A stretch of 64,000 bases of DNA from Parapedobacter sp. 2B3 (GCF_041925275.1 NZ_JBHEUZ010000014.1:1-64000); one strand, 5' to 3'; counted from the stretch's first letter, positions 1 through 64,000 are shown. The notes: generated by a model not told the origin, from the sequence alone. Numbers and translations are program-made.

Positions 1-195
1 CGAATCAAAGTTAAGTAAGCCTAAAAAGAGGCAACGCGCTGCCCTGGATGACGATTTCCGAAGCAGCCTGCTCGCCGCGTATTTTTAAAAGCGATTTCCC
101 TGGAATAACCTCCCGCACGTGTTTTCCTTCTGCCAATAATTCGTATATTGCGCTTTCCAACGATGGTTGGAACTGACCATAAAAAGGGGAAGCTG

Positions 196-1206
196 ATGAA
201 GGAAGGTAAACCGGCAACGATCAAGGAAATTGCGAAGCGGTTGAAAATTTCACCGTCTACGGTATCACGCGCTCTGAATGACCATCCGAGTATCGGGTTG
301 GTAACGACCATGCGGGTGAAAAAGGTGGCCGAGGAGTTGAATTATGAGCCTAATCAAACCGCCATTTTTTTCAAGCAACGTAAAACATTTACCATAGGCG
401 TGGTATTGCCCAGTCTGTCGGAGCCTTTTTTTTCGGCAGCCATCAGTGAAATTGAAAACGTAGCCAGCGGAAAAAATTATACGGTCATCATGGGACAGTC
501 GCTCGACGATGCGGACCGCGAACTTCGTATCCTCCAGACACTGAAAGCGCACCGGGTGGACGGGGTTCTCATGTCAATCGGAAAGAATACCCGTGCGTAT
601 CCTTTCATAGAGCTATTGGAAAGTGCCGGTATTCCCATCGTCTTTTTCGATTGCGTGCCCGATCTGGAAAATATCAATAAGGTGGTAAGCGATCTGGAAA
701 CGGGCATGCTGGAAGCCATTGATGTGTTCGTCTCCTGCGGGCACCATGCCATATCGCTCATCAACGGCCCACCGCTGCTCCCTGCAAGCATCGAACGTAA
801 ACGGGCATATCTTAAAGGGCTCAGCATAGGTGGTATCCCGTTCAAGGAGGAATACATGGTTCATACCGACCTTACCGCCGAAGGCAACGAGACAGCGATA
901 TCCCAATTGCTGGCCTTGCCGAAACGCCCGTCGGCCGTTGTTTCGTTCAATGACTATGTAGCATTGGACGTGATGAAGGTGGTCCGCCAACGGGGGGTCA
1001 CCCTTAACCAAGACATCCATTTCATTAGCTACGCGAACTACCCGCTCTGGAAGTACATGGAAAATCCGCCCATGGCATCCATCGAGCAGTTTCCCGGCGA
1101 GCAAGGGAAAAAGGCGGCGGAATTACTTTTCGAACAGATAGATGCCGTAGAACGGCCGGAACCGGTAAAGGTGACGTTCAAATCGCGGTTGGTTAATCAG
1201 GTTTAA
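196..1206 (+). CDS. LacI-family transcriptional regulator (HTH + periplasmic-binding-fold sugar-binding domain)
   Basis: N-terminal HTH 'TIKEIAKRLKISPSTVSRALNDHPSIGLVTTMRVKKVAEELNYEPN' typical of LacI/GalR; ATG at 196 precedes the HTH; ORF track frame 148..1206. Confidence 0.8.
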   Translation: MKEGKPATIKEIAKRLKISPSTVSRALNDHPSIGLVTTMRVKKVAEELNYEPNQTAIFFKQRKTFTIGVVLPSLSEPFFSAAISEIENVASGKNYTVIMGQSLDDADRELRILQTLKAHRVDGVLMSIGKNTRAYPFIELLESAGIPIVFFDCVPDLENINKVVSDLETGMLEAIDVFVSCGHHAISLINGPPLLPASIERKRAYLKGLSIGGIPFKEEYMVHTDLTAEGNETAISQLLALPKRPSAVVSFNDYVALDVMKVVRQRGVTLNQDIHFISYANYPLWKYMENPPMASIEQFPGEQGKKAAELLFEQIDAVERPEPVKVTFKSRLVNQV

Positions 1207-1312
1207 GTCTTTGTCGTAAGTCTTTGTCGTAAGTCTTTAGTCGTAAGTCTTTAGTCGTAAGTGCTGTTCTGGTTGACTTATGACTAACGACTAAAAAAGA
1301 CTTACGACAAAA
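1206..1312. repeat. Tandem 13-14 bp repeats (gtctttgtcgtaa x2, gtctttagtcgtaa x2) plus a downstream inverted copy (aaaagacttacgacaaa) able to form a long hairpin between convergent genes
   Basis: Read directly in sequence at 1206-1261 and 1279-1312; lies between the LacI stop and the lpd stop. Confidence 0.6.
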
Positions 1313-1315
1313 CAA

Positions 1316-2704
1316 CTATAAATGGATCACTTCGCCGTATGCATCCGCGGCGGCTTCCATAATGGCCTCGCTCATGGTCGGGTGCGGATGCACGGCTTTG
1401 ATAATTTCGTGCCCCGTGGATTCCAACTTGCGGGCTACCACCACTTCGGCGATCATTTCCGTCACATTGGTTCCGATCATATGGGCTCCGAGGAACTCAC
1501 CGTATTTGGCGTCGAAAATCACCTTTACGAAACCGTCTTTCGCCCCGGCAGCACTTGCCTTGCCCGATGCGGAGAAGGGGAATTTGCCTACTTTGACTTC
1601 GTATCCGGCCTCCTTGGCAGCTTTTTCAGTAAAGCCCACCGATGCAATCTCGGGTGTGCAGTACGTGCAACCGGGAATGTTGTTGTAATCGATCGGCGAT
1701 ATATCCAGCCCTTTTATTTTCTCCACGCAGGTAATGCCTTCGGCCGAAGCGACATGTGCCAGCGCTTGGCCCTTTACGATATCGCCGATGGCGTAAACGC
1801 CGTTTACGTTGGTTTTGTAGAAGTCGTCTACCACCACGCGGCCTTTATCCGTTTTGACACCGGCCTCCTCCAAGCCCAGGTTTTCGATATTGGGGGTGAT
1901 GCCAACGGCCGACAACACGGTTTCAGCTTCGATGGTTTCGGTTCCTTTGGCTGTTTTTATCTGTACCTTGCATCGTTTGCCCGAGGTATCCACCGACTGC
2001 ACTTCGGCACTCGTGAGGATGTTGATACCCGCTTTCTTCAGACTGCGCTCCAGTTGCTTGGAGATTTCTTCATCTTCTACGGGTACAATGCGGTCGAGGT
2101 ACTCCACCACGGTTACCTTCGTGCCAATGGCATTGTAGAAATAAGCAAATTCAACGCCGATGGCACCGGATCCGACAACAACGAGCGATTCGGGTTGCTT
2201 TTCCAAACTCATCGCTTGGCGGTACCCGATGATGCGCTTGCCATCCTGCTTTAGGTTGGGAAGCTCGCGCGACCGCGCGCCCGTAGCCAATATCGTATGC
2301 GTTGCGGTGTATGTTTTGGTGTCCCCGTCTGAACCTTTGACTTCCACTTGGCCGCCTTTTTTTATTTTGGCCGTACCCATAACCACATCGATCTTGTTTT
2401 TCTTCATCAGGAACTGGATTCCCTTGCTCATGCCGTCGGCTACGCCGCGGCTGCGCTTCACGATCGCATCGAAATCGGCTTCGCCACCATTTACCTTGAT
2501 GCCGTAATCAGCGGCATGGTTGAGGTATTCAAATACCTGTGCGCTTTTGAGCAACGCTTTGGTGGGAATACAGCCCCAATTGAGACAGATGCCCCCCAAT
2601 GATTCCCGTTCTACAATGGCGGTTTTAAATCCAAGTTGGGAAGCCCTGATGGCGGCCACATAACCACCCGGTCCACTCCCGATTACAATGATGTCGTAGT
2701 TCAT
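1316..2704 (-). CDS. lpdA: Dihydrolipoyl dehydrogenase (E3 component), paralog 1
   Basis: 462 aa; 'MNYDIIVIGSGPGGYVAAIRASQLGFKTAIVERESLGGICLNWGCIPTKALL' FAD/redox-disulfide motif; C-terminal 'HAHPT.SE' dimerisation motif. Confidence 0.9.
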   Translation of the reverse strand: MNYDIIVIGSGPGGYVAAIRASQLGFKTAIVERESLGGICLNWGCIPTKALLKSAQVFEYLNHAADYGIKVNGGEADFDAIVKRSRGVADGMSKGIQFLMKKNKIDVVMGTAKIKKGGQVEVKGSDGDTKTYTATHTILATGARSRELPNLKQDGKRIIGYRQAMSLEKQPESLVVVGSGAIGVEFAYFYNAIGTKVTVVEYLDRIVPVEDEEISKQLERSLKKAGINILTSAEVQSVDTSGKRCKVQIKTAKGTETIEAETVLSAVGITPNIENLGLEEAGVKTDKGRVVVDDFYKTNVNGVYAIGDIVKGQALAHVASAEGITCVEKIKGLDISPIDYNNIPGCTYCTPEIASVGFTEKAAKEAGYEVKVGKFPFSASGKASAAGAKDGFVKVIFDAKYGEFLGAHMIGTNVTEMIAEVVVARKLESTGHEIIKAVHPHPTMSEAIMEAAADAYGEVIHL

Positions 2705-2933
2705 ATATCTTAGTTGCTTTCTTGAGATTGATTCACGTTTCTGTTGCTATCCCGAACATGTAAGGTGGCTACAAACTTACATAAATTTTTTTAAGAAAAT
2801 CCTAAAGTCGCGGCCGTAAGCGATTGACCCGGGACCGAGGACTAACCCCTCCGTCACATTTCGGTCAAAGGGTGGTGGCGACGCTAACCTGCCGGGATAA
2901 TTGGCTATCTTGCGGCCACAAAAACGATCAAAG

Positions 2934-3236
2934 ATGGTTACAACGAAACAAACCCTCAAATGGTTCTGTAACATTGCCCTTATCGAAGGGATATCCATGG
3001 TGGTGTTGGTTGCCTTTTCGGTGTTGAAACGCACCACCGACTACGAATGGGCCCTGTTGGGCGTGAAATACGTGGGCTGGGCGCACGGTATCCTGTTCAT
3101 CGCGTATGTGTACTTGCTATGGGCGTGTACAGACCGTTATAAGTGGAAAATCGGGCGCGTAGCTGCCTTCTTTCTGGCTTCGCTGATTCCTTTTGCTCCC
3201 TTTTTCGTTGAGCGGAAATTACGTCGGGAAGATTGA
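2934..3236 (+). CDS. Small integral membrane protein, DUF3817-like
   Basis: ATG at 2934 (MVTTKQTLKWF...); three hydrophobic helices; family assignment from memory of DUF3817 N-terminal pattern. Confidence 0.45.
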   Translation: MVTTKQTLKWFCNIALIEGISMVVLVAFSVLKRTTDYEWALLGVKYVGWAHGILFIAYVYLLWACTDRYKWKIGRVAAFFLASLIPFAPFFVERKLRRED

Positions 3237-3239
3237 TCT

Positions 3240-3629
3240 TTACGGTTTGTTCCCGGCGTAAGCGTAGGTGATTTCTGTCTTGCCGTGCGGCGTAGGGTTC
3301 CCTTCTTTGTCGAGATTGACGAAAACCAGTTTATCTATTGTCAATATGCTCTTGCGCGTGATTTTATTGCGCACTTGGCAGGTCAGCGTAATAGAGGTGT
3401 AGCCAAAGTGCGTCGCGGTGATGCCGAGTTCGATAATGTCGCCTTGGCGGGCCGAACTCACGAAGTTAATTTCGGAAATGAATTTGGTGACCACGTATGG
3501 ATTGCCCAACTGGACGATGGCGTAAATGACCGCCTCTTCGTCTATCCATCGGAGCAACGTCCCTCCGAAGAGGGTTCCGTTCGGGTTCAGGTCTTCGGGC
3601 TTGACCCATTTTCGGGTATGGAAATTCAT
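3240..3629 (-). CDS. Acyl-CoA thioesterase (hotdog fold)
   Basis: 129 aa; 'WVKPEDLNPNGTLFGGTLLRWIDE' hotdog thioesterase signature. Confidence 0.7.
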   Translation of the reverse strand: MNFHTRKWVKPEDLNPNGTLFGGTLLRWIDEEAVIYAIVQLGNPYVVTKFISEINFVSSARQGDIIELGITATHFGYTSITLTCQVRNKITRKSILTIDKLVFVNLDKEGNPTPHGKTEITYAYAGNKP

Positions 3630-3722
3630 TCGAAAATAGTTTGTTCTTTATAGGCCTCATGGGAACCTGCATGTTCATCGCCTTTTGTGCCAGACGCTGA
3701 CAGGGCAGGTTTCATGTGTATT

Positions 3723-5129
3723 TTACATATGGATGGCACGGTTATCTGTCGCAGCGAGCGATGCCTCGCGGAAAGCCTCCGTATAGGTGGGATGGGCATG
3801 GCAGATGCGGGCAATATCTTCGGCAGAGGCCCGGTATTCCATCGCCAGGGTGGCTTCGGCAATCATATCTGCGGCGCGGGGGCCGATCATATGTACGCCC
3901 AGCACTTCATCGGTGCTGGCGTCGGCTAGCACCTTTACGAAGCCATCCGTATCGCCGCTGGCTTTGGCACGGCCGCTGGCTTTGAAAGGGAATGACCCTG
4001 TTTTATAGGCGCGGCCGTCGGCTTTCAGTTGCTCTTCGGTTTTGCCTACGCTGGCTACTTCAGGCCAGGTGTATACAACGCCCGGAATGAGGTTGTAGTC
4101 GATGTGGGGCTGTTGGCCCGCAAGGCGCTCGGCTACGTATACCCCTTCGTCTTCGGCCTTATGGGCCAGCATGGCTCCCTTCACCACATCACCGATTGCA
4201 TATACTCCGGGTACGGATGTTTCAAGGTGTTCGTTTACGGGTATCTTCTTACCCCGTTCTTCCAGCGTGATGCCGATGTTTTCCAACCCCAACCCTTCGG
4301 TATAGGCTGTGCGGCCTACGGCAACGATGCAGTAGTCGCCTTCCCATGTAACGGCTTCGCCCTTTGCATTTTCCGCATTGACGGTTACCTTCTTCCCTTT
4401 GGCGGTGGCTCCGGTTACCTTGTGGCCCAAGTAGAACTCCATGCCAAGCGATTTCTTCAATATGCGCTGCAATTCCTTACCTAGTCCGCCATCCATGGTC
4501 GGGATGATGTTTTTCTCGTACTCCACCACAGACACCTTAGCGCCCAAACGTGCGTACACGGAACCCAGTTCGAGCCCGATGACCCCGCCCCCGATGATAA
4601 TCAGGTGTTTTGGTACCTCGGTCAGTGTCAGTGCCTCCGTAGAAGTGATGATCCGTTTTTTATCGATAGGGAGGAAAGGAAGGGCGGTGGGTTTGGACCC
4701 CGAAGCGATGACGATGTTCTTGCCAGTGATCTGCTCGGCCTTTCCTTCGGCCCCGGCTATTTTCACCGTATTTTTATCGACAAACGAGCCGATGCCCACG
4801 AAGCTGTCAATTTTATTCTTCTTGAACAGGAACGCGATCCCGGCAACGTTTTGCGTGATGACTTCATCTTTCCTGGCGATCATCTGCTTCATGTCTACCG
4901 CAAGGTTGCTAAGGTTGATACCATGCGCACCGAACTGGTGGGCAGCGTTATGGTAATGTTCGGAGGAGTCTAGCAACGCCTTTGAAGGGATGCATCCCAC
5001 GTTCAGGCAGGTGCCTCCAAACGTACTGTATTTCTCGATGATAGCCGTTTTCAAACCCAATTGTGCGCAACGGATGGCGGCTACGTATCCGCCGGGCCCG
5101 CTACCGATTATAATGACGTCGTACTGCAT
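3723..5129 (-). CDS. lpdA: Dihydrolipoyl dehydrogenase, paralog 2
   Basis: 468 aa; 'MQYDVIIIGSGPGGYVAAIRCAQLGLKTAIIEKYSTFGGTCLNVGCIPSKALL'; about 50% identical to paralog 1 by eye. Confidence 0.9.
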   Translation of the reverse strand: MQYDVIIIGSGPGGYVAAIRCAQLGLKTAIIEKYSTFGGTCLNVGCIPSKALLDSSEHYHNAAHQFGAHGINLSNLAVDMKQMIARKDEVITQNVAGIAFLFKKNKIDSFVGIGSFVDKNTVKIAGAEGKAEQITGKNIVIASGSKPTALPFLPIDKKRIITSTEALTLTEVPKHLIIIGGGVIGLELGSVYARLGAKVSVVEYEKNIIPTMDGGLGKELQRILKKSLGMEFYLGHKVTGATAKGKKVTVNAENAKGEAVTWEGDYCIVAVGRTAYTEGLGLENIGITLEERGKKIPVNEHLETSVPGVYAIGDVVKGAMLAHKAEDEGVYVAERLAGQQPHIDYNLIPGVVYTWPEVASVGKTEEQLKADGRAYKTGSFPFKASGRAKASGDTDGFVKVLADASTDEVLGVHMIGPRAADMIAEATLAMEYRASAEDIARICHAHPTYTEAFREASLAATDNRAIHM

Positions 5130-5194
5130 GTGATGAAGTTATTCAATTCGATGGCCAAAGGTACGTAATAATTGTTCGTGGATGGAAAAAGGTA

Positions 5195-5232
5195 CAAAAA
5201 AAGACAGCCGGTTGACTGTCTTCTTTTTTATT
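5195..5232 (-). terminator. Intrinsic terminator downstream of the cupredoxin gene (stem agacag/ctgtct flanked by A- and T-runs, potentially bidirectional)
   Basis: aaaaaaagacagccggttgactgtcttctttttt read in sequence. Confidence 0.5.
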
Positions 5233-5248
5233 GCGTATGTCGTGCCTG

Positions 5249-5782
5249 TTACTCAGCGACAATCTTTCCCTGCATCACACCGTAGTGGCCAGGGAAACTG
5301 CAGACAAATGGATAGACGCCTTTGCTATCCAGGGTAAACTCAATCACATCCGTTTCGCCCGGTCCCAACAATTTAGTGTGGGCAATGATAGACGATGCAA
5401 ACGTTGCCGGGATGTATTCGGTATCAACCGCTTTGATGGCCTCACCACCGAAAGCCGGTAAATCCGTTCCCGGTTGCAATACAACAACGTTGTGCCCCAT
5501 GGACTCCTTGGGCATTTCGCCCACATTCTTGAATGTCAATTTCACGGTCTCACCCGCTTTAACCCGGAAGAGCGTTTTGTCATACTGCATCAAATCAGTA
5601 CCTTCCAGTGCAATCTCGTTGCTTACAGCCACATCCGCCAAACCGGGGATGTCTACAGCTGGTGCTTCCTGCTCGGTAGCCGTCTCCGTAGCTTCAGTCG
5701 ATCCTTCACTTGTTTGGTTGCCTCCGCAAGCAGCGGCAAGAACTGCACCCGCAACCACGGGGATTAAAAAAAACTGTTTCAT
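5249..5782 (-). CDS. Cupredoxin (plastocyanin/azurin-family blue copper protein), lipoprotein
   Basis: Signal + 'AAACGG' lipobox; C-terminal 'YPFVCSFPGHYGVMQGKIV' = Cys-x2-His-x4-Met type-1 copper ligands. Confidence 0.7.
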   Translation of the reverse strand: MKQFFLIPVVAGAVLAAACGGNQTSEGSTEATETATEQEAPAVDIPGLADVAVSNEIALEGTDLMQYDKTLFRVKAGETVKLTFKNVGEMPKESMGHNVVVLQPGTDLPAFGGEAIKAVDTEYIPATFASSIIAHTKLLGPGETDVIEFTLDSKGVYPFVCSFPGHYGVMQGKIVAE

Positions 5783-5919
5783 TTTGTGTTTTAAATCTAA
5801 TGTTCAGATAGTATTTTATCTATGCTAACAGCACAGCGAGCTGTTTTGTTTGCGCCTCAAAGGTAGTTGAATTTGGAAAGGAACAAAAGTGTATTTATCA
5901 CTAAATTGTAATTTTAGCA

Positions 5920-7533
5920 TTACGCATCCGTTTTGTCTTTAGCTTCGGTGAGCGTTTTGATCAACTGGTAAAGTGAAACGGGATCGAAAGGTTTTCCGAC
6001 CACGGCGTCGGCCCCCGCTGCATAGGCAGCTTGCTGTTCGCGTTGCAGCACCGACGCGGAAATGGAGATGATAGGGATCTGCCGGATGTGCGCACGGCTA
6101 TCGCTCCGAATGGTACGGATAGCTTCGAAGCCGCTCATAACGGGCATGTGCGCATCCATGAGTATCAAGCTATAGGATGTGTCTTCCACTTTGTCCAATG
6201 CCTCTTTCCCGTTCTTCACGGCATCTACCGCAATCCCCCATGTCTTCAGCATGTGGGTTACCATGAAGCTATTCAGTTCATTGTCTTCGGCAAGGAGTAC
6301 ATTGACATTGTTGAGCACCGGTAGGTCTGTGTATTGCTTCTTGTCCGATTTTGGTGCCGAATCGGAATCGGCCTCATCAAACCAACACTGGAATACAAAT
6401 TCACTGCCCTTGCCCAACTCGCTGTACGCGTGGATTTGCCCTTGGTGGAGGATGACCAACCGTTTCACAATGGCCAGTCCGAGCCCCGTGCCACCGAAGC
6501 GTTTGGTGATGCCTTCTTCGCCTTGCTCGAACGATTGGAAGATTTTGTCGATGGCATTGCTGTTTATACCGATACCGGTATCTTTCACCGAAAACTGGAT
6601 ATGGATGCGCTGTTGGGTACGGTTGAGCAATTTGGTTTCCAACACCACGCTGCCCTGCTCCGTAAATTTGATGCCGTTTGAAATGAGGTTGCTCAATATC
6701 TGCGTAAGCCGCAGCGAATCGGCCAGGATGTGCTTGGGTAGCTTGCTGTCATTGATTGCTTGGAAGGTGATGCCTTTCTGTTCGGCTTTGTAGCTAAATA
6801 GGTTGGTAAGCTCTTCAATGATGTTGGGTAACGATGTCCGTGAATAGTCCAGCCTCATTTTTCCCGAATCGATCTTTGAAAGATCGAGGATGTCGTTGAT
6901 GATGAGCAACAGCTGCTGCGATGCGTTTTCCAGGTAATCCAGCCATTCCGACTGCTGGTCATTGAGGGGCGAGTTGCGCAGCATGGTGGTAATCCCCGTT
7001 ATCCCATTGATGGGGGTACGGATTTCGTGGCTCATGTTGGCGAGGAAGTTCTCTTTTGACTTGCGTGCCTGGTCTGCCTCTTTTTTGGCTTTGACCAGCT
7101 CGATGTGCGAGCGCTCGAGCTCTTCGTTTTTACGTTTCAGCTCTCGCTGGATATATACCTGCTGCATGAACGATTTTACCTTGGCTACCGTGATATCCGA
7201 GTTGAGCGGTTTATAAAGGTAGTCTACGGCACCACTGTGGAGCCCCTTGAGCAGGAATTTGTCTTCTTTAGATATGGCCGTAACCATGATCACCATGATT
7301 TGCCATGTTTTCGGATTGCTTTGAAGCAATGAAACAAACTCGAAACCATTGATTTCGGGCATCTGCACATCTACCATGGCGATAGCGATGTCGTTGTTCC
7401 AGCAATAACGGAGGGCCTCGTTGGGGGAGGTACTCCCCCATATATCCAGGTTCTCTATATCCGCCAGCAATGCCTTCAGGCTGAGTACATTCTCTTCTTT
7501 GTCGTCTACGATGACTAACTTCAGTTTCTCCAT
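5920..7533 (-). CDS. Soluble hybrid histidine kinase, REC-HisKA-HATPase-REC
   Basis: N-terminal 'LVIVDDKEENV...MVDVQMPEINGFEF' receiver; H-box 'ANMSHEIRTPING'; G-box 'DTGIGI...GGTGLGLAIVKRLV'; C-terminal receiver 'VLLAEDNELNSF...LMDAHMPVMSGFEA'. Confidence 0.85.
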   Translation of the reverse strand: MEKLKLVIVDDKEENVLSLKALLADIENLDIWGSTSPNEALRYCWNNDIAIAMVDVQMPEINGFEFVSLLQSNPKTWQIMVIMVTAISKEDKFLLKGLHSGAVDYLYKPLNSDITVAKVKSFMQQVYIQRELKRKNEELERSHIELVKAKKEADQARKSKENFLANMSHEIRTPINGITGITTMLRNSPLNDQQSEWLDYLENASQQLLLIINDILDLSKIDSGKMRLDYSRTSLPNIIEELTNLFSYKAEQKGITFQAINDSKLPKHILADSLRLTQILSNLISNGIKFTEQGSVVLETKLLNRTQQRIHIQFSVKDTGIGINSNAIDKIFQSFEQGEEGITKRFGGTGLGLAIVKRLVILHQGQIHAYSELGKGSEFVFQCWFDEADSDSAPKSDKKQYTDLPVLNNVNVLLAEDNELNSFMVTHMLKTWGIAVDAVKNGKEALDKVEDTSYSLILMDAHMPVMSGFEAIRTIRSDSRAHIRQIPIISISASVLQREQQAAYAAGADAVVGKPFDPVSLYQLIKTLTEAKDKTDA

Positions 7534-7535
7534 GG

Positions 7536-8150
7536 TTAATTCCTAAAAATATGGTTGCTCAGCCCTTGGCTGAGGATGATGAGTTCGCCGTTGGTGAGGG
7601 TCAAGTCCACCGCGCCTTTCCTGATAGCCGCGGCAGGCATGGTTTCCACTTCGGCATCGCGCGGATGCTGCACGATGCATAGTCCATCCACCTTGCGGAC
7701 GGACTCCATGCCCTCGGCACCGTCTTGGTTGGCACCCGACAGCAGGATGGCTACGGTGGATGCGCCGTAGACGTCTGCGGCGCTCTGCATGGTCACATCG
7801 ATCGATGGTCTGCAGAAATGCACCGGCTCGGAGGTGTCCAGTGATAGGCTTCGATCGGGTTCTACCAACAAGTGGTACCCGGCGGGAGCAAAATAGGCCG
7901 TAGCGGGCCGGATGGGCTCTTTGTCTTCCGCTACTTTCACCACTATACGGCATTTGGCAGCAAGGTTCGCTTCGAGATGGGTTTCGTAGTTGGCATTCCG
8001 GTGGATCACCACTAAGACGCCAACGGGGAGGTTTGCTGGCAATGCTTTAAGCATCGTTAAAAGCATTCTGAACCCACCGGCCGAACACCCCAGCACGAGC
8101 ACCCCGGTATGTCGGAGCTTATTGGCGATATATGGGTTTGACTCAAGCAA
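7536..8150 (-). CDS. cheB: CheB-type protein-glutamate methylesterase/glutaminase, catalytic domain only (no receiver)
   Basis: 204 aa; 'VLVLGCSAGG...VIHRN...GANQDG' consistent with the Ser-His-Asp methylesterase fold. Confidence 0.75.
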   Translation of the reverse strand: MLESNPYIANKLRHTGVLVLGCSAGGFRMLLTMLKALPANLPVGVLVVIHRNANYETHLEANLAAKCRIVVKVAEDKEPIRPATAYFAPAGYHLLVEPDRSLSLDTSEPVHFCRPSIDVTMQSAADVYGASTVAILLSGANQDGAEGMESVRKVDGLCIVQHPRDAEVETMPAAAIRKGAVDLTLTNGELIILSQGLSNHIFRN

Positions 8151-8955
8151 TTTTCTGATAGATATTATGTGTTTTGCTGATTACCCTGAATTTGTGCCGC
8201 AGCCCGTTGGCAGGGAGCGTTTCCCTGGCCCCCAAGCATAAGAAACCGAATAGCGCGAGGCTGGCATAGAGGAGATTAACCACCTTATGTTGCAGATCCG
8301 CCGTGAAATAAATGAGCACATTACGGCAGGTAATCAATTGGAATTCATTGAAAACGCCATCGGAAACCAAATTGTGTGTGGAAAATAAGATATTCTTCCG
8401 CAATTCGTGATGGACAATGGCGGAGTCGTACATCGCCGTGTAATACTCGGATAGCGAATCGCCCGAATCTGTTTGCAGGTAATTGTCGGAATAGACTTTC
8501 ATTTTTTTCAGGTCAATGATGCCCTGTTTTGCACGTTCAAGGACCGCTGTATTGACGTCGGTGCCATAGATGAATGTGCGGCTGTATAATCCTTCTTTAC
8601 TAAGAAGTATGGCGAGGGAGTAGACCTCTTCGCCCGTAGCGCAACCGGCACTCCATACCTTGATGTGGGGAAAGGTGGCGAGGTAAGGATGTATTTCTTC
8701 GCGCAGGGTCTTGTAAAATGCCGGATCGCGGAACATTTCCGTCACATTTACCGTTACTTCAACGAGAAACTCGTTGAAAAAGCCGGGCGAATTTACCAGA
8801 CTGTCTTTCAGTCCTGCGAAATCGATTTGATAAATCGTTAGGATACGGGATACGCGGCGTTTGAGGGACGCGCGTGAGTAGCCGCTCAAATCGAAGCCAT
8901 GGACGTTGTTGACCAACGTGATCAGCTCTTCCAGATTTCCGAACGATACCACCAT
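8143..8955 (-). CDS. cheR: CheR-type protein-glutamate O-methyltransferase
   Basis: 270 aa; 'TEMFRDP', 'VWSAGCATGEEVYSLAILL', 'CRNVLIYF' CheR SAM-MTase motifs; overlaps cheB by 8 nt. Confidence 0.85.
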   Translation of the reverse strand: MVVSFGNLEELITLVNNVHGFDLSGYSRASLKRRVSRILTIYQIDFAGLKDSLVNSPGFFNEFLVEVTVNVTEMFRDPAFYKTLREEIHPYLATFPHIKVWSAGCATGEEVYSLAILLSKEGLYSRTFIYGTDVNTAVLERAKQGIIDLKKMKVYSDNYLQTDSGDSLSEYYTAMYDSAIVHHELRKNILFSTHNLVSDGVFNEFQLITCRNVLIYFTADLQHKVVNLLYASLALFGFLCLGARETLPANGLRHKFRVISKTHNIYQKIA

Positions 8956-8965
8956 TCCCTATCGC

Positions 8966-11900
8966 TTAACTTAACCACACCCGTAATAAGGAGAGTAACT
9001 TATTGACGTCAACTGGCTTAGCGATGTAATCGCTCGCGCCAACATCAAGTACATGTTGCCGATCTCCTTGCATGGCCTTGGCCGTAACCGCGATGATGGG
9101 CAACTCCACGAATCTTTTGTCCTCCCGGATTCTCGTAATCGCCTCATAACCGTCCATTTCGGGCATCATGATATCCATCAAAACCAAATCGACGCTGGGG
9201 TTGTTTTGTAACGCGTCCAGTGCCTCCCGCCCGTTATTGGCTGTTTCAATGGTCAGTTTGTATGGGGCAAATACCGAGCTCAATGCAAAAATATTCCGCA
9301 TATCGTCATCCACTAGCAAGATATGCTTGCCGTTGAGTACATCGTCCATGTGGATGGTTTCCGATTCGTCCCGAACCGATTGGACCCGGCTGGGAACGGA
9401 TTTGTCGTCATTAAGCCTGTTGATGAATAGGTGAACCTCGTCAAGAATACGGCGATTGGACTTGTCTGATTTCAATACCATGGTTTGGGTATGTTGCAAG
9501 ATACGGCTCACTATTTCGGTGGTGAGTTCCATCGCCGTATTGATGATCACGGGTATGTCTGCATATAGGGGGATCTGCTTAATCTGGTCGAGCAGGTCGA
9601 CCCCCGATATATCGGGCAAGACAATGTCCAGCACGATGCAGTCGTAACGTTCCTCCGATTCCAGGAAGTCCAGCGCTTCGGTACCGGTAAATGCCTGCCT
9701 TACGTCTACCCCGCCATCCAAGAGGAATGCTTTCAGGTTTTCACTTTGGATTTCGTGGTCTTCCACAACCAATACTTTCTTCAGTGGCGATGCGGTGATT
9801 TTGTGCAGGTGGGCGAACACCTCGTCGAGCGATTTCCTATCGATGGGTTTTTTTAAGAATCCCACCGCTTCGGCTTCCATACCGCTCTCTTTGGATTGGC
9901 CGGCCGACATGAGGTGCACAGGGATGTGTTGGGTTGCCGGATTGTTTTTTAATTTCTTGAGCACAGTCCATCCGTCGACGACAGGTAGCATGATGTCGAG
10001 GATGATGGCATCGGGCAGCAAATCGATGGCCATCTGCAGTCCGGTATCCCCTTGGCGGGCGAGCAGCGCGTCAAACCCTTGGTCCTTGGCATAGGTGGTC
10101 AGGATGTCGGCAAAATACGGGTCGTCTTCTACGATCAGCAAGCGCTTTGGCCAGGCAGGTTCCTGTACCCCTCGCTGCGGGAGCGCCCCCTGCACTACCG
10201 GCATATGGGGCTGGTTGTCCGGCTTATCCGGCAGGGGCTCGGTATAAGCCGCGGTCGCGTCTATTTCGGGCCCGTTTCGCAGCGGGAGGAACAAGGTAAA
10301 GGTGCTGCCTTTGCCCACTCCACTAGCCACGTGGATGTGACCCCCAAGGAGCGTTGCAAGTTCCCTGCAAATGGACAATCCCAGGCCGGTGCCGCCAAAT
10401 TGACGGCTCGTGGAACCATCTGCCTGCTTGAAGGCTTCGAAAATCAGTTGCTGCTTTTTTTGGGCGATGCCCACACCGGTGTCTGATACGGCGATCGCGA
10501 TGGCTTGGTCTGCCGTTATCCCTCCCGCCAATTCGCCATCCCAGCCGGGCGCTTCGCCCGCCGGTGTAAACTGCAACTCCACCCGGCCCTTTTCTTTCGT
10601 GAATTTGAATGCGTTGGAGAGCAGGTTCCTAAGTATTTGCCGTAGGCGCTGTTCATCTGTGGCGATGCGCGCAGGTAGTCCCTCGTTCACCGTGATACGG
10701 AACTCGATCGCTTTACTGTCTGCGACACTGCTGAAAAGGTCAAGCATATCTTCGGCGATGGACGACAAGGTGATGTCTTCCCACAACAGCTCAACATTGC
10801 CCGATTCGATTTTCGATAAATCGAGTATGTTGTTGATCAGGTCGAGCAGGTCTGAACCCGCGTTATGGATAACGGATACATATTTTACTTGTTCGGGCAG
10901 TAAGTTACCTGTTTTGTTGTCTTCAAGCAATTTCGCGAGGATAAGTATGCTGTTGAGCGGAGTGCGCAATTCGTGGCTCATATTGGCCAGAAATTCCGAT
11001 TTATATCTGCCCGATTGTTCCAGTTCGCCCACTTTCAATGCAATGGATTGGCGGGCTAGCTCGATGGAAATATTGCGTTCTTCCAGTAACCTTGCTTTTT
11101 CTTCGAGTGCTAGGTTAGCGTGTTTAAGTTCTTCCTGCTGCACCCGCAATTCTTCCTGCTGAGCCTCCAATTCTTCTGCCTGTTGCTGCGTTTCTTCATA
11201 GAGGAGGGTAAGCGTTGTATGTGCCTGCGCTACTTTACTGGCCACGGCCAAAGAAATGCCTGCCCGTTGCAGGAATTGGAGGGTTTCTTTGTCGACCTCA
11301 CGGAAAAAGCCGATCTCCATTACGCCGAGCACTTCCTCTTCGTAAACCAGGGGTTGAATGACAATGTTTTTCGGCTCGGTTTTTCCCAAAGAGGATGTGA
11401 TGGTGAGGTAATTTTCGGGTATATGCGATAATACAAGTTGTTTTTTGGCAGAAATACTCTCGCCCGCCAATCCCTGGCCATCCATGATCTTAGGAGGAAT
11501 GTTTTTTGTCTCAACGGCATACGACCCCGCATGGACATATACTTCTTCCCGGGAAAAGCTTTTGAGGTAAATCATTCCGACCTTTGCTTGTACATGTTGG
11601 CAAACCGTCCGGATCGCATTGGTGGCTATTTCTTTTTCGCTACGCCCACCACGCGTATGGTTATCCAGGGCAGCCAAGCCGCTGAGTATCCAATTGTCTA
11701 CCTCTTTTGTTTTCGATAGTTTATTGAGGTCACGGTTGGATTTGCGGATGCGGTAGGCGATTTCCTTGTAGTGTTCAAAGGTTTTTGTGATATAAACCAA
11801 CAGCCACACAATGAGCGCAAAGACCAATACCGAGGTGACAATGAAGGTGGTCCGGATACTGGCAAGTGTGGTATCGGCCACCTCTACCTGGTTGAAGAGC

Positions 11901-11995
11901 AAGGTGAGGTAGCGTAAACTAACAAGCAGGATCGCGATCAGGAGTGAGAAGCCTAGATAGATGTGTACCCTGAAGGTTAGTCGTTTCATAATCAA
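8966..11995 (-). CDS. Membrane-anchored GAF-domain hybrid sensor histidine kinase with three C-terminal receiver domains
   Basis: 1009 aa; two N-terminal TM helices; GAF-like region about aa 110-250; Q/E-rich coiled coil aa 265-330; H-box 'ANMSHELRTPLNS'; HATPase 'DTGVGI...GGTGLGLSICREL'; three D-x-x-P receivers ('LLIVEDDP', 'VLVVEDHE', 'ILLVDDDM'). Confidence 0.85.
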   Translation of the reverse strand: MIMKRLTFRVHIYLGFSLLIAILLVSLRYLTLLFNQVEVADTTLASIRTTFIVTSVLVFALIVWLLVYITKTFEHYKEIAYRIRKSNRDLNKLSKTKEVDNWILSGLAALDNHTRGGRSEKEIATNAIRTVCQHVQAKVGMIYLKSFSREEVYVHAGSYAVETKNIPPKIMDGQGLAGESISAKKQLVLSHIPENYLTITSSLGKTEPKNIVIQPLVYEEEVLGVMEIGFFREVDKETLQFLQRAGISLAVASKVAQAHTTLTLLYEETQQQAEELEAQQEELRVQQEELKHANLALEEKARLLEERNISIELARQSIALKVGELEQSGRYKSEFLANMSHELRTPLNSILILAKLLEDNKTGNLLPEQVKYVSVIHNAGSDLLDLINNILDLSKIESGNVELLWEDITLSSIAEDMLDLFSSVADSKAIEFRITVNEGLPARIATDEQRLRQILRNLLSNAFKFTKEKGRVELQFTPAGEAPGWDGELAGGITADQAIAIAVSDTGVGIAQKKQQLIFEAFKQADGSTSRQFGGTGLGLSICRELATLLGGHIHVASGVGKGSTFTLFLPLRNGPEIDATAAYTEPLPDKPDNQPHMPVVQGALPQRGVQEPAWPKRLLIVEDDPYFADILTTYAKDQGFDALLARQGDTGLQMAIDLLPDAIILDIMLPVVDGWTVLKKLKNNPATQHIPVHLMSAGQSKESGMEAEAVGFLKKPIDRKSLDEVFAHLHKITASPLKKVLVVEDHEIQSENLKAFLLDGGVDVRQAFTGTEALDFLESEERYDCIVLDIVLPDISGVDLLDQIKQIPLYADIPVIINTAMELTTEIVSRILQHTQTMVLKSDKSNRRILDEVHLFINRLNDDKSVPSRVQSVRDESETIHMDDVLNGKHILLVDDDMRNIFALSSVFAPYKLTIETANNGREALDALQNNPSVDLVLMDIMMPEMDGYEAITRIREDKRFVELPIIAVTAKAMQGDRQHVLDVGASDYIAKPVDVNKLLSLLRVWLS

Positions 11996-12075
11996 CTTGC
12001 TTTACCCCGATTCCTGCAAAAGTACGAAAAGTCAAGATATGAATCACACGCTTGTTACAAGTTCGAATCGGAAGG

Positions 12076-13302
12076 TCAAAGTATCGGATGCCTTTCGAAT
12101 GGCTTGGTAGGGTCAAATAAGTAGCGGTAGGTGTGGTGCGTTTTATAGATGGTGCCGCCGATATACCGGGCTACGTTCATCATTTTAGGGTTGAAATCGC
12201 CAATCCAATTCATCTGTATCTCTTCATACCGTACTTGCGAGGGATCTTGTACCACCTTTGTTGCGGCTACTACCAACGCGGCCTCCACTCCCTTCCGCTG
12301 GTGGTCTGGCACCACGCCGAATACGATGCCGAACATGGTCCTGCAGCGTTTGCGCCATCGGTTCCAGACGAACAGCAGTTTGCCCCACAGGGTCAGTCTT
12401 CCATCCATGTATTTGACGATGAGCTGATTTACGTCCGGTATATTCACCCAGAAAGCCACGGGTTGGCCGCGGTAGTAAGCAAACCATATGATTTTCGGGT
12501 CGACAATGGGTTTCATGCTTTGCATGAGCTTGCGGGCGTTTCCCACACTCATAGGGCCCACACCCTCGTGCCTCGCCCAGGCCTCGTTGTATACCGTACA
12601 GAAATCTTCGGCTGCTTTATCAAGTCTGTCGGCCCGTATATGGCTGAAGGTATAGCCGGCGTCTTGGAGCGTATTCATCGCTTTCTCGCTGACCTTGCTA
12701 GATAGCTTGGCGGCGATTTCGCGGCGGTAGGTGAATTGCTTGAAATAGACTTGGAAGCCGTATCGTTCGAATAATCGCTGGTAATAGGGCGGGTTGTAGT
12801 TGCAGCAATAGCACGGCGGATGGAAACCGTCTACAAGAAGGCCCCACCAGCGTTCGCGGTTGCCGAAATTGATTGGCCCGTCCATCGCCTGTATGCCTTT
12901 TTCCTGCAGCCATTCCTTTGCGGCATTGAAAAGTAGGTCGGCGGCCTGTTGATTGTCCACGCATTCGAAAAAACCACAGCCGCCGACGGGAAATTCGTCC
13001 CCCTCGAACGTACTGTTATTATAGAATGCCGCGATACGGCCGATGAAGCGGCCGTTGCCGTCGCGGAGCAGCCACCGGGCGCAATGGCCCGTGCGATGGC
13101 GCGGATTGGCGTCCGGATCGAATACCCGGTGCACGTCGTTATCAAACGGACGGATGTAATGTGGATCATCGCTGTACAACGTGGGCGCCATCGTTACGAA
13201 CGCCCGGGCCAGTTGCTCTCCGGTAACGGGTATGATTTCCATAGCTGCTGTCGAATCGATTCTGTCGGTGCTAAAAATAGCGGTTTGTTCCCGCTTCTCC
13301 AA
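12076..13302 (-). CDS. Putative GNAT-fold / FemAB-like acyltransferase (uncharacterised family)
   Basis: 408 aa; C-terminal 'VFGVVPDHQRKGVEAALVV' resembles GNAT motif A (R/Q-x-x-G-x-G/A); start could be the internal Met at 13242. Confidence 0.35.
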   Translation of the reverse strand: MEKREQTAIFSTDRIDSTAAMEIIPVTGEQLARAFVTMAPTLYSDDPHYIRPFDNDVHRVFDPDANPRHRTGHCARWLLRDGNGRFIGRIAAFYNNSTFEGDEFPVGGCGFFECVDNQQAADLLFNAAKEWLQEKGIQAMDGPINFGNRERWWGLLVDGFHPPCYCCNYNPPYYQRLFERYGFQVYFKQFTYRREIAAKLSSKVSEKAMNTLQDAGYTFSHIRADRLDKAAEDFCTVYNEAWARHEGVGPMSVGNARKLMQSMKPIVDPKIIWFAYYRGQPVAFWVNIPDVNQLIVKYMDGRLTLWGKLLFVWNRWRKRCRTMFGIVFGVVPDHQRKGVEAALVVAATKVVQDPSQVRYEEIQMNWIGDFNPKMMNVARYIGGTIYKTHHTYRYLFDPTKPFERHPIL

Positions 13303-13397
13303 GCGTATCCTGTGGGTTGGTGTCCATTCGGCATAAAAAAAGAGGTTGCTTGCAACGAATTGCGCTATGATGCGTCTTATAGGAAATAGTAACGATT

Positions 13398-14111
13398 ATG
13401 AATACAAGACTATCATCATTGGGCTGGCTGGTATTATTGTTGCCCTTTCTAGGTGTGGGCCTGGCCCATGCAGCGCTATCACCCTCATTCGGAGACGAAA
13501 CGCGCAATGTATCGGGGTTTCATGCCGTCGCCAATAGCGGGCACATCGTCGTCGAAGTGCGGTTGGATGGTAAAGAATCCGTCCGCCTAGCAGGGGACGA
13601 TGCGGCTATCCGGCAAATCGAAACCATTGTGGAAGGGGGTACCTTGAAGATCCGGTTTAAACGGCAATCGCAGCGCAGCAATTGGGGTAAGGTTACCGCC
13701 TACGTATCGGCGAAGCGGCTTGATGGACTATCGCAATCCGGCTCGGGCAGCATTACGGTATCGGACGTTATTTCGGGGAAGGAGCTTAACGCGTCATTGA
13801 GTGGTTCGGGGCGGATAACGTTTGAAGCGGCCACTGAGGCATGTAACGCATCGATAAGCGGCTCTGGACGTATACTTGCCACCGGAAGGGCTACGCAATG
13901 CAATGCATCGATCAGTGGTTCGGGCGTTTTCGATGGCGGTGAATTGAAAAGCCAAACCGCTAGCCTTAAGGTTTCGGGTTCGGGCAATATGAATATCCAT
14001 GTGGATCGGCAATTGGATGCATCCATCAGCGGTTCGGGAAATATCACGTATACCGGCGATGCGCAGACGAATGTACGGACCTCCGGTTCGGGCAGGGTAC
14101 GGAAGCGGTAA
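13398..14111 (+). CDS. Secreted DUF2807 / GIN-domain (putative adhesin head) protein with 7 internal SGSG repeats
   Basis: Signal peptide; repeated '(A/L)S(I/L)SGSG.I' about every 19-20 aa. Confidence 0.55.
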   Translation: MNTRLSSLGWLVLLLPFLGVGLAHAALSPSFGDETRNVSGFHAVANSGHIVVEVRLDGKESVRLAGDDAAIRQIETIVEGGTLKIRFKRQSQRSNWGKVTAYVSAKRLDGLSQSGSGSITVSDVISGKELNASLSGSGRITFEAATEACNASISGSGRILATGRATQCNASISGSGVFDGGELKSQTASLKVSGSGNMNIHVDRQLDASISGSGNITYTGDAQTNVRTSGSGRVRKR

Positions 14112-14252
14112 GCAGCATGGGCATGCCGTTATCCATCGGTCGGCCAACCATGCTGTCGTAGCTTTTGGCGGAAAAGGTTAATTTTTTTGAGTGCGCAGCC
14201 AAAAAAGTTGTATCTTTAGGAGCATAAACGCACTATAAAACGTATTGAACCC

Positions 14253-15251
14253 ATGGATCCGAGTATTACCCCCATTTTGATTATCGTAGGCGCTATTGTT
14301 GCCTTTTTCTTCCTGCTGTATCTCCTTCCCGTAAACCTGTGGTTTACAGCCCAGTTGTCGGGAGTCCGTATCAATCTGTTGAACCTGCTGCTGATGCGGC
14401 TCCGGAAAGTTTCCCCCGCACTGGTCACCAATGCCATGATTACTTCCACCAAAGCGGGATTGGATATCACGTCGAACGAGATCGAAACCCATTATTTAGC
14501 CGGCGGCAATGTCAATAATGTGATCAAAGCATTGATTTCTGCCGATAAGGCAAACATCCCGTTGGACTTCAAGCTGGCCACGGCGATTGATCTGGCCGGT
14601 CGCGATGTGTTTGACGCCGTGCAGCTATCGGTCAACCCACGGGTTATCAACACGCCGCCCGTGGCGGCCGTGGCGAAAGATGGTATCCAGCTTATTGCCA
14701 AAGCGAGGGTGACGGTAAGGGCCAATATCAACCAACTGGTAGGTGGTGCCGGCGAAGAGACCATCCTCGCCCGGGTGGGCGAGGGGATTGTTACGACCAT
14801 CGGATCGGCGGCAAATCACAAAGAAGTACTGGAAAATCCCGACCGTATCTCAAAAACCGTCTTGGCAAAAGGTCTGGATAGCGGTACTGCATTCGAGATC
14901 CTGTCTATCGACATCGCCGATATCGATATCGGCGAGAACATCGGGGCGAAATTGCAGACCGACCAAGCGGAGGCGGACCTCAAAGTGGCCAACGCACGTG
15001 CGGAAGAACGGCGGGCGATGGCTGTCGCCTCCGAGCAGGAAATGCGCGCCAAAGCGCAGGAGGCCCGGGCGAAGGTCATCGAAGCGGAGGCACAGGTGCC
15101 ATTGGCCATGGCAGAAGCATTCCGTAGCGGCAACCTGGGCGTAATGGATTACTACCGGATGCAGAATATCCAGGCCGACACCGATATGCGTGGGTCTATC
15201 GCCAAACCCGGTGGCGAGGCTGGCAAAGGCGGTGGCAGCAATAAAGGTTAA
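14253..15251 (+). CDS. floA: Flotillin-like protein FloA (SPFH family, YqfA/UPF0365)
   Basis: 332 aa; N-terminal TM '[18 protein letters not shown]'; '[18 protein letters not shown]...' typical FloA; A/E/R-rich C-terminus. Confidence 0.8.
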
Positions 15252-15257
15252 AAATCA

Positions 15258-15300
15258 AACAACCGTTTGTTTTGCCCGAGACAAACGGTTGTTTTCTTTC
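15258..15300 (+). terminator. Intrinsic terminator after floA (13-bp stem aacaaccgtttgt/acaaacggttgtt + T-rich tail)
   Basis: caaacaaccgtttgttttgcccgagacaaacggttgttttctttc. Confidence 0.55.
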
Positions 15301-15374
15301 GGGATGTTTTTTCATCACCTTCTTCTGGTAATTTCCGTCTATATTGGTGGTTCATTCGTTAAAGATAACGCACT

Positions 15375-16703
15375 ATGAAGATTGAATTTATTGCCATTCC
15401 GTTGTTTGTTTCCACCTTCTTTCTGATGTCGTCGTGCTCCGCACAGGATGCCCATCCCCATGGCGGCCCTACGCCGGATAGTCACGCCCAGTTCGTGCCC
15501 ATTGGTGGCAATACCTGGCAGCTGCCGCAGGAATCGCGACAGACGAGCTTCCTGGGAGAGCGTGGGGTAAATGGATGGGATGATACCTCCTACTTTTTCC
15601 AAAGCTACATCCGGTTCGCCGATAAGGGTAAACTTAGGCTTTGGCTGAGCTTGGAAAGCGATTCGGAAGATGCGAGGGTGTCGGTAGCCATCAACGGCGA
15701 GACCAAGGAAGTGCATATACCGGCCGATTTCTCCGGCGATGTTTTTGCCGGTACCTGGGCGGTTACCGACACCGGTTACGCGATGGTAACGCTGCGCGGC
15801 ATTGATCGGGGCGGGGTGCATTTCCCGCGAATCGGTGGGTACCGTATCGACGGCAGTGCAGTGTCTCCAGCTACCGCATATGTGAAAAACAATACCGGTG
15901 ATTTTTTCTATTGGGGCCGTAGGGGGCCATCGGTGCATCTCAATTACCGCGTCCCTGCCGATAAAGCCATCAAATGGTACTACAATGAAATCACCGTTCC
16001 CGAGGGGGATGACGTGGTTGGTTCCTATTACATGGCAAATGGTTTCAGGGGTGGCTATTTTGGTATCCAGGTGAATAGTGAAATTGAGCGGCGCATATTG
16101 TTTTCCGTTTGGAGCCCCTATGAAACGGATAATCCGGATGAGATACCGGAAGCGCAGCAGATTAAGCTATTGCGAAAGGGCGCAGATGTGCATACCGGTG
16201 AATTTGGTAACGAAGGATCGGGCGGACAGAGTTACCTCCGTTACCCGTGGAAGGCAGGGCATACGTACCGGTTTTTGCTGAGTGGCGAGCCCGTAGGGAA
16301 TAACCATACCGTATATACTGCTTGGTTCTTTGCTCCCGAAAAGGGAGAGTGGATGCTGATTGCCAGCTTCAGCCGTCCCGACACGGATACATGGTTGGAA
16401 GGTTTCCATTCGTTTTTGGAAAATTTCAGTCCGCAGCAAGGGCGTTACGAACGCCGCGTCTTTTTTGGGAACCAATGGGTGGCCGATAGGGATGGCAATT
16501 GGTACGAAATTACAGCGGCTAAGTTTACCGCAGACAATACGGCCCGGGTCGGATACCGGTTGGATTACGGTGGGGGCGAAGCAGGTAATCGTTTTTTCCT
16601 GCGAAACTGTGGTTTTTTTGCCGATTACACGGTGATCGATACTTTTTTTGAGCGCACGGCGGAGGGTAAGCAGCCAACGGTTGATCTTTCTACATTGCCC
16701 TAA
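15375..16703 (+). CDS. Lipoprotein of the DUF5077/DUF3472 type (Bacteroidota-specific, function unknown)
   Basis: 442 aa; signal + 'LMSSCSAQ' lipobox; family assignment from memory of conserved blocks (YWGRRGP..., W..I.A.F), not verified. Confidence 0.4.
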   Translation: MKIEFIAIPLFVSTFFLMSSCSAQDAHPHGGPTPDSHAQFVPIGGNTWQLPQESRQTSFLGERGVNGWDDTSYFFQSYIRFADKGKLRLWLSLESDSEDARVSVAINGETKEVHIPADFSGDVFAGTWAVTDTGYAMVTLRGIDRGGVHFPRIGGYRIDGSAVSPATAYVKNNTGDFFYWGRRGPSVHLNYRVPADKAIKWYYNEITVPEGDDVVGSYYMANGFRGGYFGIQVNSEIERRILFSVWSPYETDNPDEIPEAQQIKLLRKGADVHTGEFGNEGSGGQSYLRYPWKAGHTYRFLLSGEPVGNNHTVYTAWFFAPEKGEWMLIASFSRPDTDTWLEGFHSFLENFSPQQGRYERRVFFGNQWVADRDGNWYEITAAKFTADNTARVGYRLDYGGGEAGNRFFLRNCGFFADYTVIDTFFERTAEGKQPTVDLSTLP

Positions 16704-16707
16704 AAAA

Positions 16708-16742
16708 ACAAAACCCCGGTGATGGGCACCGGGGTTTGTTAC
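16708..16742 (+). terminator. Intrinsic terminator (aaaccccggtg / caccggggttt)
   Basis: aaaaaaacaaaaccccggtgatgggcaccggggtttgtta immediately after the stop codon. Confidence 0.65.
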
Positions 16743-17127
16743 TAACCAATTATAAACCTAAATTATGAAAAGACAACCTAAATCCCCAGTGTTATCCGGG
16801 CTAAAATCTTTATGCAAAGATATGTACTTTTTTTAATTTCCAACAATAGTTTTGTCGATGAATTGTCAAAAGAACTTCCGCTGAATCCGCGTCCACAAAC
16901 ATCATCCGCGTTTTCAGGGTGGTATTATCAAACCTCGTGCCAAACTGTAATTTTGGCTTACTTAGTGTTTTCTGTACACCAAATAGTGTCGCAGTAGGGC
17001 GTTGCTAGTTTCGGACCTTTTCCATTAACCCATACAGGGTGTCTGGATTTGTCTACAAAATGTTTTTTGGATTATACATTTTTAGGCTGCATATTTTGTT
17101 TTAAGTTTGGCCTATATTAGGTGGTAT

Positions 17128-17652
17128 ATGATATTATTTGATCGGTTTAAACAGGTGAAAGCTTTCATTTTTGCTGTCGACGGCGTATGCGCGGATGGTA
17201 AGGTATGGGTATCTGCGCATGGCGAGCCGTGGTCTGCGTTCCATCATCGTGATCGGTATGCCTTGCATTCGGCCGCGCAGCATTATCCCGTCGCATTGGT
17301 TGGAAACGGGTATGCCCCCGGAAGCGCCCAATGCCTGCAAGGGTTGAACCTGGCTGATTTGTTGCTTGCAACGGGCGACAAAAAGGCGGTATTGGGTGAC
17401 TGGATGTCAGACCGGGGGGTGGAAGCGGAAAATGTGTTGTGTATGGGGGGCGACGTGACCGATTTGGACGCCCTGATGGTGGCCGGATTCGGTACGTGCC
17501 CTGCTGATGCAGCGGACGACGTCAAAGCCATGGCTGCTTATATTTCGCCTTTTAGTGGTGGATCGGGCGCGGTGCGCGATGTCATCGAGAAGGTAATGAA
17601 ACTCCAAGGCACATGGGGTGTCGGCGGAGGTTCTCAATTGTCGGCCCTATGA
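17128..17652 (+). CDS. kdsC: HAD-family phosphatase, KdsC-like (3-deoxy-D-manno-octulosonate-8-phosphate phosphatase)
   Basis: 'KAFIFAVDGVCADGKVW' HAD motif I (DxD variant); about 175 aa as in the YrbI/KdsC family; the ORF-track start at 17107 is a TTG, and ATG 17128 is the likelier start. Confidence 0.65.
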   Translation: MILFDRFKQVKAFIFAVDGVCADGKVWVSAHGEPWSAFHHRDRYALHSAAQHYPVALVGNGYAPGSAQCLQGLNLADLLLATGDKKAVLGDWMSDRGVEAENVLCMGGDVTDLDALMVAGFGTCPADAADDVKAMAAYISPFSGGSGAVRDVIEKVMKLQGTWGVGGGSQLSAL

Positions 17653-18233
17653 AGGTTATCCTCGCTTCGCAATCGCCCCGCCGCCGGGAGCTCTTGTCGC
17701 TTATGGGAATCCCTTTTGAGGTAATTGTGCGTGGGGTCAACGAAGATTTCCCCGGTCAACTAGACCCGATAGGTGTGGTGCGGCATATTGCCGAAAAGAA
17801 GGCAATGGTTTTTAATGGGAAAGTTGCCGATGAGCTGGTTATCGCGGCCGACACGATCGTGACGGTAGACGGCCAAATCCTCGGCAAGCCGAAAGACCGG
17901 GCCGAGGCCGTCCGCATGCTCACGCGTCTGTCCGGCAGGAAACATGAGGTGATAACCGCCGTAACGTTGCTATACAACGGCCGTATCCTTACATTCCACG
18001 AGGTCACCGCGGTTTACTTCCGGGTATTGACCCAAGGGGAAATCGACTATTATGTCGATCGCTACCATCCGTTTGACAAAGCTGGCGCCTACGGTATCCA
18101 GGAGTGGATTGGCGCGGTTGCTATTGAGCAAATCGTGGGTTCGTATACCAACGTGGTAGGGCTGCCTACCCAGCAGCTCTACCACGTGCTCAGATCGTCT
18201 TTCCCCGAAGCGCTGCCACCTAATGTTTCTTAA
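17649..18233 (+). CDS. maf: Maf-like nucleoside triphosphate pyrophosphatase
   Basis: 'MKVILASQSPRRRELLSLMGIPFEV' canonical Maf N-terminus; ATG overlaps the kdsC stop (ATGA). Confidence 0.85.
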   Translation: MKVILASQSPRRRELLSLMGIPFEVIVRGVNEDFPGQLDPIGVVRHIAEKKAMVFNGKVADELVIAADTIVTVDGQILGKPKDRAEAVRMLTRLSGRKHEVITAVTLLYNGRILTFHEVTAVYFRVLTQGEIDYYVDRYHPFDKAGAYGIQEWIGAVAIEQIVGSYTNVVGLPTQQLYHVLRSSFPEALPPNVS

Positions 18234-18239
18234 CCAACG

Positions 18240-20798
18240 TTAATTGATGCTGAACCTTACCCCCGCATAAAATACCCTGCCCGTCAGTGGCCCCCACAGC
18301 AGCGAGGTGTCAAAAAACTCGCTGAATGGCTGGTCTGCCGCCAACACGGGATTTCGCTGGAAGAAGTTTGTCAGGTTTTCACCGCCGATATAGAGGTCGA
18401 AGGGTCGCACCTTGCCCATTGTTTTGCTTATTTGCGCATTCATGGTCATGTACGCCTTTGAATAGTCTGGCAGTTGGTAACCGGCCGGATTCGCCGAGGT
18501 AGATGGCAATCGCTTCTGCCCGGTGATGTTTAACGTGTAGTCGAAATGCCATCCGCCGCTATGGGTGTTGTATGCGAGGTTGAGAAACCCCCGATGGCGT
18601 GCCACAAGTGGCTTTTGCAGCAGCTCGTCGCCGTACGTGGTTTTCACGTCAAAGAAGCGGTAGGCCATCCGTGCCTCAAAGTGGGGTAGCGGCATGAACC
18701 GAAACTCCGTTTGCAAGCTATTTGAATACGACCGGCCATCGAGGTTGTAAAAAGCCAGTTCCCTCGGGTTTTCGTAATCCACCACTACCTGGTTGGTAAA
18801 ATCATTCCGGAAAAACTCCGTACTGAAGGAAGCTTCCCGATGGAACATGCGGAAGGACTGGTCGAAACTGATACCCGTGTTCCAGGCCACTTCCGGTTTT
18901 AGGCCATACGCGTTTTCCATTGTATTGGCAGCGATGCGGACGGTCCGGGCACTGGCCAATGCTGCCGTGTTCTCGGCAAAAACATTGGCCGTCCGTTGTC
19001 CGCGCCCCCCACTTATCCGGAAAGTCGTTCCCGCCACCGGCTGGTAGCGCAGGTGTAAGCGTGGCGTGGCAAACCACCCGTATAGGTTGTTGTAGTCGCC
19101 ACGGATACCAGCCACCGCATCGAATTTGTCTGATGGACTATACGTGTATTCGAAGAAGGCGCCCGGCACCACCTCGTTACGCGCAAACCGATCGGCCATA
19201 TAACGCTCGTCATAGCGGTCGTATTGCATGCTCAGGCCGGTACGGTACTTATGTACCACCGTACCAATGATGTCTTGATAAATGAGGTTGGCATACGCAT
19301 TCCGTTGTTCCGCATCATAGGTGCGTTGGCCGAAATAGGACGATTGGTTGTAGGATGTGCCCGAGAGCTGCAATCCGATACTGCGCTGCGTATGTTGGGG
19401 GAAGACATAGCCTATTTTAGCGAACGCTTCGTAACGCTCGATATCGAAGGCAAGCCCGTACCGGTTCTGTGTCAGCTTGTCCGTGGCGGGATTGAAATCG
19501 ATCTCCCCGCCCGTGCGGTCGTCGCTGAGGAACTTGACCCCGAATTGTACGATAAAACCTTTGCCATCTTCGTATTTCCAGCGGCCAACGCCCGAGAAGA
19601 GGTTGCCCACCGGCGAGTCGCGGAAACCGTTATTGCTGAAATTCATGCTTTTATTATACATGAAATTGTCATGCAGCAACAGGCTGCCCGACCAACGTTC
19701 GTTGAAATTGTGGGAGAGGTTGAGGTTTACATCCGTGCGCCCCATGTTGTTGCCATAGGCATTGAAAAACAGTTTCTCGGACGTGCCAGGTTTCTTCAGT
19801 TCCACGTTGATCTGCCCGGCGATGTTTTCGAACCCGTTCACTACGGATCCAATGCCCTTGCCTATCTGGATGGACTCGATCCAGGTGCCTGAGATACTAT
19901 TGAGCCCCAGCGGGGTGGCCAATCCACGCGGCCCGGGCAGGTTTTCTACGGTCAGTTGGGTGTAGTTGCCGCTGAGTCCCAGCATCTGGATCTGCTTGCT
20001 GCCCGTAACGGCATCGCTGTTCACCACGTCTACGGAGGCGTTGGTTTCGAAGCTTTCGCTCAGATCGCAGCAGGCCGCTTTGAAGAGCTCTTGTCCCGTC
20101 AGCACTTCAAGCCGTGTGGGGCTGAGGGCGGCGATGTAGTTTGAGCGCCGCCGTGCGGATACGGTCACTTCTGCCAATACGTTGTCTTTGGCCGTTACCA
20201 CCACCACTTCATGGGGGGCGGTTACAGCTATCGTATCGGGCTGGAGGCCGGCATAGGAGATGACAAGCTGTTTGTAGGTTGCCTCATGTGCAATCCGGAA
20301 TACCCCCGATTCGTCGGAACGTGCATTGACCGAAGTGTTTTCCAGCCAGTGCACGTTCGCATTTGCGATGGGGCTGAGCTGGCCGCGGTTGTTTTCCTGC
20401 ATGACCACGCCGGTAACCGTGTGGTCGTCGTGCCCATCCTGCCCACTGGTCTTATGCACGTTTTTTTCATCGTGGTACTGGCAGCAGGCGGGCAGTTTTT
20501 CGTAGGCTTCCTGTACGGCGGTGCGGCCGTCTGCGTCATGCCCCGCGGCGAGGATGCGTTGCTTGGCAGCTTCCACACTATATGAGGCGCTGTGGGTGAG
20601 GGTGAGTTGTTGGGTGCGCACGTCCCAATGGGCGCTTGTCAGCCCGCTGCCATCGGCGGCTTTCTCAATCCGCGCTTTGCACATGCCGCATACGCCGGCT
20701 ACGGTAAATGTAGCTGTGCTGTCTTGGGCTGCGGCCGACCAACTGGTTATGGCCAGCAGTATATATAACGTAATCGTTGCTTTAATGAAATGGGTCAT
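18240..20798 (-). CDS. TonB-dependent outer-membrane receptor with N-terminal heavy-metal-associated (HMA, CxxC) domain, His-rich linker and CarbopepD-regulatory-like domain
   Basis: Signal 'MTHFIKATITLYILLAITSWSAAAQ'; 'TFTVAGVCGMCKARIEKAA' HMA fold with CGMC; 'HDEKNVHKTSGQDGHDDH'; plug/barrel; C-terminal 'YAGVRFSIN' with terminal aromatic-x-aromatic-type OMP ending. Confidence 0.8.
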   Translation of the reverse strand: MTHFIKATITLYILLAITSWSAAAQDSTATFTVAGVCGMCKARIEKAADGSGLTSAHWDVRTQQLTLTHSASYSVEAAKQRILAAGHDADGRTAVQEAYEKLPACCQYHDEKNVHKTSGQDGHDDHTVTGVVMQENNRGQLSPIANANVHWLENTSVNARSDESGVFRIAHEATYKQLVISYAGLQPDTIAVTAPHEVVVVTAKDNVLAEVTVSARRRSNYIAALSPTRLEVLTGQELFKAACCDLSESFETNASVDVVNSDAVTGSKQIQMLGLSGNYTQLTVENLPGPRGLATPLGLNSISGTWIESIQIGKGIGSVVNGFENIAGQINVELKKPGTSEKLFFNAYGNNMGRTDVNLNLSHNFNERWSGSLLLHDNFMYNKSMNFSNNGFRDSPVGNLFSGVGRWKYEDGKGFIVQFGVKFLSDDRTGGEIDFNPATDKLTQNRYGLAFDIERYEAFAKIGYVFPQHTQRSIGLQLSGTSYNQSSYFGQRTYDAEQRNAYANLIYQDIIGTVVHKYRTGLSMQYDRYDERYMADRFARNEVVPGAFFEYTYSPSDKFDAVAGIRGDYNNLYGWFATPRLHLRYQPVAGTTFRISGGRGQRTANVFAENTAALASARTVRIAANTMENAYGLKPEVAWNTGISFDQSFRMFHREASFSTEFFRNDFTNQVVVDYENPRELAFYNLDGRSYSNSLQTEFRFMPLPHFEARMAYRFFDVKTTYGDELLQKPLVARHRGFLNLAYNTHSGGWHFDYTLNITGQKRLPSTSANPAGYQLPDYSKAYMTMNAQISKTMGKVRPFDLYIGGENLTNFFQRNPVLAADQPFSEFFDTSLLWGPLTGRVFYAGVRFSIN

Positions 20799-20909
20799 TG
20801 TCGTAAATGGTGTTAATCCTAAACATCGTGAAAAATAACGTGCAAAAGGCACAGGGTGCCGTGAACGGAGCTTTCCAGCCCGGCTCATTGGCTGCGATGG
20901 TTGGATGTA

Positions 20910-21362
20910 TCAGATACGATAGGTACAGTGCCTGATGAAGAGGGGCGTGGTTCCGGTATGCGGCAGGGCATTTGCCACTTCTGCCACGGTATAGCTGTCT
21001 AGCGGGAAGTCCGCCACGCGGATTAGCGTAAATACAAGGAGCTCCAGCGACTGTATTTTCAGTAGGTTTTTGTCGCTGCTGGGGAGGTGGTCGCCTGTCG
21101 TTTTCTGGGCATCTACCTGAATGTCTTGGCAATGGTCGTGCGACTGCACATCGGTGGCGCAGTGTTGGCTGCTATCGCAATCCGTATGCTCGTTGCTTTC
21201 GTTGTGGTTGGGGCAAAGCGTACACCTGTCATGGCCGGGGGCACGCTCGTTCTCCACGGATAAGTGCTGCAGTTTCCCGCAGCAGTAATGGAGGTGTACG
21301 GTGGCTCCCGTTGCCGAGAAAGCGTACACGAGCATCAGCCATATGGTGAGCACTTTTACCAT
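20910..21362 (-). CDS. Small His/Cys-rich putative metal-binding protein (HYCCG motif), one N-terminal TM/signal helix
   Basis: 'TVHLHYCCGKL', 'HDRCTLCPNHNESNEHTDCDSSQHCATDVQSHDHCQD'; lies immediately upstream of, and co-oriented with, the HMA-TonB receptor. Confidence 0.5.
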   Translation of the reverse strand: MVKVLTIWLMLVYAFSATGATVHLHYCCGKLQHLSVENERAPGHDRCTLCPNHNESNEHTDCDSSQHCATDVQSHDHCQDIQVDAQKTTGDHLPSSDKNLLKIQSLELLVFTLIRVADFPLDSYTVAEVANALPHTGTTPLFIRHCTYRI

Positions 21363-21383
21363 GGTAGGGGCAAAGATACGTAA

Positions 21384-21420
21384 AAACCCCGCAGTTTTCA
21401 ATATAGTTGCGGGGTTTGTA
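21384..21420 (-). terminator. Intrinsic terminator after the flotillin gene (ccccgca...tgcgggg + TTTTTA on minus strand)
   Basis: aaaaaccccgcagttttcaatatagttgcggggtttgt on + strand; the U-tract follows on the minus strand. Confidence 0.5.
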
Positions 21421-21422
21421 TG

Positions 21423-23006
21423 CTATTTCACTTCTTCGGCATCCTGTATGCCGTCGTCGGGCCCATTACCCTTGCGCTTTTTTCCGGGAGCCCCACCACT
21501 TGCAGACTGCAGGTTTTTGGCTTCGCCGAGGTAATTGGGCAGTTCCATTCCGGCCATGTCGAAGATGTCTTTGAGGGGAGGCACGGATTTATATAGCCCC
21601 GAGACGAAGTTGGCGGTTGATGTTTTGCCGTCTTCGCCGGAGCCGTTTCCACCGTCCCACACGGTTACCTTATCGATCTTGATGTTTTTGATGGCTTCCG
21701 TCTGCAGTTTTACAAGTTCAGGGAGCTTATCGGTAATCAGTAGCAATACGGCGTCTTTCGGGTTGTTGCCGGCAGATTTGACGATTTCATTGAGGCCTTC
21801 CGCCTGTTTGGTGAGCATCTCGTATACCCCCCTCGCTTCGGCCTCCAATTTGGCGAATATGGCATCCGCCTCGCCACGCGCTTTCTCGCGCAACTGTTCG
21901 GCTTCCGCCTGGGCTTCGATGATGGCTTTTTGCTTTTGGATTTCCGCCGCAACCACGATGGTCGCATTTTGTGCGGCCCGGTCGCGCTCGGCGCGGGCGT
22001 CTTCCGCCCGTTGCTCCGCTTTGTATGCTTCTTCCAATGCCAATGCCTGTTGTACCTTTTCGGCAGCGACGGCCTTCTTCAACGCTTCCGCCTCCCGTTC
22101 ACGGCGCTTCGCTTCAGAATCGGCAATCTGTATTTTAGAGAGGTTTTCGCCCTGTACGGCAATGGCGTTTGCATCGGCCACTTTCACGCGTGTATCACGT
22201 TCGGCCTCGGCTTTCCCGATATTTTCGTCGCGCGCCGCACCGGCGATGCTTACTTCTTTGTCTTTTTCGGCAATAGCTACTTCGGTATCACGGTCCCGCT
22301 GCATTTCTGCGACTTTGATATCCCGCTCCTTTTCTGCCTCTGTCTTTCCTATGTCACCCAATCGTTCCTGCTCAGCCACGCGGATTTTTGCCTCGTTGAT
22401 GGCTTTCGCTGCGGCTTCTTTACCCAATGCGTCGATGTAACCGCTCTCGTCTTTAATATCGGTGACGTTTACGTTGATCATCTTAAGACCAATCTTGTTG
22501 AGCTCCGCTTCGACATTCGTTGCAATATTGTGCAGGAATTTATCCCGATTGTTGTTGATCTCTTCGATATCCATCATGGCCACCACGAGGCGCATTTGAC
22601 CAAGGATGATATCTTTGGCCAACTCATGGATCTGCGGGCGTTGCATGCCCAGCAACCGTTCCGCAGCGTTCATCATTACTGTCGGTTCGGTAGAAATCCC
22701 CACGGTATACCTGGAAGGTACGTCTACCCGGATATTCTGCTTGCTGAGTGCGCTGGTGAGGTTTACCTCGATGGAAATGGGAGTGAGGTCCAGAAAGGAA
22801 TAGTCTTGGATAACCGGCCAGATAAAGGCGGCACCCCCATGGATGCATTTGGCAGCCCGGGTAAGGTCGGAGGCGTTTTTACCCACCTTTCCATAGACCA
22901 CCAAAATGCGATCTGACGGACAGCGTTTGTATCGCTTAAACAGCGAAATGATGAATACGAAGATGATGATGATGCCAACGGCAATGGCGATTAGGTAAAA
23001 TTCCAT
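21423..23006 (-). CDS. Flotillin (SPFH/band-7 family, FloT/YuaG-like) with long A/E/K/R coiled coil
   Basis: 527 aa; N-terminal TM; SPFH core; 'AEAERDTRVKVADANAI...EAEALKKAVAAEKVQQALALEEAYKAEQRAE' flotillin-type EA repeats. Confidence 0.8.
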   Translation of the reverse strand: MEFYLIAIAVGIIIIFVFIISLFKRYKRCPSDRILVVYGKVGKNASDLTRAAKCIHGGAAFIWPVIQDYSFLDLTPISIEVNLTSALSKQNIRVDVPSRYTVGISTEPTVMMNAAERLLGMQRPQIHELAKDIILGQMRLVVAMMDIEEINNNRDKFLHNIATNVEAELNKIGLKMINVNVTDIKDESGYIDALGKEAAAKAINEAKIRVAEQERLGDIGKTEAEKERDIKVAEMQRDRDTEVAIAEKDKEVSIAGAARDENIGKAEAERDTRVKVADANAIAVQGENLSKIQIADSEAKRREREAEALKKAVAAEKVQQALALEEAYKAEQRAEDARAERDRAAQNATIVVAAEIQKQKAIIEAQAEAEQLREKARGEADAIFAKLEAEARGVYEMLTKQAEGLNEIVKSAGNNPKDAVLLLITDKLPELVKLQTEAIKNIKIDKVTVWDGGNGSGEDGKTSTANFVSGLYKSVPPLKDIFDMAGMELPNYLGEAKNLQSASGGAPGKKRKGNGPDDGIQDAEEVK

Positions 23007-23096
23007 ACGGCTTATGTTCTAATTGTTAATGCTTAATTGTTGATACTTTCTAAGCTTTCTGAACGGAACGGTTAATTGACCATTAACCATTGACCA

Positions 23097-23699
23097 TTAA
23101 AAAGTCGTTTTCCCCGTTACCAATAAGATGCTTTCGTTTACGATTCCTACTACGGTTACCGGTCTCCCCGTCGGGATGTCGTCCTCGTCGTCGGTCAGCG
23201 CCCTCAGTTCCCGGAGGGAACCCTGCACGCGGATATGCACCTTCCCATAGCCACTGCGTACGGCCGGTATCCGCAGGTATGTTTCGGCCTGCTTATGCAG
23301 TGCATTCTGGATGCGCAAGGTGCCGCTAGAACGGAGCTTTGCCATCCGCGAAAAGAGGTAGAACATGATCAATACGATGGCCACACCCGATACGGTTGAC
23401 CAAATGACTACCTGCCCGATGGGAAGCCCGCTTTTCAGGCAACCCAGCCCCACCCAGCCGAAAACGGTGAAGAACGTAATGAAGTTCTTAATGGTGAAAA
23501 ATTGGTAGTCGATGCCCCCGTCGCCATCTACATATTCATCCGAATCGCCGAATGCCCCATCATCGTCGCCCCCGCCAATGAAAGCGAAGATCGTTTGCAT
23601 GACAAATAGGAACGAAAACAGCAAGGCGACCGCCCAAAAGAATTTCTCAGTGCCTCCGAGTGCCTGCCACCAAGTTGTTATGGATAGTGTTGTGTTCAT
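23097..23699 (-). CDS. NfeD-family membrane protein (flotillin partner, YuaF-like)
   Basis: 200 aa; 3-4 TM helices + acidic linker (DDDGAFGDSDEYVDGDGG) + C-terminal beta-rich OB-like domain; located immediately upstream of the flotillin gene as in yuaF-yuaG. Confidence 0.6.
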   Translation of the reverse strand: MNTTLSITTWWQALGGTEKFFWAVALLFSFLFVMQTIFAFIGGGDDDGAFGDSDEYVDGDGGIDYQFFTIKNFITFFTVFGWVGLGCLKSGLPIGQVVIWSTVSGVAIVLIMFYLFSRMAKLRSSGTLRIQNALHKQAETYLRIPAVRSGYGKVHIRVQGSLRELRALTDDEDDIPTGRPVTVVGIVNESILLVTGKTTF

Positions 23700-23881
23700 T
23701 TATCGCTTAGATTAAACGGTGTTTAACAATGGTTGCGTGTGGTCCGTTTATCCGTACCTAATTACGCGGTGTGTTTGTCCATTGGATGTCAAATTTGGGA
23801 AGATGTTACAACAATTCCTAATTTCCAAAGTTTTTCCTGTTTTGGACGCTTTTTTTGTAGGCGAAACAAAAAGGTAATACC

Positions 23882-24331
23882 ATGAAGAAATTACTGTTTG
23901 GCTTGTGTGTGTTGTCGCTGGCATACCTGCCCGCTGCCGCGCAGGGCGTGCAAAAGCGCGGTGTGCCCGCGGTGGTGCTGAATGCTTTCCAGCAGCAATT
24001 CCCGAAAGCACGGCAAGTGGAGTGGGAAAAGAAGCGCGATGGGAACTACGAGGTGGAGTTTGACAATGGTTTGTTCAGCCGTGACCACCAGGCAATCATC
24101 AGCCCCGAAGGGAAAGTGTTGCGCCATGAAGAGGAAATGTCGTCCTATTCATTGCCCGATGCGGTTAAGCAGCAAATCAAGGCAGAATTTGACGGGTACC
24201 GGGTGGGCGATGCCAAGAAGATTGATACGGCGGGCTCCATTACCTATAAGGTGGAGCTGGATAGCCGGTACGGCGATCTGGAGGTCATTTTCGATCCGGC
24301 CGGCAAGATCGTGAAGGAGCGGATGGACTGA
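23882..24331 (+). CDS. Secreted PepSY-like (beta-lactamase-inhibitor-like) domain protein
   Basis: Signal peptide; duplicated 'E.E.....Y.V' beta-hairpin pattern ('WEKKRDGNYEVEF', 'TYKVELDSRYGDLEVIFD'). Confidence 0.5.
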   Translation: MKKLLFGLCVLSLAYLPAAAQGVQKRGVPAVVLNAFQQQFPKARQVEWEKKRDGNYEVEFDNGLFSRDHQAIISPEGKVLRHEEEMSSYSLPDAVKQQIKAEFDGYRVGDAKKIDTAGSITYKVELDSRYGDLEVIFDPAGKIVKERMD

Positions 24332-24340
24332 TGTCCATCC

Positions 24341-25117
24341 TCATCCTTTTTTCAGCTGTTGTATAAACGGCGCTATCTTCGCGTGGTAATCCGCGTTGCC
24401 CAGCAGTTTCACGAAAGCACTACCTACAATGGCGCCATCGGCGTGGTCGGTAGCATGTACGAACGTGTCGTGGTTGGAGATGCCAAATCCGATGACCGTC
24501 GGATTTTCGAGATCCATGGCCGCGATGCGGGAAAAGTAGCTTTCCGTATTTTCCGAAACCGCCAGGTTCTTGCCGGTAGTAGCCGACGAAGACAACAGGT
24601 ATATAAATCCGGTGGATAGGCCGTCAATTTTCCGGATCCGTTCTTCGGATGTCTGTGGTGTAACGAGGAAGATGTTGCTCAACCCATGGGTGTTAAATAC
24701 CGATCGGTAATGCGTTTCATACTCATACATGGGTAGGTCGGGTACAATGGCTCCGTCTACGCCAACAGATTGGCATGCTTTGCAGAAATCCTCCACGCCG
24801 TACTGCAGCACCGGATTCACGTATCCCATCAGCAATACGGGAATGCTGACCCGCTTGCGTAAATCTTTCAGTTGATCGAAAAGTACGTCCAATGTCATGC
24901 CGTTGCGCAGTGCAACTTCTGAGCTGTGCTGGATAACCGGTCCGTCGGCTACCGGGTCGGAATAGGGGAAACCGATTTCGAGGAAATCGGCACCTGCGTT
25001 TTCCAATGCTTCGGCGATGTCCAATGTGCTATCGAGCGTCGGGTAACCGGCGGTAAAATAAATGGAGAGGACGCGCCTGTCGCCTTTTTCGGCGAACAAA
25101 TTCTTGATGCGGTTCAT
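24341..25117 (-). CDS. trpA: Tryptophan synthase alpha subunit
   Basis: 'LSIYFTAGYP...ADFLEIGFPYSDPVADGPVIQ' canonical TrpA. Confidence 0.9.
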   Translation of the reverse strand: MNRIKNLFAEKGDRRVLSIYFTAGYPTLDSTLDIAEALENAGADFLEIGFPYSDPVADGPVIQHSSEVALRNGMTLDVLFDQLKDLRKRVSIPVLLMGYVNPVLQYGVEDFCKACQSVGVDGAIVPDLPMYEYETHYRSVFNTHGLSNIFLVTPQTSEERIRKIDGLSTGFIYLLSSSATTGKNLAVSENTESYFSRIAAMDLENPTVIGFGISNHDTFVHATDHADGAIVGSAFVKLLGNADYHAKIAPFIQQLKKG

Positions 25118-25120
25118 TGT

Positions 25121-26305
25121 TTAAAATCCAAAGTACTTCATGTAGTTGTCTAAATCCTTGTCGCCACGACCCGATAGGCATACCACCACGTTCTCGTTGG
25201 CTGCGAACGTCATTTTCTCCAGCTGGGCTAGCGCATGGGCGCTTTCGATGGCGGGGATGATGCCTTCCAGTCGGGTAAGCAGCAAGCCGGCCTGCATGGC
25301 CTCGTCGTCCGTGGCATTGACATAGGTTGCCCGGCCCGTTTTGTACAGCCAGGCATGCTGCGGTCCGATACCGGGGTAGTCGAGCCCGGCCGAGATGGAA
25401 TATGGCTCCACCACCTGGCCGTCATCGGTCTGCATCAGGATCGATCGACTGCCATGCAGTACGCCTTCGCGGCCGAGCACCGTAGTTGCAGCCGATTCGC
25501 CCGAGTCGACGCCTTTGCCAGCGGCTTCCACTGCCACGAGTTTCACCTGCGGGTCGTCTATGAAATGGTAAAACATGCCCGCGGCATTGCTGCCACCGCC
25601 TACGCACGCCAGGACGTAGTGCGGTGTTTCGCGACCTGTCTTTTCGAACAATTGCTTACGGGTTTCGGCAGAGATGATCGATTGGAAGCGGGCCACCATG
25701 TCCGGGTAGGGGTGGGGCCCCACCACCGAGCCGATGATATAGTGAGTATCCACGGGGTTGTTTATCCAGTCGCGCAGCGCCTCATTGGTGGCGTCTTTGA
25801 GCGTTTTGCTGCCCGACGTGGCCGCCACGACCTCGGCGCCCATCATTTTCATGCGTGCCACGTTGGGGGCCTGCCGCTCGATATCGATGGCACCCATGTA
25901 TACCACGCATTGCAGACCCTTGAGCGCACATACCGTAGCGGTGGCCACGCCGTGTTGGCCCGCGCCCGTTTCGGCAATGATGCGTTTCTTGCCCAGCCGC
26001 TCCGCGAGCAGGATCTGGCCGATCGTGTTATTGATCTTATGGGCACCGGTATGGTTGAGGTCTTCCCGTTTCAGGAAGATGTTGGCGCCGTATCGGTCAG
26101 AAAGCCGCTCCGCAGGGTACAGGGGCGACGGCCGGCCGACGTAATCGCGCAGCAATTGGCCAAATTCCCGTTGGAAATCATCGCTTTGGATGATGCTCAG
26201 GTATTGCTGCTGCAGTTCCTCCACATTGGGGTATAGCATTTCGGGGATATAGGCGCCGCCGAAATCGCCGTAATAGCCATTGTCGTTTACTTGGTATTTA
26301 CTCAT
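25121..26305 (-). CDS. trpB: Tryptophan synthase beta subunit
   Basis: 'GRPSPLY...HTGAHKINN' PLP-lysine motif; 394 aa. Confidence 0.95.
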
Positions 26306-26924
26306 CGTTGATGGTCTGTAACGTGTTTCTCAATAATGCAATGTCTTTGACGCCCGGTGCGGTCTCGAACCGTGAGTTCAGGTCCAACGCGTAGAGGCGG
26401 CTGTCGTCAAGCCGCAGTGCGTCTGCTATGTTTTCAGCACCGATGCCGCCACTCAGGAAAAAAGGCGTGTTGCCCGTATAGCCGGCAAGCAGCGTCCAGT
26501 CAAAACGTTTGCCGGTGCCGCCGTGTTGGGTGCTTTGTGTGTCGAAAAGGAAGTAATCCACGATCGTTTCATATCCCCTTACTATTGTCCAGTCGAATCG
26601 CTCATTGATGCCGAAGGCCTTGATGATTTCTACGCCGCAATCTGCCAGTGTTGCGCAGTATGCCGGAGCCTCAGCCCCATGCAACTGCACGGCTTGGAAA
26701 CCGTATCGCTGGATGGCTGTTTTCACTTCATGGATGGCCGCATCTACAAAAATACCTGTTTTTTTGGTGCCATGCAACCCCATTACCCAATCGGCATCAA
26801 GCTGGTCGATAAAACGCCTGGAGCCGGGGTAAAAAATGAGGCCGATGTAATCCGGTTGCAAGGCGATAACCTCCCGGATGTTATCGGGTTGTTTTAAGCC
26901 ACATATTTTTATTTTTGGATTCAT
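26298..26924 (-). CDS. trpF: Phosphoribosylanthranilate isomerase
   Basis: '[16 protein letters not shown]...[13 protein letters not shown]'; 8-nt overlap with trpB. Confidence 0.85.
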
Positions 26925-27013
26925 TTGATCGTGCACGCAGAGTTCGCTAAGTTCTTCGCAAAGCACGCGAAGGGACTTTTTTAGACCCCACGTCTTTGCG
27001 CGAAATGAAAGAA

Positions 27014-28003
27014 TTAACCATCTATTAATTTTTTAAAACTTTCTAGAGCCTTCTTGCCCAGCAATGATGCTTCGGCTTCGTAGTAGCAGTCGCCAAAACT
27101 CTTTTCCGGATGGATGGTCTGTATGGCAACGGCTGCGTTGGCAAGGACCACATTGTTTTGTTCCGACGTGCCTTCGCCATGGAGTACCGTCGCGAAAATA
27201 CGGGCCGCCTCCTCCACGGTTTCCCCACCGTGGATACGATCTGCCGATATGGGTGTAAAGCCCAGCTGCTCGATGCTGTGGATATGTTCCCCTTCATTGC
27301 TGATGGTCTTGAAATCGCCTGTCAGGGACACTTCGTCGTACCCGTCCAGCGCGTGGAGGATGGTGTATCGCTTGTCCGTTTGTTGGTACAGGTAGCCATA
27401 GAGCCGCGCCAATTCCAGGCTGAATACCCCGACGGATTGGTAGTGGGGGTTGGTGGGGTTTACCAACGGGCCGATCATGTTGAAAAAGGTCTTTACACCC
27501 AGTTCGCGGCGGATGGGCGCTACCGTTTTCATGGCCGGATGGAAAAGCGGCGCATGGAGGAAGCAGATGTTTGCTTGCTCCAATTGGCGGCTGATGGTTT
27601 CCTTGTCATTGGTGAACCGGTAACCGAGGTATTCCATCACGTTTGACGACCCGCAGCCGGATGACACGCCATAATTGCCGTGTTTGGCTACGGGGTAGGC
27701 TGCTCCAGCCACTACGAAGGAGGCGAGGGTGGAAATGTTGAAGGTGTTTTTGCCATCACCCCCCGTACCGCAGAGGTCGATGAGTTTATAACCCGGAAAC
27801 TCCAATTGGAGGCACAGGTCGTACATTGCATCGCGGAAACCTTCCAGCTCTTCCACGCGGATGCTCCGCATGCCATAGGCCGTCATGAATGCGGCGATTT
27901 GGGAGTTGTTGTATTTCCCCGAAGCGATGTTAGTCAATATCTCATATGCTTCACGCTGCGTGAAGGTTTTGTATTCGAAGAGGTGCGTTAATATTTTTTT
28001 CAT
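27014..28003 (-). CDS. trpD: Anthranilate phosphoribosyltransferase
   Basis: 'IDLCGTGGDGKNTFNIST' glycine-rich PRPP loop; 329 aa. Confidence 0.9.
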   Translation of the reverse strand: MKKILTHLFEYKTFTQREAYEILTNIASGKYNNSQIAAFMTAYGMRSIRVEELEGFRDAMYDLCLQLEFPGYKLIDLCGTGGDGKNTFNISTLASFVVAGAAYPVAKHGNYGVSSGCGSSNVMEYLGYRFTNDKETISRQLEQANICFLHAPLFHPAMKTVAPIRRELGVKTFFNMIGPLVNPTNPHYQSVGVFSLELARLYGYLYQQTDKRYTILHALDGYDEVSLTGDFKTISNEGEHIHSIEQLGFTPISADRIHGGETVEEAARIFATVLHGEGTSEQNNVVLANAAVAIQTIHPEKSFGDCYYEAEASLLGKKALESFKKLIDG

Positions 28004-28022
28004 CTAATTATTTTTCTTTATC

Positions 28023-28180
28023 GGCTGATGAGAGCTCGATGTAAACAATGATTGCCCTGTGTGTCAATATTATTTACATCTCGGTTTCATCTACGTATTT
28101 TTTCCTCAATGGCTGATGAGAGCTTAATGTAAATAATCACGCCACGCTGTGTCGATGCTATTTACCTCTCGGTTTCATCT
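28023..28180 (-). repeat. Two imperfect 70-nt direct repeats (period 88 nt), each containing a 7-8 bp stem hairpin (gatgtaaa...tttacatc), in the trp leader region between attenuator and trpD
   Basis: Units at 28023-28092 and 28111-28180; identical 5' (ggctgatgagagct) and 3' (ctctcggtttcatct) ends, variable centre. Confidence 0.6.
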
Positions 28181-28192
28181 CGTCAGTATCCA

Positions 28193-28224
28193 ATAAAAAA
28201 GGCTTGCCGGTGATGGGCAAGCCG
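28193..28224 (-). terminator. trp attenuator: intrinsic terminator (ggcttgcc / ggcaagcc, 7-nt loop, U6 tail on minus strand)
   Basis: + strand aataaaaaaggcttgccggtgatgggcaagccg; the minus-strand transcript reads CGGCUUGCCCAUCACCGGCAAGCCUUUUUUAUU. Confidence 0.6.
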
Positions 28225-28271
28225 CTATACAGTTCAGTAACTATTACTTACATAGGAGGTTGCCACAGCGT

Positions 28272-28319
28272 TAAATGCTATGCCACCACCAAGTAATATG
28301 TCCACTTGTAACGTTCATT
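28272..28319 (-). CDS. trpL: trp operon leader peptide MNVTSGHITWWWHSI (three tandem Trp codons)
   Basis: Reverse complement of 28272-28319 = ATGAACGTTACAAGTGGACATATTACTTGGTGGTGGCATAGCATTTAA; lies within ORF-track entry 28271..28468 (-), so a longer N-terminus is possible. Confidence 0.55.
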
Positions 28320-28401
28320 TCTGTTGTGCGACAAATATGGGTTTTTGTTTTGAAAGATGCAAGATGTCGCGTCGTATTTTTATGGGGTTTGTTTAACAAA
28401 A

Positions 28402-28437
28402 CCGCCCCGCACGATGAGTGCGGGGCGGCTATTTTGT
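28402..28437 (-). terminator. GC-rich hairpin terminator (ccgccccgcac/gtgcggggcgg) after the DUF2795 gene; T/A-rich on both sides
   Basis: aaaaccgccccgcacgatgagtgcggggcggctattttgt. Confidence 0.5.
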
Positions 28438-28658
28438 CAGTATTCATCTTCGTTGAAGAAGAAATCATCCTTGGTCGGATAGTCCGGCCAGATCTCTTCT
28501 ATATTTTCATAGGGCTCACCGTCATCTTCCAGGGCTTGCAGATTCTCAATCACTTCCACAGGGGCGCCTGAACGGATACCATAGTCGATTAACTCGTCTT
28601 TCGTGGCCGGCCAAGGTGCATCTTCCAAATGTGAGGCTAACTCTAATGTCCAGTACAT
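28437..28658 (-). CDS. DUF2795-family small acidic protein
   Basis: 73 aa 'MYWTLELASHLEDAPWPATKDELIDYGIRSGAPVEVIENLQ' matches the DUF2795 pattern from memory. Confidence 0.55.
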   Translation of the reverse strand: MYWTLELASHLEDAPWPATKDELIDYGIRSGAPVEVIENLQALEDDGEPYENIEEIWPDYPTKDDFFFNEDEY

Positions 28659-28881
28659 AACCTTTCAATTTAAGCTTTTCAATTTTGCGCAAAAATATAA
28701 TATTTATAGAATGATTTTTAAATTTTTTATCAATAATTTATAACATTGGTGTAAGTTGTTGTTTTGTAGTTTATTAATGTTTTGGCTGGCTGTCATTTTT
28801 ACAGAAAAATGGTATTTGGTAAGGAGCGTAACACCCATTTTCCGGCTCACAGAACGCGTCCTGCTACGTAGGTAGGAAAAG

Positions 28882-29640
28882 TTAGATGTTCTCGAAATCG
28901 GAGCCCTTTTCGCGTAGTGCAGCCAGCCTGGGCGATACGTTCCGGATGTCTTTGTTGGGATAGTCGTCTTCGATGAGTCCATCGCGCATGCGGACGATTC
29001 GGTGGGCATGCTGGGCGATATCCTCTTCGTGGGTTACGAGGATAATGGTGTTACCCTTGTCGTGTATCTCCTCCAGCAGCTCCATGATTTCGATGGAGGT
29101 CTTGGTATCCAGGTTGCCCGTCGGTTCGTCGGCCAATATGATGGAGGGGTTGTTAATCAATGCCCGTGCTACCGCCACCCGTTGGCGTTGGCCACCGGAA
29201 AGCTCATTGGGCTTGTGGTCCACGCGGTTACCCAGCCCCACGCTTTCCAGCGCGCTTTGTGCCATCTCGCTCCGTGTTTTCTTGTTGTAGCCTGCGTATA
29301 TGAGTGGCAAGGCCACATTATCAAGCGAGGTGGAGCGGGGCAATAGGTTGAATGTCTGGAATACGAAACCGATTTCCTTGTTCCGTACATCGGCCAGCTC
29401 GTCGTCGGTCATGTCGCTTACATTGATGCCGTTCAGGATGTATTCACCACGTGTCGGGGTGTCCAAACAGCCCAGGATATTCATCAACGTCGACTTGCCC
29501 GAACCTGACGGGCCCATCAGTGCAACGAACTCCCCTTTATTAATCAGGAGGGTCACGGATTTCAAGGCATGGATGGTTTCCGAACCGATTACATATTTAC
29601 GTCCGATATCCGTGATTTGAATGAGCGGCTGCTGCGACAT
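28882..29640 (-). CDS. ABC transporter ATP-binding protein (MacB/LolD-like ATPase), no cognate permease adjacent
   Basis: Walker A 'GPSGSGKST', signature '[15 protein letters not shown]', Walker B '[11 protein letters not shown]'. Confidence 0.85.
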
Positions 29641-29685
29641 ATGATGTTCTTTTTTTTGTGGTAAGACGTGCTAATATAGGAAAAG

Positions 29686-30477
29686 TTACAGCCCCCCCGT
29701 TCGGTTCCAGTGTTTTTTTATGAGGGCGTGCACCTCATCCCGCAGTTGGTCGGCATGTTCCATACGGAGCTGGGTGGTAGCCATGGGGGTAAGCACATCC
29801 ACCTGTACCGTGCCCGGCCGGCTACCGAACTGCTTCGCGTCGTCCCAAAAGATTTTCCAGGCATTATGAATCACCACGGGTACGATGGGTATCCTTGTTT
29901 CGATGGCTAACTTGAAGGGGCCATTCTTGAAATCGTATAGATGCGGTGGGAACTCTTCGCCGATATGCCCTTCGGGGAAGATGGCCATACTTCGGCCATT
30001 CCGCAGGTTGCCATCGGCCCGCTTGAACGCTTTGAAAGCCGATATGTTGCTCTTCCGGTTCAGGGGGATATCAATGGTTTTAAAAAACATTCCAGTGACG
30101 GGATTATTGAGCAATTCGATTTTCCCCATGAAGGAGAAATCGGAAGGGCAGAGCAAGACCATGGCCGTGATATCCAGGTTGGATGTGTGATTAGCGCAGA
30201 TGATATAGGGCTTTGTCCAATCAATGGGGGTTTCGTAGCGGAATCGGTAAAAGACACCGACAAGTGTTGAGCTTAGAAAACCGATGATCCGTCGGCATCG
30301 GGCTATGCGATGGAAATTCCGTTCAGGATCCCTTGCTAAAAACACTAACAGCGGGTAAAAGAGTATAAAGAAAAATAAAACAGATGCCAAATACAGGCAT
30401 CTGTGTGTTTTTCTCAATAATTGGATCATTATCCAAAGGTATGCAATTGTTGGACAAGTGCCAAGCAAAAGCGGCAA
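29686..30477 (-). CDS. Lysophospholipid (1-acyl-sn-glycerol-3-phosphate) acyltransferase, PlsC family
   Basis: 'ICANHTSNLD' HxxxxD motif; 'FPEG' motif; N-terminal TM; start uncertain (several Met). Confidence 0.7.
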   Translation of the reverse strand: MPLLLGTCPTIAYLWIMIQLLRKTHRCLYLASVLFFFILFYPLLVFLARDPERNFHRIARCRRIIGFLSSTLVGVFYRFRYETPIDWTKPYIICANHTSNLDITAMVLLCPSDFSFMGKIELLNNPVTGMFFKTIDIPLNRKSNISAFKAFKRADGNLRNGRSMAIFPEGHIGEEFPPHLYDFKNGPFKLAIETRIPIVPVVIHNAWKIFWDDAKQFGSRPGTVQVDVLTPMATTQLRMEHADQLRDEVHALIKKHWNRTGGL

Positions 30478-30504
30478 CGATGAAATTGCCTACGCGAAAC
30501 CCGG

Positions 30505-32052
30505 CTATTGCAACACCAAAGGTTTCACATGACGTCCCTGGTCAGTTCCACGGATTCGTTGGAATTCTGTTACTAATTTCTTCAACGTGTCTTGTTGTTG
30601 CTTGGCAACATTCCGTTGCTGTCCCGGATCACTTTTGATATCAAACAGCTGGTATTCAGTATTGTTACCGAGTTCAATGTTTACCTGTTTGTTGATGGCG
30701 GGGCCATCATAAGGGGGAATCATTACCCAGTTACCGTGGCGTAATGCTGTCCGCGCCGATGCTTCGAGGATCAGTGAGGTTCTGCCCGCATTGCTTCTGC
30801 CTAACAACACATCCATATAGTCCTCGCTGTCACCGGTGCTTACGGTTGATCCCGTCAATTTGCCGAATGAAGCCAACAGATCAACCTGGCAAACCAACGC
30901 ATCGGAAACTTTCGGGCTGACGGTACCTTTCCAATAAACGATAAACGGAATACGGACACCTCCTTCATACAGACTGTATTTGCCGCCCCGGAAAGGACCG
31001 CTTGGTGTATGGTTCCCGAGTTTCTCCACCGCTTCATCTTGATAGCCATCGTTTACAACCGGTCCGTTATCACTGGTGAAAACGATGAGTGTATGTTCCA
31101 GCAGGTTTTCGTCGTCCAACAATTCCAGGAGTTGCCCCACGCACCAGTCTGCTTCCGCAATCGCGTCGCCACGGCTTCCCAGTCCGGTGGTGCCGGCAAA
31201 ACGTGGGTGGGGCGTGCGGGGGACATGTGGCTGCTGCATGGCGTAATAGAGAAAGAACGGTTTTTCTTTGTGCTCGGTAATGTATGCCCTCGCTTTCGCT
31301 AAAAATGTGTCAGCCATCTCTTCATCTTTCCAATGGGCGGCCGTTCCGCCTTTCATAAACCCGATGCGGGGAATGCCATTTACGATGCTGTTGTTGTGCC
31401 CATGATGCCATTTCAATTTCAGCAATTCCGGATGGTCAAGTCCGGTCGGCTCCCCTTCAAAATTCGTTTCGTAACTCACAAAAATGGGATCCTTGGGGTC
31501 CAGGCCTACGGTGCTGCCATCCTCGATATATACCGTGGGCACCCGGTCCTGTGTGGCCGCCATAATGAATGAATAATCGAAGCCGACTTCATTGGGTCCG
31601 GGTGTGATCCGTTCATTCCAATTCGCATTCCCGGCTCCCAAACCTAAATGCCATTTGCCTACCACCCCGGTATGATAACCGGCTTCTTTCAGCATTTTCG
31701 GCAGGGTCAGTTGGGCCGTATCAATCAGCAAAGGGGCGGTACCCGGCAGGATGCGTGCGTTTTCATTGCGCCAGGGATATACGCCCGTCAATAGGGCAAA
31801 CCGACTGGGCGTACAGGTGGCCGAAGTGGCATATCCGTTGGTAAACCGCACACCTCCCTCGGCCAGCCTATCGATGTTGGGCGTTTGCAGGGCCGTTGCG
31901 CCGTACGCTCCGATATCTCCGTAACCCAGGTCGTCCATGTTGATGACGATGATGTTCGGATGCGTCGCAGTTGCTTCCTGCTGCGCTCCGCCGTTGACCT
32001 GGCATCCGGTTGCAAATCCAATCAAAAAAAAGCCATATAAGATACGTTTCAT
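30505..32052 (-). CDS. Sulfatase (Cys-type, formylglycine-dependent)
   Basis: Signal/lipobox 'ATGC'; 'NMDDLGYGD'; 'CTPSRFALLTG' C-x-P-x-R motif. Confidence 0.85.
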   Translation of the reverse strand: MKRILYGFFLIGFATGCQVNGGAQQEATATHPNIIVINMDDLGYGDIGAYGATALQTPNIDRLAEGGVRFTNGYATSATCTPSRFALLTGVYPWRNENARILPGTAPLLIDTAQLTLPKMLKEAGYHTGVVGKWHLGLGAGNANWNERITPGPNEVGFDYSFIMAATQDRVPTVYIEDGSTVGLDPKDPIFVSYETNFEGEPTGLDHPELLKLKWHHGHNNSIVNGIPRIGFMKGGTAAHWKDEEMADTFLAKARAYITEHKEKPFFLYYAMQQPHVPRTPHPRFAGTTGLGSRGDAIAEADWCVGQLLELLDDENLLEHTLIVFTSDNGPVVNDGYQDEAVEKLGNHTPSGPFRGGKYSLYEGGVRIPFIVYWKGTVSPKVSDALVCQVDLLASFGKLTGSTVSTGDSEDYMDVLLGRSNAGRTSLILEASARTALRHGNWVMIPPYDGPAINKQVNIELGNNTEYQLFDIKSDPGQQRNVAKQQQDTLKKLVTEFQRIRGTDQGRHVKPLVLQ

Positions 32053-32054
32053 GT

Positions 32055-32096
32055 CGGTTATATTATATTGTTAATCGGTTATATTATATTGTTAAT
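32055..32096. repeat. Perfect 21-bp tandem direct repeat (tcggttatattatattgttaa x2) immediately upstream of the sulfatase start codon
   Basis: Read directly in sequence. Confidence 0.65.
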
Positions 32097-32115
32097 AAGA
32101 ATAATAAAGTGATCA

Positions 32116-33762
32116 TCAATCGATTTCCAATGCGCCCAAACTTGGTATATTGTCAGTCATTTTTCCTTCAATATCTTCTGTACTACGCAATCCCTGCATC
32201 AAGCCGATGGCATCGCTTTGGAGATAGGGGACTTTGACTCCCTTGCCTTTGACCAGTTTCGTGTTACGTGGCAGGTAGTCTGCCGGCAGCAAACCGCCTT
32301 TGGAAGTGAAATCCGGATCGCCGAATAACGGCGACTGATCTTGTATCGGTAAATCTGACGGCCAATTCCCGGATTTCAGATAGAGGTTGTTGCGGAAAAA
32401 GACACGGTTCAAGCCTCCTTCAAGCGGCGTGTCCGGCTTGTTCTGATCGCCCAATACGGTGAGGGAGGGGCCTTCAATGCAAAAAATATTGTTGGCGATC
32501 AACACGCCATCTGACCTGCCGTCTATCGCAAATTTGGTTTCGATGTCTTGACCCACATAAATCGTGTTGTTGTAGAAATAGGTGTTTACGGGGCCTTTTC
32601 GCTCCGTATTATTCCCCTGGTATCCGCTGAGCCAAAACAGTTTACCCTCCTGAAATGCGCCATTTACTCCCTTTACGCGATGGCCATCGTTGACGCTGAT
32701 GTTATAGCGGTAGGCGCAATTGTATGTATTACCCAATATTTCGCAAAATCCACCCGCATTGTGCGCACTGAAGTTATATTGGAGGACAACGTTATCGCAA
32801 TTGTAGTCGATGTGCGCTCCTGCAGAATCTCCGGGACCGTTGGCATACATGAACCGGTTCTTTTCGATAAGCACATTAGAAGCACTCCATGTCCACAAGC
32901 CGCTGCCGCGTCCCCATTTCCGGCTGTCATCCGCGCTGCCGGAGTAGGTGATTTCGTTGGTAGCCACATGGACAAACTTGACGTTCGACATTTGGATACC
33001 TGGCCCTCCTGTGCGGGTGATGTGGTTCGCATACAGCCAAACCCGGCTGATGTTATGTCTTCCCCTTGCACCGGTTAATTTTATGCCGGTATGCTCGATG
33101 TTTTCAATACGGCATGCCTCAATGCGGATGTTTTCTATCTTCGATGTTTCGTTGGTGCTCATCAGCCGGATTCCCCAACCATACGGCTCGCTCCCGTTGG
33201 CTGTCGTCACCTCGCTGGAAGGGCGTTTATAGCCGGGATTTTCGTGGAAAATATCCTGAATTCGGATGTTGGCCAAGACGATGCCTTCCGTGCGGCCGTT
33301 GGCCGTGGCGGTTACTAATATGCCGCAGCGCATTTCCGATCCCGGTTTCTTTTGGATATATCCATTCGCCTGGATGCGTAAGGAGTCGATATGGACATAT
33401 TGGCAATCGCGGACGAGCAGTGCCTGCGCGTGCCCCTTGGCATCAATAAGCGCCGGTTGATTGGTGTCATCCCCGGGCCAGGCCACGGACGTTATCGTAA
33501 TCGGGCGGTTTGGATGTCCTTGAAGGCCCACCAGTGACAATGAACCGGTATGGCGCTGGCCAGCGGCCAGCAATAAGCGATCACCGGGCGATAAAACCAA
33601 TTGGGATGCCCTTTCCAATGATCGGATAGCCTGGGCAGTGGATAATCCACTGTTGGCATCATTTCCTGCTACGGGATGTACGAAGTAATCGGTTGCACGG
33701 GCAAGGAAAGTCGCCGGTACCAAAAACAGCAGCGTCAAAAAAATACGGGTGTGAGTCATCAT
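32116..33762 (-). CDS. Secreted right-handed parallel beta-helix repeat protein (pectate-lyase-like fold; candidate polysaccharide lyase or glycosidase)
   Basis: 548 aa; signal peptide; repeated short N/G-rich PbH1-like segments ('NNIFCIEG', 'NVVLQYNFSAHNAGG', 'NVLIEKNRFMYANG'). Confidence 0.55.
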   Translation of the reverse strand: MMTHTRIFLTLLFLVPATFLARATDYFVHPVAGNDANSGLSTAQAIRSLERASQLVLSPGDRLLLAAGQRHTGSLSLVGLQGHPNRPITITSVAWPGDDTNQPALIDAKGHAQALLVRDCQYVHIDSLRIQANGYIQKKPGSEMRCGILVTATANGRTEGIVLANIRIQDIFHENPGYKRPSSEVTTANGSEPYGWGIRLMSTNETSKIENIRIEACRIENIEHTGIKLTGARGRHNISRVWLYANHITRTGGPGIQMSNVKFVHVATNEITYSGSADDSRKWGRGSGLWTWSASNVLIEKNRFMYANGPGDSAGAHIDYNCDNVVLQYNFSAHNAGGFCEILGNTYNCAYRYNISVNDGHRVKGVNGAFQEGKLFWLSGYQGNNTERKGPVNTYFYNNTIYVGQDIETKFAIDGRSDGVLIANNIFCIEGPSLTVLGDQNKPDTPLEGGLNRVFFRNNLYLKSGNWPSDLPIQDQSPLFGDPDFTSKGGLLPADYLPRNTKLVKGKGVKVPYLQSDAIGLMQGLRSTEDIEGKMTDNIPSLGALEID

Positions 33763-33874
33763 GCGTCAATGTTATGTTGGACGCCCAAAAGTAATGTGTA
33801 CCCATATCCAAGAGGGGGAAGGACAGACCAACATGAGGGGCAGGTGGTTCAAAATCGTTATTCACCACAGGAAA

Positions 33875-36800
33875 TTAAAGGTCAACCGTTGTTTTGTGCT
33901 GTTTAAGGTAGGCCGATGGGGTAAGTCCGAACTGCTGCTGGAAACTCCTGCGGAAATGTTTCAGGTCGTTAAAGCCGGTCTCGTAAGCGGCTTGCGTAAT
34001 ATTGAATTTTCCCGATTTCAGCAATACAGCACTCCGCTTCAAGCGGATCAGTTTGATGAATTCAGAACCGGATAAACCTGTAATGGTTTTTAATTTCCTG
34101 TAAAATGTGGATCGGCTCATATTCGCTATTTCCGCCAACACATCGGTGTTGAAATCCGGTGTAGCCAAGTGTTCCTCGGTATAGGAAACGATCCGCTTAA
34201 TGAAATCTGATTCAAATGTACCGAGATCGGTCTGGTCCTGATCCAGGTTGATGTGGCGGGCGAACTGATCCCGCAACTGTTGCCGGAGTGCTATTAAATT
34301 CTTTACATAAGATTTGAGAACCTGGGGGTTGAATGGTTTTGTCAGGTATACATCCGCGCCTTTGCTGATACCTTCAACGTATGCCTCGTCATCCGGCCGG
34401 GCGGTAAGTAATATGATGGGGATATGGGACGTTCGTTGATCATCCCTTAATTGTTGGCATAGGCTGAACCCGTCCCGCGATGGCATCATGATATCGCTGA
34501 TAACCAGGTCGGGAATGGTACTGAACGCCATTTCCAGACCATGCTGGCCGTCAGTAGCCTGAATGACGTTATAAAACGCACCAATAATGGAAGCCATATA
34601 ATCCCTGATTTCGGAATTGTCTTCCACGATTAAGACCAGGGGAAGGTCTTTTGTCAGCGTGTCGGCTTTTCGGCCGTTTTTTTTGCTATTTGTGTTGCTT
34701 GCAGCAGTGGCATCAACCGGATTATCTGCCGAAAACAAGATGTCCGCCCCTGCAGCGGGCAGGCTTATGTTGAACGTGCTGCCTGCACCCGGCAAGCTAT
34801 CGACGGTTATTCGGCCCCCGTGCATGCCCACCAACTCGCGGACAAACGCCAGTCCAATGCCCGTACCTGCCGTTTTATTGGGATGTCCTTTTTCGGCTTG
34901 ATAAAAGCGCTCGAATATCCTTTGGTGATCTTCCTCCCGGATACCGCTGCCGCTATCCGCCACACCGATCTCGCAAGAGGCATCATCTGTCGTTGCATTT
35001 GCCAGGCTTGCTGACAAGGTGATACGGCCACCGTCAGGCGTAAACTTAAACGCGTTGGAAAGCAGGTTGTACAGTACAATTTCGATTTTTTCCTTATCGA
35101 ATGAAAAGTATAGCTGCGTGGGGCAGTCCACTGAAAAACGGATATTCCTGCGTTCGGCTTCATCGGCAAATGAGTCAGCGACATACTTAGCGATTGACGT
35201 CAGGTCATGCGTGTTGACGTGGAGCGCAAGGCTACTGGCTTCCGCTTTCTGGAAGGCCAGCAATTGGTTCACGAGATGCAGCAGGCGCCTGGTATGGTTC
35301 AGCACGCGGCTTAGCGTGCCCCTCGTCCCGCCATCCAATTGGGATGCCGCTGACAGTTCGGACAGCGGCCCCATCATGAGTGTCAATGGTGTGCGGAATT
35401 CATGCGACACGTTAGTAAATAGCTTTGACCGTACCTGCGCAACTTCATGCTCCCGTTGGTAATTTAAGTTTGCGATTTCAAGTTTGTTGCGCAGTTTGAT
35501 CCTGCTGATACCGATATGGCGGGACAACCAAAGAAACGCAATCAGCAACGCTACATAAATGCTATAAGCCCACCAAGTCTTCCAGGGTGGAGGTAAGATC
35601 CGGATCGCTATGGACGTGCCTTCTTCGTTCCATACCTTGTCGCTGTTTGAAGCCATCACCGTGAACCGGTAATTGCCCGGCGGTAAATTGGTGTAGGTGA
35701 CCTGCCGTTGGTCACCGGCATATACCCAATCTTGGTCAAATCCCGATAACTTATAAGCATACTGATTTTTATCCGGTGCATGGTAGTCCAACGCTGCAAA
35801 CATAAGGGCTACAATGTTTTGTTTATAAGATAACGTAATGGTACGGGTGGCGAAGGGGGCATTGGATAACACTACGCGGCCAGCGATGGTATCGCCCACA
35901 GTGACATCTTCATTGTTCACGGCAAGGCCTGTAATGTATACTTGGGGAACTCGTTTGTTCATTGTAATGCTATCCGGGAAGAAAGACGTAATGCCCTTGA
36001 TGCTGCCGAAGTATAGTTCTCCCCGGCTGGAAATGAAGGAGCTGTTTTCGGAAAAGACATTGCTGATTAGACCATCCCTGGTATCGAAATGCTGGAATTC
36101 GCCTTTTTTTGTATCGTATTTGACGATGCCGTTATTTGTACTCATCCAGATGTTGCCGTGCCTGTCCGGCCGTATGGCATGAACGTAATCATTCGGGAAT
36201 CCATTTTGGGCAAAGTGATTCTCAAAGGTGTATTTGCCGGATTCATCTTCAATTAATTTATTGAAACCGTGTTGCGTGCCGATCCAAATACCCCCGCTTT
36301 GGTCTTCTGTGATGCACAGGACGGTATTGTTAGTCAGGCAGGCAGGCAGGTTGTTTTGCTGGCGGTAAACGATGAATCGGTCGCGGTCGTGGTCATAAAG
36401 GTGTAAGCCGTTGTAGGTGCCCATCCATAATCGTCCCTTCGAGTCAGACAGCATACAGCTTATGCGCTCGTTCTGTAGTGCGCCGTCTTTTCCGGGCTGG
36501 GCAGAATACCGCCTGAAGCGGGGTCTGCCACTATCGGTGAAGCCGATCACTTTGTTGAGCCCCGACTCCTGTGTACCCACCCAGACGGTGCCCCGCCGGT
36601 CGCGGGTTATTGAATTTATTTTCGGTCCGCTCAGGCTTTCCGGATCTCCCCTGTCGGATGTTACCGTGCGTTGGTTTCCCCCATAACGTTTGCCTTTGAT
36701 AATGACGATTCCCCGATTGGTATACATCCATAAGTCCCCGCCATATTCGAAAAAACCCCGCACCGAATTGACACCCGCAGGAGTGGGTATTTTCCTCAAG

Positions 36801-37978
36801 CCGCCCTGGCTGGTGAATAAATACGCCCCGCTTGCCCTCGTGCCGACCCAAAGTCCTTCCTCGTTCATGAATATGGATTGTACGTAGGTATCTATGGTGG
36901 AGAAATCGGTGTGGAACGCAAATTCGATATTATTGAACCGCTTTCTGCCGGGATCAATTTTATAAATGCCACCGCCATCTGTGCCGATCCAAAGAATGCC
37001 AGACCTGTCCTGCATAATGGATAATACGATGCAACGCTGGGATGCCCCATCATCCTCGGAATCGAGACGATAGCGTTGCAGGGTTTGCCCTTCGATGTTG
37101 AGGCGGTGGAGTCCGCCACCCCAGGTTCCGATCCAAACGTTGCGTGCCGCATCGATGAACACCCGGTAGGCGTTATTATTGCTTAATGAATATTCATTTC
37201 CGGGTTCATGCCGGTATTGCCTTACAATGCGGCCCGTTGCTGGGTCGAGCACCAGTACACCCATTTTCCATGTCCCTAAATAAAGTAACCCCGACACCGG
37301 ATCCCGCGCGATGGAGGTGACCTGTGCGGAGCTTCCTAAATCCCAGACAACTTGTTTGAATTTCCCATTGGAGAACTCGTAGGAAAAAAGCCCCAGGTCT
37401 GTACCCACCCAAAGGCCATCACCATACGACAACAAAGACAATACGTTGCGTTTTCTTGTTACCGGGCTATAGGTATCTGTGGCGGGTTCATAACGGAATA
37501 ACCCGCTGGATGCGCCGATATAGAGATAGCCATCGGTTTCATGCAGGGCCTGTATATTTTGGATGTTGATCTGCAGGCTATCCGGCGGTATTTGGTGGTA
37601 TATGGTATTGTGTGATAAGTCGTAGCGGTTTAACCCCGTCGTTTTGGTGCCGACCCAAAGATTGCCGTTTTCGCCCTCATGGATTACCTCAACGTATTGG
37701 CTGGTAAAATTGTTGCCCGATTTGGGATGATTCCGGATGAGTTTGAACGCATAACCATCGTACCGGTTGAGCCCGCCGCGCGTGCCCAGCCATAAAAAAC
37801 CATATCGGTCTTGGCACAGTGAGGTAACTTCATTATTCACCAACCCTTGCTCGATAGCGAGCGATGAAACCAGTTCGCTTTGGGCATAAACAAACCCCCA
37901 TATGCCCATCGAAGCCAGCAACAGCTTGACAATACGAGCAATCGATAGGGCGATGGTATACCACGATCTAAGATTCAT
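33875..37978 (-). CDS. Hybrid two-component system regulator (HTCS): periplasmic beta-propeller/Y_Y_Y sensor, TM, HisKA, HATPase, REC, AraC-type HTH
   Basis: 1367 aa; many 'WIGT..GL' propeller repeats; 'FTNVSHEFRTPLTL' H-box; 'DSGSGI...GTGIGLAFVREL'; 'LVLIVEDNSEIR' REC; C-terminal AraC helix-turn-helix. Confidence 0.9.
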   Translation of the reverse strand: MNLRSWYTIALSIARIVKLLLASMGIWGFVYAQSELVSSLAIEQGLVNNEVTSLCQDRYGFLWLGTRGGLNRYDGYAFKLIRNHPKSGNNFTSQYVEVIHEGENGNLWVGTKTTGLNRYDLSHNTIYHQIPPDSLQINIQNIQALHETDGYLYIGASSGLFRYEPATDTYSPVTRKRNVLSLLSYGDGLWVGTDLGLFSYEFSNGKFKQVVWDLGSSAQVTSIARDPVSGLLYLGTWKMGVLVLDPATGRIVRQYRHEPGNEYSLSNNNAYRVFIDAARNVWIGTWGGGLHRLNIEGQTLQRYRLDSEDDGASQRCIVLSIMQDRSGILWIGTDGGGIYKIDPGRKRFNNIEFAFHTDFSTIDTYVQSIFMNEEGLWVGTRASGAYLFTSQGGLRKIPTPAGVNSVRGFFEYGGDLWMYTNRGIVIIKGKRYGGNQRTVTSDRGDPESLSGPKINSITRDRRGTVWVGTQESGLNKVIGFTDSGRPRFRRYSAQPGKDGALQNERISCMLSDSKGRLWMGTYNGLHLYDHDRDRFIVYRQQNNLPACLTNNTVLCITEDQSGGIWIGTQHGFNKLIEDESGKYTFENHFAQNGFPNDYVHAIRPDRHGNIWMSTNNGIVKYDTKKGEFQHFDTRDGLISNVFSENSSFISSRGELYFGSIKGITSFFPDSITMNKRVPQVYITGLAVNNEDVTVGDTIAGRVVLSNAPFATRTITLSYKQNIVALMFAALDYHAPDKNQYAYKLSGFDQDWVYAGDQRQVTYTNLPPGNYRFTVMASNSDKVWNEEGTSIAIRILPPPWKTWWAYSIYVALLIAFLWLSRHIGISRIKLRNKLEIANLNYQREHEVAQVRSKLFTNVSHEFRTPLTLMMGPLSELSAASQLDGGTRGTLSRVLNHTRRLLHLVNQLLAFQKAEASSLALHVNTHDLTSIAKYVADSFADEAERRNIRFSVDCPTQLYFSFDKEKIEIVLYNLLSNAFKFTPDGGRITLSASLANATTDDASCEIGVADSGSGIREEDHQRIFERFYQAEKGHPNKTAGTGIGLAFVRELVGMHGGRITVDSLPGAGSTFNISLPAAGADILFSADNPVDATAASNTNSKKNGRKADTLTKDLPLVLIVEDNSEIRDYMASIIGAFYNVIQATDGQHGLEMAFSTIPDLVISDIMMPSRDGFSLCQQLRDDQRTSHIPIILLTARPDDEAYVEGISKGADVYLTKPFNPQVLKSYVKNLIALRQQLRDQFARHINLDQDQTDLGTFESDFIKRIVSYTEEHLATPDFNTDVLAEIANMSRSTFYRKLKTITGLSGSEFIKLIRLKRSAVLLKSGKFNITQAAYETGFNDLKHFRRSFQQQFGLTPSAYLKQHKTTVDL

Positions 37979-38292
37979 AATTTGGTCGTTTTGATGGGCT
38001 AATTTATCATATATAAATCAGAAAGATGAATAATCCTACGATGATTGCGTAAATAACCCATTCTGTAATCGTTATCCGTTTCATGCCCAAAGGTAAGTCG
38101 TCTTCAACGAACCCTTGGGGGTCTGGCGCTCACAAATGGGGAGGCTCGTTTCAGTTTTTGCCCTTAACCGCCGTTGTAGGATGACCAAACGATTGACCTA
38201 TTCCACCCGCATTTTGAAAGAATCTGCCCTATGCTCGTTGTCTGGGTGCCGTAATTTTGATCCGTACCAATTTGTAAACTAAATTCAATAAA

Positions 38293-40326
38293 ATGAAACA
38301 ATACAGGCTACATGGAAGGACTGGCAGGACAATCTGTCTGTTTCTTTGCTTGTTCGGTGCTGGCAGTTCATGCCAACGGTATCCGATGCAGCATGCGGAC
38401 ATGCAATCCACCGAAACCCTTCCTTTAACGGTTTTTCAGTACAACGATTATACAGGTGACGAAGCCGGAATTCCGTCACGTACAGTTTTTCGCGGAGACA
38501 CGATTCCGGACGGAATGAACGACAATTTTTCCTCTTTCCATCTCCTGCAGGGATTCATGGCTACATTTGCAGAGCACGAAGATGGTACCGGATTCGGTTT
38601 TTCGTATGTCGCACGAAGCAGTGATGTAACGGTAAACCTTCCGGCCCAATTGGCCAACAAGGTTTCATTCATCCGGGTGCTGCCTGTGCAAAATGTGCTG
38701 AAAAAAGGAGTGGGTAACACAAACAATACGCTGATAGATAGCCTGAATGTCTCCTGGTTTTACGATTGGGGGCCGTTAGATCATTCCACACCTACGCGGG
38801 AATATGTACCCATGGCTTGGGGCAGGGGTGCTGCCAACAATCCGAGTAGGGTAGATGCTTATATTGAAAAAGATACCGTAACCCACCTGCTCTCGTTCAA
38901 CGAACCTGATAATGCCAGTCAATCCAATATCCCCTATACAGAGGCCGTGTCGCTGCATAAATTGCTTTTACGTACCGGATATCGGATGGGATCGCCGGCT
39001 CCCGAGGAAGGGAATGCAGACAAATGGCTGCTTAATTTCATGAACAAAGCCGATCAGGATACCGTGAGGGTGGATTTTATGGCCCTGCATTGGTACGATT
39101 GGGGGAATTGGAGTAGTACTCATAATGCATCGCCCAATCCGGCGAATGTGTTCAATCGGTTTAAAAATTACCTCACACGGATCTACAATCTCTATAAAAA
39201 GCCAATATGGATTACAGAGTTTAATGCAAATCGGAATACGACCCCGGAGACGCATGCACGCTTCATGGAATTGGCACTGCCCTGGCTGGACGCGCAGCCT
39301 TTTATCGAGCGTTATGCGTATTTCTTTCCGCCCACCGTGCCTGCAATGGAAAACGACACACTCACGGAAGTCGGTAGGATTTACCGCGATCACGTTTCCA
39401 CCCCTTCCATTACCGGTAATATCATTTACGGTGACGGGTCCGGAGGCGAGGAAATTCCCGAGAACATGAGCATTATCCCGTTGACCAATGAACTGATATT
39501 GCCGCAATACGCTTACGCCGGCCAACAAACAACTGCAAGGCTCCATTATGTGTGTAGGTTACGACTGACCGGGCTGGCTCCGAATGCGACCTATAGGTAT
39601 TTCACAGGCCTTTCGGATCAGGCATACCGAACGACACAGACGCCGGGATGGTTGTTGGCTATCCAAAATAGCACTTCCCCGGCCGGTTATATTGTTGGCA
39701 TGTCGTCTTCCAATAAATCCGTTGGAGGCTCCCGTCTGGACAACAATGAAAATTATACCGGTACCGGCTCTAAATTTTCGACCTTCACCACCAATGCGTC
39801 CGGGAACTATACAGGGTGGTTTGCTGTAGTGCCGACCAATCAGGAACAGCATCAAGCAGGGAAGAATGTTTACTTTTTTGTGCAGGTAAACAATGGATCA
39901 GGGGGCACCAGCCTCAACCACACCTTCAGGACCCAATCAACGATATCCATGTTGGATTACAGCACCATTACCGAGGATATTGGTGGTGCCTCTGCGGTGA
40001 AAGGTATTTCTGCGGTGGGTGATGAGAAAATCGTTGTACTCTATTCAGATACTGCGATGAACGATAGGCCCTTGTATGCCTCGTTTACGGAAGATGACGG
40101 CATACCACAGCCGTATACCAACTGGTATGGCACCGTAAATGCAAGCGAGGGCCAGTGGGGAGCTATTATTCCGAATTACCTGACATCCGGCATACGCGCT
40201 ATCCGATATGTATCCATCAACGGCAGTCAACTGGCCCTCTTTACAAGTAGCAACGGAGAATGGGGGACAACCGAAACGGTGCACCCCGATAATGGATCGA
40301 CACCGATAACGATAGAAACTCCTTAA
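38293..40326 (+). CDS. Lipoprotein glycoside hydrolase with Glyco_hydro_cc / GH128-like catalytic core plus about 300-aa C-terminal domain of unknown function
   Basis: 'LFLCLFGAGSSC' lipobox; 'WFYDWGP', 'MAWGRG', 'LLSFNEPD', 'IWITEFNA' blocks typical of the Glyco_hydro_cc (GH128) fold. Confidence 0.55.
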   Translation: MKQYRLHGRTGRTICLFLCLFGAGSSCQRYPMQHADMQSTETLPLTVFQYNDYTGDEAGIPSRTVFRGDTIPDGMNDNFSSFHLLQGFMATFAEHEDGTGFGFSYVARSSDVTVNLPAQLANKVSFIRVLPVQNVLKKGVGNTNNTLIDSLNVSWFYDWGPLDHSTPTREYVPMAWGRGAANNPSRVDAYIEKDTVTHLLSFNEPDNASQSNIPYTEAVSLHKLLLRTGYRMGSPAPEEGNADKWLLNFMNKADQDTVRVDFMALHWYDWGNWSSTHNASPNPANVFNRFKNYLTRIYNLYKKPIWITEFNANRNTTPETHARFMELALPWLDAQPFIERYAYFFPPTVPAMENDTLTEVGRIYRDHVSTPSITGNIIYGDGSGGEEIPENMSIIPLTNELILPQYAYAGQQTTARLHYVCRLRLTGLAPNATYRYFTGLSDQAYRTTQTPGWLLAIQNSTSPAGYIVGMSSSNKSVGGSRLDNNENYTGTGSKFSTFTTNASGNYTGWFAVVPTNQEQHQAGKNVYFFVQVNNGSGGTSLNHTFRTQSTISMLDYSTITEDIGGASAVKGISAVGDEKIVVLYSDTAMNDRPLYASFTEDDGIPQPYTNWYGTVNASEGQWGAIIPNYLTSGIRAIRYVSINGSQLALFTSSNGEWGTTETVHPDNGSTPITIETP

Positions 40327-40352
40327 AACCATCGCTATCCTAATTCTTTATC

Positions 40353-43274
40353 ATGAAATTTAAAATCGTTAAGCTACTCCTTCTGGTATTCATTTTAATC
40401 CCCCTGTGTGATTACGCGCAAGATAAACGGCCCCGGCAACCGAATATCCTGTTTATTTTAGCCGATGACCTGGGATACCATGACCTCAGCTGTACGGGCA
40501 GTAGTTATTATGAAACGCCAAACATCGACCGTATTGCGCGGGAAGGGGCTGTTTTTACCGAGGGTTATTCCGCGTGTCAGGTCTGCAGTCCTTCAAGGGC
40601 GAGTATTATGACGGGGAAATTCCCCGCCCGACACGGTATCACAGACTATATCGGTGCGCCATACGGGACGGATTGGCGTAAACAGGGGCGGCACAACCAG
40701 TTGCTTCCAGCCGCCTATGATACGGCACTCCGCCATGCATACACTACGCTGCCGGAAGCCATGAAAGCCGCGGGTTACAAGACATTCTTTGCCGGGAAAT
40801 GGCACCTGGGCGGCCGGGGATCGTGGCCGGAGGACCACGGCTTTGATATCAACCGGGGTGGCTGGGAAAAGGGTGGTCCCAGCGGGGGCTATTTCTCGCC
40901 CTGGGAAAACCCCAACCTGGAAAATACAGTGCCCGGCGAAAACCTATCCATGCGGCTGGCCGCAGAGACTGTCAAGTTCCTGAAAGAAAATAACCCGCAG
41001 GAAACCGGGCAACCGGTGTTTGCGTTCCTGTCATTCTATGCCGTGCATGGCCCGATACAGACCACCCGGAAAAAATGGGAAAAGTACCGGGACAAAGCTG
41101 ATCGGAGTGGTATTGCAGAACAGGGCTTCAAAATGGAGCATTTTCTTCCCATGCGGCAGGTTCAGGATAACCCGATATATGCAGGCTTGGTGGAAACAAT
41201 GGATGATGCCGTCGGTGTGGTACTGCGTGCGCTCGATGAACAGGGATTGGCGGAGAATACCATTGTGGTCTTTACTTCGGACAATGGCGGTGTCTCGGCA
41301 GGTGATGCCTATTCAACCTCCAACCTACCCCTGCGCGGCGGTAAAGGATATCAGTTTGAGGGAGGAGTCCGGGTACCCTACTTCATGAAGGTTCCCGGCC
41401 TGACGAAGGGCGGCGAAGTCTATCATACACCGGTTATCGGTACGGATTTTTATCCAACACTGCTGGATTTGGCCGGTGCCGGGTTGAAGCCACAGGAACA
41501 CGAGGACGGGGTGAGTCTATTGCCGTTGCTTGAAGGCAATACGCTTTCCGGGCGACCCCTGATCTGGCATTACCCACATTATGGGAACCAAGGGGGAGAA
41601 CCCTCTTCCATCATCCGCCAGGGGCCCTGGAAACTTATCCACTACTATGAGGATGGACGGGATGAATTGTATAAGCTGGATGCCGATCCGCGTGAGCTAA
41701 CGGATGTGGCGAAGCATCATCGGCGGAAAGTAATGGAACTGTGCGCCACATTGGATGGATACCTGAAGCAGACCGGCGCCCGTTACCCGCAGCCCGATCC
41801 CGAGTACGACGCGGATAAGGAACGGCAATATTTGCAGCGGGTAATCACGGAAAAACTTCCCCAACTGGAAAGACAGCGTATGGAGTTCCTGTCACCTGAA
41901 TTTGATCCCGGAAACAACTGGTGGGGCAGCGAGGTCACGGCAATGAATCCGAATGTCGTGATTATCCTGGCAGACGACCTCGGATACGGAGATGTGGGCT
42001 TCAATGGCTGTGAGGACATTCCCACGCCCAACATCGATCGCATTGCGCGGAATGGCGTGAAATTTACCGATGCATATGTCACCTATGCCGTATGCGGCCC
42101 GAGCCGCGCCGGATTGATTACCGGTAGGTATCAGGACCGCTTTGGTTTTGGAAGGAATCCGCTTTTGGCTCCCAACGATCCCGATATGGGACTCCCGCTG
42201 TCTGAACAGACACTGGCAGACCTGTTAAAACCCGCCGGCTATCGTACGATGGCGATTGGAAAATGGCATTTGGGGTCGCATGCTTCTTTACATCCCAATA
42301 ATCGGGGGTTTGATGATTTTTTTGGCTTCCTCAGCGGTGGGCATCATTATTTCCCCGAACAATGGACATTGAACAGTGAGTTTGATGCCCGGTCCCAATA
42401 CGATGGGTATCGGACGAAACTTTTACGGAATTCAGATGCCGTGGATGAATCCGAATACCTGACGGATGCATTGTCGAGAGAAGCTGTGCGCTTTGTCAAA
42501 GACAACGCCAGTGCGCCCTTTTTCCTGTACCTGGCCTACAATGCGCCGCACACACCGCTTCAGGCCACGTCCAAATACCTCGATAGGTTTACACACATTG
42601 CGGATGAAAAGCGGCGGACTTATGCAGCGATGGTAAGCGCGATGGACGACGGGATCGGGCAGGTACTCGATGAGCTGGACGCGTTGGGCATAACTGACCA
42701 TACCATGGTTGTCTTTCTGTCGGACAACGGCGGTCCGGAAGCCGCGAATGCTTCGGACAACGGGCCACTGCGGGGAGGGAAAGGCAGCTTTTTTGACGGG
42801 GGATTGCGGGTGCCTTTTGCCATACAATGGCCGGATCACATCAGGCGTGGAACGGTTTGTCATTCTCCAGTCATCTCGCTGGATATCGCGGCGACGGTCG
42901 TTGCAACGATCGATCAGACGCATCCGCCGAAAAACGAATTGGATGGTATCAATTTATTGCCCGTACTGAACAATGCGGATACCGCTTCACGAAGCCGTCT
43001 GTTTTTCTGGCGCAATTTCGATAAAAAAATGCTTGCATTGAGAAGTACAGATTTCAAGTTGGTCATGCAGGATGGCCACACCCCGTCGCTGTTCCGGATC
43101 GGGGATGATGTGGCTGAAAAAAATAACCTATTCACCGGCCACGCGTCCACGGTCGACGGTTTGCATAAGCAATGGCAAAAATGGGCGTCGGAGCTGAAGG
43201 ACCCTGCTTTTTTGGGGCTGCTGCAGGATAAAGAATACAGTGAACAGCGAAAAGACCGGTTTGGCCAACCATGA
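40353..43274 (+). CDS. Tandem double sulfatase: two complete Cys-type sulfatase domains fused in one 973-aa polypeptide
   Basis: Domain 1 'NILFILADDLGYHD...CSPSRASIMTG'; about 50-aa linker; domain 2 'NVVIILADDLGYGD...CGPSRAGLITG'; continuous reading frame. Confidence 0.8.
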   Translation: MKFKIVKLLLLVFILIPLCDYAQDKRPRQPNILFILADDLGYHDLSCTGSSYYETPNIDRIAREGAVFTEGYSACQVCSPSRASIMTGKFPARHGITDYIGAPYGTDWRKQGRHNQLLPAAYDTALRHAYTTLPEAMKAAGYKTFFAGKWHLGGRGSWPEDHGFDINRGGWEKGGPSGGYFSPWENPNLENTVPGENLSMRLAAETVKFLKENNPQETGQPVFAFLSFYAVHGPIQTTRKKWEKYRDKADRSGIAEQGFKMEHFLPMRQVQDNPIYAGLVETMDDAVGVVLRALDEQGLAENTIVVFTSDNGGVSAGDAYSTSNLPLRGGKGYQFEGGVRVPYFMKVPGLTKGGEVYHTPVIGTDFYPTLLDLAGAGLKPQEHEDGVSLLPLLEGNTLSGRPLIWHYPHYGNQGGEPSSIIRQGPWKLIHYYEDGRDELYKLDADPRELTDVAKHHRRKVMELCATLDGYLKQTGARYPQPDPEYDADKERQYLQRVITEKLPQLERQRMEFLSPEFDPGNNWWGSEVTAMNPNVVIILADDLGYGDVGFNGCEDIPTPNIDRIARNGVKFTDAYVTYAVCGPSRAGLITGRYQDRFGFGRNPLLAPNDPDMGLPLSEQTLADLLKPAGYRTMAIGKWHLGSHASLHPNNRGFDDFFGFLSGGHHYFPEQWTLNSEFDARSQYDGYRTKLLRNSDAVDESEYLTDALSREAVRFVKDNASAPFFLYLAYNAPHTPLQATSKYLDRFTHIADEKRRTYAAMVSAMDDGIGQVLDELDALGITDHTMVVFLSDNGGPEAANASDNGPLRGGKGSFFDGGLRVPFAIQWPDHIRRGTVCHSPVISLDIAATVVATIDQTHPPKNELDGINLLPVLNNADTASRSRLFFWRNFDKKMLALRSTDFKLVMQDGHTPSLFRIGDDVAEKNNLFTGHASTVDGLHKQWQKWASELKDPAFLGLLQDKEYSEQRKDRFGQP

Positions 43275-45754
43275 ATAGGGCGAAGATGGGGAGCAAACGG
43301 ATGCTATTGCTCGGTTTGGTGATGTTGTTGACGGGTCCGGCCCCGTTGTCTGCGCAGGATACCACGGCGAGGGTTGTGAAGACATTACGTACGGACTGGC
43401 TTTTTATGAAAGGGGAGGTGCCCGATGGTGCGCGCCTGGATTATGACGATAGTCACTGGGACCGGGTCGATGTACCCCATGATTGGGCGATTGCCGGGCC
43501 GTTTGATGAAGATCATGATAAACAGGAAGTCACGGTTATTGAAGACGGCGAACGGGTGCCCAGCATACGGACCGGCCGTACAGGAGGGCTTCCCTATATG
43601 GGAGTAGGCTGGTACCGCAAGCAGTTGTCTTTTTCCGGGACGGCGAGCGATAAACGGGTGTTCATTGAATTTGATGGAGCGATGAGCAACGCCAAGGTCT
43701 ACCTGAATGGACAATGGGTCGGCGGGCGTCCTTACGGTTACTCATCTTTTGGGTTTGAGCTGACACCTTACATAAGGTGGGGCAGTACCAACGTGCTGGC
43801 GGTGAGGCTTGAGAACGAGCCGGAATCAGCCCGGTGGTACCCGGGCGCCGGACTGTACCGGGCCGTCAGGCTACTCGTGCTCAACCGCACCCATATCCCG
43901 CAATGGGGGGTGTGGGTGACCACACCGGAAATAACTCATCAGGAAGCGTTGGTTAATATCCGGACGGAAATCGCCACTAAGCCGCCCGTTCCCTCTGATA
44001 TCCGGTTGGAAACCGATATCATCGACCCCTCGGGAAAGGTCGTCGCTTCGTTGAAAAAGGATCTTTCGCCCGTTACCGGTAATACCGTGTCACAGCAACT
44101 GCGGCTAAAAGATCCCCGGTTCTGGTCTGCGGATAGCCCAAGGCTATATAAAGCGGTTTCCCGTATCAAGGCGGGAGGAAGGACCCTCGATGTGATGGAA
44201 ACCGTATTTGGTATCCGGACCATCCGGTTTACGGCAGACAGCGGGATGCTGGTCAATGGCCGTTGGGAAAAACTGAAGGGTGTCTGTCTGCACCATGATC
44301 TCGGAGCGCTGGGGGCCGCCTTCAATAAGTCGGCACTGAGACACCGCCTCACGTTGCTCAAGCAAATGGGATGCAACGCCATCCGGGGGGCGCATAATCC
44401 CCATGATCCCGCGATGCTTGAATTGTGCGATGAAATGGGTTTTTATTTCATTGATGAAGCATTTGATGAATGGAAGCTTCCGAAGACAGCAAACGGATAC
44501 AGTAAGTGGTTTGACGAATGGGCCGAACGTGACTTAACGGATATGATCCGGCGCGACCGTAATCATCCCGCTTTAATTATGTATAGTATCGGCAATGAGG
44601 TGCGCGAGCAGCAACAGCCCGAAGGCTATCGTGTCGCCCGCTTTCTCACCGCGATCTGTCATCGCGAAGATCCGTATCGGCCGGTCACCGCAGGCTTCAA
44701 CCAGTGGAAGCCCGCCATCGACAACGGGTTGGCCGGTGAAGTGGACATACCCGGATTCAACTATAAGCCTGCTTTCTACGGTCGTATCCGGCAGCTCCAG
44801 CCCACCTGGCCCATCTATGGCAGCGAGACGGCTTCCACCGTCAGTTCCCGGGGAAGCTATCATTTCCCCGCTCAGCGTTTATCAATGAAAGCCTGGGAAG
44901 ATAACCAGTCTTCCGCTTATGATTTGGAACATTGCAATTGGTCGCAATTGCCGGATGAGGAATGGAAGGCCTTGGAAGACCATCCCTTTGTGGCGGGAGA
45001 GTTTGTATGGACCGGCGTGGATTACCTCGGCGAACCTACCCCCTATAACAGCCGTTGGCCAAGCAGGAGCTCCTATTTCGGCATCCTGGATTTGGCGGGC
45101 ATCCCGAAAGATCGCTATTTTCTCTACAAAAGCCGATGGAGCGATCGTCCCACCCTACACGTGCTCCCACACTGGACATGGCCTGAAAAGGAGGGCGAGC
45201 ACGTCCCGGTTTATGTCTACACCAACTATCCCGAAGCCGAATTGTTTATTAATGGCAAAAGCCAGGGGAGGCAACGGTTCAATCCCCAAGAAATGCTCGA
45301 TCGCTACCGCTTGCGGTGGGAAGATGTGGTCTACCAACCCGGTGAACTGAAAGTAATTGCCTATGATGTGCAGGGAGAAATCGCGGATTCGGTCGTGACG
45401 GAAACGGCGGGGGCACCCTTCCGTTTGGTGCTCACAGCTGATAGGGACACCCTGACTGCGGATGGCGAAGACTTGATCTATGTCACCGTTGAAGTGCAGG
45501 ACCGGCAGGGAAACCTGTGTCCCCATGCGGATCATCCCGTTAATTTTTTCGTTGAGGGAAGTGGTTTTCTCCGGGCGGTGGATAATGGGAACCCCGCCAG
45601 CACCGAGCCCTTCCAGGCGCAATACCGCAACGCATTCAACGGGAAATGCGTAGCCATCGTTCAAAGCAACGGAAAAACGGGTGAAGTTTTTATCCGTGCA
45701 GCAAGCCAGGGACTTGTATCTGGAGAACTTAGGGCGGACTGCACGGCTAACTGA
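43271..45754 (+). CDS. Glycoside hydrolase family 2 (beta-galactosidase/beta-glucuronidase-like)
   Basis: 827 aa; signal peptide; sugar-binding jelly roll, Ig-like and TIM-barrel blocks ('NAIRGAHNPHDP', 'MYSIGNEV') characteristic of GH2; ATGA overlap with upstream sulfatase. Confidence 0.8.
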   Translation: MNRAKMGSKRMLLLGLVMLLTGPAPLSAQDTTARVVKTLRTDWLFMKGEVPDGARLDYDDSHWDRVDVPHDWAIAGPFDEDHDKQEVTVIEDGERVPSIRTGRTGGLPYMGVGWYRKQLSFSGTASDKRVFIEFDGAMSNAKVYLNGQWVGGRPYGYSSFGFELTPYIRWGSTNVLAVRLENEPESARWYPGAGLYRAVRLLVLNRTHIPQWGVWVTTPEITHQEALVNIRTEIATKPPVPSDIRLETDIIDPSGKVVASLKKDLSPVTGNTVSQQLRLKDPRFWSADSPRLYKAVSRIKAGGRTLDVMETVFGIRTIRFTADSGMLVNGRWEKLKGVCLHHDLGALGAAFNKSALRHRLTLLKQMGCNAIRGAHNPHDPAMLELCDEMGFYFIDEAFDEWKLPKTANGYSKWFDEWAERDLTDMIRRDRNHPALIMYSIGNEVREQQQPEGYRVARFLTAICHREDPYRPVTAGFNQWKPAIDNGLAGEVDIPGFNYKPAFYGRIRQLQPTWPIYGSETASTVSSRGSYHFPAQRLSMKAWEDNQSSAYDLEHCNWSQLPDEEWKALEDHPFVAGEFVWTGVDYLGEPTPYNSRWPSRSSYFGILDLAGIPKDRYFLYKSRWSDRPTLHVLPHWTWPEKEGEHVPVYVYTNYPEAELFINGKSQGRQRFNPQEMLDRYRLRWEDVVYQPGELKVIAYDVQGEIADSVVTETAGAPFRLVLTADRDTLTADGEDLIYVTVEVQDRQGNLCPHADHPVNFFVEGSGFLRAVDNGNPASTEPFQAQYRNAFNGKCVAIVQSNGKTGEVFIRAASQGLVSGELRADCTAN

Positions 45755-45846
45755 TTATAGTGACATGCTAAATAGACTACTTCTTTTCTTTTGTTTGATA
45801 ACGTTCGCATTTTCTTACACGAAACAGAACGTAAAATCCCCCTATT

Positions 45847-47334
45847 ATGAATACTAAAGCGATGAGGCAGCGAACGATCTGTATACTGCTGCCGTTGATA
45901 CCACTGGTTTTCCTGAATAGTAATAAAAGCGTGTCGGAACCCATCGGCCCGCAAAGCAGACCCAATATTATTTACGTATTTGCCGATCAGTGGCGCGCCC
46001 AGGCAACCGGCTATGCCGGTGACCCAAACGTGCAGACACCGAATATCGATGCATTAGCTGCTAAAAGCGTTAATTTCGCTAACGCGGTATCCGTGATGCC
46101 CATCTGTACGCCCTATCGGGCAGCATTGCTGACCGGTCGCTACCCGGCAAATACGGGGATGTTTTTGAACGACCTATACCTGCCCGCAGCTGAATTAACC
46201 ATGGCTGAGATTTACAAGGAGGCCGGATATGAGACAGCTTATATTGGCAAATGGCACCTCGATGGCCATGGCAGATCGAGTTATATCCCCAAGGAAAGAA
46301 GGCAGGGATTTGATTTCTGGATGGGGAACGAATGTTCACATGAATATTACCAATCGATTTATTATGCAGGTGAAGATACCACAGCCCGGTACTGGGATGA
46401 TTATGATGTTTTTGCGCAGACCAAAGCTGCTGAAGCGTATATCAACGGTCGGTCAGCGTCGGATAATCCGTTTATCTTGGTTTTGTCATACGGACCTCCC
46501 CATACTCCCCGTCATGAGGTTCCTGAAAGGTATAAAGCAATGTATCCTGTGGAGTCCATTAAACTGAGTCCCAACGTGCCGGAAAGGATGGCAAAAAGGG
46601 TAAGGGAAGAAGCGGCTGGGTATTATGCTAACTGTACAGCGATCGATTCCTGTATTGGTGCGCTGCAACGGACAATAAAGGCGGCTGGTATCCATGAAAA
46701 TACGATTTTTGTTTTTACATCCGATCACGGTGAAATGCTGGGGTCACATGGGGCCGGTTCAGGTACCAAGCAGCGTCCCTGGGAGGAGTCAATTAGGGTG
46801 CCTTTTCTGCTTTCCTATCCTGCCCGGTTAGGCGTCGAAGGAAAAGAGATCAACGTGCCCATCAACACACCGGATATCCTGCCAACTCTTCTTGGCTTGG
46901 CTGGGGTAGACAAACCCCAGGTGCTGGAGGGAGACGACCTGTCGGACCTGATAACCGGGGAACAGGTGATGGACGACCGCGCGGCCCTGATCATGAATAT
47001 GGCGCCTTTCGCGGACTATAAAGACGGCCACGAATACAGGGGAATACGGACAGCCCGCTATACTTACGTGCGGAATCTGGAAGGGCCGTGGATGCTGTAC
47101 GATAATCAGCAAGACCCTTACCAGTTGAATAATCTGGTAAATACCCCCGGGAAAAAGGGGCTTCAGGAGCGTTTGGACAGGGAATTGAACAAGCTGCTTC
47201 GCGCCACGGGAGATGAGCTATTACCGCGTGCTCATTACATCGAAAAGTGGGGCTATACGGTCAGTCCAAGAAATGGAGCTATTCCTTATGAGGGAGAATC
47301 ACATCGTGTGCAGTCACCCACAGGGATAGAATAA
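45847..47334 (+). CDS. Sulfatase (Cys-type)
   Basis: 'NIIYVFADQW', 'CTPYRAALLTGRYP'. Confidence 0.85.
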   Translation: MNTKAMRQRTICILLPLIPLVFLNSNKSVSEPIGPQSRPNIIYVFADQWRAQATGYAGDPNVQTPNIDALAAKSVNFANAVSVMPICTPYRAALLTGRYPANTGMFLNDLYLPAAELTMAEIYKEAGYETAYIGKWHLDGHGRSSYIPKERRQGFDFWMGNECSHEYYQSIYYAGEDTTARYWDDYDVFAQTKAAEAYINGRSASDNPFILVLSYGPPHTPRHEVPERYKAMYPVESIKLSPNVPERMAKRVREEAAGYYANCTAIDSCIGALQRTIKAAGIHENTIFVFTSDHGEMLGSHGAGSGTKQRPWEESIRVPFLLSYPARLGVEGKEINVPINTPDILPTLLGLAGVDKPQVLEGDDLSDLITGEQVMDDRAALIMNMAPFADYKDGHEYRGIRTARYTYVRNLEGPWMLYDNQQDPYQLNNLVNTPGKKGLQERLDRELNKLLRATGDELLPRAHYIEKWGYTVSPRNGAIPYEGESHRVQSPTGIE

Positions 47335-47424
47335 AAGAACGATTTACAATACACGATATAACATCTAACATAAGTGTTATATCAATTTATAGTTTTGATA
47401 TACCCTAACAATTACTTTGCGATC

Positions 47425-49077
47425 ATGAAGAAGCTATTGATTATACTATCCGGGCCATTTTTGGCGCTGACATTGATCTGCGGTTCTATTCCTTGCAACA
47501 GCCAGGAGTACCGGGCAGACATTGTCATATATGGCGGCACGTCGGCGGCCGTCATCGCTTCCGTGGAGGCAAAAAAGGCGGGCAAATCTGTCATCATTGT
47601 GTCTCCTGACCGCCATCTTGGCGGGCTATCCTCAGGGGGGCTTGGTTTTACGGATACAGGCGATAAATCTGTGATCGGGGGGCTTGCCCGAGACTTTTAC
47701 CACCGTGTCTTTTTACACTATCAGCAAGATGCCGCCTGGCGCTGGCAGTTGAAGGAAATGTATGGCAATCGCGGGCAGGGAACTCCCGCGATCGATGGCG
47801 ATGCCCGAACCATGTGGATTTTTGAACCCCATGTGGCTGAAAAAATATTTGAGGAACTGATTGCTGAAAACGATATTACCGTCTATCGGGATGAATGGCT
47901 GGACCGCGAGGGTGGGTCGGAGGTTGAAGACGGTTACATACGCGCCTTCCGCACCCTGAACGGGAAACGGTTTGAAGGGGAAGTATTCATCGACGCCACC
48001 TACGAAGGCGATCTGATGGCTGCCGCCGGAGTCCGTTATCATGTGGGCAGGGAGGCCAATAGCATATATGGTGAAAGGTGGAACGGCGTACAGGTCGGCG
48101 TGCTCCATCATGGCCATTGGTTCAGGGCGCCCATTAGCCCCTTCAACATACCCGGCGATTCTACCAGCGGCCTGGTCTTCGGCGTCTCGCCCGAACCTCC
48201 CGGTGAATACGGGACGGAGGACAAGAAAGTCCAAGCCTATTGTTTCAGGATGTGCCTGAGCAACCACCCGGATAACCGTGTACCCTTTGCGAAGCCTGAT
48301 AATTATCAGCCGGAACACTACGAACTGCTGGCACGCGTATTTGCTTCAGGGTGGCGCCAGACATTCAGGAAGTTTGACCCCATCCCCAACCGGAAGACGG
48401 ACACGAATAACCATGGGCCATTCAGCACGGATTTCATCGGCATGAATTACGATTATCCGGAGGCGGATTATGAGCTCCGGGAAGCGATCATACAAGCACA
48501 CCAGGACTACCAGAAAGGACTGATGTACTTCCTAGCCAATGATCTCCGCGTACCAGAGGAGGTGAGGCAAGAGATGGCGCAGTGGGGGTTGGCTAAAGAT
48601 GAATTTATAGACAACGGCCATTGGCCACATCAACTGTATATTCGTGAAGCACGCAGGATGATCGGCGCTTACGTGATGACCGAACACGATGTTTTCAGTA
48701 CAAGGAATGTCCCACATGCTGTGGGCATGGGTTCTTATACGCTCGATTCGCACAATGTACAGCGGTATGTGAAAGCGGATGGTTATGTGCAGAATGAAGG
48801 AGATATTGGTGTACACACCAAGGGGCCTTATCAAATTGCCTATGGAGCAATAACACCAAAACGCGAGGAATGCAAAAACCTGTTGGTGCCCGTATGTGTG
48901 TCCAGTTCGCATATTGCCTTTGGCTCCATCCGGATGGAGCCGGTGTTCATGATATTGGGGCAGAGTGCCGCTGCTGCCGCCTGCTTAGCCATTGACGGCG
49001 GCGTAGCGGTACAGGATATCAGCTACGATAGCCTGAAAGAACGCCTGTTAGTCGGCAAACAAATTTTGGGCCGATAA
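47425..49077 (+). CDS. FAD-dependent oxidoreductase family protein (PUL-associated 'FAD_oxidored' type)
   Basis: Signal peptide; 'DIVIYGGTSAAVIASVEAKKAGKSVIIV' Rossmann GxGxxA/G dinucleotide motif. Confidence 0.65.
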   Translation: MKKLLIILSGPFLALTLICGSIPCNSQEYRADIVIYGGTSAAVIASVEAKKAGKSVIIVSPDRHLGGLSSGGLGFTDTGDKSVIGGLARDFYHRVFLHYQQDAAWRWQLKEMYGNRGQGTPAIDGDARTMWIFEPHVAEKIFEELIAENDITVYRDEWLDREGGSEVEDGYIRAFRTLNGKRFEGEVFIDATYEGDLMAAAGVRYHVGREANSIYGERWNGVQVGVLHHGHWFRAPISPFNIPGDSTSGLVFGVSPEPPGEYGTEDKKVQAYCFRMCLSNHPDNRVPFAKPDNYQPEHYELLARVFASGWRQTFRKFDPIPNRKTDTNNHGPFSTDFIGMNYDYPEADYELREAIIQAHQDYQKGLMYFLANDLRVPEEVRQEMAQWGLAKDEFIDNGHWPHQLYIREARRMIGAYVMTEHDVFSTRNVPHAVGMGSYTLDSHNVQRYVKADGYVQNEGDIGVHTKGPYQIAYGAITPKREECKNLLVPVCVSSSHIAFGSIRMEPVFMILGQSAAAAACLAIDGGVAVQDISYDSLKERLLVGKQILGR

Positions 49078-49094
49078 GGTAGGTTTGCTATGCA

Positions 49095-50864
49095 TCAGTG
49101 ATCTGCGAAGTAATCCCTGATTACATGCCAGGCTTTCTTTTTTTCGCCATGTTCGGACAGTAATCCCTTCCGGTTCCACCCGTTCTGATAGCTGCTGTGC
49201 ATGCGGGTGGGGCTTCGGAAGTCGGCAAGTACCCAGGGACATACACCACGTAGCTGCGGATTCGAACGGAACATCCGGATGTTGTCTTCCATCACTTTCG
49301 CTTGGTATTCCTCTGTCCATGAACTGGCCGTATCGGCTGTACCGTGATTGCCATACACGGCCTCGGCGCCAAACTCGGAAATGATGAGCGGTTTTTTGTA
49401 AGTCGTTTCCCATTGTATATTTCCGGGCCCGGCAGGCCACGGGGTATACCAACCCATGTATTTATTTGCGGCCAGGATGTCGAGGTCTTCACTCAGCGGG
49501 TCGTCAATGATGATCTTATTACCTGAATACTTGAATTGATCAAAGGCAGAAGCGATTAAACGCGTTGGATCCAGCGTTCTCGAAAAGGAAGCCAGTGCGC
49601 GCAGCACGCGATTCCGATCGGGTGTTGGCCGAGTTTCGTTGGATAGGCTCCAGATGATAACGCCACACCTGTTCTTATCGCGCGAAATCATGTCCTTAAG
49701 CATGGTTTGTGCTTTTTCTGTAATTTCGGAGCTGGTGAAGTCGACCCCTTGCCATATGGGAATCTCCTCCCAAAGCATAAATCCCATTTCCTCTGCTTTA
49801 CGGATTAGGAATTCGTGCTGTGGATAGTGTGATGTACGGATGAAATTGCACCCCAGTTCGCGGGCTTGCAGCAGCAGTTGCATAGCATCGGCTTCCGAAG
49901 CAACCCGGCTTTTGCGTTGAGGAATCTCTTCATGGATACTGATCCCTTTCAGGAATATCGGTTCGCCGTTCAACAGCAACTCATCGCCCGCTACGTCAAT
50001 ATTTCGGAATCCTATCTTTTCACTGATTTGATCATGATCCGAGTTGATTTCTACGTGGTATAGTTTCGGATTCGAAGGTGACCAACGTTCCACTGCCGTA
50101 TGGAATGCGAAAGACACGTAACCATCTGCCGCTGCCATGAAGGTGTGCTTGATGCCGGCATCCGGTATGGAAATGGTGATGGGTTCACTACCCGTAACGC
50201 CATTGAGTTGAAGCCATCCCGCTATCGTGTCTTTACTCCCTTTTTTTAATTGGATGAAATAATCGGCGATATAGCTTGCGGGGGTTGTAATTAGGTTGAC
50301 ATCACGGGTGATACCACCATAGTTCCACCAGTCGAAGTTTAAGGCCGGTATGCCATTGGCCGACCTGCGGTTATCCACTTTGACGATCAGTTTGTTTTTC
50401 CCCGGGTGGAGCTGATCCGTTATTTCAAACTGAAAGGGCGTAAACCCACCTTCATGGGTACCCAGCAAGCTACCGTTGAGGTATACTTTGGCGGCATAGT
50501 TTACGGCACCGAAATGGATAAATTGCCGTTGACCGGGCTCGGGAGCCACTTCAAATTCTTTTTTATACCAGATCACGCCTTCGTAGTATTCCAGGTTGGG
50601 CCGCTGCGAGTTCCAATCGGCGGGGATGTTCAGGGTGGCATCACCAAAACTATATTCATTGAAACTGTTTTTGTTTTTTGGCGGTTCATCCAAGTGAATC
50701 CGCCGCTGCTCACCGCGGTCATACCAATCAACGATGGCTTGCCATTTGCCATTCAGGCTCATGGCATTCCGGCCGGCGACATTGGTCATACAGGGTCGTG
50801 TGTCAGCGTAGCCTTTGGGAGCGATGGTCAGTGCGAGGCACGTAGCAAGAAATAAACGGATCAT
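49095..50864 (-). CDS. Glycoside hydrolase family 2 protein (beta-glucuronidase/beta-mannosidase-like)
   Basis: 589 aa; signal; 'AKVYLNGSLLGTHEGGFTPFQFEIT' resembles the GH2 sugar-binding-domain motif; TIM-barrel 'IIWSLSNE'. Confidence 0.7.
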   Translation of the reverse strand: MIRLFLATCLALTIAPKGYADTRPCMTNVAGRNAMSLNGKWQAIVDWYDRGEQRRIHLDEPPKNKNSFNEYSFGDATLNIPADWNSQRPNLEYYEGVIWYKKEFEVAPEPGQRQFIHFGAVNYAAKVYLNGSLLGTHEGGFTPFQFEITDQLHPGKNKLIVKVDNRRSANGIPALNFDWWNYGGITRDVNLITTPASYIADYFIQLKKGSKDTIAGWLQLNGVTGSEPITISIPDAGIKHTFMAAADGYVSFAFHTAVERWSPSNPKLYHVEINSDHDQISEKIGFRNIDVAGDELLLNGEPIFLKGISIHEEIPQRKSRVASEADAMQLLLQARELGCNFIRTSHYPQHEFLIRKAEEMGFMLWEEIPIWQGVDFTSSEITEKAQTMLKDMISRDKNRCGVIIWSLSNETRPTPDRNRVLRALASFSRTLDPTRLIASAFDQFKYSGNKIIIDDPLSEDLDILAANKYMGWYTPWPAGPGNIQWETTYKKPLIISEFGAEAVYGNHGTADTASSWTEEYQAKVMEDNIRMFRSNPQLRGVCPWVLADFRSPTRMHSSYQNGWNRKGLLSEHGEKKKAWHVIRDYFADH

Positions 50865-52279
50865 TTTTTTACGTTATTCAAATCGATGGGCAATGGTACG
50901 AAGTCCTGGTAGCGTATCATCCACTTGTTCAGTGCCGCCAGAAGCTGTTGTTGCTGGCTGGCTAATTCGTTGTTGCCGTATAGATTATTTAGTTCATAAG
51001 GGTCTTTTTCCAGATCGAATAGCTCAAACATGGGACGGGGTCGCGCGAAAATTAATCGACGGAAGGACGCGTCCAACGCCCCGTCGTTGTTTAGGGCTAC
51101 AAGTTCTCTCCAAAAGGCTTGGCCGTTCATGTCGGTCGGCGTATAGGAAAGGGTAGGCAGCACATTATAAATCAATTTATAACGTTTCCCCATAACGCTG
51201 CGCGAAAGGTCAAATGCGTTTGTCGAAGTCGGCAGCATGTCAGCATGAGCACCCCGTTGCGCAAAGATATAATCAGTTGCCGCGTAGTCGCCGCCGTGTA
51301 ACAGTTCCTTAAAGCTGCGGCCCGACATTTGCTTGTCGGGTGGCACGCCTGCTATCGTAAGTACCGTAGGCGCGAGGTCTTCACCGGACAGCAAGGCATC
51401 GCTTACTGTTCCCTGCTTGATGCCCTTGTCCCAACGCAAGATGAGCGGTACACGTAGGCCGGCTTGGTAAAGTGTACCTTTGCCCCTCAGCAGGGCTGCA
51501 CCGTTATCGCCCATGAAGATGATCAACGTGTTTTCCATGAGTCCGCGGTCTCGGAGTTCGTTGAGGAGGAGTCCTACCTGTTCGTCCAGTTGTTGGATTT
51601 CTCCGTAGTAGGCCGCAAGATCCTTTCGCAGGTTCTCGGTGTCCGGATAGTCGGGTGGGAGGACTAGGCTACCCGGTGCGGGTAAAAATTCGGCAGGTGC
51701 CGTGTATGGACGATGCGGGTTGCTGTAGTTGACCCACAGAAAGAAGGGCTTGCTATCCGGTACGCTTTCGAGAAATGACCGCATCACGTTGAGGTTTTCT
51801 TCGTCGGGGCCGGTTTGAAGGAAATCGACCCGTCGATGGAAGGTCCGCAGTTGAAACTCGTCAAAGACCGCTGCCGCTTCGGGCGATTGCCGGCCGGAAC
51901 CGTCTAGGTGATAACTCCTGCCCTGGATGCCGGTATAATATCCTGCAGACCGGAGTAGCTCTGGAAACGTTACGATATCCGCCGGCAACGGTGCGGAAAA
52001 CCGGGTCATCCGGATGTCAACGGCATTCCTGCCGGTCATTAGCGTAGCCCGGGAAGGCACGCATTGCGGCGAGCCGGTATACATTTGTGTGAACCGCACA
52101 CCGTGGTGGGCAATCGCATCGATGTTCGGCGTATGGATGTTTGGGTCGCCGTAGCAGCTTAGGTGCGGTGCACTATGGTCATCACTCAGTATAAACAGGA
52201 TGTTGGGGTGTTGCCCGTTTTGGCAGAAAGAAAGCCCGGGCAACACCACCAACAGCATCGCTAAAAGGTGTGGTTTCAT
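50861..52279 (-). CDS. Sulfatase (Cys-type)
   Basis: 'NILFILSDDH', 'CVPSRATLMTGR'; start ATG at 52279 immediately abuts the SusD stop. Confidence 0.85.
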   Translation of the reverse strand: MKPHLLAMLLVVLPGLSFCQNGQHPNILFILSDDHSAPHLSCYGDPNIHTPNIDAIAHHGVRFTQMYTGSPQCVPSRATLMTGRNAVDIRMTRFSAPLPADIVTFPELLRSAGYYTGIQGRSYHLDGSGRQSPEAAAVFDEFQLRTFHRRVDFLQTGPDEENLNVMRSFLESVPDSKPFFLWVNYSNPHRPYTAPAEFLPAPGSLVLPPDYPDTENLRKDLAAYYGEIQQLDEQVGLLLNELRDRGLMENTLIIFMGDNGAALLRGKGTLYQAGLRVPLILRWDKGIKQGTVSDALLSGEDLAPTVLTIAGVPPDKQMSGRSFKELLHGGDYAATDYIFAQRGAHADMLPTSTNAFDLSRSVMGKRYKLIYNVLPTLSYTPTDMNGQAFWRELVALNNDGALDASFRRLIFARPRPMFELFDLEKDPYELNNLYGNNELASQQQQLLAALNKWMIRYQDFVPLPIDLNNVKK

Positions 52280-52280
52280 G

Positions 52281-53840
52281 CTATTTCCAGGCATCGTGTT
52301 GTATCAACGCCTTGTTGGCATCCAGTTCGCTGAGCGGAATAGGAAACGTTTCCGAGCGCTTGTTTTGGTATCGCGGATTGTAACCATTCAGGTTGTCGGC
52401 GACCATGCGTTCGTAAGCCTCGCTTACTATTCCCCAGCGTATCAGGTCGAAGAACCGCAGCCCTTCAAAAGCGAATTCCACGCGGCGTTCGTGCCGTATG
52501 ATGTCCCGTAGTTGCGGTTGTGACAGCCCCGTGCCCTCTGCTTCCTGTACGGTGGGCATACCTACTCCTGGCCGTTGCCGTACCTGGTTGATGAGCGAAT
52601 ACACCTCGTCACCGATCTGGTTATCTTCGATCAGCGCTTCTGCCCGCATAAGCAACACGTCTGCATAACGCAATATGTAAAAATCCTGGCCCCCGTTTCC
52701 AGCAGGGCCAATGCCCGCATCCGATGTCCTCGTGCGTATGTATTTTTTTAGGCCATAACCGGTTACATTATTGCCATTAAAGGCGTTTCCTACATCAGTA
52801 ATATAGATATCACCTTTAAACCATACGCTCGCGAGCAGCCTCGGATCCCGATTTTCTTTTGGATTACTGGGATTGTACAGATCGGAAACCGTAATTGGCT
52901 TGCCATCCGTACAATAAAAATCAGCCACGAGATTGGGCAGGGGCTGTTTATCGACCTTTGGCTGTCCAACATAGGTAGACGAGAACGTTTCGTTGGCTGA
53001 GAAGCCCGGGGTTTCTACGAATCGTACGGAGAAAACCACATCTTTGGAATTTTCTCCGTCTTCCGTAAATTGCACATCGTAGGGCAGACTCAAATCATAT
53101 TGCCCAAGCGCAATGACATCTTGCGCCGCGGCGGCGGCTTTTTTCCAATCCTGATCGAGAAGGTACACTCGGGCAAGCAAGCCGTATGCAGCACCTTTGG
53201 TGGCGTGTCCGTACCTATCCGCGGATTGTGTGGTCGGAAGAAGGTCGGCAGCTTGTTGAAGATCAGCGATGATTTGGTCTAGCACCTGCCGTTTGGGTGT
53301 TTTTGCCACCTGTGCTGTTTCCAGTGTTTGGGGTTCAGTGATTAGCGGCACGTCTTCATAATAGGTAACGAGATTTAAATAGAATAAAGCCCTTAAAAAA
53401 AGCGATTGTCCCATGAAGTTGTCCTTTGCTGCCGTGCTGATCTGGTCTTCGGTCATCTTGGGGAGGTTTGTGATTGCTTGGTTACTTCTCACAATGCCCC
53501 GGTAATTGGCCAGCCAGAAATTCTCGAACATCCCAGTTGTTGAGGCAGACACGTTTCCCTCCACGTAATTCCCCGGGCCTTCATATTTCCATAAGTTAAA
53601 GGAATTGTCGGTAAAACTGTCGTACATCGGGATGCCGGCATCGCCGTTGAGGTTGCCGCTGTAAAGCTGACGCGTTTGCAGTACGTCGTAAATGCCATTT
53701 ATTGCAAGCAAAGCATCCTTTTCATTTTGCCAGAAGTTGTCGGCGGCCAACTGGGTCAGCGAGTGTCGGTCCAAAAAGCCTTCCGAACATCCTATAAACG
53801 TTAAGGGGAGGGCAATGATGATTGTTAATATTCTTTTCAT
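52281..53840 (-). CDS. RagB/SusD-family nutrient-binding outer membrane lipoprotein
   Basis: 519 aa; lipobox 'FIGCSE'; TPR-like helical SusD architecture; located immediately downstream of SusC. Confidence 0.85.
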   Translation of the reverse strand: MKRILTIIIALPLTFIGCSEGFLDRHSLTQLAADNFWQNEKDALLAINGIYDVLQTRQLYSGNLNGDAGIPMYDSFTDNSFNLWKYEGPGNYVEGNVSASTTGMFENFWLANYRGIVRSNQAITNLPKMTEDQISTAAKDNFMGQSLFLRALFYLNLVTYYEDVPLITEPQTLETAQVAKTPKRQVLDQIIADLQQAADLLPTTQSADRYGHATKGAAYGLLARVYLLDQDWKKAAAAAQDVIALGQYDLSLPYDVQFTEDGENSKDVVFSVRFVETPGFSANETFSSTYVGQPKVDKQPLPNLVADFYCTDGKPITVSDLYNPSNPKENRDPRLLASVWFKGDIYITDVGNAFNGNNVTGYGLKKYIRTRTSDAGIGPAGNGGQDFYILRYADVLLMRAEALIEDNQIGDEVYSLINQVRQRPGVGMPTVQEAEGTGLSQPQLRDIIRHERRVEFAFEGLRFFDLIRWGIVSEAYERMVADNLNGYNPRYQNKRSETFPIPLSELDANKALIQHDAWK

Positions 53841-53859
53841 GATGGTGTTTTCTTTTTAT

Positions 53860-56800
53860 TTAGAAACTTACGTTAAGGCCACCCGTAATTACCTGATATA
53901 ATGGGACACTCCGTGCGTTGGTATTGCCGGCAGCACGTTCGGGGTCGAAATTTTTCATTTTGGTAAACGTCAGCATATTCTGGCCGGAGATAAAAAGCCT
54001 AATGCCGCTCACCTGGATTTTTTGCAACAGTGTGCGCGGCAATGTGTAGCCGAGTTCGATGTTTTTGAGGCGGAGGTAAGAGGCGTCTTCGACATAGAAT
54101 GTAGACAACACATGGTTGTTAGCCCCTCCCATACGCGGCAGCGAAGTGCTTGGGTTTTCAGGAGTCCAGCGCGACGTCCAATGGCTAAGCGAATTACTTC
54201 GTTCGTCATTTAATGGCTGTTGGCCATTTCCAATCAGGATGCGGTCCACATCCGCAATACCCTGTAATAAGATACCAAGGTCAATACCTTTATAGTTAAA
54301 ATTGGCGTTGAGACCAAATAGCCAAAGCGGGTACGGATTGCCGATTACAGTTCGATCGAACGCATCGATAATGCCATCGGGTTCTCCCGCAGGTCCACTT
54401 AAGTCGGCATAGCGGATGTCGCCGGCGGCTGTCCGTGGACTACCGAACTGAATAGGTGCCGCGGCTACTTCTTCGGCCGTTTGAAATATCCCTTCCATCA
54501 CATAGCCATAGTAAGCTTGAAAGGGATCTCCAGCACGCGTGATGGTGTTGCCATCAATGGTTTGAACTCCGGAGCCTAAGCTTGTTACGTTGTTTTTGGC
54601 AAAGCGTGTCATGTTGAGTCCGACGGCATAGTTAAATTCCCCATTTCTTTCGGTATAATTCAAGTTCAATTCAACGCCTTTATTAACCATTTCCGCAGCA
54701 TTCTGAGCCGCCAGGCTGTTGACGCCCAGCGTGCCGGGAATTGGGAAATTGGTGTAGAGGATATCGTAGCTCCGACGATTGAAGTAGTCCGCTTCCAGGG
54801 TTAGCCGGTTATTAAGCAAAGCGAGGTCCAGCCCGATGTTGTATTGCTCGGTGGTTTCCCACAGGATAGTCGGGTTTGCGAGGCTCGTCAAGGCAACGCC
54901 ACCGACAACAACACCGTCACCAAGTACGTAGTCAAGTCCTGCGTTATACGTTTGGTCGTATATGTAATTATCGATACCGTTATTGCCGGTACGTCCCCAG
55001 CTTCCGCGCAGTTTCAGGTCCGATAACACGGACGAAGACATGTTTTTGATAAAAGGCTCTTCGGATATCCGCCAGCCTGCGGAAAACGAGGGGAATGTAC
55101 CGTACCGATTGCCGGGACCAAATTTAGAGGATCCGTCACGCCGTATGTTGGCCTCGAACAAATACCTTTCAAGATAATCGTAATTTACCCGTCCGAAAAA
55201 GGATTGCATGCTTTGTTCGCTCGCACCCCCGGCTACAGTGGGGTTAGCAACCCCGCCGGCGTTAAATTCATGCAGGTTGTCGGAAGGGAAACTTTGCAGT
55301 GAGCCGTTGAAGTTATCATTCCGGTCATAGATGACTGAATGGCCCGCAAGGATTTGCAGCCGGTGATCCGAAAGGGCAGCCTGATAGCGTAAAAGATTTT
55401 CGCTCATCACCCGGTAGTGCTTGTTAAAGCTGTTTGATAACGAGTTGAGGTCGTTTGCACTGATGAGATTGCCATCGTAGTCTCTCCGTTCCGTGGTCGG
55501 GCGGAAGCTGGAATCGTCAAAAAAGTTCAGATTAAGTGTTGCTGCGCTTTCAAAGCTGAACCCTTTAAAGGTTGCTTTCATGCTAAGGCGATCATTGATG
55601 TTATAGTCGTGTGAAACGAAATCACCCAATTCACCGATTTGCATAGGCTGAAACTCGGTTCCTAATGACGGGTTGACGTTTCGCCACGCCCCATCAACAA
55701 ACCCATAGCCGCCGTGAGAATAATAGGCTGGAATGGTAGGTGGGTTCCTACGGAAGGAATAAATCATGTTATTCACCACCCCTGATCCACCCGACGGCCC
55801 GACGAACTTATTCAATGTTCCATTAAGATTATTACTAATGCTAAGCCAGTCTTTTAAGTCCGACTGGACGTTTGCTCGGAAGTTGTACCGCTTCGACCTG
55901 AATTTACCTATCACGATTGCGCCTTGGTCTAGATAGCCCAACGAAATCCTGTAAAGGGTGTTCTCGTTGCCTCCCGACAAGGAAAGGTAGTGATTCTGGA
56001 TGGGCGCGTCTTGCATTATTTCTGCCGCCCAGTCCGTATTTGCAAATTGATCTGGATTGGAGCCGTCCCGGATTTGCTGCAACTGCCCTTCCGTATAGCG
56101 GGGGTTGAAGGGCCTTCCATCAGCCTCATTTTCGTACTTCTCGTTCATCAATTCCGCATACGCTATCGCATTTAAAAAGGTAGGCATTATTGTAGGCCGC
56201 TGGAAGCCCACGTAGTTGTTGTATTCCACCTTGAATTTGGAGGCCTGTCCCTGTTTGGTTGTGATCACGATTACCCCGTTAGCTCCACGTGCGCCGTAGA
56301 TTGCCCCCGCAGACGCATCTTTAAGGACGGTAATCGTTTCGATGTCGGCAGGAGCCAACCTGTTGAACTCGGCAAGCCCAGTAAATTGCATTCCGTCGAT
56401 CACAACCAATGGCACTGAATTTCCGAATGTCCCCAGCCCGCGGATATTGATGGTTGAGCCATCAGTTCCAGGAAGTCCATTTCCCTGCGTGAGCTGGACC
56501 CCTGAAAAGCGACCATACATCAATTGGGCAGAGTTACTCACCGGTGTGTTAACCACACTATCCAGTTGGAGCGTTTGGACGGCACCCGTGAGGTTTACCT
56601 TTTTTTGCGTACCATAGCCGACTACTACAATTTCGTCCAATTCCGTTTTGGAAGCAGCTAGGGAGACTGTTAGATTTGCCGGACCATCGATGGCCACATC
56701 TTTTGATTGGTAACCAACGAAAGAAAAACGCAAGGTGCTTTGACCGCCCTTGACCGCCAAAGTGAAAGTGCCTTGGTCATCGGTTAGCATTGCATTTCCG

Positions 56801-56967
56801 GTCCCGATTTCTGTGACACTTACCCCTGCGAGGGGAGAATTGTCAGAGGCGTCGATAACCCTTCCCCTAACCGTCACCTGTGAGTAGGCTGCGCTTGTAA
56901 ATAGCAGAAGTTGCAATAGTAGAAATAGATTACATAACTTCGTTATTGAAAATATAAATATACGCAT
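53860..56967 (-). CDS. SusC/RagA-family TonB-linked outer membrane transporter
   Basis: Signal 'MRIFIFSITKLCNLFLLLQLLLFTSAAYSQ'; CarbopepD-reg 'VRGRVIDASDNSPLAGVSV'; plug 'VVVGYGTQKK'; C-terminal 'GLNVSF'. Confidence 0.9.
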   Translation of the reverse strand: MRIFIFSITKLCNLFLLLQLLLFTSAAYSQVTVRGRVIDASDNSPLAGVSVTEIGTGNAMLTDDQGTFTLAVKGGQSTLRFSFVGYQSKDVAIDGPANLTVSLAASKTELDEIVVVGYGTQKKVNLTGAVQTLQLDSVVNTPVSNSAQLMYGRFSGVQLTQGNGLPGTDGSTINIRGLGTFGNSVPLVVIDGMQFTGLAEFNRLAPADIETITVLKDASAGAIYGARGANGVIVITTKQGQASKFKVEYNNYVGFQRPTIMPTFLNAIAYAELMNEKYENEADGRPFNPRYTEGQLQQIRDGSNPDQFANTDWAAEIMQDAPIQNHYLSLSGGNENTLYRISLGYLDQGAIVIGKFRSKRYNFRANVQSDLKDWLSISNNLNGTLNKFVGPSGGSGVVNNMIYSFRRNPPTIPAYYSHGGYGFVDGAWRNVNPSLGTEFQPMQIGELGDFVSHDYNINDRLSMKATFKGFSFESAATLNLNFFDDSSFRPTTERRDYDGNLISANDLNSLSNSFNKHYRVMSENLLRYQAALSDHRLQILAGHSVIYDRNDNFNGSLQSFPSDNLHEFNAGGVANPTVAGGASEQSMQSFFGRVNYDYLERYLFEANIRRDGSSKFGPGNRYGTFPSFSAGWRISEEPFIKNMSSSVLSDLKLRGSWGRTGNNGIDNYIYDQTYNAGLDYVLGDGVVVGGVALTSLANPTILWETTEQYNIGLDLALLNNRLTLEADYFNRRSYDILYTNFPIPGTLGVNSLAAQNAAEMVNKGVELNLNYTERNGEFNYAVGLNMTRFAKNNVTSLGSGVQTIDGNTITRAGDPFQAYYGYVMEGIFQTAEEVAAAPIQFGSPRTAAGDIRYADLSGPAGEPDGIIDAFDRTVIGNPYPLWLFGLNANFNYKGIDLGILLQGIADVDRILIGNGQQPLNDERSNSLSHWTSRWTPENPSTSLPRMGGANNHVLSTFYVEDASYLRLKNIELGYTLPRTLLQKIQVSGIRLFISGQNMLTFTKMKNFDPERAAGNTNARSVPLYQVITGGLNVSF

Positions 56968-57170
56968 AAGTATATAGATTAATTGGTTATTATATGTGGA
57001 CAAAGGTAGGAATCGACGTAAAATCGAGAGGGGACAAGGAAGTCAATTATAGGGGACGTCGATTCAAATCGATCCGTATGAATGCGATGTGCGCATAAAA
57101 GCTAATAGGAAAGGACCTCAGCATAATTTAAGAGGTGCCTTTCTATCCGTTAAAGAGTAAAGTAGCGGAA

Positions 57171-58538
57171 TTAACTCAGCTCCGCAAAATATTTATGAAA
57201 CAGCGGGATGGTCTCAATTCCCTTGAGGTAGTTCGCGATGTCGTACTTTTCATTGGGCGAGTGCAGGTTATCGCTATCAAGCCCGAATCCCATCAATACC
57301 GTTTTCAGTCCCAGCTCGTTTTCAAATAGCGACACGATGGGGATGCTTCCGCCGCCCCGTGTGGGGATGGGCTTCTTCCCGAAGGCTTCTTCGATGGCTT
57401 TTTCCGCCGCACGGTACGCAGTGCTGTCGGTGGGCGTTACCGCCGGTTGCCCACCGTGGTGAGGAGTTACTTTCACCGATACGTAATCCGGCGCGATGCT
57501 TCCGAAGTGCTTGGTGAAGAGTTTGGTGATGGTATCCGAATCTTGGTTGGGTACCAGGCGCATGGAAATCTTGGCATGCGCCTTTGAAGGGAGTACCGTT
57601 TTTGCTCCTTCGCCGATGTAACCACCCCAGATGCCGTTGAGCTCGAGGGTGGGCCGGATACCGGTGCGCTCGATCGTGGTGTATCCTTTTTCACCCCAGA
57701 CGGCTTTGATGCCCAGATCGGCTTTGTATTCGTTTTCGTCAAACGGCGCTGCGTTCAGCGCCTTCCGCTCGGCGGCGTCCAGTTCGGCGACGTCATCATA
57801 GAATCCGGGAATGGCGATGTGGTTATTTTCGTCGTGCAGGGAGGCGATCATCTTGGCCAGGACGGTGATGGGGTTGGCTACAGCTCCGCCGTATACGCCC
57901 GAGTGGAGATCGCGGTTGGGGCCGGTTACCTCCACTTCAAGGTAAGACAGCCCGCGTAGCCCCGTTTCCAACGAAGGGGTGTCGAGACTGATCATGGCCG
58001 TATCGGAGATCAGCACCACATCGGCTGCCAGCCGCTGCTTGTTGGCTTTTACGAAAGTGCCGAGGTTGTCTGATCCCACTTCTTCCTCGCCCTCGATCAT
58101 GAATTTGATATTGCAGGCTAGGGTGTCCGTGGCTTGCATCAGTTCGAACGCTTTTACGTGCATATAAAACTGCCCTTTATCGTCGCACGCGCCACGGGCG
58201 AAAATTTTGCCGTCGCGTATAGTGGGTTCGAAGGGTGGCGTCTCCCAAAGCTCCAGTGGGTCGGGTGGTTGTACATCGTAGTGTCCGTATACCAATACCG
58301 TGGGCTTAGCGGGGTCGATGATTTTCTCGCCATACACGATGGGGTGCCCGTCTGTGGGGCATACTTCTACGTTGTCGGCACCTGCGTCGCGCAATTTTCG
58401 GGCTACATATTCCGCGGCGTTCCGTACGTCGCCCTTGTATTTCGGGTCGGCGCTGACCGAGGGAAAGCGGAGCAATTCGATCAATTCATCCAAAAAGCGC
58501 TGGGTATTCGCTTCCACATATTTTTTGATTGTCTGCAT
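57171..58538 (-). CDS. M20-family dipeptidase (Sapep/PepV-like)
   Basis: 'VYGHYDVQP', 'GACDDKGQ', 'MIEGEEEVGS' metal-ligand blocks of peptidase M20. Confidence 0.8.
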   Translation of the reverse strand: MQTIKKYVEANTQRFLDELIELLRFPSVSADPKYKGDVRNAAEYVARKLRDAGADNVEVCPTDGHPIVYGEKIIDPAKPTVLVYGHYDVQPPDPLELWETPPFEPTIRDGKIFARGACDDKGQFYMHVKAFELMQATDTLACNIKFMIEGEEEVGSDNLGTFVKANKQRLAADVVLISDTAMISLDTPSLETGLRGLSYLEVEVTGPNRDLHSGVYGGAVANPITVLAKMIASLHDENNHIAIPGFYDDVAELDAAERKALNAAPFDENEYKADLGIKAVWGEKGYTTIERTGIRPTLELNGIWGGYIGEGAKTVLPSKAHAKISMRLVPNQDSDTITKLFTKHFGSIAPDYVSVKVTPHHGGQPAVTPTDSTAYRAAEKAIEEAFGKKPIPTRGGGSIPIVSLFENELGLKTVLMGFGLDSDNLHSPNEKYDIANYLKGIETIPLFHKYFAELS

Positions 58539-58546
58539 ATCGTAAG

Positions 58547-58667
58547 GCTTTGTGGCAAACTTAGCTAAATTGCCAGAGATAGGCAAATTAGCGGTCTCTC
58601 ACCTGCCTTAGAAAATGATATGCCAGGTGAAACTTAGCTAAATTGCCAGAGATAGCCAAATTAGCGG
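58547..58667. repeat. Two 48-bp near-identical direct repeats (period 73 bp), each containing an imperfect 11-bp inverted repeat GCTAAATTGCC-n7-GGCAAATTAGC; operator-like, begins 9 bp upstream of the M20 peptidase start
   Basis: Units at 58547-58594 and 58620-58667 differ at one position (g/c). Confidence 0.6.
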
Positions 58668-58997
58668 TCTCTCACCTAAGGAAAATAGGTTCATTATGCA
58701 ACATCTGGCATCCCTGCGCGTCAAAGAAGTGATAGTGCAGCAAGGGCCGTTGGATATTTTCCCCGGGGTACAGTTTGGATTATTACTAATTTTTCGTAGT
58801 TTTACGGCAAATTCGAAATATGGATCCGGTAGCGGGCGTGAATGTAACGGATTTGCTAAAAAATGTTAAATAATAGTGGAAAAAATAAAAACTATTTTTT
58901 TAGTTCTATATTTGCCGGCGGTCGAAGACCGGTCGGTAGGTGAGCTGATACGGAAGGCATTTGCCACCATCCTTTAAATTGTAGTATAAAACCAACT

Positions 58998-61796
58998 ATG
59001 AAGAGATCGCTCGTTACGTTCCTTATGGCTTGTGCCTATTGGTTCTCAGTATCTGCCCAAGAAGGGGTGTACTCCATCACTGGTACGGTCGTAGATACGG
59101 CTTCCGGCCAAAAACTTGCCAAATCATCCATCGTGCTGGTCCACGCCAAGGATTCGATGTTATACCGCTTCACCCGCACGGACGAGGCGGGCAGTTTCAA
59201 ACTCGGTAATCTTGATACGGGTGAATATATGCTCTTCGCCACCTTCCCCGAGTATGCGGACTATGTGGAGCGTTTTACACTCGATAGCACATCCACGATG
59301 ATGGATTTCGGCCATGTTGGATTGGTATTGCGGTCTAAGTTGCTGGAAGAGGTGTTGGTAAGCCGAAGCCAGGCGATCACCATCCGGGGTGATACTACCG
59401 AGTACGATGCCGCTAGTTTTACGATACAGCCCAACGCCAAGGTAGAGGACCTTCTTAAGCAACTTCCCGGTATCCAGGTAGATCAAGATGGCAAGATCAC
59501 GGCGCAGGGGCAGACGGTGAACAAGGTGCTTGTGGACGGTGAGGAGTTTTTCGGTGATGACCCCACGCTGGTGACCCGCAACCTGCGAGGAGACATGGTA
59601 GACAAAGTGCAGTTGTACGATAAGATGAGCGACCAGGCTGAGTTCACCGGTGTGGACGATGGCGAACGTTCGAAAACGCTCAATATCAAGTTGAAAGAGG
59701 ATAAGAAGAAAGGCTACTTTGGTAAAGTAGATGCTGGCGCGGGGACCAATGAGATGTACCAGGGGCAGGCCATGTTCAACCGATTCGACAACAAGCAGCG
59801 GTTCTCTGCTTTCGGTACCCTCGGCAATACGGGCCGTACCGGACTTAATTGGCAGGATGCCGACCGCTATTCGCCGTCAGGCAACACAACACTGATGGAA
59901 GATGGCGGGATCATGATTTCATTCGGTGGCGGGCAAGACGAGATCGAGTCGTGGGGCGGCCGCTATGACGGGCGCGGTATACCTTCTGTATTGAATGGTG
60001 GTGCATTCTATAGCAATAAATGGAACGATGGAAAGCAGTCGATCAACGGTAACTACAAAATCGGCGAACTGGGCGTAAAAGGCTCCAGCAGCACCATCAG
60101 CCAGAATAACCTCCCTACCGGTACCATCAATACCGAAGCGGGCCAAACGTTCGATCGGCGTATATTCCGCCAGCGCGGCGGTGCCATCTTCGAGGCGCAG
60201 TTCGACTCAACGTCCAATGTGAAGGTTACCGTGAATGGCTCCCTCAGAAATGGGGAGACCACGGAGTTCAACGAATCGGAGGGTAGCAATGGTACCGGGC
60301 AGCTGCTCAACAGATCGACACGGAATACCAATAACAAGACCGAAGGACAGGATGTGTACCTTTCGGCACTCTGGACCAAAAAACTACGGAAAAAGGGACG
60401 TACCCTATCGTGGGAGGTCAATGAGACCATCAACCAGAGCAAGGCCAACGGATTCCTTTACTCCGAAAACTCATTTTACAATGATGCAGGCGGGGTAGAT
60501 AGCCTGCTGCTGGTAGACCAGCTAAAGATCAACGATACGAAAAGCTCGGTGTTTAATTCGAATATTACCTACTCCGAACCGTTCACAAATGCGCTTTCGT
60601 TGGTGGTGAACTACCGGCTTACGGCCAATAACGGTACGTCCCTCCGTCAATCGTTCAACCCCGCAGGCAGCGGTAGTTATACGGACTTGGACTCGCTATA
60701 CAGCAACGACTTTAAGTTAAATCAGTTAGCCAACCAATTGGGAGCCATCTTTAATTTCAAAAAAGGCAAATCCACGCTCAATTTCGGTACGCGGGCGAGC
60801 CAGGTACAATTCGATCAGACCGACCGTTACATCAACAATCGGTTTGAGCGCAGCTTCACCAACCACAACCCGCAACTCCGCTGGCAATACCGGTTCTCGC
60901 AGCAAAAATCGTTCAATGTTTCGTATAACGGCAACAATACACAACCAACCATCAACCAGATACAGCCGGTGCGGGTGAACGATGACCCGATGAATATCGT
61001 GCTGGGCAATCCCGACCTCAAGCCATCGTATACCAACCGGTTTAATATGTCGTATAATTCGTTTAAGGTGCTGGGCAACCAATACATGTATTTCTCCGGT
61101 AGTTTTTCCAACACCAACAACGCCATCGTAAGCAATACGTACACCGACTCGGTGGGGCGCAATACCTTCCAGTATGCCAACCTGGACAATAAGACGCCGA
61201 TGAACTACTACTTTTATTCCAATTTCAGCAAAAACCTCAAGAAGTGGAACATCAACGTAGGCGCGGGGCTGAATACGAATGGCAATATCTATTACAACCT
61301 CACGAACGGCGCACTCAACAAGACGGTGAGCTCGAGCTATTCGGGAACGGTTTTCCTGCGGCAATACATCCAAAAGAAATACGATTTCAACCTTAGTTTC
61401 GGACCCAGCTACACGTATGGCGAGTCTTCCCTGCAGCCGGATCGGAATAACAACGGCTGGGGAATGAGTGGCCGGTATTCCTTCAATATTTACCTGCCTT
61501 GGAAATTCCAGATCACTTCGGAGGGAAATTATATGTATACGGCGGCTACCCAATCGTTTGACGAAAATTTCGAACGGTTTATCGCCGATGCTTCGGTGAG
61601 CAAAAAATTCCTGAAAGACGAAACCCTCCAGTTTTCTGTGGGCGTAAACGATATCTTCAATCAGAACGTCGGTTTCAGCCGCTCGGCCAGCAGCACGTAC
61701 ATTACGCAAAACCGTTATACCACCATCACGCGCTTCCTGATGTTCTCGCTTACGTGGGATTTCAACAAAATGGGCGGCGCATCCATTCAAAATTAA
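58998..61796 (+). CDS. Outer-membrane beta-barrel protein with N-terminal CarbopepD-regulatory-like domain (TonB-dependent-receptor-like, OMP_b-brl_3 type)
   Basis: Signal peptide; 'ITGTVVDTASGQKLAKSSIVL' CarbopepD_reg; long beta-rich body ending 'TWDF' (aromatic C-terminus). Confidence 0.65.
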   Translation: MKRSLVTFLMACAYWFSVSAQEGVYSITGTVVDTASGQKLAKSSIVLVHAKDSMLYRFTRTDEAGSFKLGNLDTGEYMLFATFPEYADYVERFTLDSTSTMMDFGHVGLVLRSKLLEEVLVSRSQAITIRGDTTEYDAASFTIQPNAKVEDLLKQLPGIQVDQDGKITAQGQTVNKVLVDGEEFFGDDPTLVTRNLRGDMVDKVQLYDKMSDQAEFTGVDDGERSKTLNIKLKEDKKKGYFGKVDAGAGTNEMYQGQAMFNRFDNKQRFSAFGTLGNTGRTGLNWQDADRYSPSGNTTLMEDGGIMISFGGGQDEIESWGGRYDGRGIPSVLNGGAFYSNKWNDGKQSINGNYKIGELGVKGSSSTISQNNLPTGTINTEAGQTFDRRIFRQRGGAIFEAQFDSTSNVKVTVNGSLRNGETTEFNESEGSNGTGQLLNRSTRNTNNKTEGQDVYLSALWTKKLRKKGRTLSWEVNETINQSKANGFLYSENSFYNDAGGVDSLLLVDQLKINDTKSSVFNSNITYSEPFTNALSLVVNYRLTANNGTSLRQSFNPAGSGSYTDLDSLYSNDFKLNQLANQLGAIFNFKKGKSTLNFGTRASQVQFDQTDRYINNRFERSFTNHNPQLRWQYRFSQQKSFNVSYNGNNTQPTINQIQPVRVNDDPMNIVLGNPDLKPSYTNRFNMSYNSFKVLGNQYMYFSGSFSNTNNAIVSNTYTDSVGRNTFQYANLDNKTPMNYYFYSNFSKNLKKWNINVGAGLNTNGNIYYNLTNGALNKTVSSSYSGTVFLRQYIQKKYDFNLSFGPSYTYGESSLQPDRNNNGWGMSGRYSFNIYLPWKFQITSEGNYMYTAATQSFDENFERFIADASVSKKFLKDETLQFSVGVNDIFNQNVGFSRSASSTYITQNRYTTITRFLMFSLTWDFNKMGGASIQN

Positions 61797-61801
61797 CGAC
61801 T

Positions 61802-62584
61802 ATGAAGATAAGAACAGTTCAGCTATTCACGTGTTTGTTTGCGGCGGTGCTTTGTGCCCAGTCGGTGCGGGCGCAGTATGCCCGGTTTGTGGAGAGCGGT
61901 GTCATCGAGTTTGAAAAGCGGGTGAATATGTATGCCAAAATCAAGGACCGGATCGGCAACAGCAGTTTTATGGAGCAGGCCTATGAGCAATATAAGCGAT
62001 CCAACCCGCAATTCAAGGCGTTCAAATATAACTTGGCGTTCAACGGCACCACAACACGGTTTTGGCCCCAGGAAAGCCAGGCGGCGGCATCGGGCGGCTT
62101 CTTCGGCAGTGACCCGTCCATAGACATGGGCAATACCATCGTTACCGATCTGCTTGCCCAGCAAAGCACCGGCCAGAAAAGCATCTACGAGGAAACCTAT
62201 TTGATTACCGACAGCGTGCGCCAGATCCAATGGCGTTTCACCAACGAATCGCGTGAAATTGCTGGCTACGAATGCCGCCGCGCCAATGCACTGGTGCTCG
62301 ATTCCATCTACGTTGTCGCGTTTTACACCGATCAGATCCCTGTTTCGGGTGGCCCCGAATCGTTTACCGGCTTGCCGGGTATGATACTTGGGGTAGCTCT
62401 TCCCCACGAAAACGTAACCTATTTCGCTACCAAGGTAGACGACCGGCCGGTATCGGCCAAAGAGCTGGCACCGCCCACTAAGGGGAAGGCGGTCAACTAC
62501 CGCGAGTTGCGCGAGCAGCTGGAAGCTAGCCTGAAGAATTGGGGCGACTATGCGAAATCCATCCTGAAAGCCATGCTGCTCTGA
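61802..62584 (+). CDS. GLPGLI-family protein
   Basis: Signal peptide; signature 'FTGLPGMILGVALPHENVTYFA'. Confidence 0.7.
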   Translation: MKIRTVQLFTCLFAAVLCAQSVRAQYARFVESGVIEFEKRVNMYAKIKDRIGNSSFMEQAYEQYKRSNPQFKAFKYNLAFNGTTTRFWPQESQAAASGGFFGSDPSIDMGNTIVTDLLAQQSTGQKSIYEETYLITDSVRQIQWRFTNESREIAGYECRRANALVLDSIYVVAFYTDQIPVSGGPESFTGLPGMILGVALPHENVTYFATKVDDRPVSAKELAPPTKGKAVNYRELREQLEASLKNWGDYAKSILKAMLL

Positions 62585-62708
62585 TCCCGGCCATTCAGCC
62601 CCAAAACTCTCCTTAAATCCCTGCCATCAGCGTAATCTTTCAATGGCGGCGGAGAGATTAAGAGAATTTGCCTAAGTTTGTGCCTTCATTAAGGTGCAAG
62701 GAAACAGC

Positions 62709-63653
62709 ATGCCAGTAAAGATACCCGATAGTCTCCCAGCGATAGCGCAACTGAAGAATGAGAATATTTTTGTGATGGATGACCGCCGGGCCAACACGCA
62801 GGATATCCGTCCGATGCGCGTCATCATCCTTAACCTGATGCCGTTGAAAATATCAACCGAGACCGATTTTATCAGGTTGCTATCCAATAACCCGTTGCAA
62901 GTGGAGATTGAGTTTCTGCGCTTAGATACCCATACGCCCAAAAACACCCCTTTAGAGCACCTGGAGCTGTTTTACAAGGGTTTCAAGGAGGTGGCCGATA
63001 ACTATTACGATGGCATGATCATCACTGGTGCGCCGGTAGAACAGTTGGCGTTTGAAGATGTTTCCTATTGGGACGAGATGAAGATGATTTTTGAATGGGC
63101 GCGGACGCACGTTACTTCCACGCTGTATATCTGTTGGGCCTCGCAAGCGGCACTTTACCATTTTCACGATGTGAGGAAGGTGCCGTTGGATAGGAAGCTG
63201 TTCGGTGTTTTCAAGCATACGGCGCTTGATAAAAGACATCCCTTGTTCCGGGGGTTCGACGATGAGTTCTACATCCCGCATAGCCGCCATACCACCCTCG
63301 CGGATGAAGACCTGAACGGTGCGTTAGGGGTTGATGTCCTCGCTACGTCGGCGGAGGCAGGCGTGGCGATTGCGGCAACACGGGGCGGCAGAGAGTTTTA
63401 CCTGACAGGGCATTCGGAATATGCGCCATGGACCCTCCATGAGGAGTATATCCGCGACCTGGAAAAAGGGGCTCCCATCGACCTGCCGAAGCATTATTAC
63501 GCGGGCGATGATCCGAAAAGTGAGCCGGTAGTCCGCTGGGCCAGCCACGCGAACCTATTGTTCAATAATTGGCTGAACTACTTCGTTTACCAGGAGACAC
63601 CGTACGATTTGACGGATATCGCACATTTAGGGGAAATAAAACCGCACGGATAG
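62709..63653 (+). CDS. metA: Homoserine O-acyltransferase MetA (O-succinyl/O-acetyl)
   Basis: 'MPVKIPDSLPA...IRPMRVIILNLMP.K..TE.DF.RLL' canonical MetA N-terminus; about 315 aa. Confidence 0.85.
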   Translation: MPVKIPDSLPAIAQLKNENIFVMDDRRANTQDIRPMRVIILNLMPLKISTETDFIRLLSNNPLQVEIEFLRLDTHTPKNTPLEHLELFYKGFKEVADNYYDGMIITGAPVEQLAFEDVSYWDEMKMIFEWARTHVTSTLYICWASQAALYHFHDVRKVPLDRKLFGVFKHTALDKRHPLFRGFDDEFYIPHSRHTTLADEDLNGALGVDVLATSAEAGVAIAATRGGREFYLTGHSEYAPWTLHEEYIRDLEKGAPIDLPKHYYAGDDPKSEPVVRWASHANLLFNNWLNYFVYQETPYDLTDIAHLGEIKPHG

Positions 63654-63664
63654 CACGTCGCGCC

Positions 63665-64000
63665 CTATTTATAGAGTAGGTATTGTTTTCTCATCGTTTT
63701 ATAGGCCTCCAAGCCCGGTTCCCATGATTTGCGGATTTCCGCTGCTGCTACGCCTGCTTCGATCTGTTTCTTAAATTCATAGACACCGGCCAGGTAATCG
63801 ATATTGCCGATTTGCCGGTGTATGCTCCGATCGAAGAACTGGGCCTTGTCGGGGAATTTGGCATACAGCTCGATTATCCAATCCAGGTTGATTTGCTTCG
63901 CTGCCACCAGTTTTTCCAAGTCCTCATCACGGAGGTCCATGCCGTAGCATGTTTGGTCTTGGTAGATGGGATCTTCCGCTCGGCCGGGCATGGAGACAGG
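63665..64000 (-). CDS. 3' end of a gene continuing beyond the window; possibly DUF1343 / NamZ-like (exo-beta-N-acetylmuramidase family) C-terminus
   Basis: 108-aa C-terminal fragment; family call from faint memory of the 'YLAGVYEF' region and is weak. Confidence 0.3.
   Translation of the reverse strand, partial: PVSMPGRAEDPIYQDQTCYGMDLRDEDLEKLVAAKQINLDWIIELYAKFPDKAQFFDRSIHRQIGNIDYLAGVYEFKKQIEAGVAAAEIRKSWEPGLEAYKTMRKQYLLYK

Follow-up and report, generated by a model that had tools for sequence, protein, structure and literature searches.

A sulfatase-rich polysaccharide utilization locus of a soil Parapedobacter expands a widespread gene set with a probable link to galactose

Polysaccharide utilization loci (PULs) are the main route of complex glycan turnover in Bacteroidota, and most predicted PULs have no known substrate. 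Positions 30505-57003 of the window, the 64,000-nucleotide stretch of Parapedobacter sp. 2B3 DNA analysed here (GCF_041925275.1 NZ_JBHEUZ010000014.1:1-64000), raise the question of which glycan their products break down. The original prediction had proposed a PUL for a sulfated beta-linked glycan, naming algal sulfated galactan or glucuronan, ulvan-like polymers and host mucin-type glycans as candidates. ORF calling shows that the interval is packed with twelve long ORFs:

30505-32052, minus strand: sulf1, S1_15-type sulfatase (Pfam Sulfatase, 4e-59; motif CTPSR)
32116-33762, minus strand: putative beta-helix glycosidase (Pfam Beta_helix, 6.7e-7)
33875-37978, minus strand: HTCS sensor/regulator (Pfam Reg_prop, Y_Y_Y, HisKA, HATPase_c, Response_reg and HTH_18)
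38293-40326, plus strand: GH128-like clan GH-A hydrolase (Pfam Glyco_hydro_cc, PF11790, 2e-44, 152 bits against a cut-off of 21)
40353-43274, plus strand: fused double sulfatase (two Pfam Sulfatase stretches; N-domain CSPSR, C-domain CGPSR)
43271-45754, plus strand: GH2a, predicted beta-galactosidase (Pfam GH2 N, TIM, DUF4982 and C5 domains)
45847-47334, plus strand: sulf3, S1 sulfatase (Pfam Sulfatase, 4e-54; CTPYR)
47425-49077, plus strand: secreted PF12831 (FAD_oxidored) protein (Pfam, 1e-110; ORF listed from GTG 47374)
49095-50864, minus strand: GH2b, predicted beta-hexuronidase, either beta-glucuronidase or beta-galacturonidase (Pfam GH2 domains)
50861-52294, minus strand: sulf4, S1_8-like sulfatase (Pfam Sulfatase, 8e-55; CVPSR)
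52281-53840, minus strand: predicted SusD-like surface glycan-binding lipoprotein (Pfam SusD_RagB and SusD-like_3)
53860-57003, minus strand: SusC-like TonB-dependent transporter (Pfam CarbopepD_reg_2 and Plug)

The susC-like gene lies directly upstream of the susD-like gene on the same strand, and four glycosidase-type genes, four sulfatase genes and the HTCS gene are enclosed by housekeeping flanks. Both borders are sharp, with genes for an acyltransferase, an ABC ATPase and trpD/F/B/A upstream of the locus and an M20 peptidase gene downstream. The HTCS gene is divergent from the operon of the GH128-like gene, and SusC may start at 56967 instead of 57003. The interval is thus confirmed as a real 26-kb Bacteroidota PUL. 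The components that the original prediction had named (SusC/SusD, an HTCS regulator, four sulfatase genes with five Cys-type domains in all, two GH2 enzymes, a GH128-like Glyco_hydro_cc hydrolase, a beta-helix protein and an FAD-oxidoreductase-family protein) were all recovered by Pfam, and the inventory supports breakdown of a sulfated beta-linked glycan. The Pfam scan, which took in the long, non-nested ORFs of at least 150 aa outside the stretch 2705-3722, also agrees with the two absences that had been claimed: it returned no PL8, PL12 or GH88 domain in the locus and no Radical_SAM or FGE-sulfatase match in any of these ORFs of the window. The absence of a maturase gene from a single PUL is ordinary, and the sulfatase-maturing enzyme is expected elsewhere in the genome.

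A beta-helix glycosidase and two sulfatases form a widespread, uncharacterised gene set, of which the Parapedobacter locus is an expanded form. The set was found through beta-helix homologs in Cytophagales, Flavobacteriales, Chitinophagales, Marinilabiliales and Sphingobacteriales. Eighty loci were retrieved, and counts refer to the 50 species-level GTDB loci with at least 8 kb on either side of the beta-helix homolog (full-flank loci). Of the 50, 36 have SusC and SusD with at least 45% identity, 30 have an HTCS, 30 an S1_19-like sulfatase (with 11 weaker cases besides), 29 an S1_15 sulfatase and 28 a GH128-like enzyme. The conserved unit consists of SusC/D, HTCS, the S1_19-like sulfatase, the beta-helix protein, the S1_15 sulfatase and often the GH128-like enzyme, with the beta-helix gene as its signature. 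SusC orthologs in this core are 52-58% identical and SusD orthologs 47-58%; orthologs of sulf1, approximately 63-66% identical, come after the beta-helix gene in many genomes, and the two halves of the double sulfatase are separate genes in other taxa.

Four genes are accessory and particular to the lineage: those for GH2b, the S1_8-like sulfatase, sulf3 and the PF12831 flavoprotein. No GH2b homolog at 40% identity or more occurs in the 50 full-flank loci, and sulf4 orthologs are limited to Parapedobacter and Anseongella loci. Loci L001 and L002 both lack sulf3, and the PF12831 protein is missing from L001 and present in L002. A P. indicus-like metagenome contig that matches the leftmost 15 kb of the locus at 93% nucleotide identity has neither sulf3 nor the flavoprotein. 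Many related loci belong to freshwater or soil taxa (Rudanella, Emticicia, Runella, Ginsengibacter), and GH43-like and GH16 enzymes also occur in related loci of other taxa. Some related loci contain SASA-like and GDSL esterases; a T9SS GH16 shows a faint resemblance to kappa-carrageenases (39 bits against a cut-off of 350), and a small GH16 resembles 1,3-1,4-beta-glycanases.

This PUL type has been called enigmatic in at least one paper. The 'enigmatic' PUL of Winogradskyella forsetii contains GH136-annotated CAZymes and sulfatases, and its substrate was not named by the authors (PMC9723794). The likeness to the Parapedobacter locus, a Bacteroidota combination of GH136-type enzymes and sulfatases, is one of gene content, and no Winogradskyella locus is among the 80 retrieved. 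The W. forsetii PUL is marine. Features found in addition in the Parapedobacter locus are its two GH2 enzymes, further sulfatases and the PF12831 protein.

All five PF00884 domains are of the Cys type, with a C-x-P-x-R motif approximately 50 residues into the domain. Subfamilies were set from the best solved-structure matches alone, which are strong for S1_15, S1_16 and S1_19 and weak for S1_8 (sulf4 with 9bb9, 'S1_8A sulfatase', 1e-51). The PDB matches of sulf1 are 7ozc (1e-205), the GalNAc-6-O-sulfatase 6s20 (1e-169) and the S1_15A/B structures 9bas/9bau (~1e-148), so that its relatives are Gal/GalNAc-6-O-sulfatases; its N-terminal signal, which ends in Cys, possibly marks a lipoprotein (signal peptides and lipoproteins were read from N-termini by eye alone). 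The N-domain of the double sulfatase is S1_16-like (6ust, 1e-119; 9fo1, 'k-carrageenan sulfatase S1_16', 7e-104) and the C-domain S1_19-like (6prm, 'exo-4S-kappa carrageenan', 2e-103; 9hh3, S1-19; 6b0k), and both have relatives acting on Gal/GalNAc-4-sulfate. For sulf3 the best PDB matches are only 2qzu (1e-62) and the CS/DS endo-4-O-sulfatases 6s21/6j66 (~1e-53). The neighbouring PF12831 protein most likely starts at ATG 47425 (550 aa, the length of a 100%-identical Parapedobacter sp. 2B3 homolog), as homologs suggest. It has no sequence relative in the PDB, and its AF2 model is poor (pLDDT 52), with Foldseek returning generic FAD-domain matches only.

The signature protein of the core matches GH136 structures in the PDB, both by phmmer (6kqs, 1e-11) and with a family profile (7v6m, 8e-25; 6kqs, 4e-23). 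Its AF2 model (pLDDT 81.8) is a right-handed beta-helix that starts at about residue 25, right after the signal peptide, and the best six Foldseek matches are all GH136 (2e-17 to 3e-13, TM approximately 0.55-0.65; the best 2e-17, TM 0.62). Asp312 and Asp319 are invariant in 31 homologs, among which that of P. indicus RK1 is 95% identical, and in HMMER alignments they coincide with the Asp pairs of 7v6m and 6kqs (positions 570 and 577 of the 6kqs chain). The catalytic Asp pair of GH136 enzymes lies seven residues apart (D411/D418 in LnbX, D568/D575 in ErLnb136). By sequence and model, the beta-helix protein is a distant GH136 relative keeping the catalytic pair, with D312/D319 as putative catalytic residues.

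It shares beta-helix fold, profile match (8e-25) and Asp spacing with the GH136 lacto-N-biosidases (Bifidobacterium longum LnbX, ErLnb136, TnX, BsaX), but it is only approximately 18% identical to GH136 members, it has no fused N-terminal helical domain, and neither the window nor the related loci showed a neighbouring gene for an LnbY-type partner. To our knowledge, lacto-N-biosidase is the only characterised GH136 activity, and all such enzymes release Gal-beta-1,3-GlcNAc by cleaving a HexNAc glycosidic bond. Unlike theirs, the gene described here belongs to a sulfatase-containing PUL found in environmental Bacteroidota, where it is linked with genes for galactose catabolism and not with those for milk or mucin glycans. 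This sulfatase and Leloir gene context disfavours lacto-N-biosidase activity and argues for a different substrate.

The GH128-like protein matches 6uaq (5e-25) and nine further GH128 chains in the PDB. In its catalytic domain (approximately aa 145-364), E204 lies in an NEP motif (FNEPD) and E309 in a TE motif (WITEFN), where clan GH-A enzymes carry the acid/base and the nucleophile, respectively; both are kept in at least 95% of 121 aligned sequences. It shares these features with GH128 beta-1,3-glucanases (6uaq, 6uay), the only activity of characterised GH128 enzymes that we know of. It differs from them in a 140-aa N-terminal and a 312-aa C-terminal region, neither with a Pfam match, and in its partners, which are sulfatases and galactose genes rather than laminarin-utilisation genes. 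Only three close homologs are related to it over the full length, and its signal peptide, read by eye, has a cysteine, Cys27.

GH2a, whose start overlaps the stop of the double-sulfatase gene by 4 bp, scores 935.9 bits against NCBIfam GalB, over the equivalog cut-off of 900, and matches 5t98 (6e-226) and 9bey ('GH2 beta-galactosidase', 3e-216); by sequence, it is predicted to be a GalB-type beta-galactosidase. GH2b matches 6d8k (6e-211), 6d1n (8e-168) and AqGalA (7vqm, 2e-155) and has an N-x-K motif at 564-566. Its closeness to gut beta-glucuronidases and AqGalA would imply uronic acid in the substrate.

Gene neighbourhoods in other genomes bear on the released sugar. The genes galK-galT-galE lie directly beside the core in five loci (L015, L031, L066, L078 and L080), followed in L066 by an SSF symporter; L052 has galK, and L063 and L065 have galM. 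Because of this placement, the released sugar is probably galactose, although within the full-flank set no more than about 6 of the 50 loci adjoin Leloir or mutarotase genes and the window itself has none. Among solved structures, the sulfatases are closest to enzymes that act on Gal/GalNAc-4-sulfate and -6-sulfate. On these two grounds a sulfated galactan is favoured among the substrates proposed originally, whereas an algal source is not a given because the host is a soil member of the Sphingobacteriaceae and not a marine bacterium. The most likely target of the PUL, which we take to be functional and built around the conserved core, is a galactan sulfated on O-4 and O-6, a reading to which we give about an even chance; the form used by the Parapedobacter lineage probably has beta-linked uronic acid and additional sulfate esters as well. 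The core enzymes are uncharacterised, and all these specificities are extrapolated from relatives at approximately 18-60% identity.

Several observations pull away from a galactan. Characterised GH136 enzymes cleave a HexNAc bond, and characterised GH128 enzymes are beta-1,3-glucanases; for the S1_15 and S1_16 domains and for sulf3, the relatives include enzymes active on chondroitin and mucin GalNAc sulfates; the uronic acid implied by GH2b is absent from plain galactan; and we know of no natural sulfated galactan available to soil or freshwater Bacteroidota. An unlikely alternative, ahead of the others, is lyase-free hydrolytic breakdown of a chondroitin/dermatan-sulfate-type proteoglycan, in which the chain would be stripped by 4S/6S GalNAc sulfatases, GlcA-beta-1,3-GalNAc would be freed by the GH136-like enzyme in analogy to lacto-N-biose release, GH2b would remove glucuronate, and GH2a with the GH128-like enzyme would handle the Gal-beta-1,3-Gal-beta-1,4-Xyl linkage region. 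It accommodates the match of sulf1 to a chondroitin sulfatase (6s20), the CS/DS enzymes among the nearest named relatives of sulf3, the further matches of the double sulfatase to GalNAc-4-/-6-sulfatases (1fsu, 4fdi, 7stt), the beta-glucuronidase relationship of GH2b and the HexNAc that known GH136 enzymes hold in subsite -1; Sphingobacteriaceae also include classic GAG degraders. Against it, Pfam finds no PL8, PL6, GH88 or hexosaminidase domain in the locus, GH2b is absent from the full-flank loci, and the genes seen beside related loci were galK/T/E/M, with none for GalNAc or uronate catabolism. As a known system, the chondroitin sulfate PUL and mucin-desulfation sulfatases of Bacteroides thetaiotaomicron share SusC/D, HTCS and S1_15/S1_16 relatives (7ozc, 6s20, 7oza) with the Parapedobacter locus, which differs in its glycosidase set, in having no PL8 or GH88, and in habitat. 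Next in probability, and also unlikely, is carrageenan, with the beta-helix protein as an alpha-galactosidase. The S1_19 and S1_16 domains have kappa-/iota-carrageenan 4-sulfatases as their best characterised relatives, GH2a, sulf1 and sulf4 all match lambda-carrageenan cascade enzymes, and the T9SS GH16 of related loci has its faint kappa-carrageenase likeness. Against this, the locus itself has no GH16, its GH domains being GH2 and Glyco_hydro_cc only at Pfam level, a check that does not directly cover GH82, GH150, GH110, GH127, GH129 and GH167; no GH110 or GH82 structure is among the top 50 Foldseek matches of the beta-helix model; and the host and many related taxa live in soil or freshwater.

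Sulfated animal glycoconjugates of the mucin O-glycan or keratan-sulfate type (Gal-beta-1,3/4-HexNAc with 6S or 4S) come third and are improbable; in this case the GH136-like protein would be a sulfated (neo)lacto- or galacto-N-biosidase. Such substrates would suit the one characterised GH136 activity, the resemblance of GH2a to BgaA/BgaD-type beta-galactosidases and several of the closest S1_15/S1_16 structures (7ozc, 7oze, 7p26 and 7oza), which come from the mucin-degrading gut species B. thetaiotaomicron, but not the soil host, the conserved GH128-like partner (elsewhere also GH43-like and GH16 enzymes) or the lack of any GH20, GH84, GH29, GH95, GH33 or GH18 type domain in the locus by Pfam. 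Least probable of the four is a sulfated beta-1,3-glucan or mixed microbial/microalgal exopolysaccharide with coincidental galactose genes. The activity of characterised GH128 enzymes and the glycanase-like small GH16 fit such a polymer, and the esterases of related loci suggest an acetylated heteropolymer; yet the locus lacks a beta-glucosidase (GH3, GH1, GH30), its sulfatases have Gal/GalNAc-specific relatives, GH2a is of beta-galactosidase type, and Leloir genes recur in unrelated taxa.

For the favoured sulfated galactan, we infer the linkage type, enzyme order and cellular locations of the following scheme. The polymer would be cut at the cell surface by the GH128-like enzyme, possibly a lipoprotein, and the fragments would be bound by SusD and imported by SusC. 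In the periplasm, desulfation by the S1_15, fused S1_16/S1_19, S1_8-like and sulf3 enzymes would alternate with exo-glycosidase steps by GH2a, GH2b and the beta-helix enzyme, the last perhaps removing a mono- or disaccharide. An oligosaccharide intermediate would activate the HTCS and switch on three transcription units, galactose would enter a Leloir pathway encoded elsewhere in the genome, and the Cys-type sulfatases would be matured by an enzyme encoded outside the window.

A mechanistic analogue for the periplasmic steps is the lambda-carrageenan PUL of Pseudoalteromonas distincta U2A, a cyclic exo-cascade in which desulfation and exo-glycosidase steps alternate and yield galactose, using a GH2 exo-beta-galactosidase, S1_15 (6S) and S1_8 sulfatases and beta-helix glycosidases (PMC12549532). 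Its structures are those matched by GH2a (9bey), sulf1 (9bas/9bau) and sulf4 (9bb9). In contrast, the Parapedobacter locus has no carrageenan-type endo-hydrolase domain by Pfam and its beta-helix protein is GH136-like; it adds S1_16/S1_19 4S-type sulfatases, the GH128-like enzyme and the beta-hexuronidase, and it uses Bacteroidota SusC/D and HTCS in a soil host.

The locus is therefore an uncharacterised variant of a familiar system, with a substrate that we infer, and a reasonable lead for enzyme discovery rather than a new kind of system. It represents a recurrent PUL type for whose GH136-like signature enzyme no characterised representative is known outside milk-oligosaccharide-degrading gut bacteria. 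Cultured hosts exist (Parapedobacter sp. 2B3, P. indicus RK1, Rudanella lutea and several Algoriphagus species), and galactose as predicted product narrows the candidate substrates. Solving the system would likely yield a new GH136 specificity and S1_19/S1_15 functions outside carrageenan and host glycans, and would show which sulfated glycan soil and freshwater Bacteroidota harvest. As a tentative proposal, less probable than the galactan reading itself, GH136-like beta-helix proteins of Bacteroidota would have a new specificity, for example as exo-galactosidase or galactobiosidase on 4-O/6-O-sulfated galactan once it is desulfated, and would define a widespread uncharacterised system with the S1_19-like and S1_15 sulfatases. 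If so, the presence of this system in soil and freshwater genera would point to a non-marine reservoir of sulfated galactan-type glycans that has gone unrecognised. In Parapedobacter the system would be extended by a branch for uronic acid removal and by a secreted PF12831 protein whose role in glycan breakdown would be new and possibly non-redox.

Twelve long ORFs, closely packed, fill positions 30505-57003, and Pfam bore out every gene family that the original prediction had named for this polysaccharide utilization locus (PUL). Each of the five predicted Cys-type sulfatase domains carries the C-x-P-x-R motif, and the predicted absence of a sulfatase maturase also held, with no Radical_SAM or FGE-sulfatase match among the window's submitted long ORFs (at least 150 aa). 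The PUL is thus genuine and its gene content was correctly described. By Pfam, housekeeping genes border the PUL: on its left an acyltransferase, an ABC ATPase and trpD/F/B/A, and on its right an M20 peptidase. The order of the ORFs gives three apparent transcription units:

57003 to 49095, minus strand: susC, susD, the sulfatase sulf4 and the glycosidase GH2b
38293 to 49077, plus strand: GH128-like protein, double sulfatase, the glycosidase GH2a, the sulfatase sulf3 and a PF12831 flavoprotein
37978 to 30505, minus strand: hybrid two-component regulator (HTCS), beta-helix protein and the sulfatase sulf1

Scans for sigma-70 promoters and terminators gave no excess over shuffled sequence, as expected for Bacteroidota, and an Rfam search of the window gave no match.

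Scanning GTDB with a single genome for each species yielded 80 loci encoding homologs of the beta-helix protein, in which ORFs were called and compared with the window proteins. Genes were counted in the 50 loci whose flanks extend 8 kb or more on either side.

Occurrence of PUL genes in the 50 loci (identity to the window protein)
SusC and SusD orthologs, at least 45%: 36 loci
S1_19-like sulfatase adjoining the beta-helix gene, about 60% to the C-domain of the double sulfatase: 30 loci, plus 11 weaker
HTCS, at least 30%: 30 loci
S1_15 ortholog, about 64%: 29 loci
GH128-like protein, at least 30%: 28 loci
GH2a, at least 40%: 3 loci
sulf4, at least 40%: 1 locus
PF12831 protein, at least 40%: 1 locus
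GH2b, at least 40%: 0 loci
sulf3, at least 40%: 0 loci

The minimal form of this core, found in Algoriphagus, has six genes (HTCS-SusC-SusD-S1_19-beta-helix-S1_15), joined in Rudanella lutea and Jejuia pallidilutea by the GH128-like gene. Clustering of the other neighbors recovered a GH43-like gene (19 loci), a SASA-like esterase (14), a T9SS CBM4_9 protein (12), T9SS GH16 genes (8) and an MFS transporter (7). The genes galK-galT-galE directly adjoin the core in five loci (L015, L031, L066, L078 and L080), followed in L066 by a sodium:solute symporter; L052 has galK, and L063 and L065 have galM. Some genomes carry two adjacent beta-helix paralogs and several extra sulfatases (L037; L049; and L011, which is from Parapedobacter sp. 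SGR-10 and whose paralogs are 60% and 58% identical to the query).

The beta-helix protein (32116-33762, minus strand) resembles GH136 enzymes. A phmmer search matched it to the lacto-N-biosidase 6kqs (1e-11), and a profile of 31 homologs retrieved five GH136 chains, including 7v6m (8e-25) and 6kqs (4e-23). The six best Foldseek hits of its AF2 model (pLDDT 81.8) were all GH136 (2e-17 to 3e-13), with TM scores of about 0.55-0.65 and identity of about 18%. HMMER aligned D312 and D319, invariant throughout the family alignment, to an Asp pair with the same seven-residue spacing in 7v6m and 6kqs (chain positions 570 and 577), the GH136 catalytic residues. Neither an LnbY-like helper nor a helical domain accompanies the protein. 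Other assignments were rejected: PL6 lyases appeared far down the Foldseek hits at 1e-7, trailing GH136 by ten orders of magnitude, and neither GH110 alpha-galactosidases nor GH82 iota-carrageenases were in the top 50. At E <= 1e-30, a library of 1.84 billion sequences contains 366 representatives of the wider superfamily, and the orthologous group is unusually conserved, with 50-60% identity across orders. In the literature found on GH136 together with sulfatases, GH128, S1_19 or S1_15, and in GH136 papers since 2021, characterized members were confined to lacto-N-biosidases of gut Firmicutes and Bifidobacteria; none from Bacteroidota or linked to sulfatases was among the listed matches from 2021 on.

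By its PDB matches, sulf1 (30505-32052, minus strand) is classed as an S1_15-type sulfatase (7ozc, 1e-205; GalNAc-6-O-sulfatase 6s20, 1e-169; lambda-carrageenan S1_15A/B, about 1e-148). The double sulfatase, 973 aa, fuses two domains that are S1_16-like and S1_19-like, respectively, as judged from their relatives: the N-domain matches 6ust (1e-119) and 9fo1, a 'k-carrageenan sulfatase S1_16' (7e-104), and the C-domain matches the exo-4S-kappa-carrageenan sulfatase 6prm (2e-103), 9hh3 and 6b0k. Only loci of the Parapedobacter type (L001, L002 and L008) showed this fusion (40353-43274); in other loci each sulfatase has its own gene, encoding about 480 and 545 aa. A match to 9bb9 (1e-51) weakly suggests that sulf4 is S1_8-like, and the PDB relatives of sulf3 are all distant (2qzu, 1e-62; CS/DS endo-4-O-sulfatases, about 1e-53).

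GH2a scores 935.9 bits against the NCBI equivalog cut-off of 900 for the beta-galactosidase GalB, with PDB matches to 5t98 (6e-226) and to 9bey, a GH2 acting on lambda-carrageenan (3e-216). GH2b resembles gut beta-glucuronidases (6d8k, 6e-211) and AqGalA, a beta-galacturonidase (2e-155), and has an N-x-K motif close to its C-terminus. Ten GH128 structures match the Glyco_hydro_cc protein (best 5e-25), which retains E204 of the NEP motif and E309 of the TE motif, both conserved across 121 sequences to 95% or more. Even at E 0.1, Pfam matches neither the first 145 aa nor the last 312 aa of the protein, and its full-length architecture was found only in three close homologs. No exact copy of this protein or of the 2B3 flavoprotein turned up in the contig index, and genomic context was taken from close homologs.

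In the window, sulf3 and the PF12831 gene occupy the interval (45755-49094) that separates GH2a from GH2b, two convergent genes. Locus L001, from a P. indicus-like metagenome contig whose GH128-like protein is 99% identical, matches this gene order except that the two genes are missing, so that GH2a and GH2b converge directly; the more distant L002 (81%), and likewise L003, have a PF12831 gene and a Gfo/Idh/MocA oxidoreductase there. The junction is therefore a variable slot. When 28437-53616 was compared with L001 and L008, also P. indicus-like, the block 30506-45750, from sulf1 to GH2a, was 93% identical in nucleotides, the left flank of the PUL 77.5% and its right part 76-83% (GH2b 83%, sulf4/SusD 76%), which suggests a recent exchange of this 15-kb block between Parapedobacter lineages. 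For the beta-helix gene, identity to the P. indicus RK1 counterpart is 95%.

The PF12831 protein has no sequence relative in the PDB, and a literature search on the family found nothing relevant. Because its AF2 model is poor (pLDDT 52), Foldseek matched only generic FAD Rossmann folds (TM about 0.2). The UniRef label 'Xanthan lyase' on some homologs could not be substantiated; according to one paper, known xanthan lyases are PL8. The window's protein is 100% identical to one of Parapedobacter sp. 2B3, followed by relatives in Parapedobacter, Olivibacter and Sphingobacterium. Members of this extremely conserved family are 72-77% identical across Sphingobacteriaceae genera (mean column identity 81% for 47425-49077 with homologs P0241-P0360), carry GGTSAA where the canonical GxGxxG is expected, and occur as several paralogs per genome, two of them in strain 2B3.

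Elsewhere in the window, a chemotaxis-like module for signalling, here in a member of the Sphingobacteriaceae, spans 5920-11995 (minus strand): on either side of a CheB methylesterase and a CheR methyltransferase lie hybrid histidine kinases, two in all, that have several receiver domains and a GAF domain. At 1316-5782 (minus strand), a pair of paralogous pyridine-nucleotide-disulfide oxidoreductases (462 and 468 aa) adjoins a plastocyanin/azurin-type cupredoxin (177 aa), and some 1 kb between these genes (2705-3722) contains no ORF of at least 150 aa. A TonB-dependent receptor (Plug, CarboxypepD_reg; 18240-20888, minus strand) has a weak N-terminal HMA match (E 9e-4) under the Pfam cut-off. 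At E <= 0.001, Pfam matches none of three minus-strand ORFs, 12076-13302 (408 aa), 20910-21401 (163 aa) and 23097-23699 (200 aa).

Their relatives suggest that the sulfatases act on 4- and 6-sulfates of Gal or GalNAc, and the PUL glycosidases are retaining enzymes of families acting on beta-linked glycans. The link to galactose genes recurs in loci of different families and habitats, and for that reason it gives the best indication at hand of which sugar is released. Taken with the GH2a beta-galactosidase, these features favor a 4-O/6-O-sulfated galactan as the core target. The lambda-carrageenan exo-cascade (PMC12549532) is the closest mechanistic precedent, and three of its enzyme types have clear homologs here; however, by Pfam the PUL has no carrageenan-type endo-hydrolase domain, and carrageenan itself does not fit the habitat. 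Hydrolytic breakdown of chondroitin sulfate is unlikely, if the least so of the alternatives; as predicted, Pfam found no GAG lyase or GH88 domain in the PUL. A carrageenan-type galactan is slightly less probable.

Mucin or keratan-type glycans are a more doubtful target, despite the lacto-N-biosidase relatives of the beta-helix protein, and a sulfated glucan or heteropolymer, which the GH128-like enzyme might bring to mind, is the least probable. Parapedobacter (here about 50% G+C) is a Sphingobacteriaceae genus of soil and compost, and a marine-algal substrate is therefore not to be assumed. On the favored sulfated galactan, the core, which in related loci is tied to Leloir pathway genes, would attack 4-O/6-O-sulfated chains; in the Parapedobacter PUL, GH2b would remove beta-linked uronic acid, and the S1_8-like, sulf3 and S1_16 enzymes would remove additional sulfate esters.

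The PUL is thus a lineage-specific expansion of a widespread PUL type that has no characterized member. The system itself, with SusC/D, HTCS, sulfatases and exo-glycosidases, is ordinary; what is new is a signature GH136-like enzyme together with a predicted sulfated, probably galactose-based substrate in non-marine hosts.
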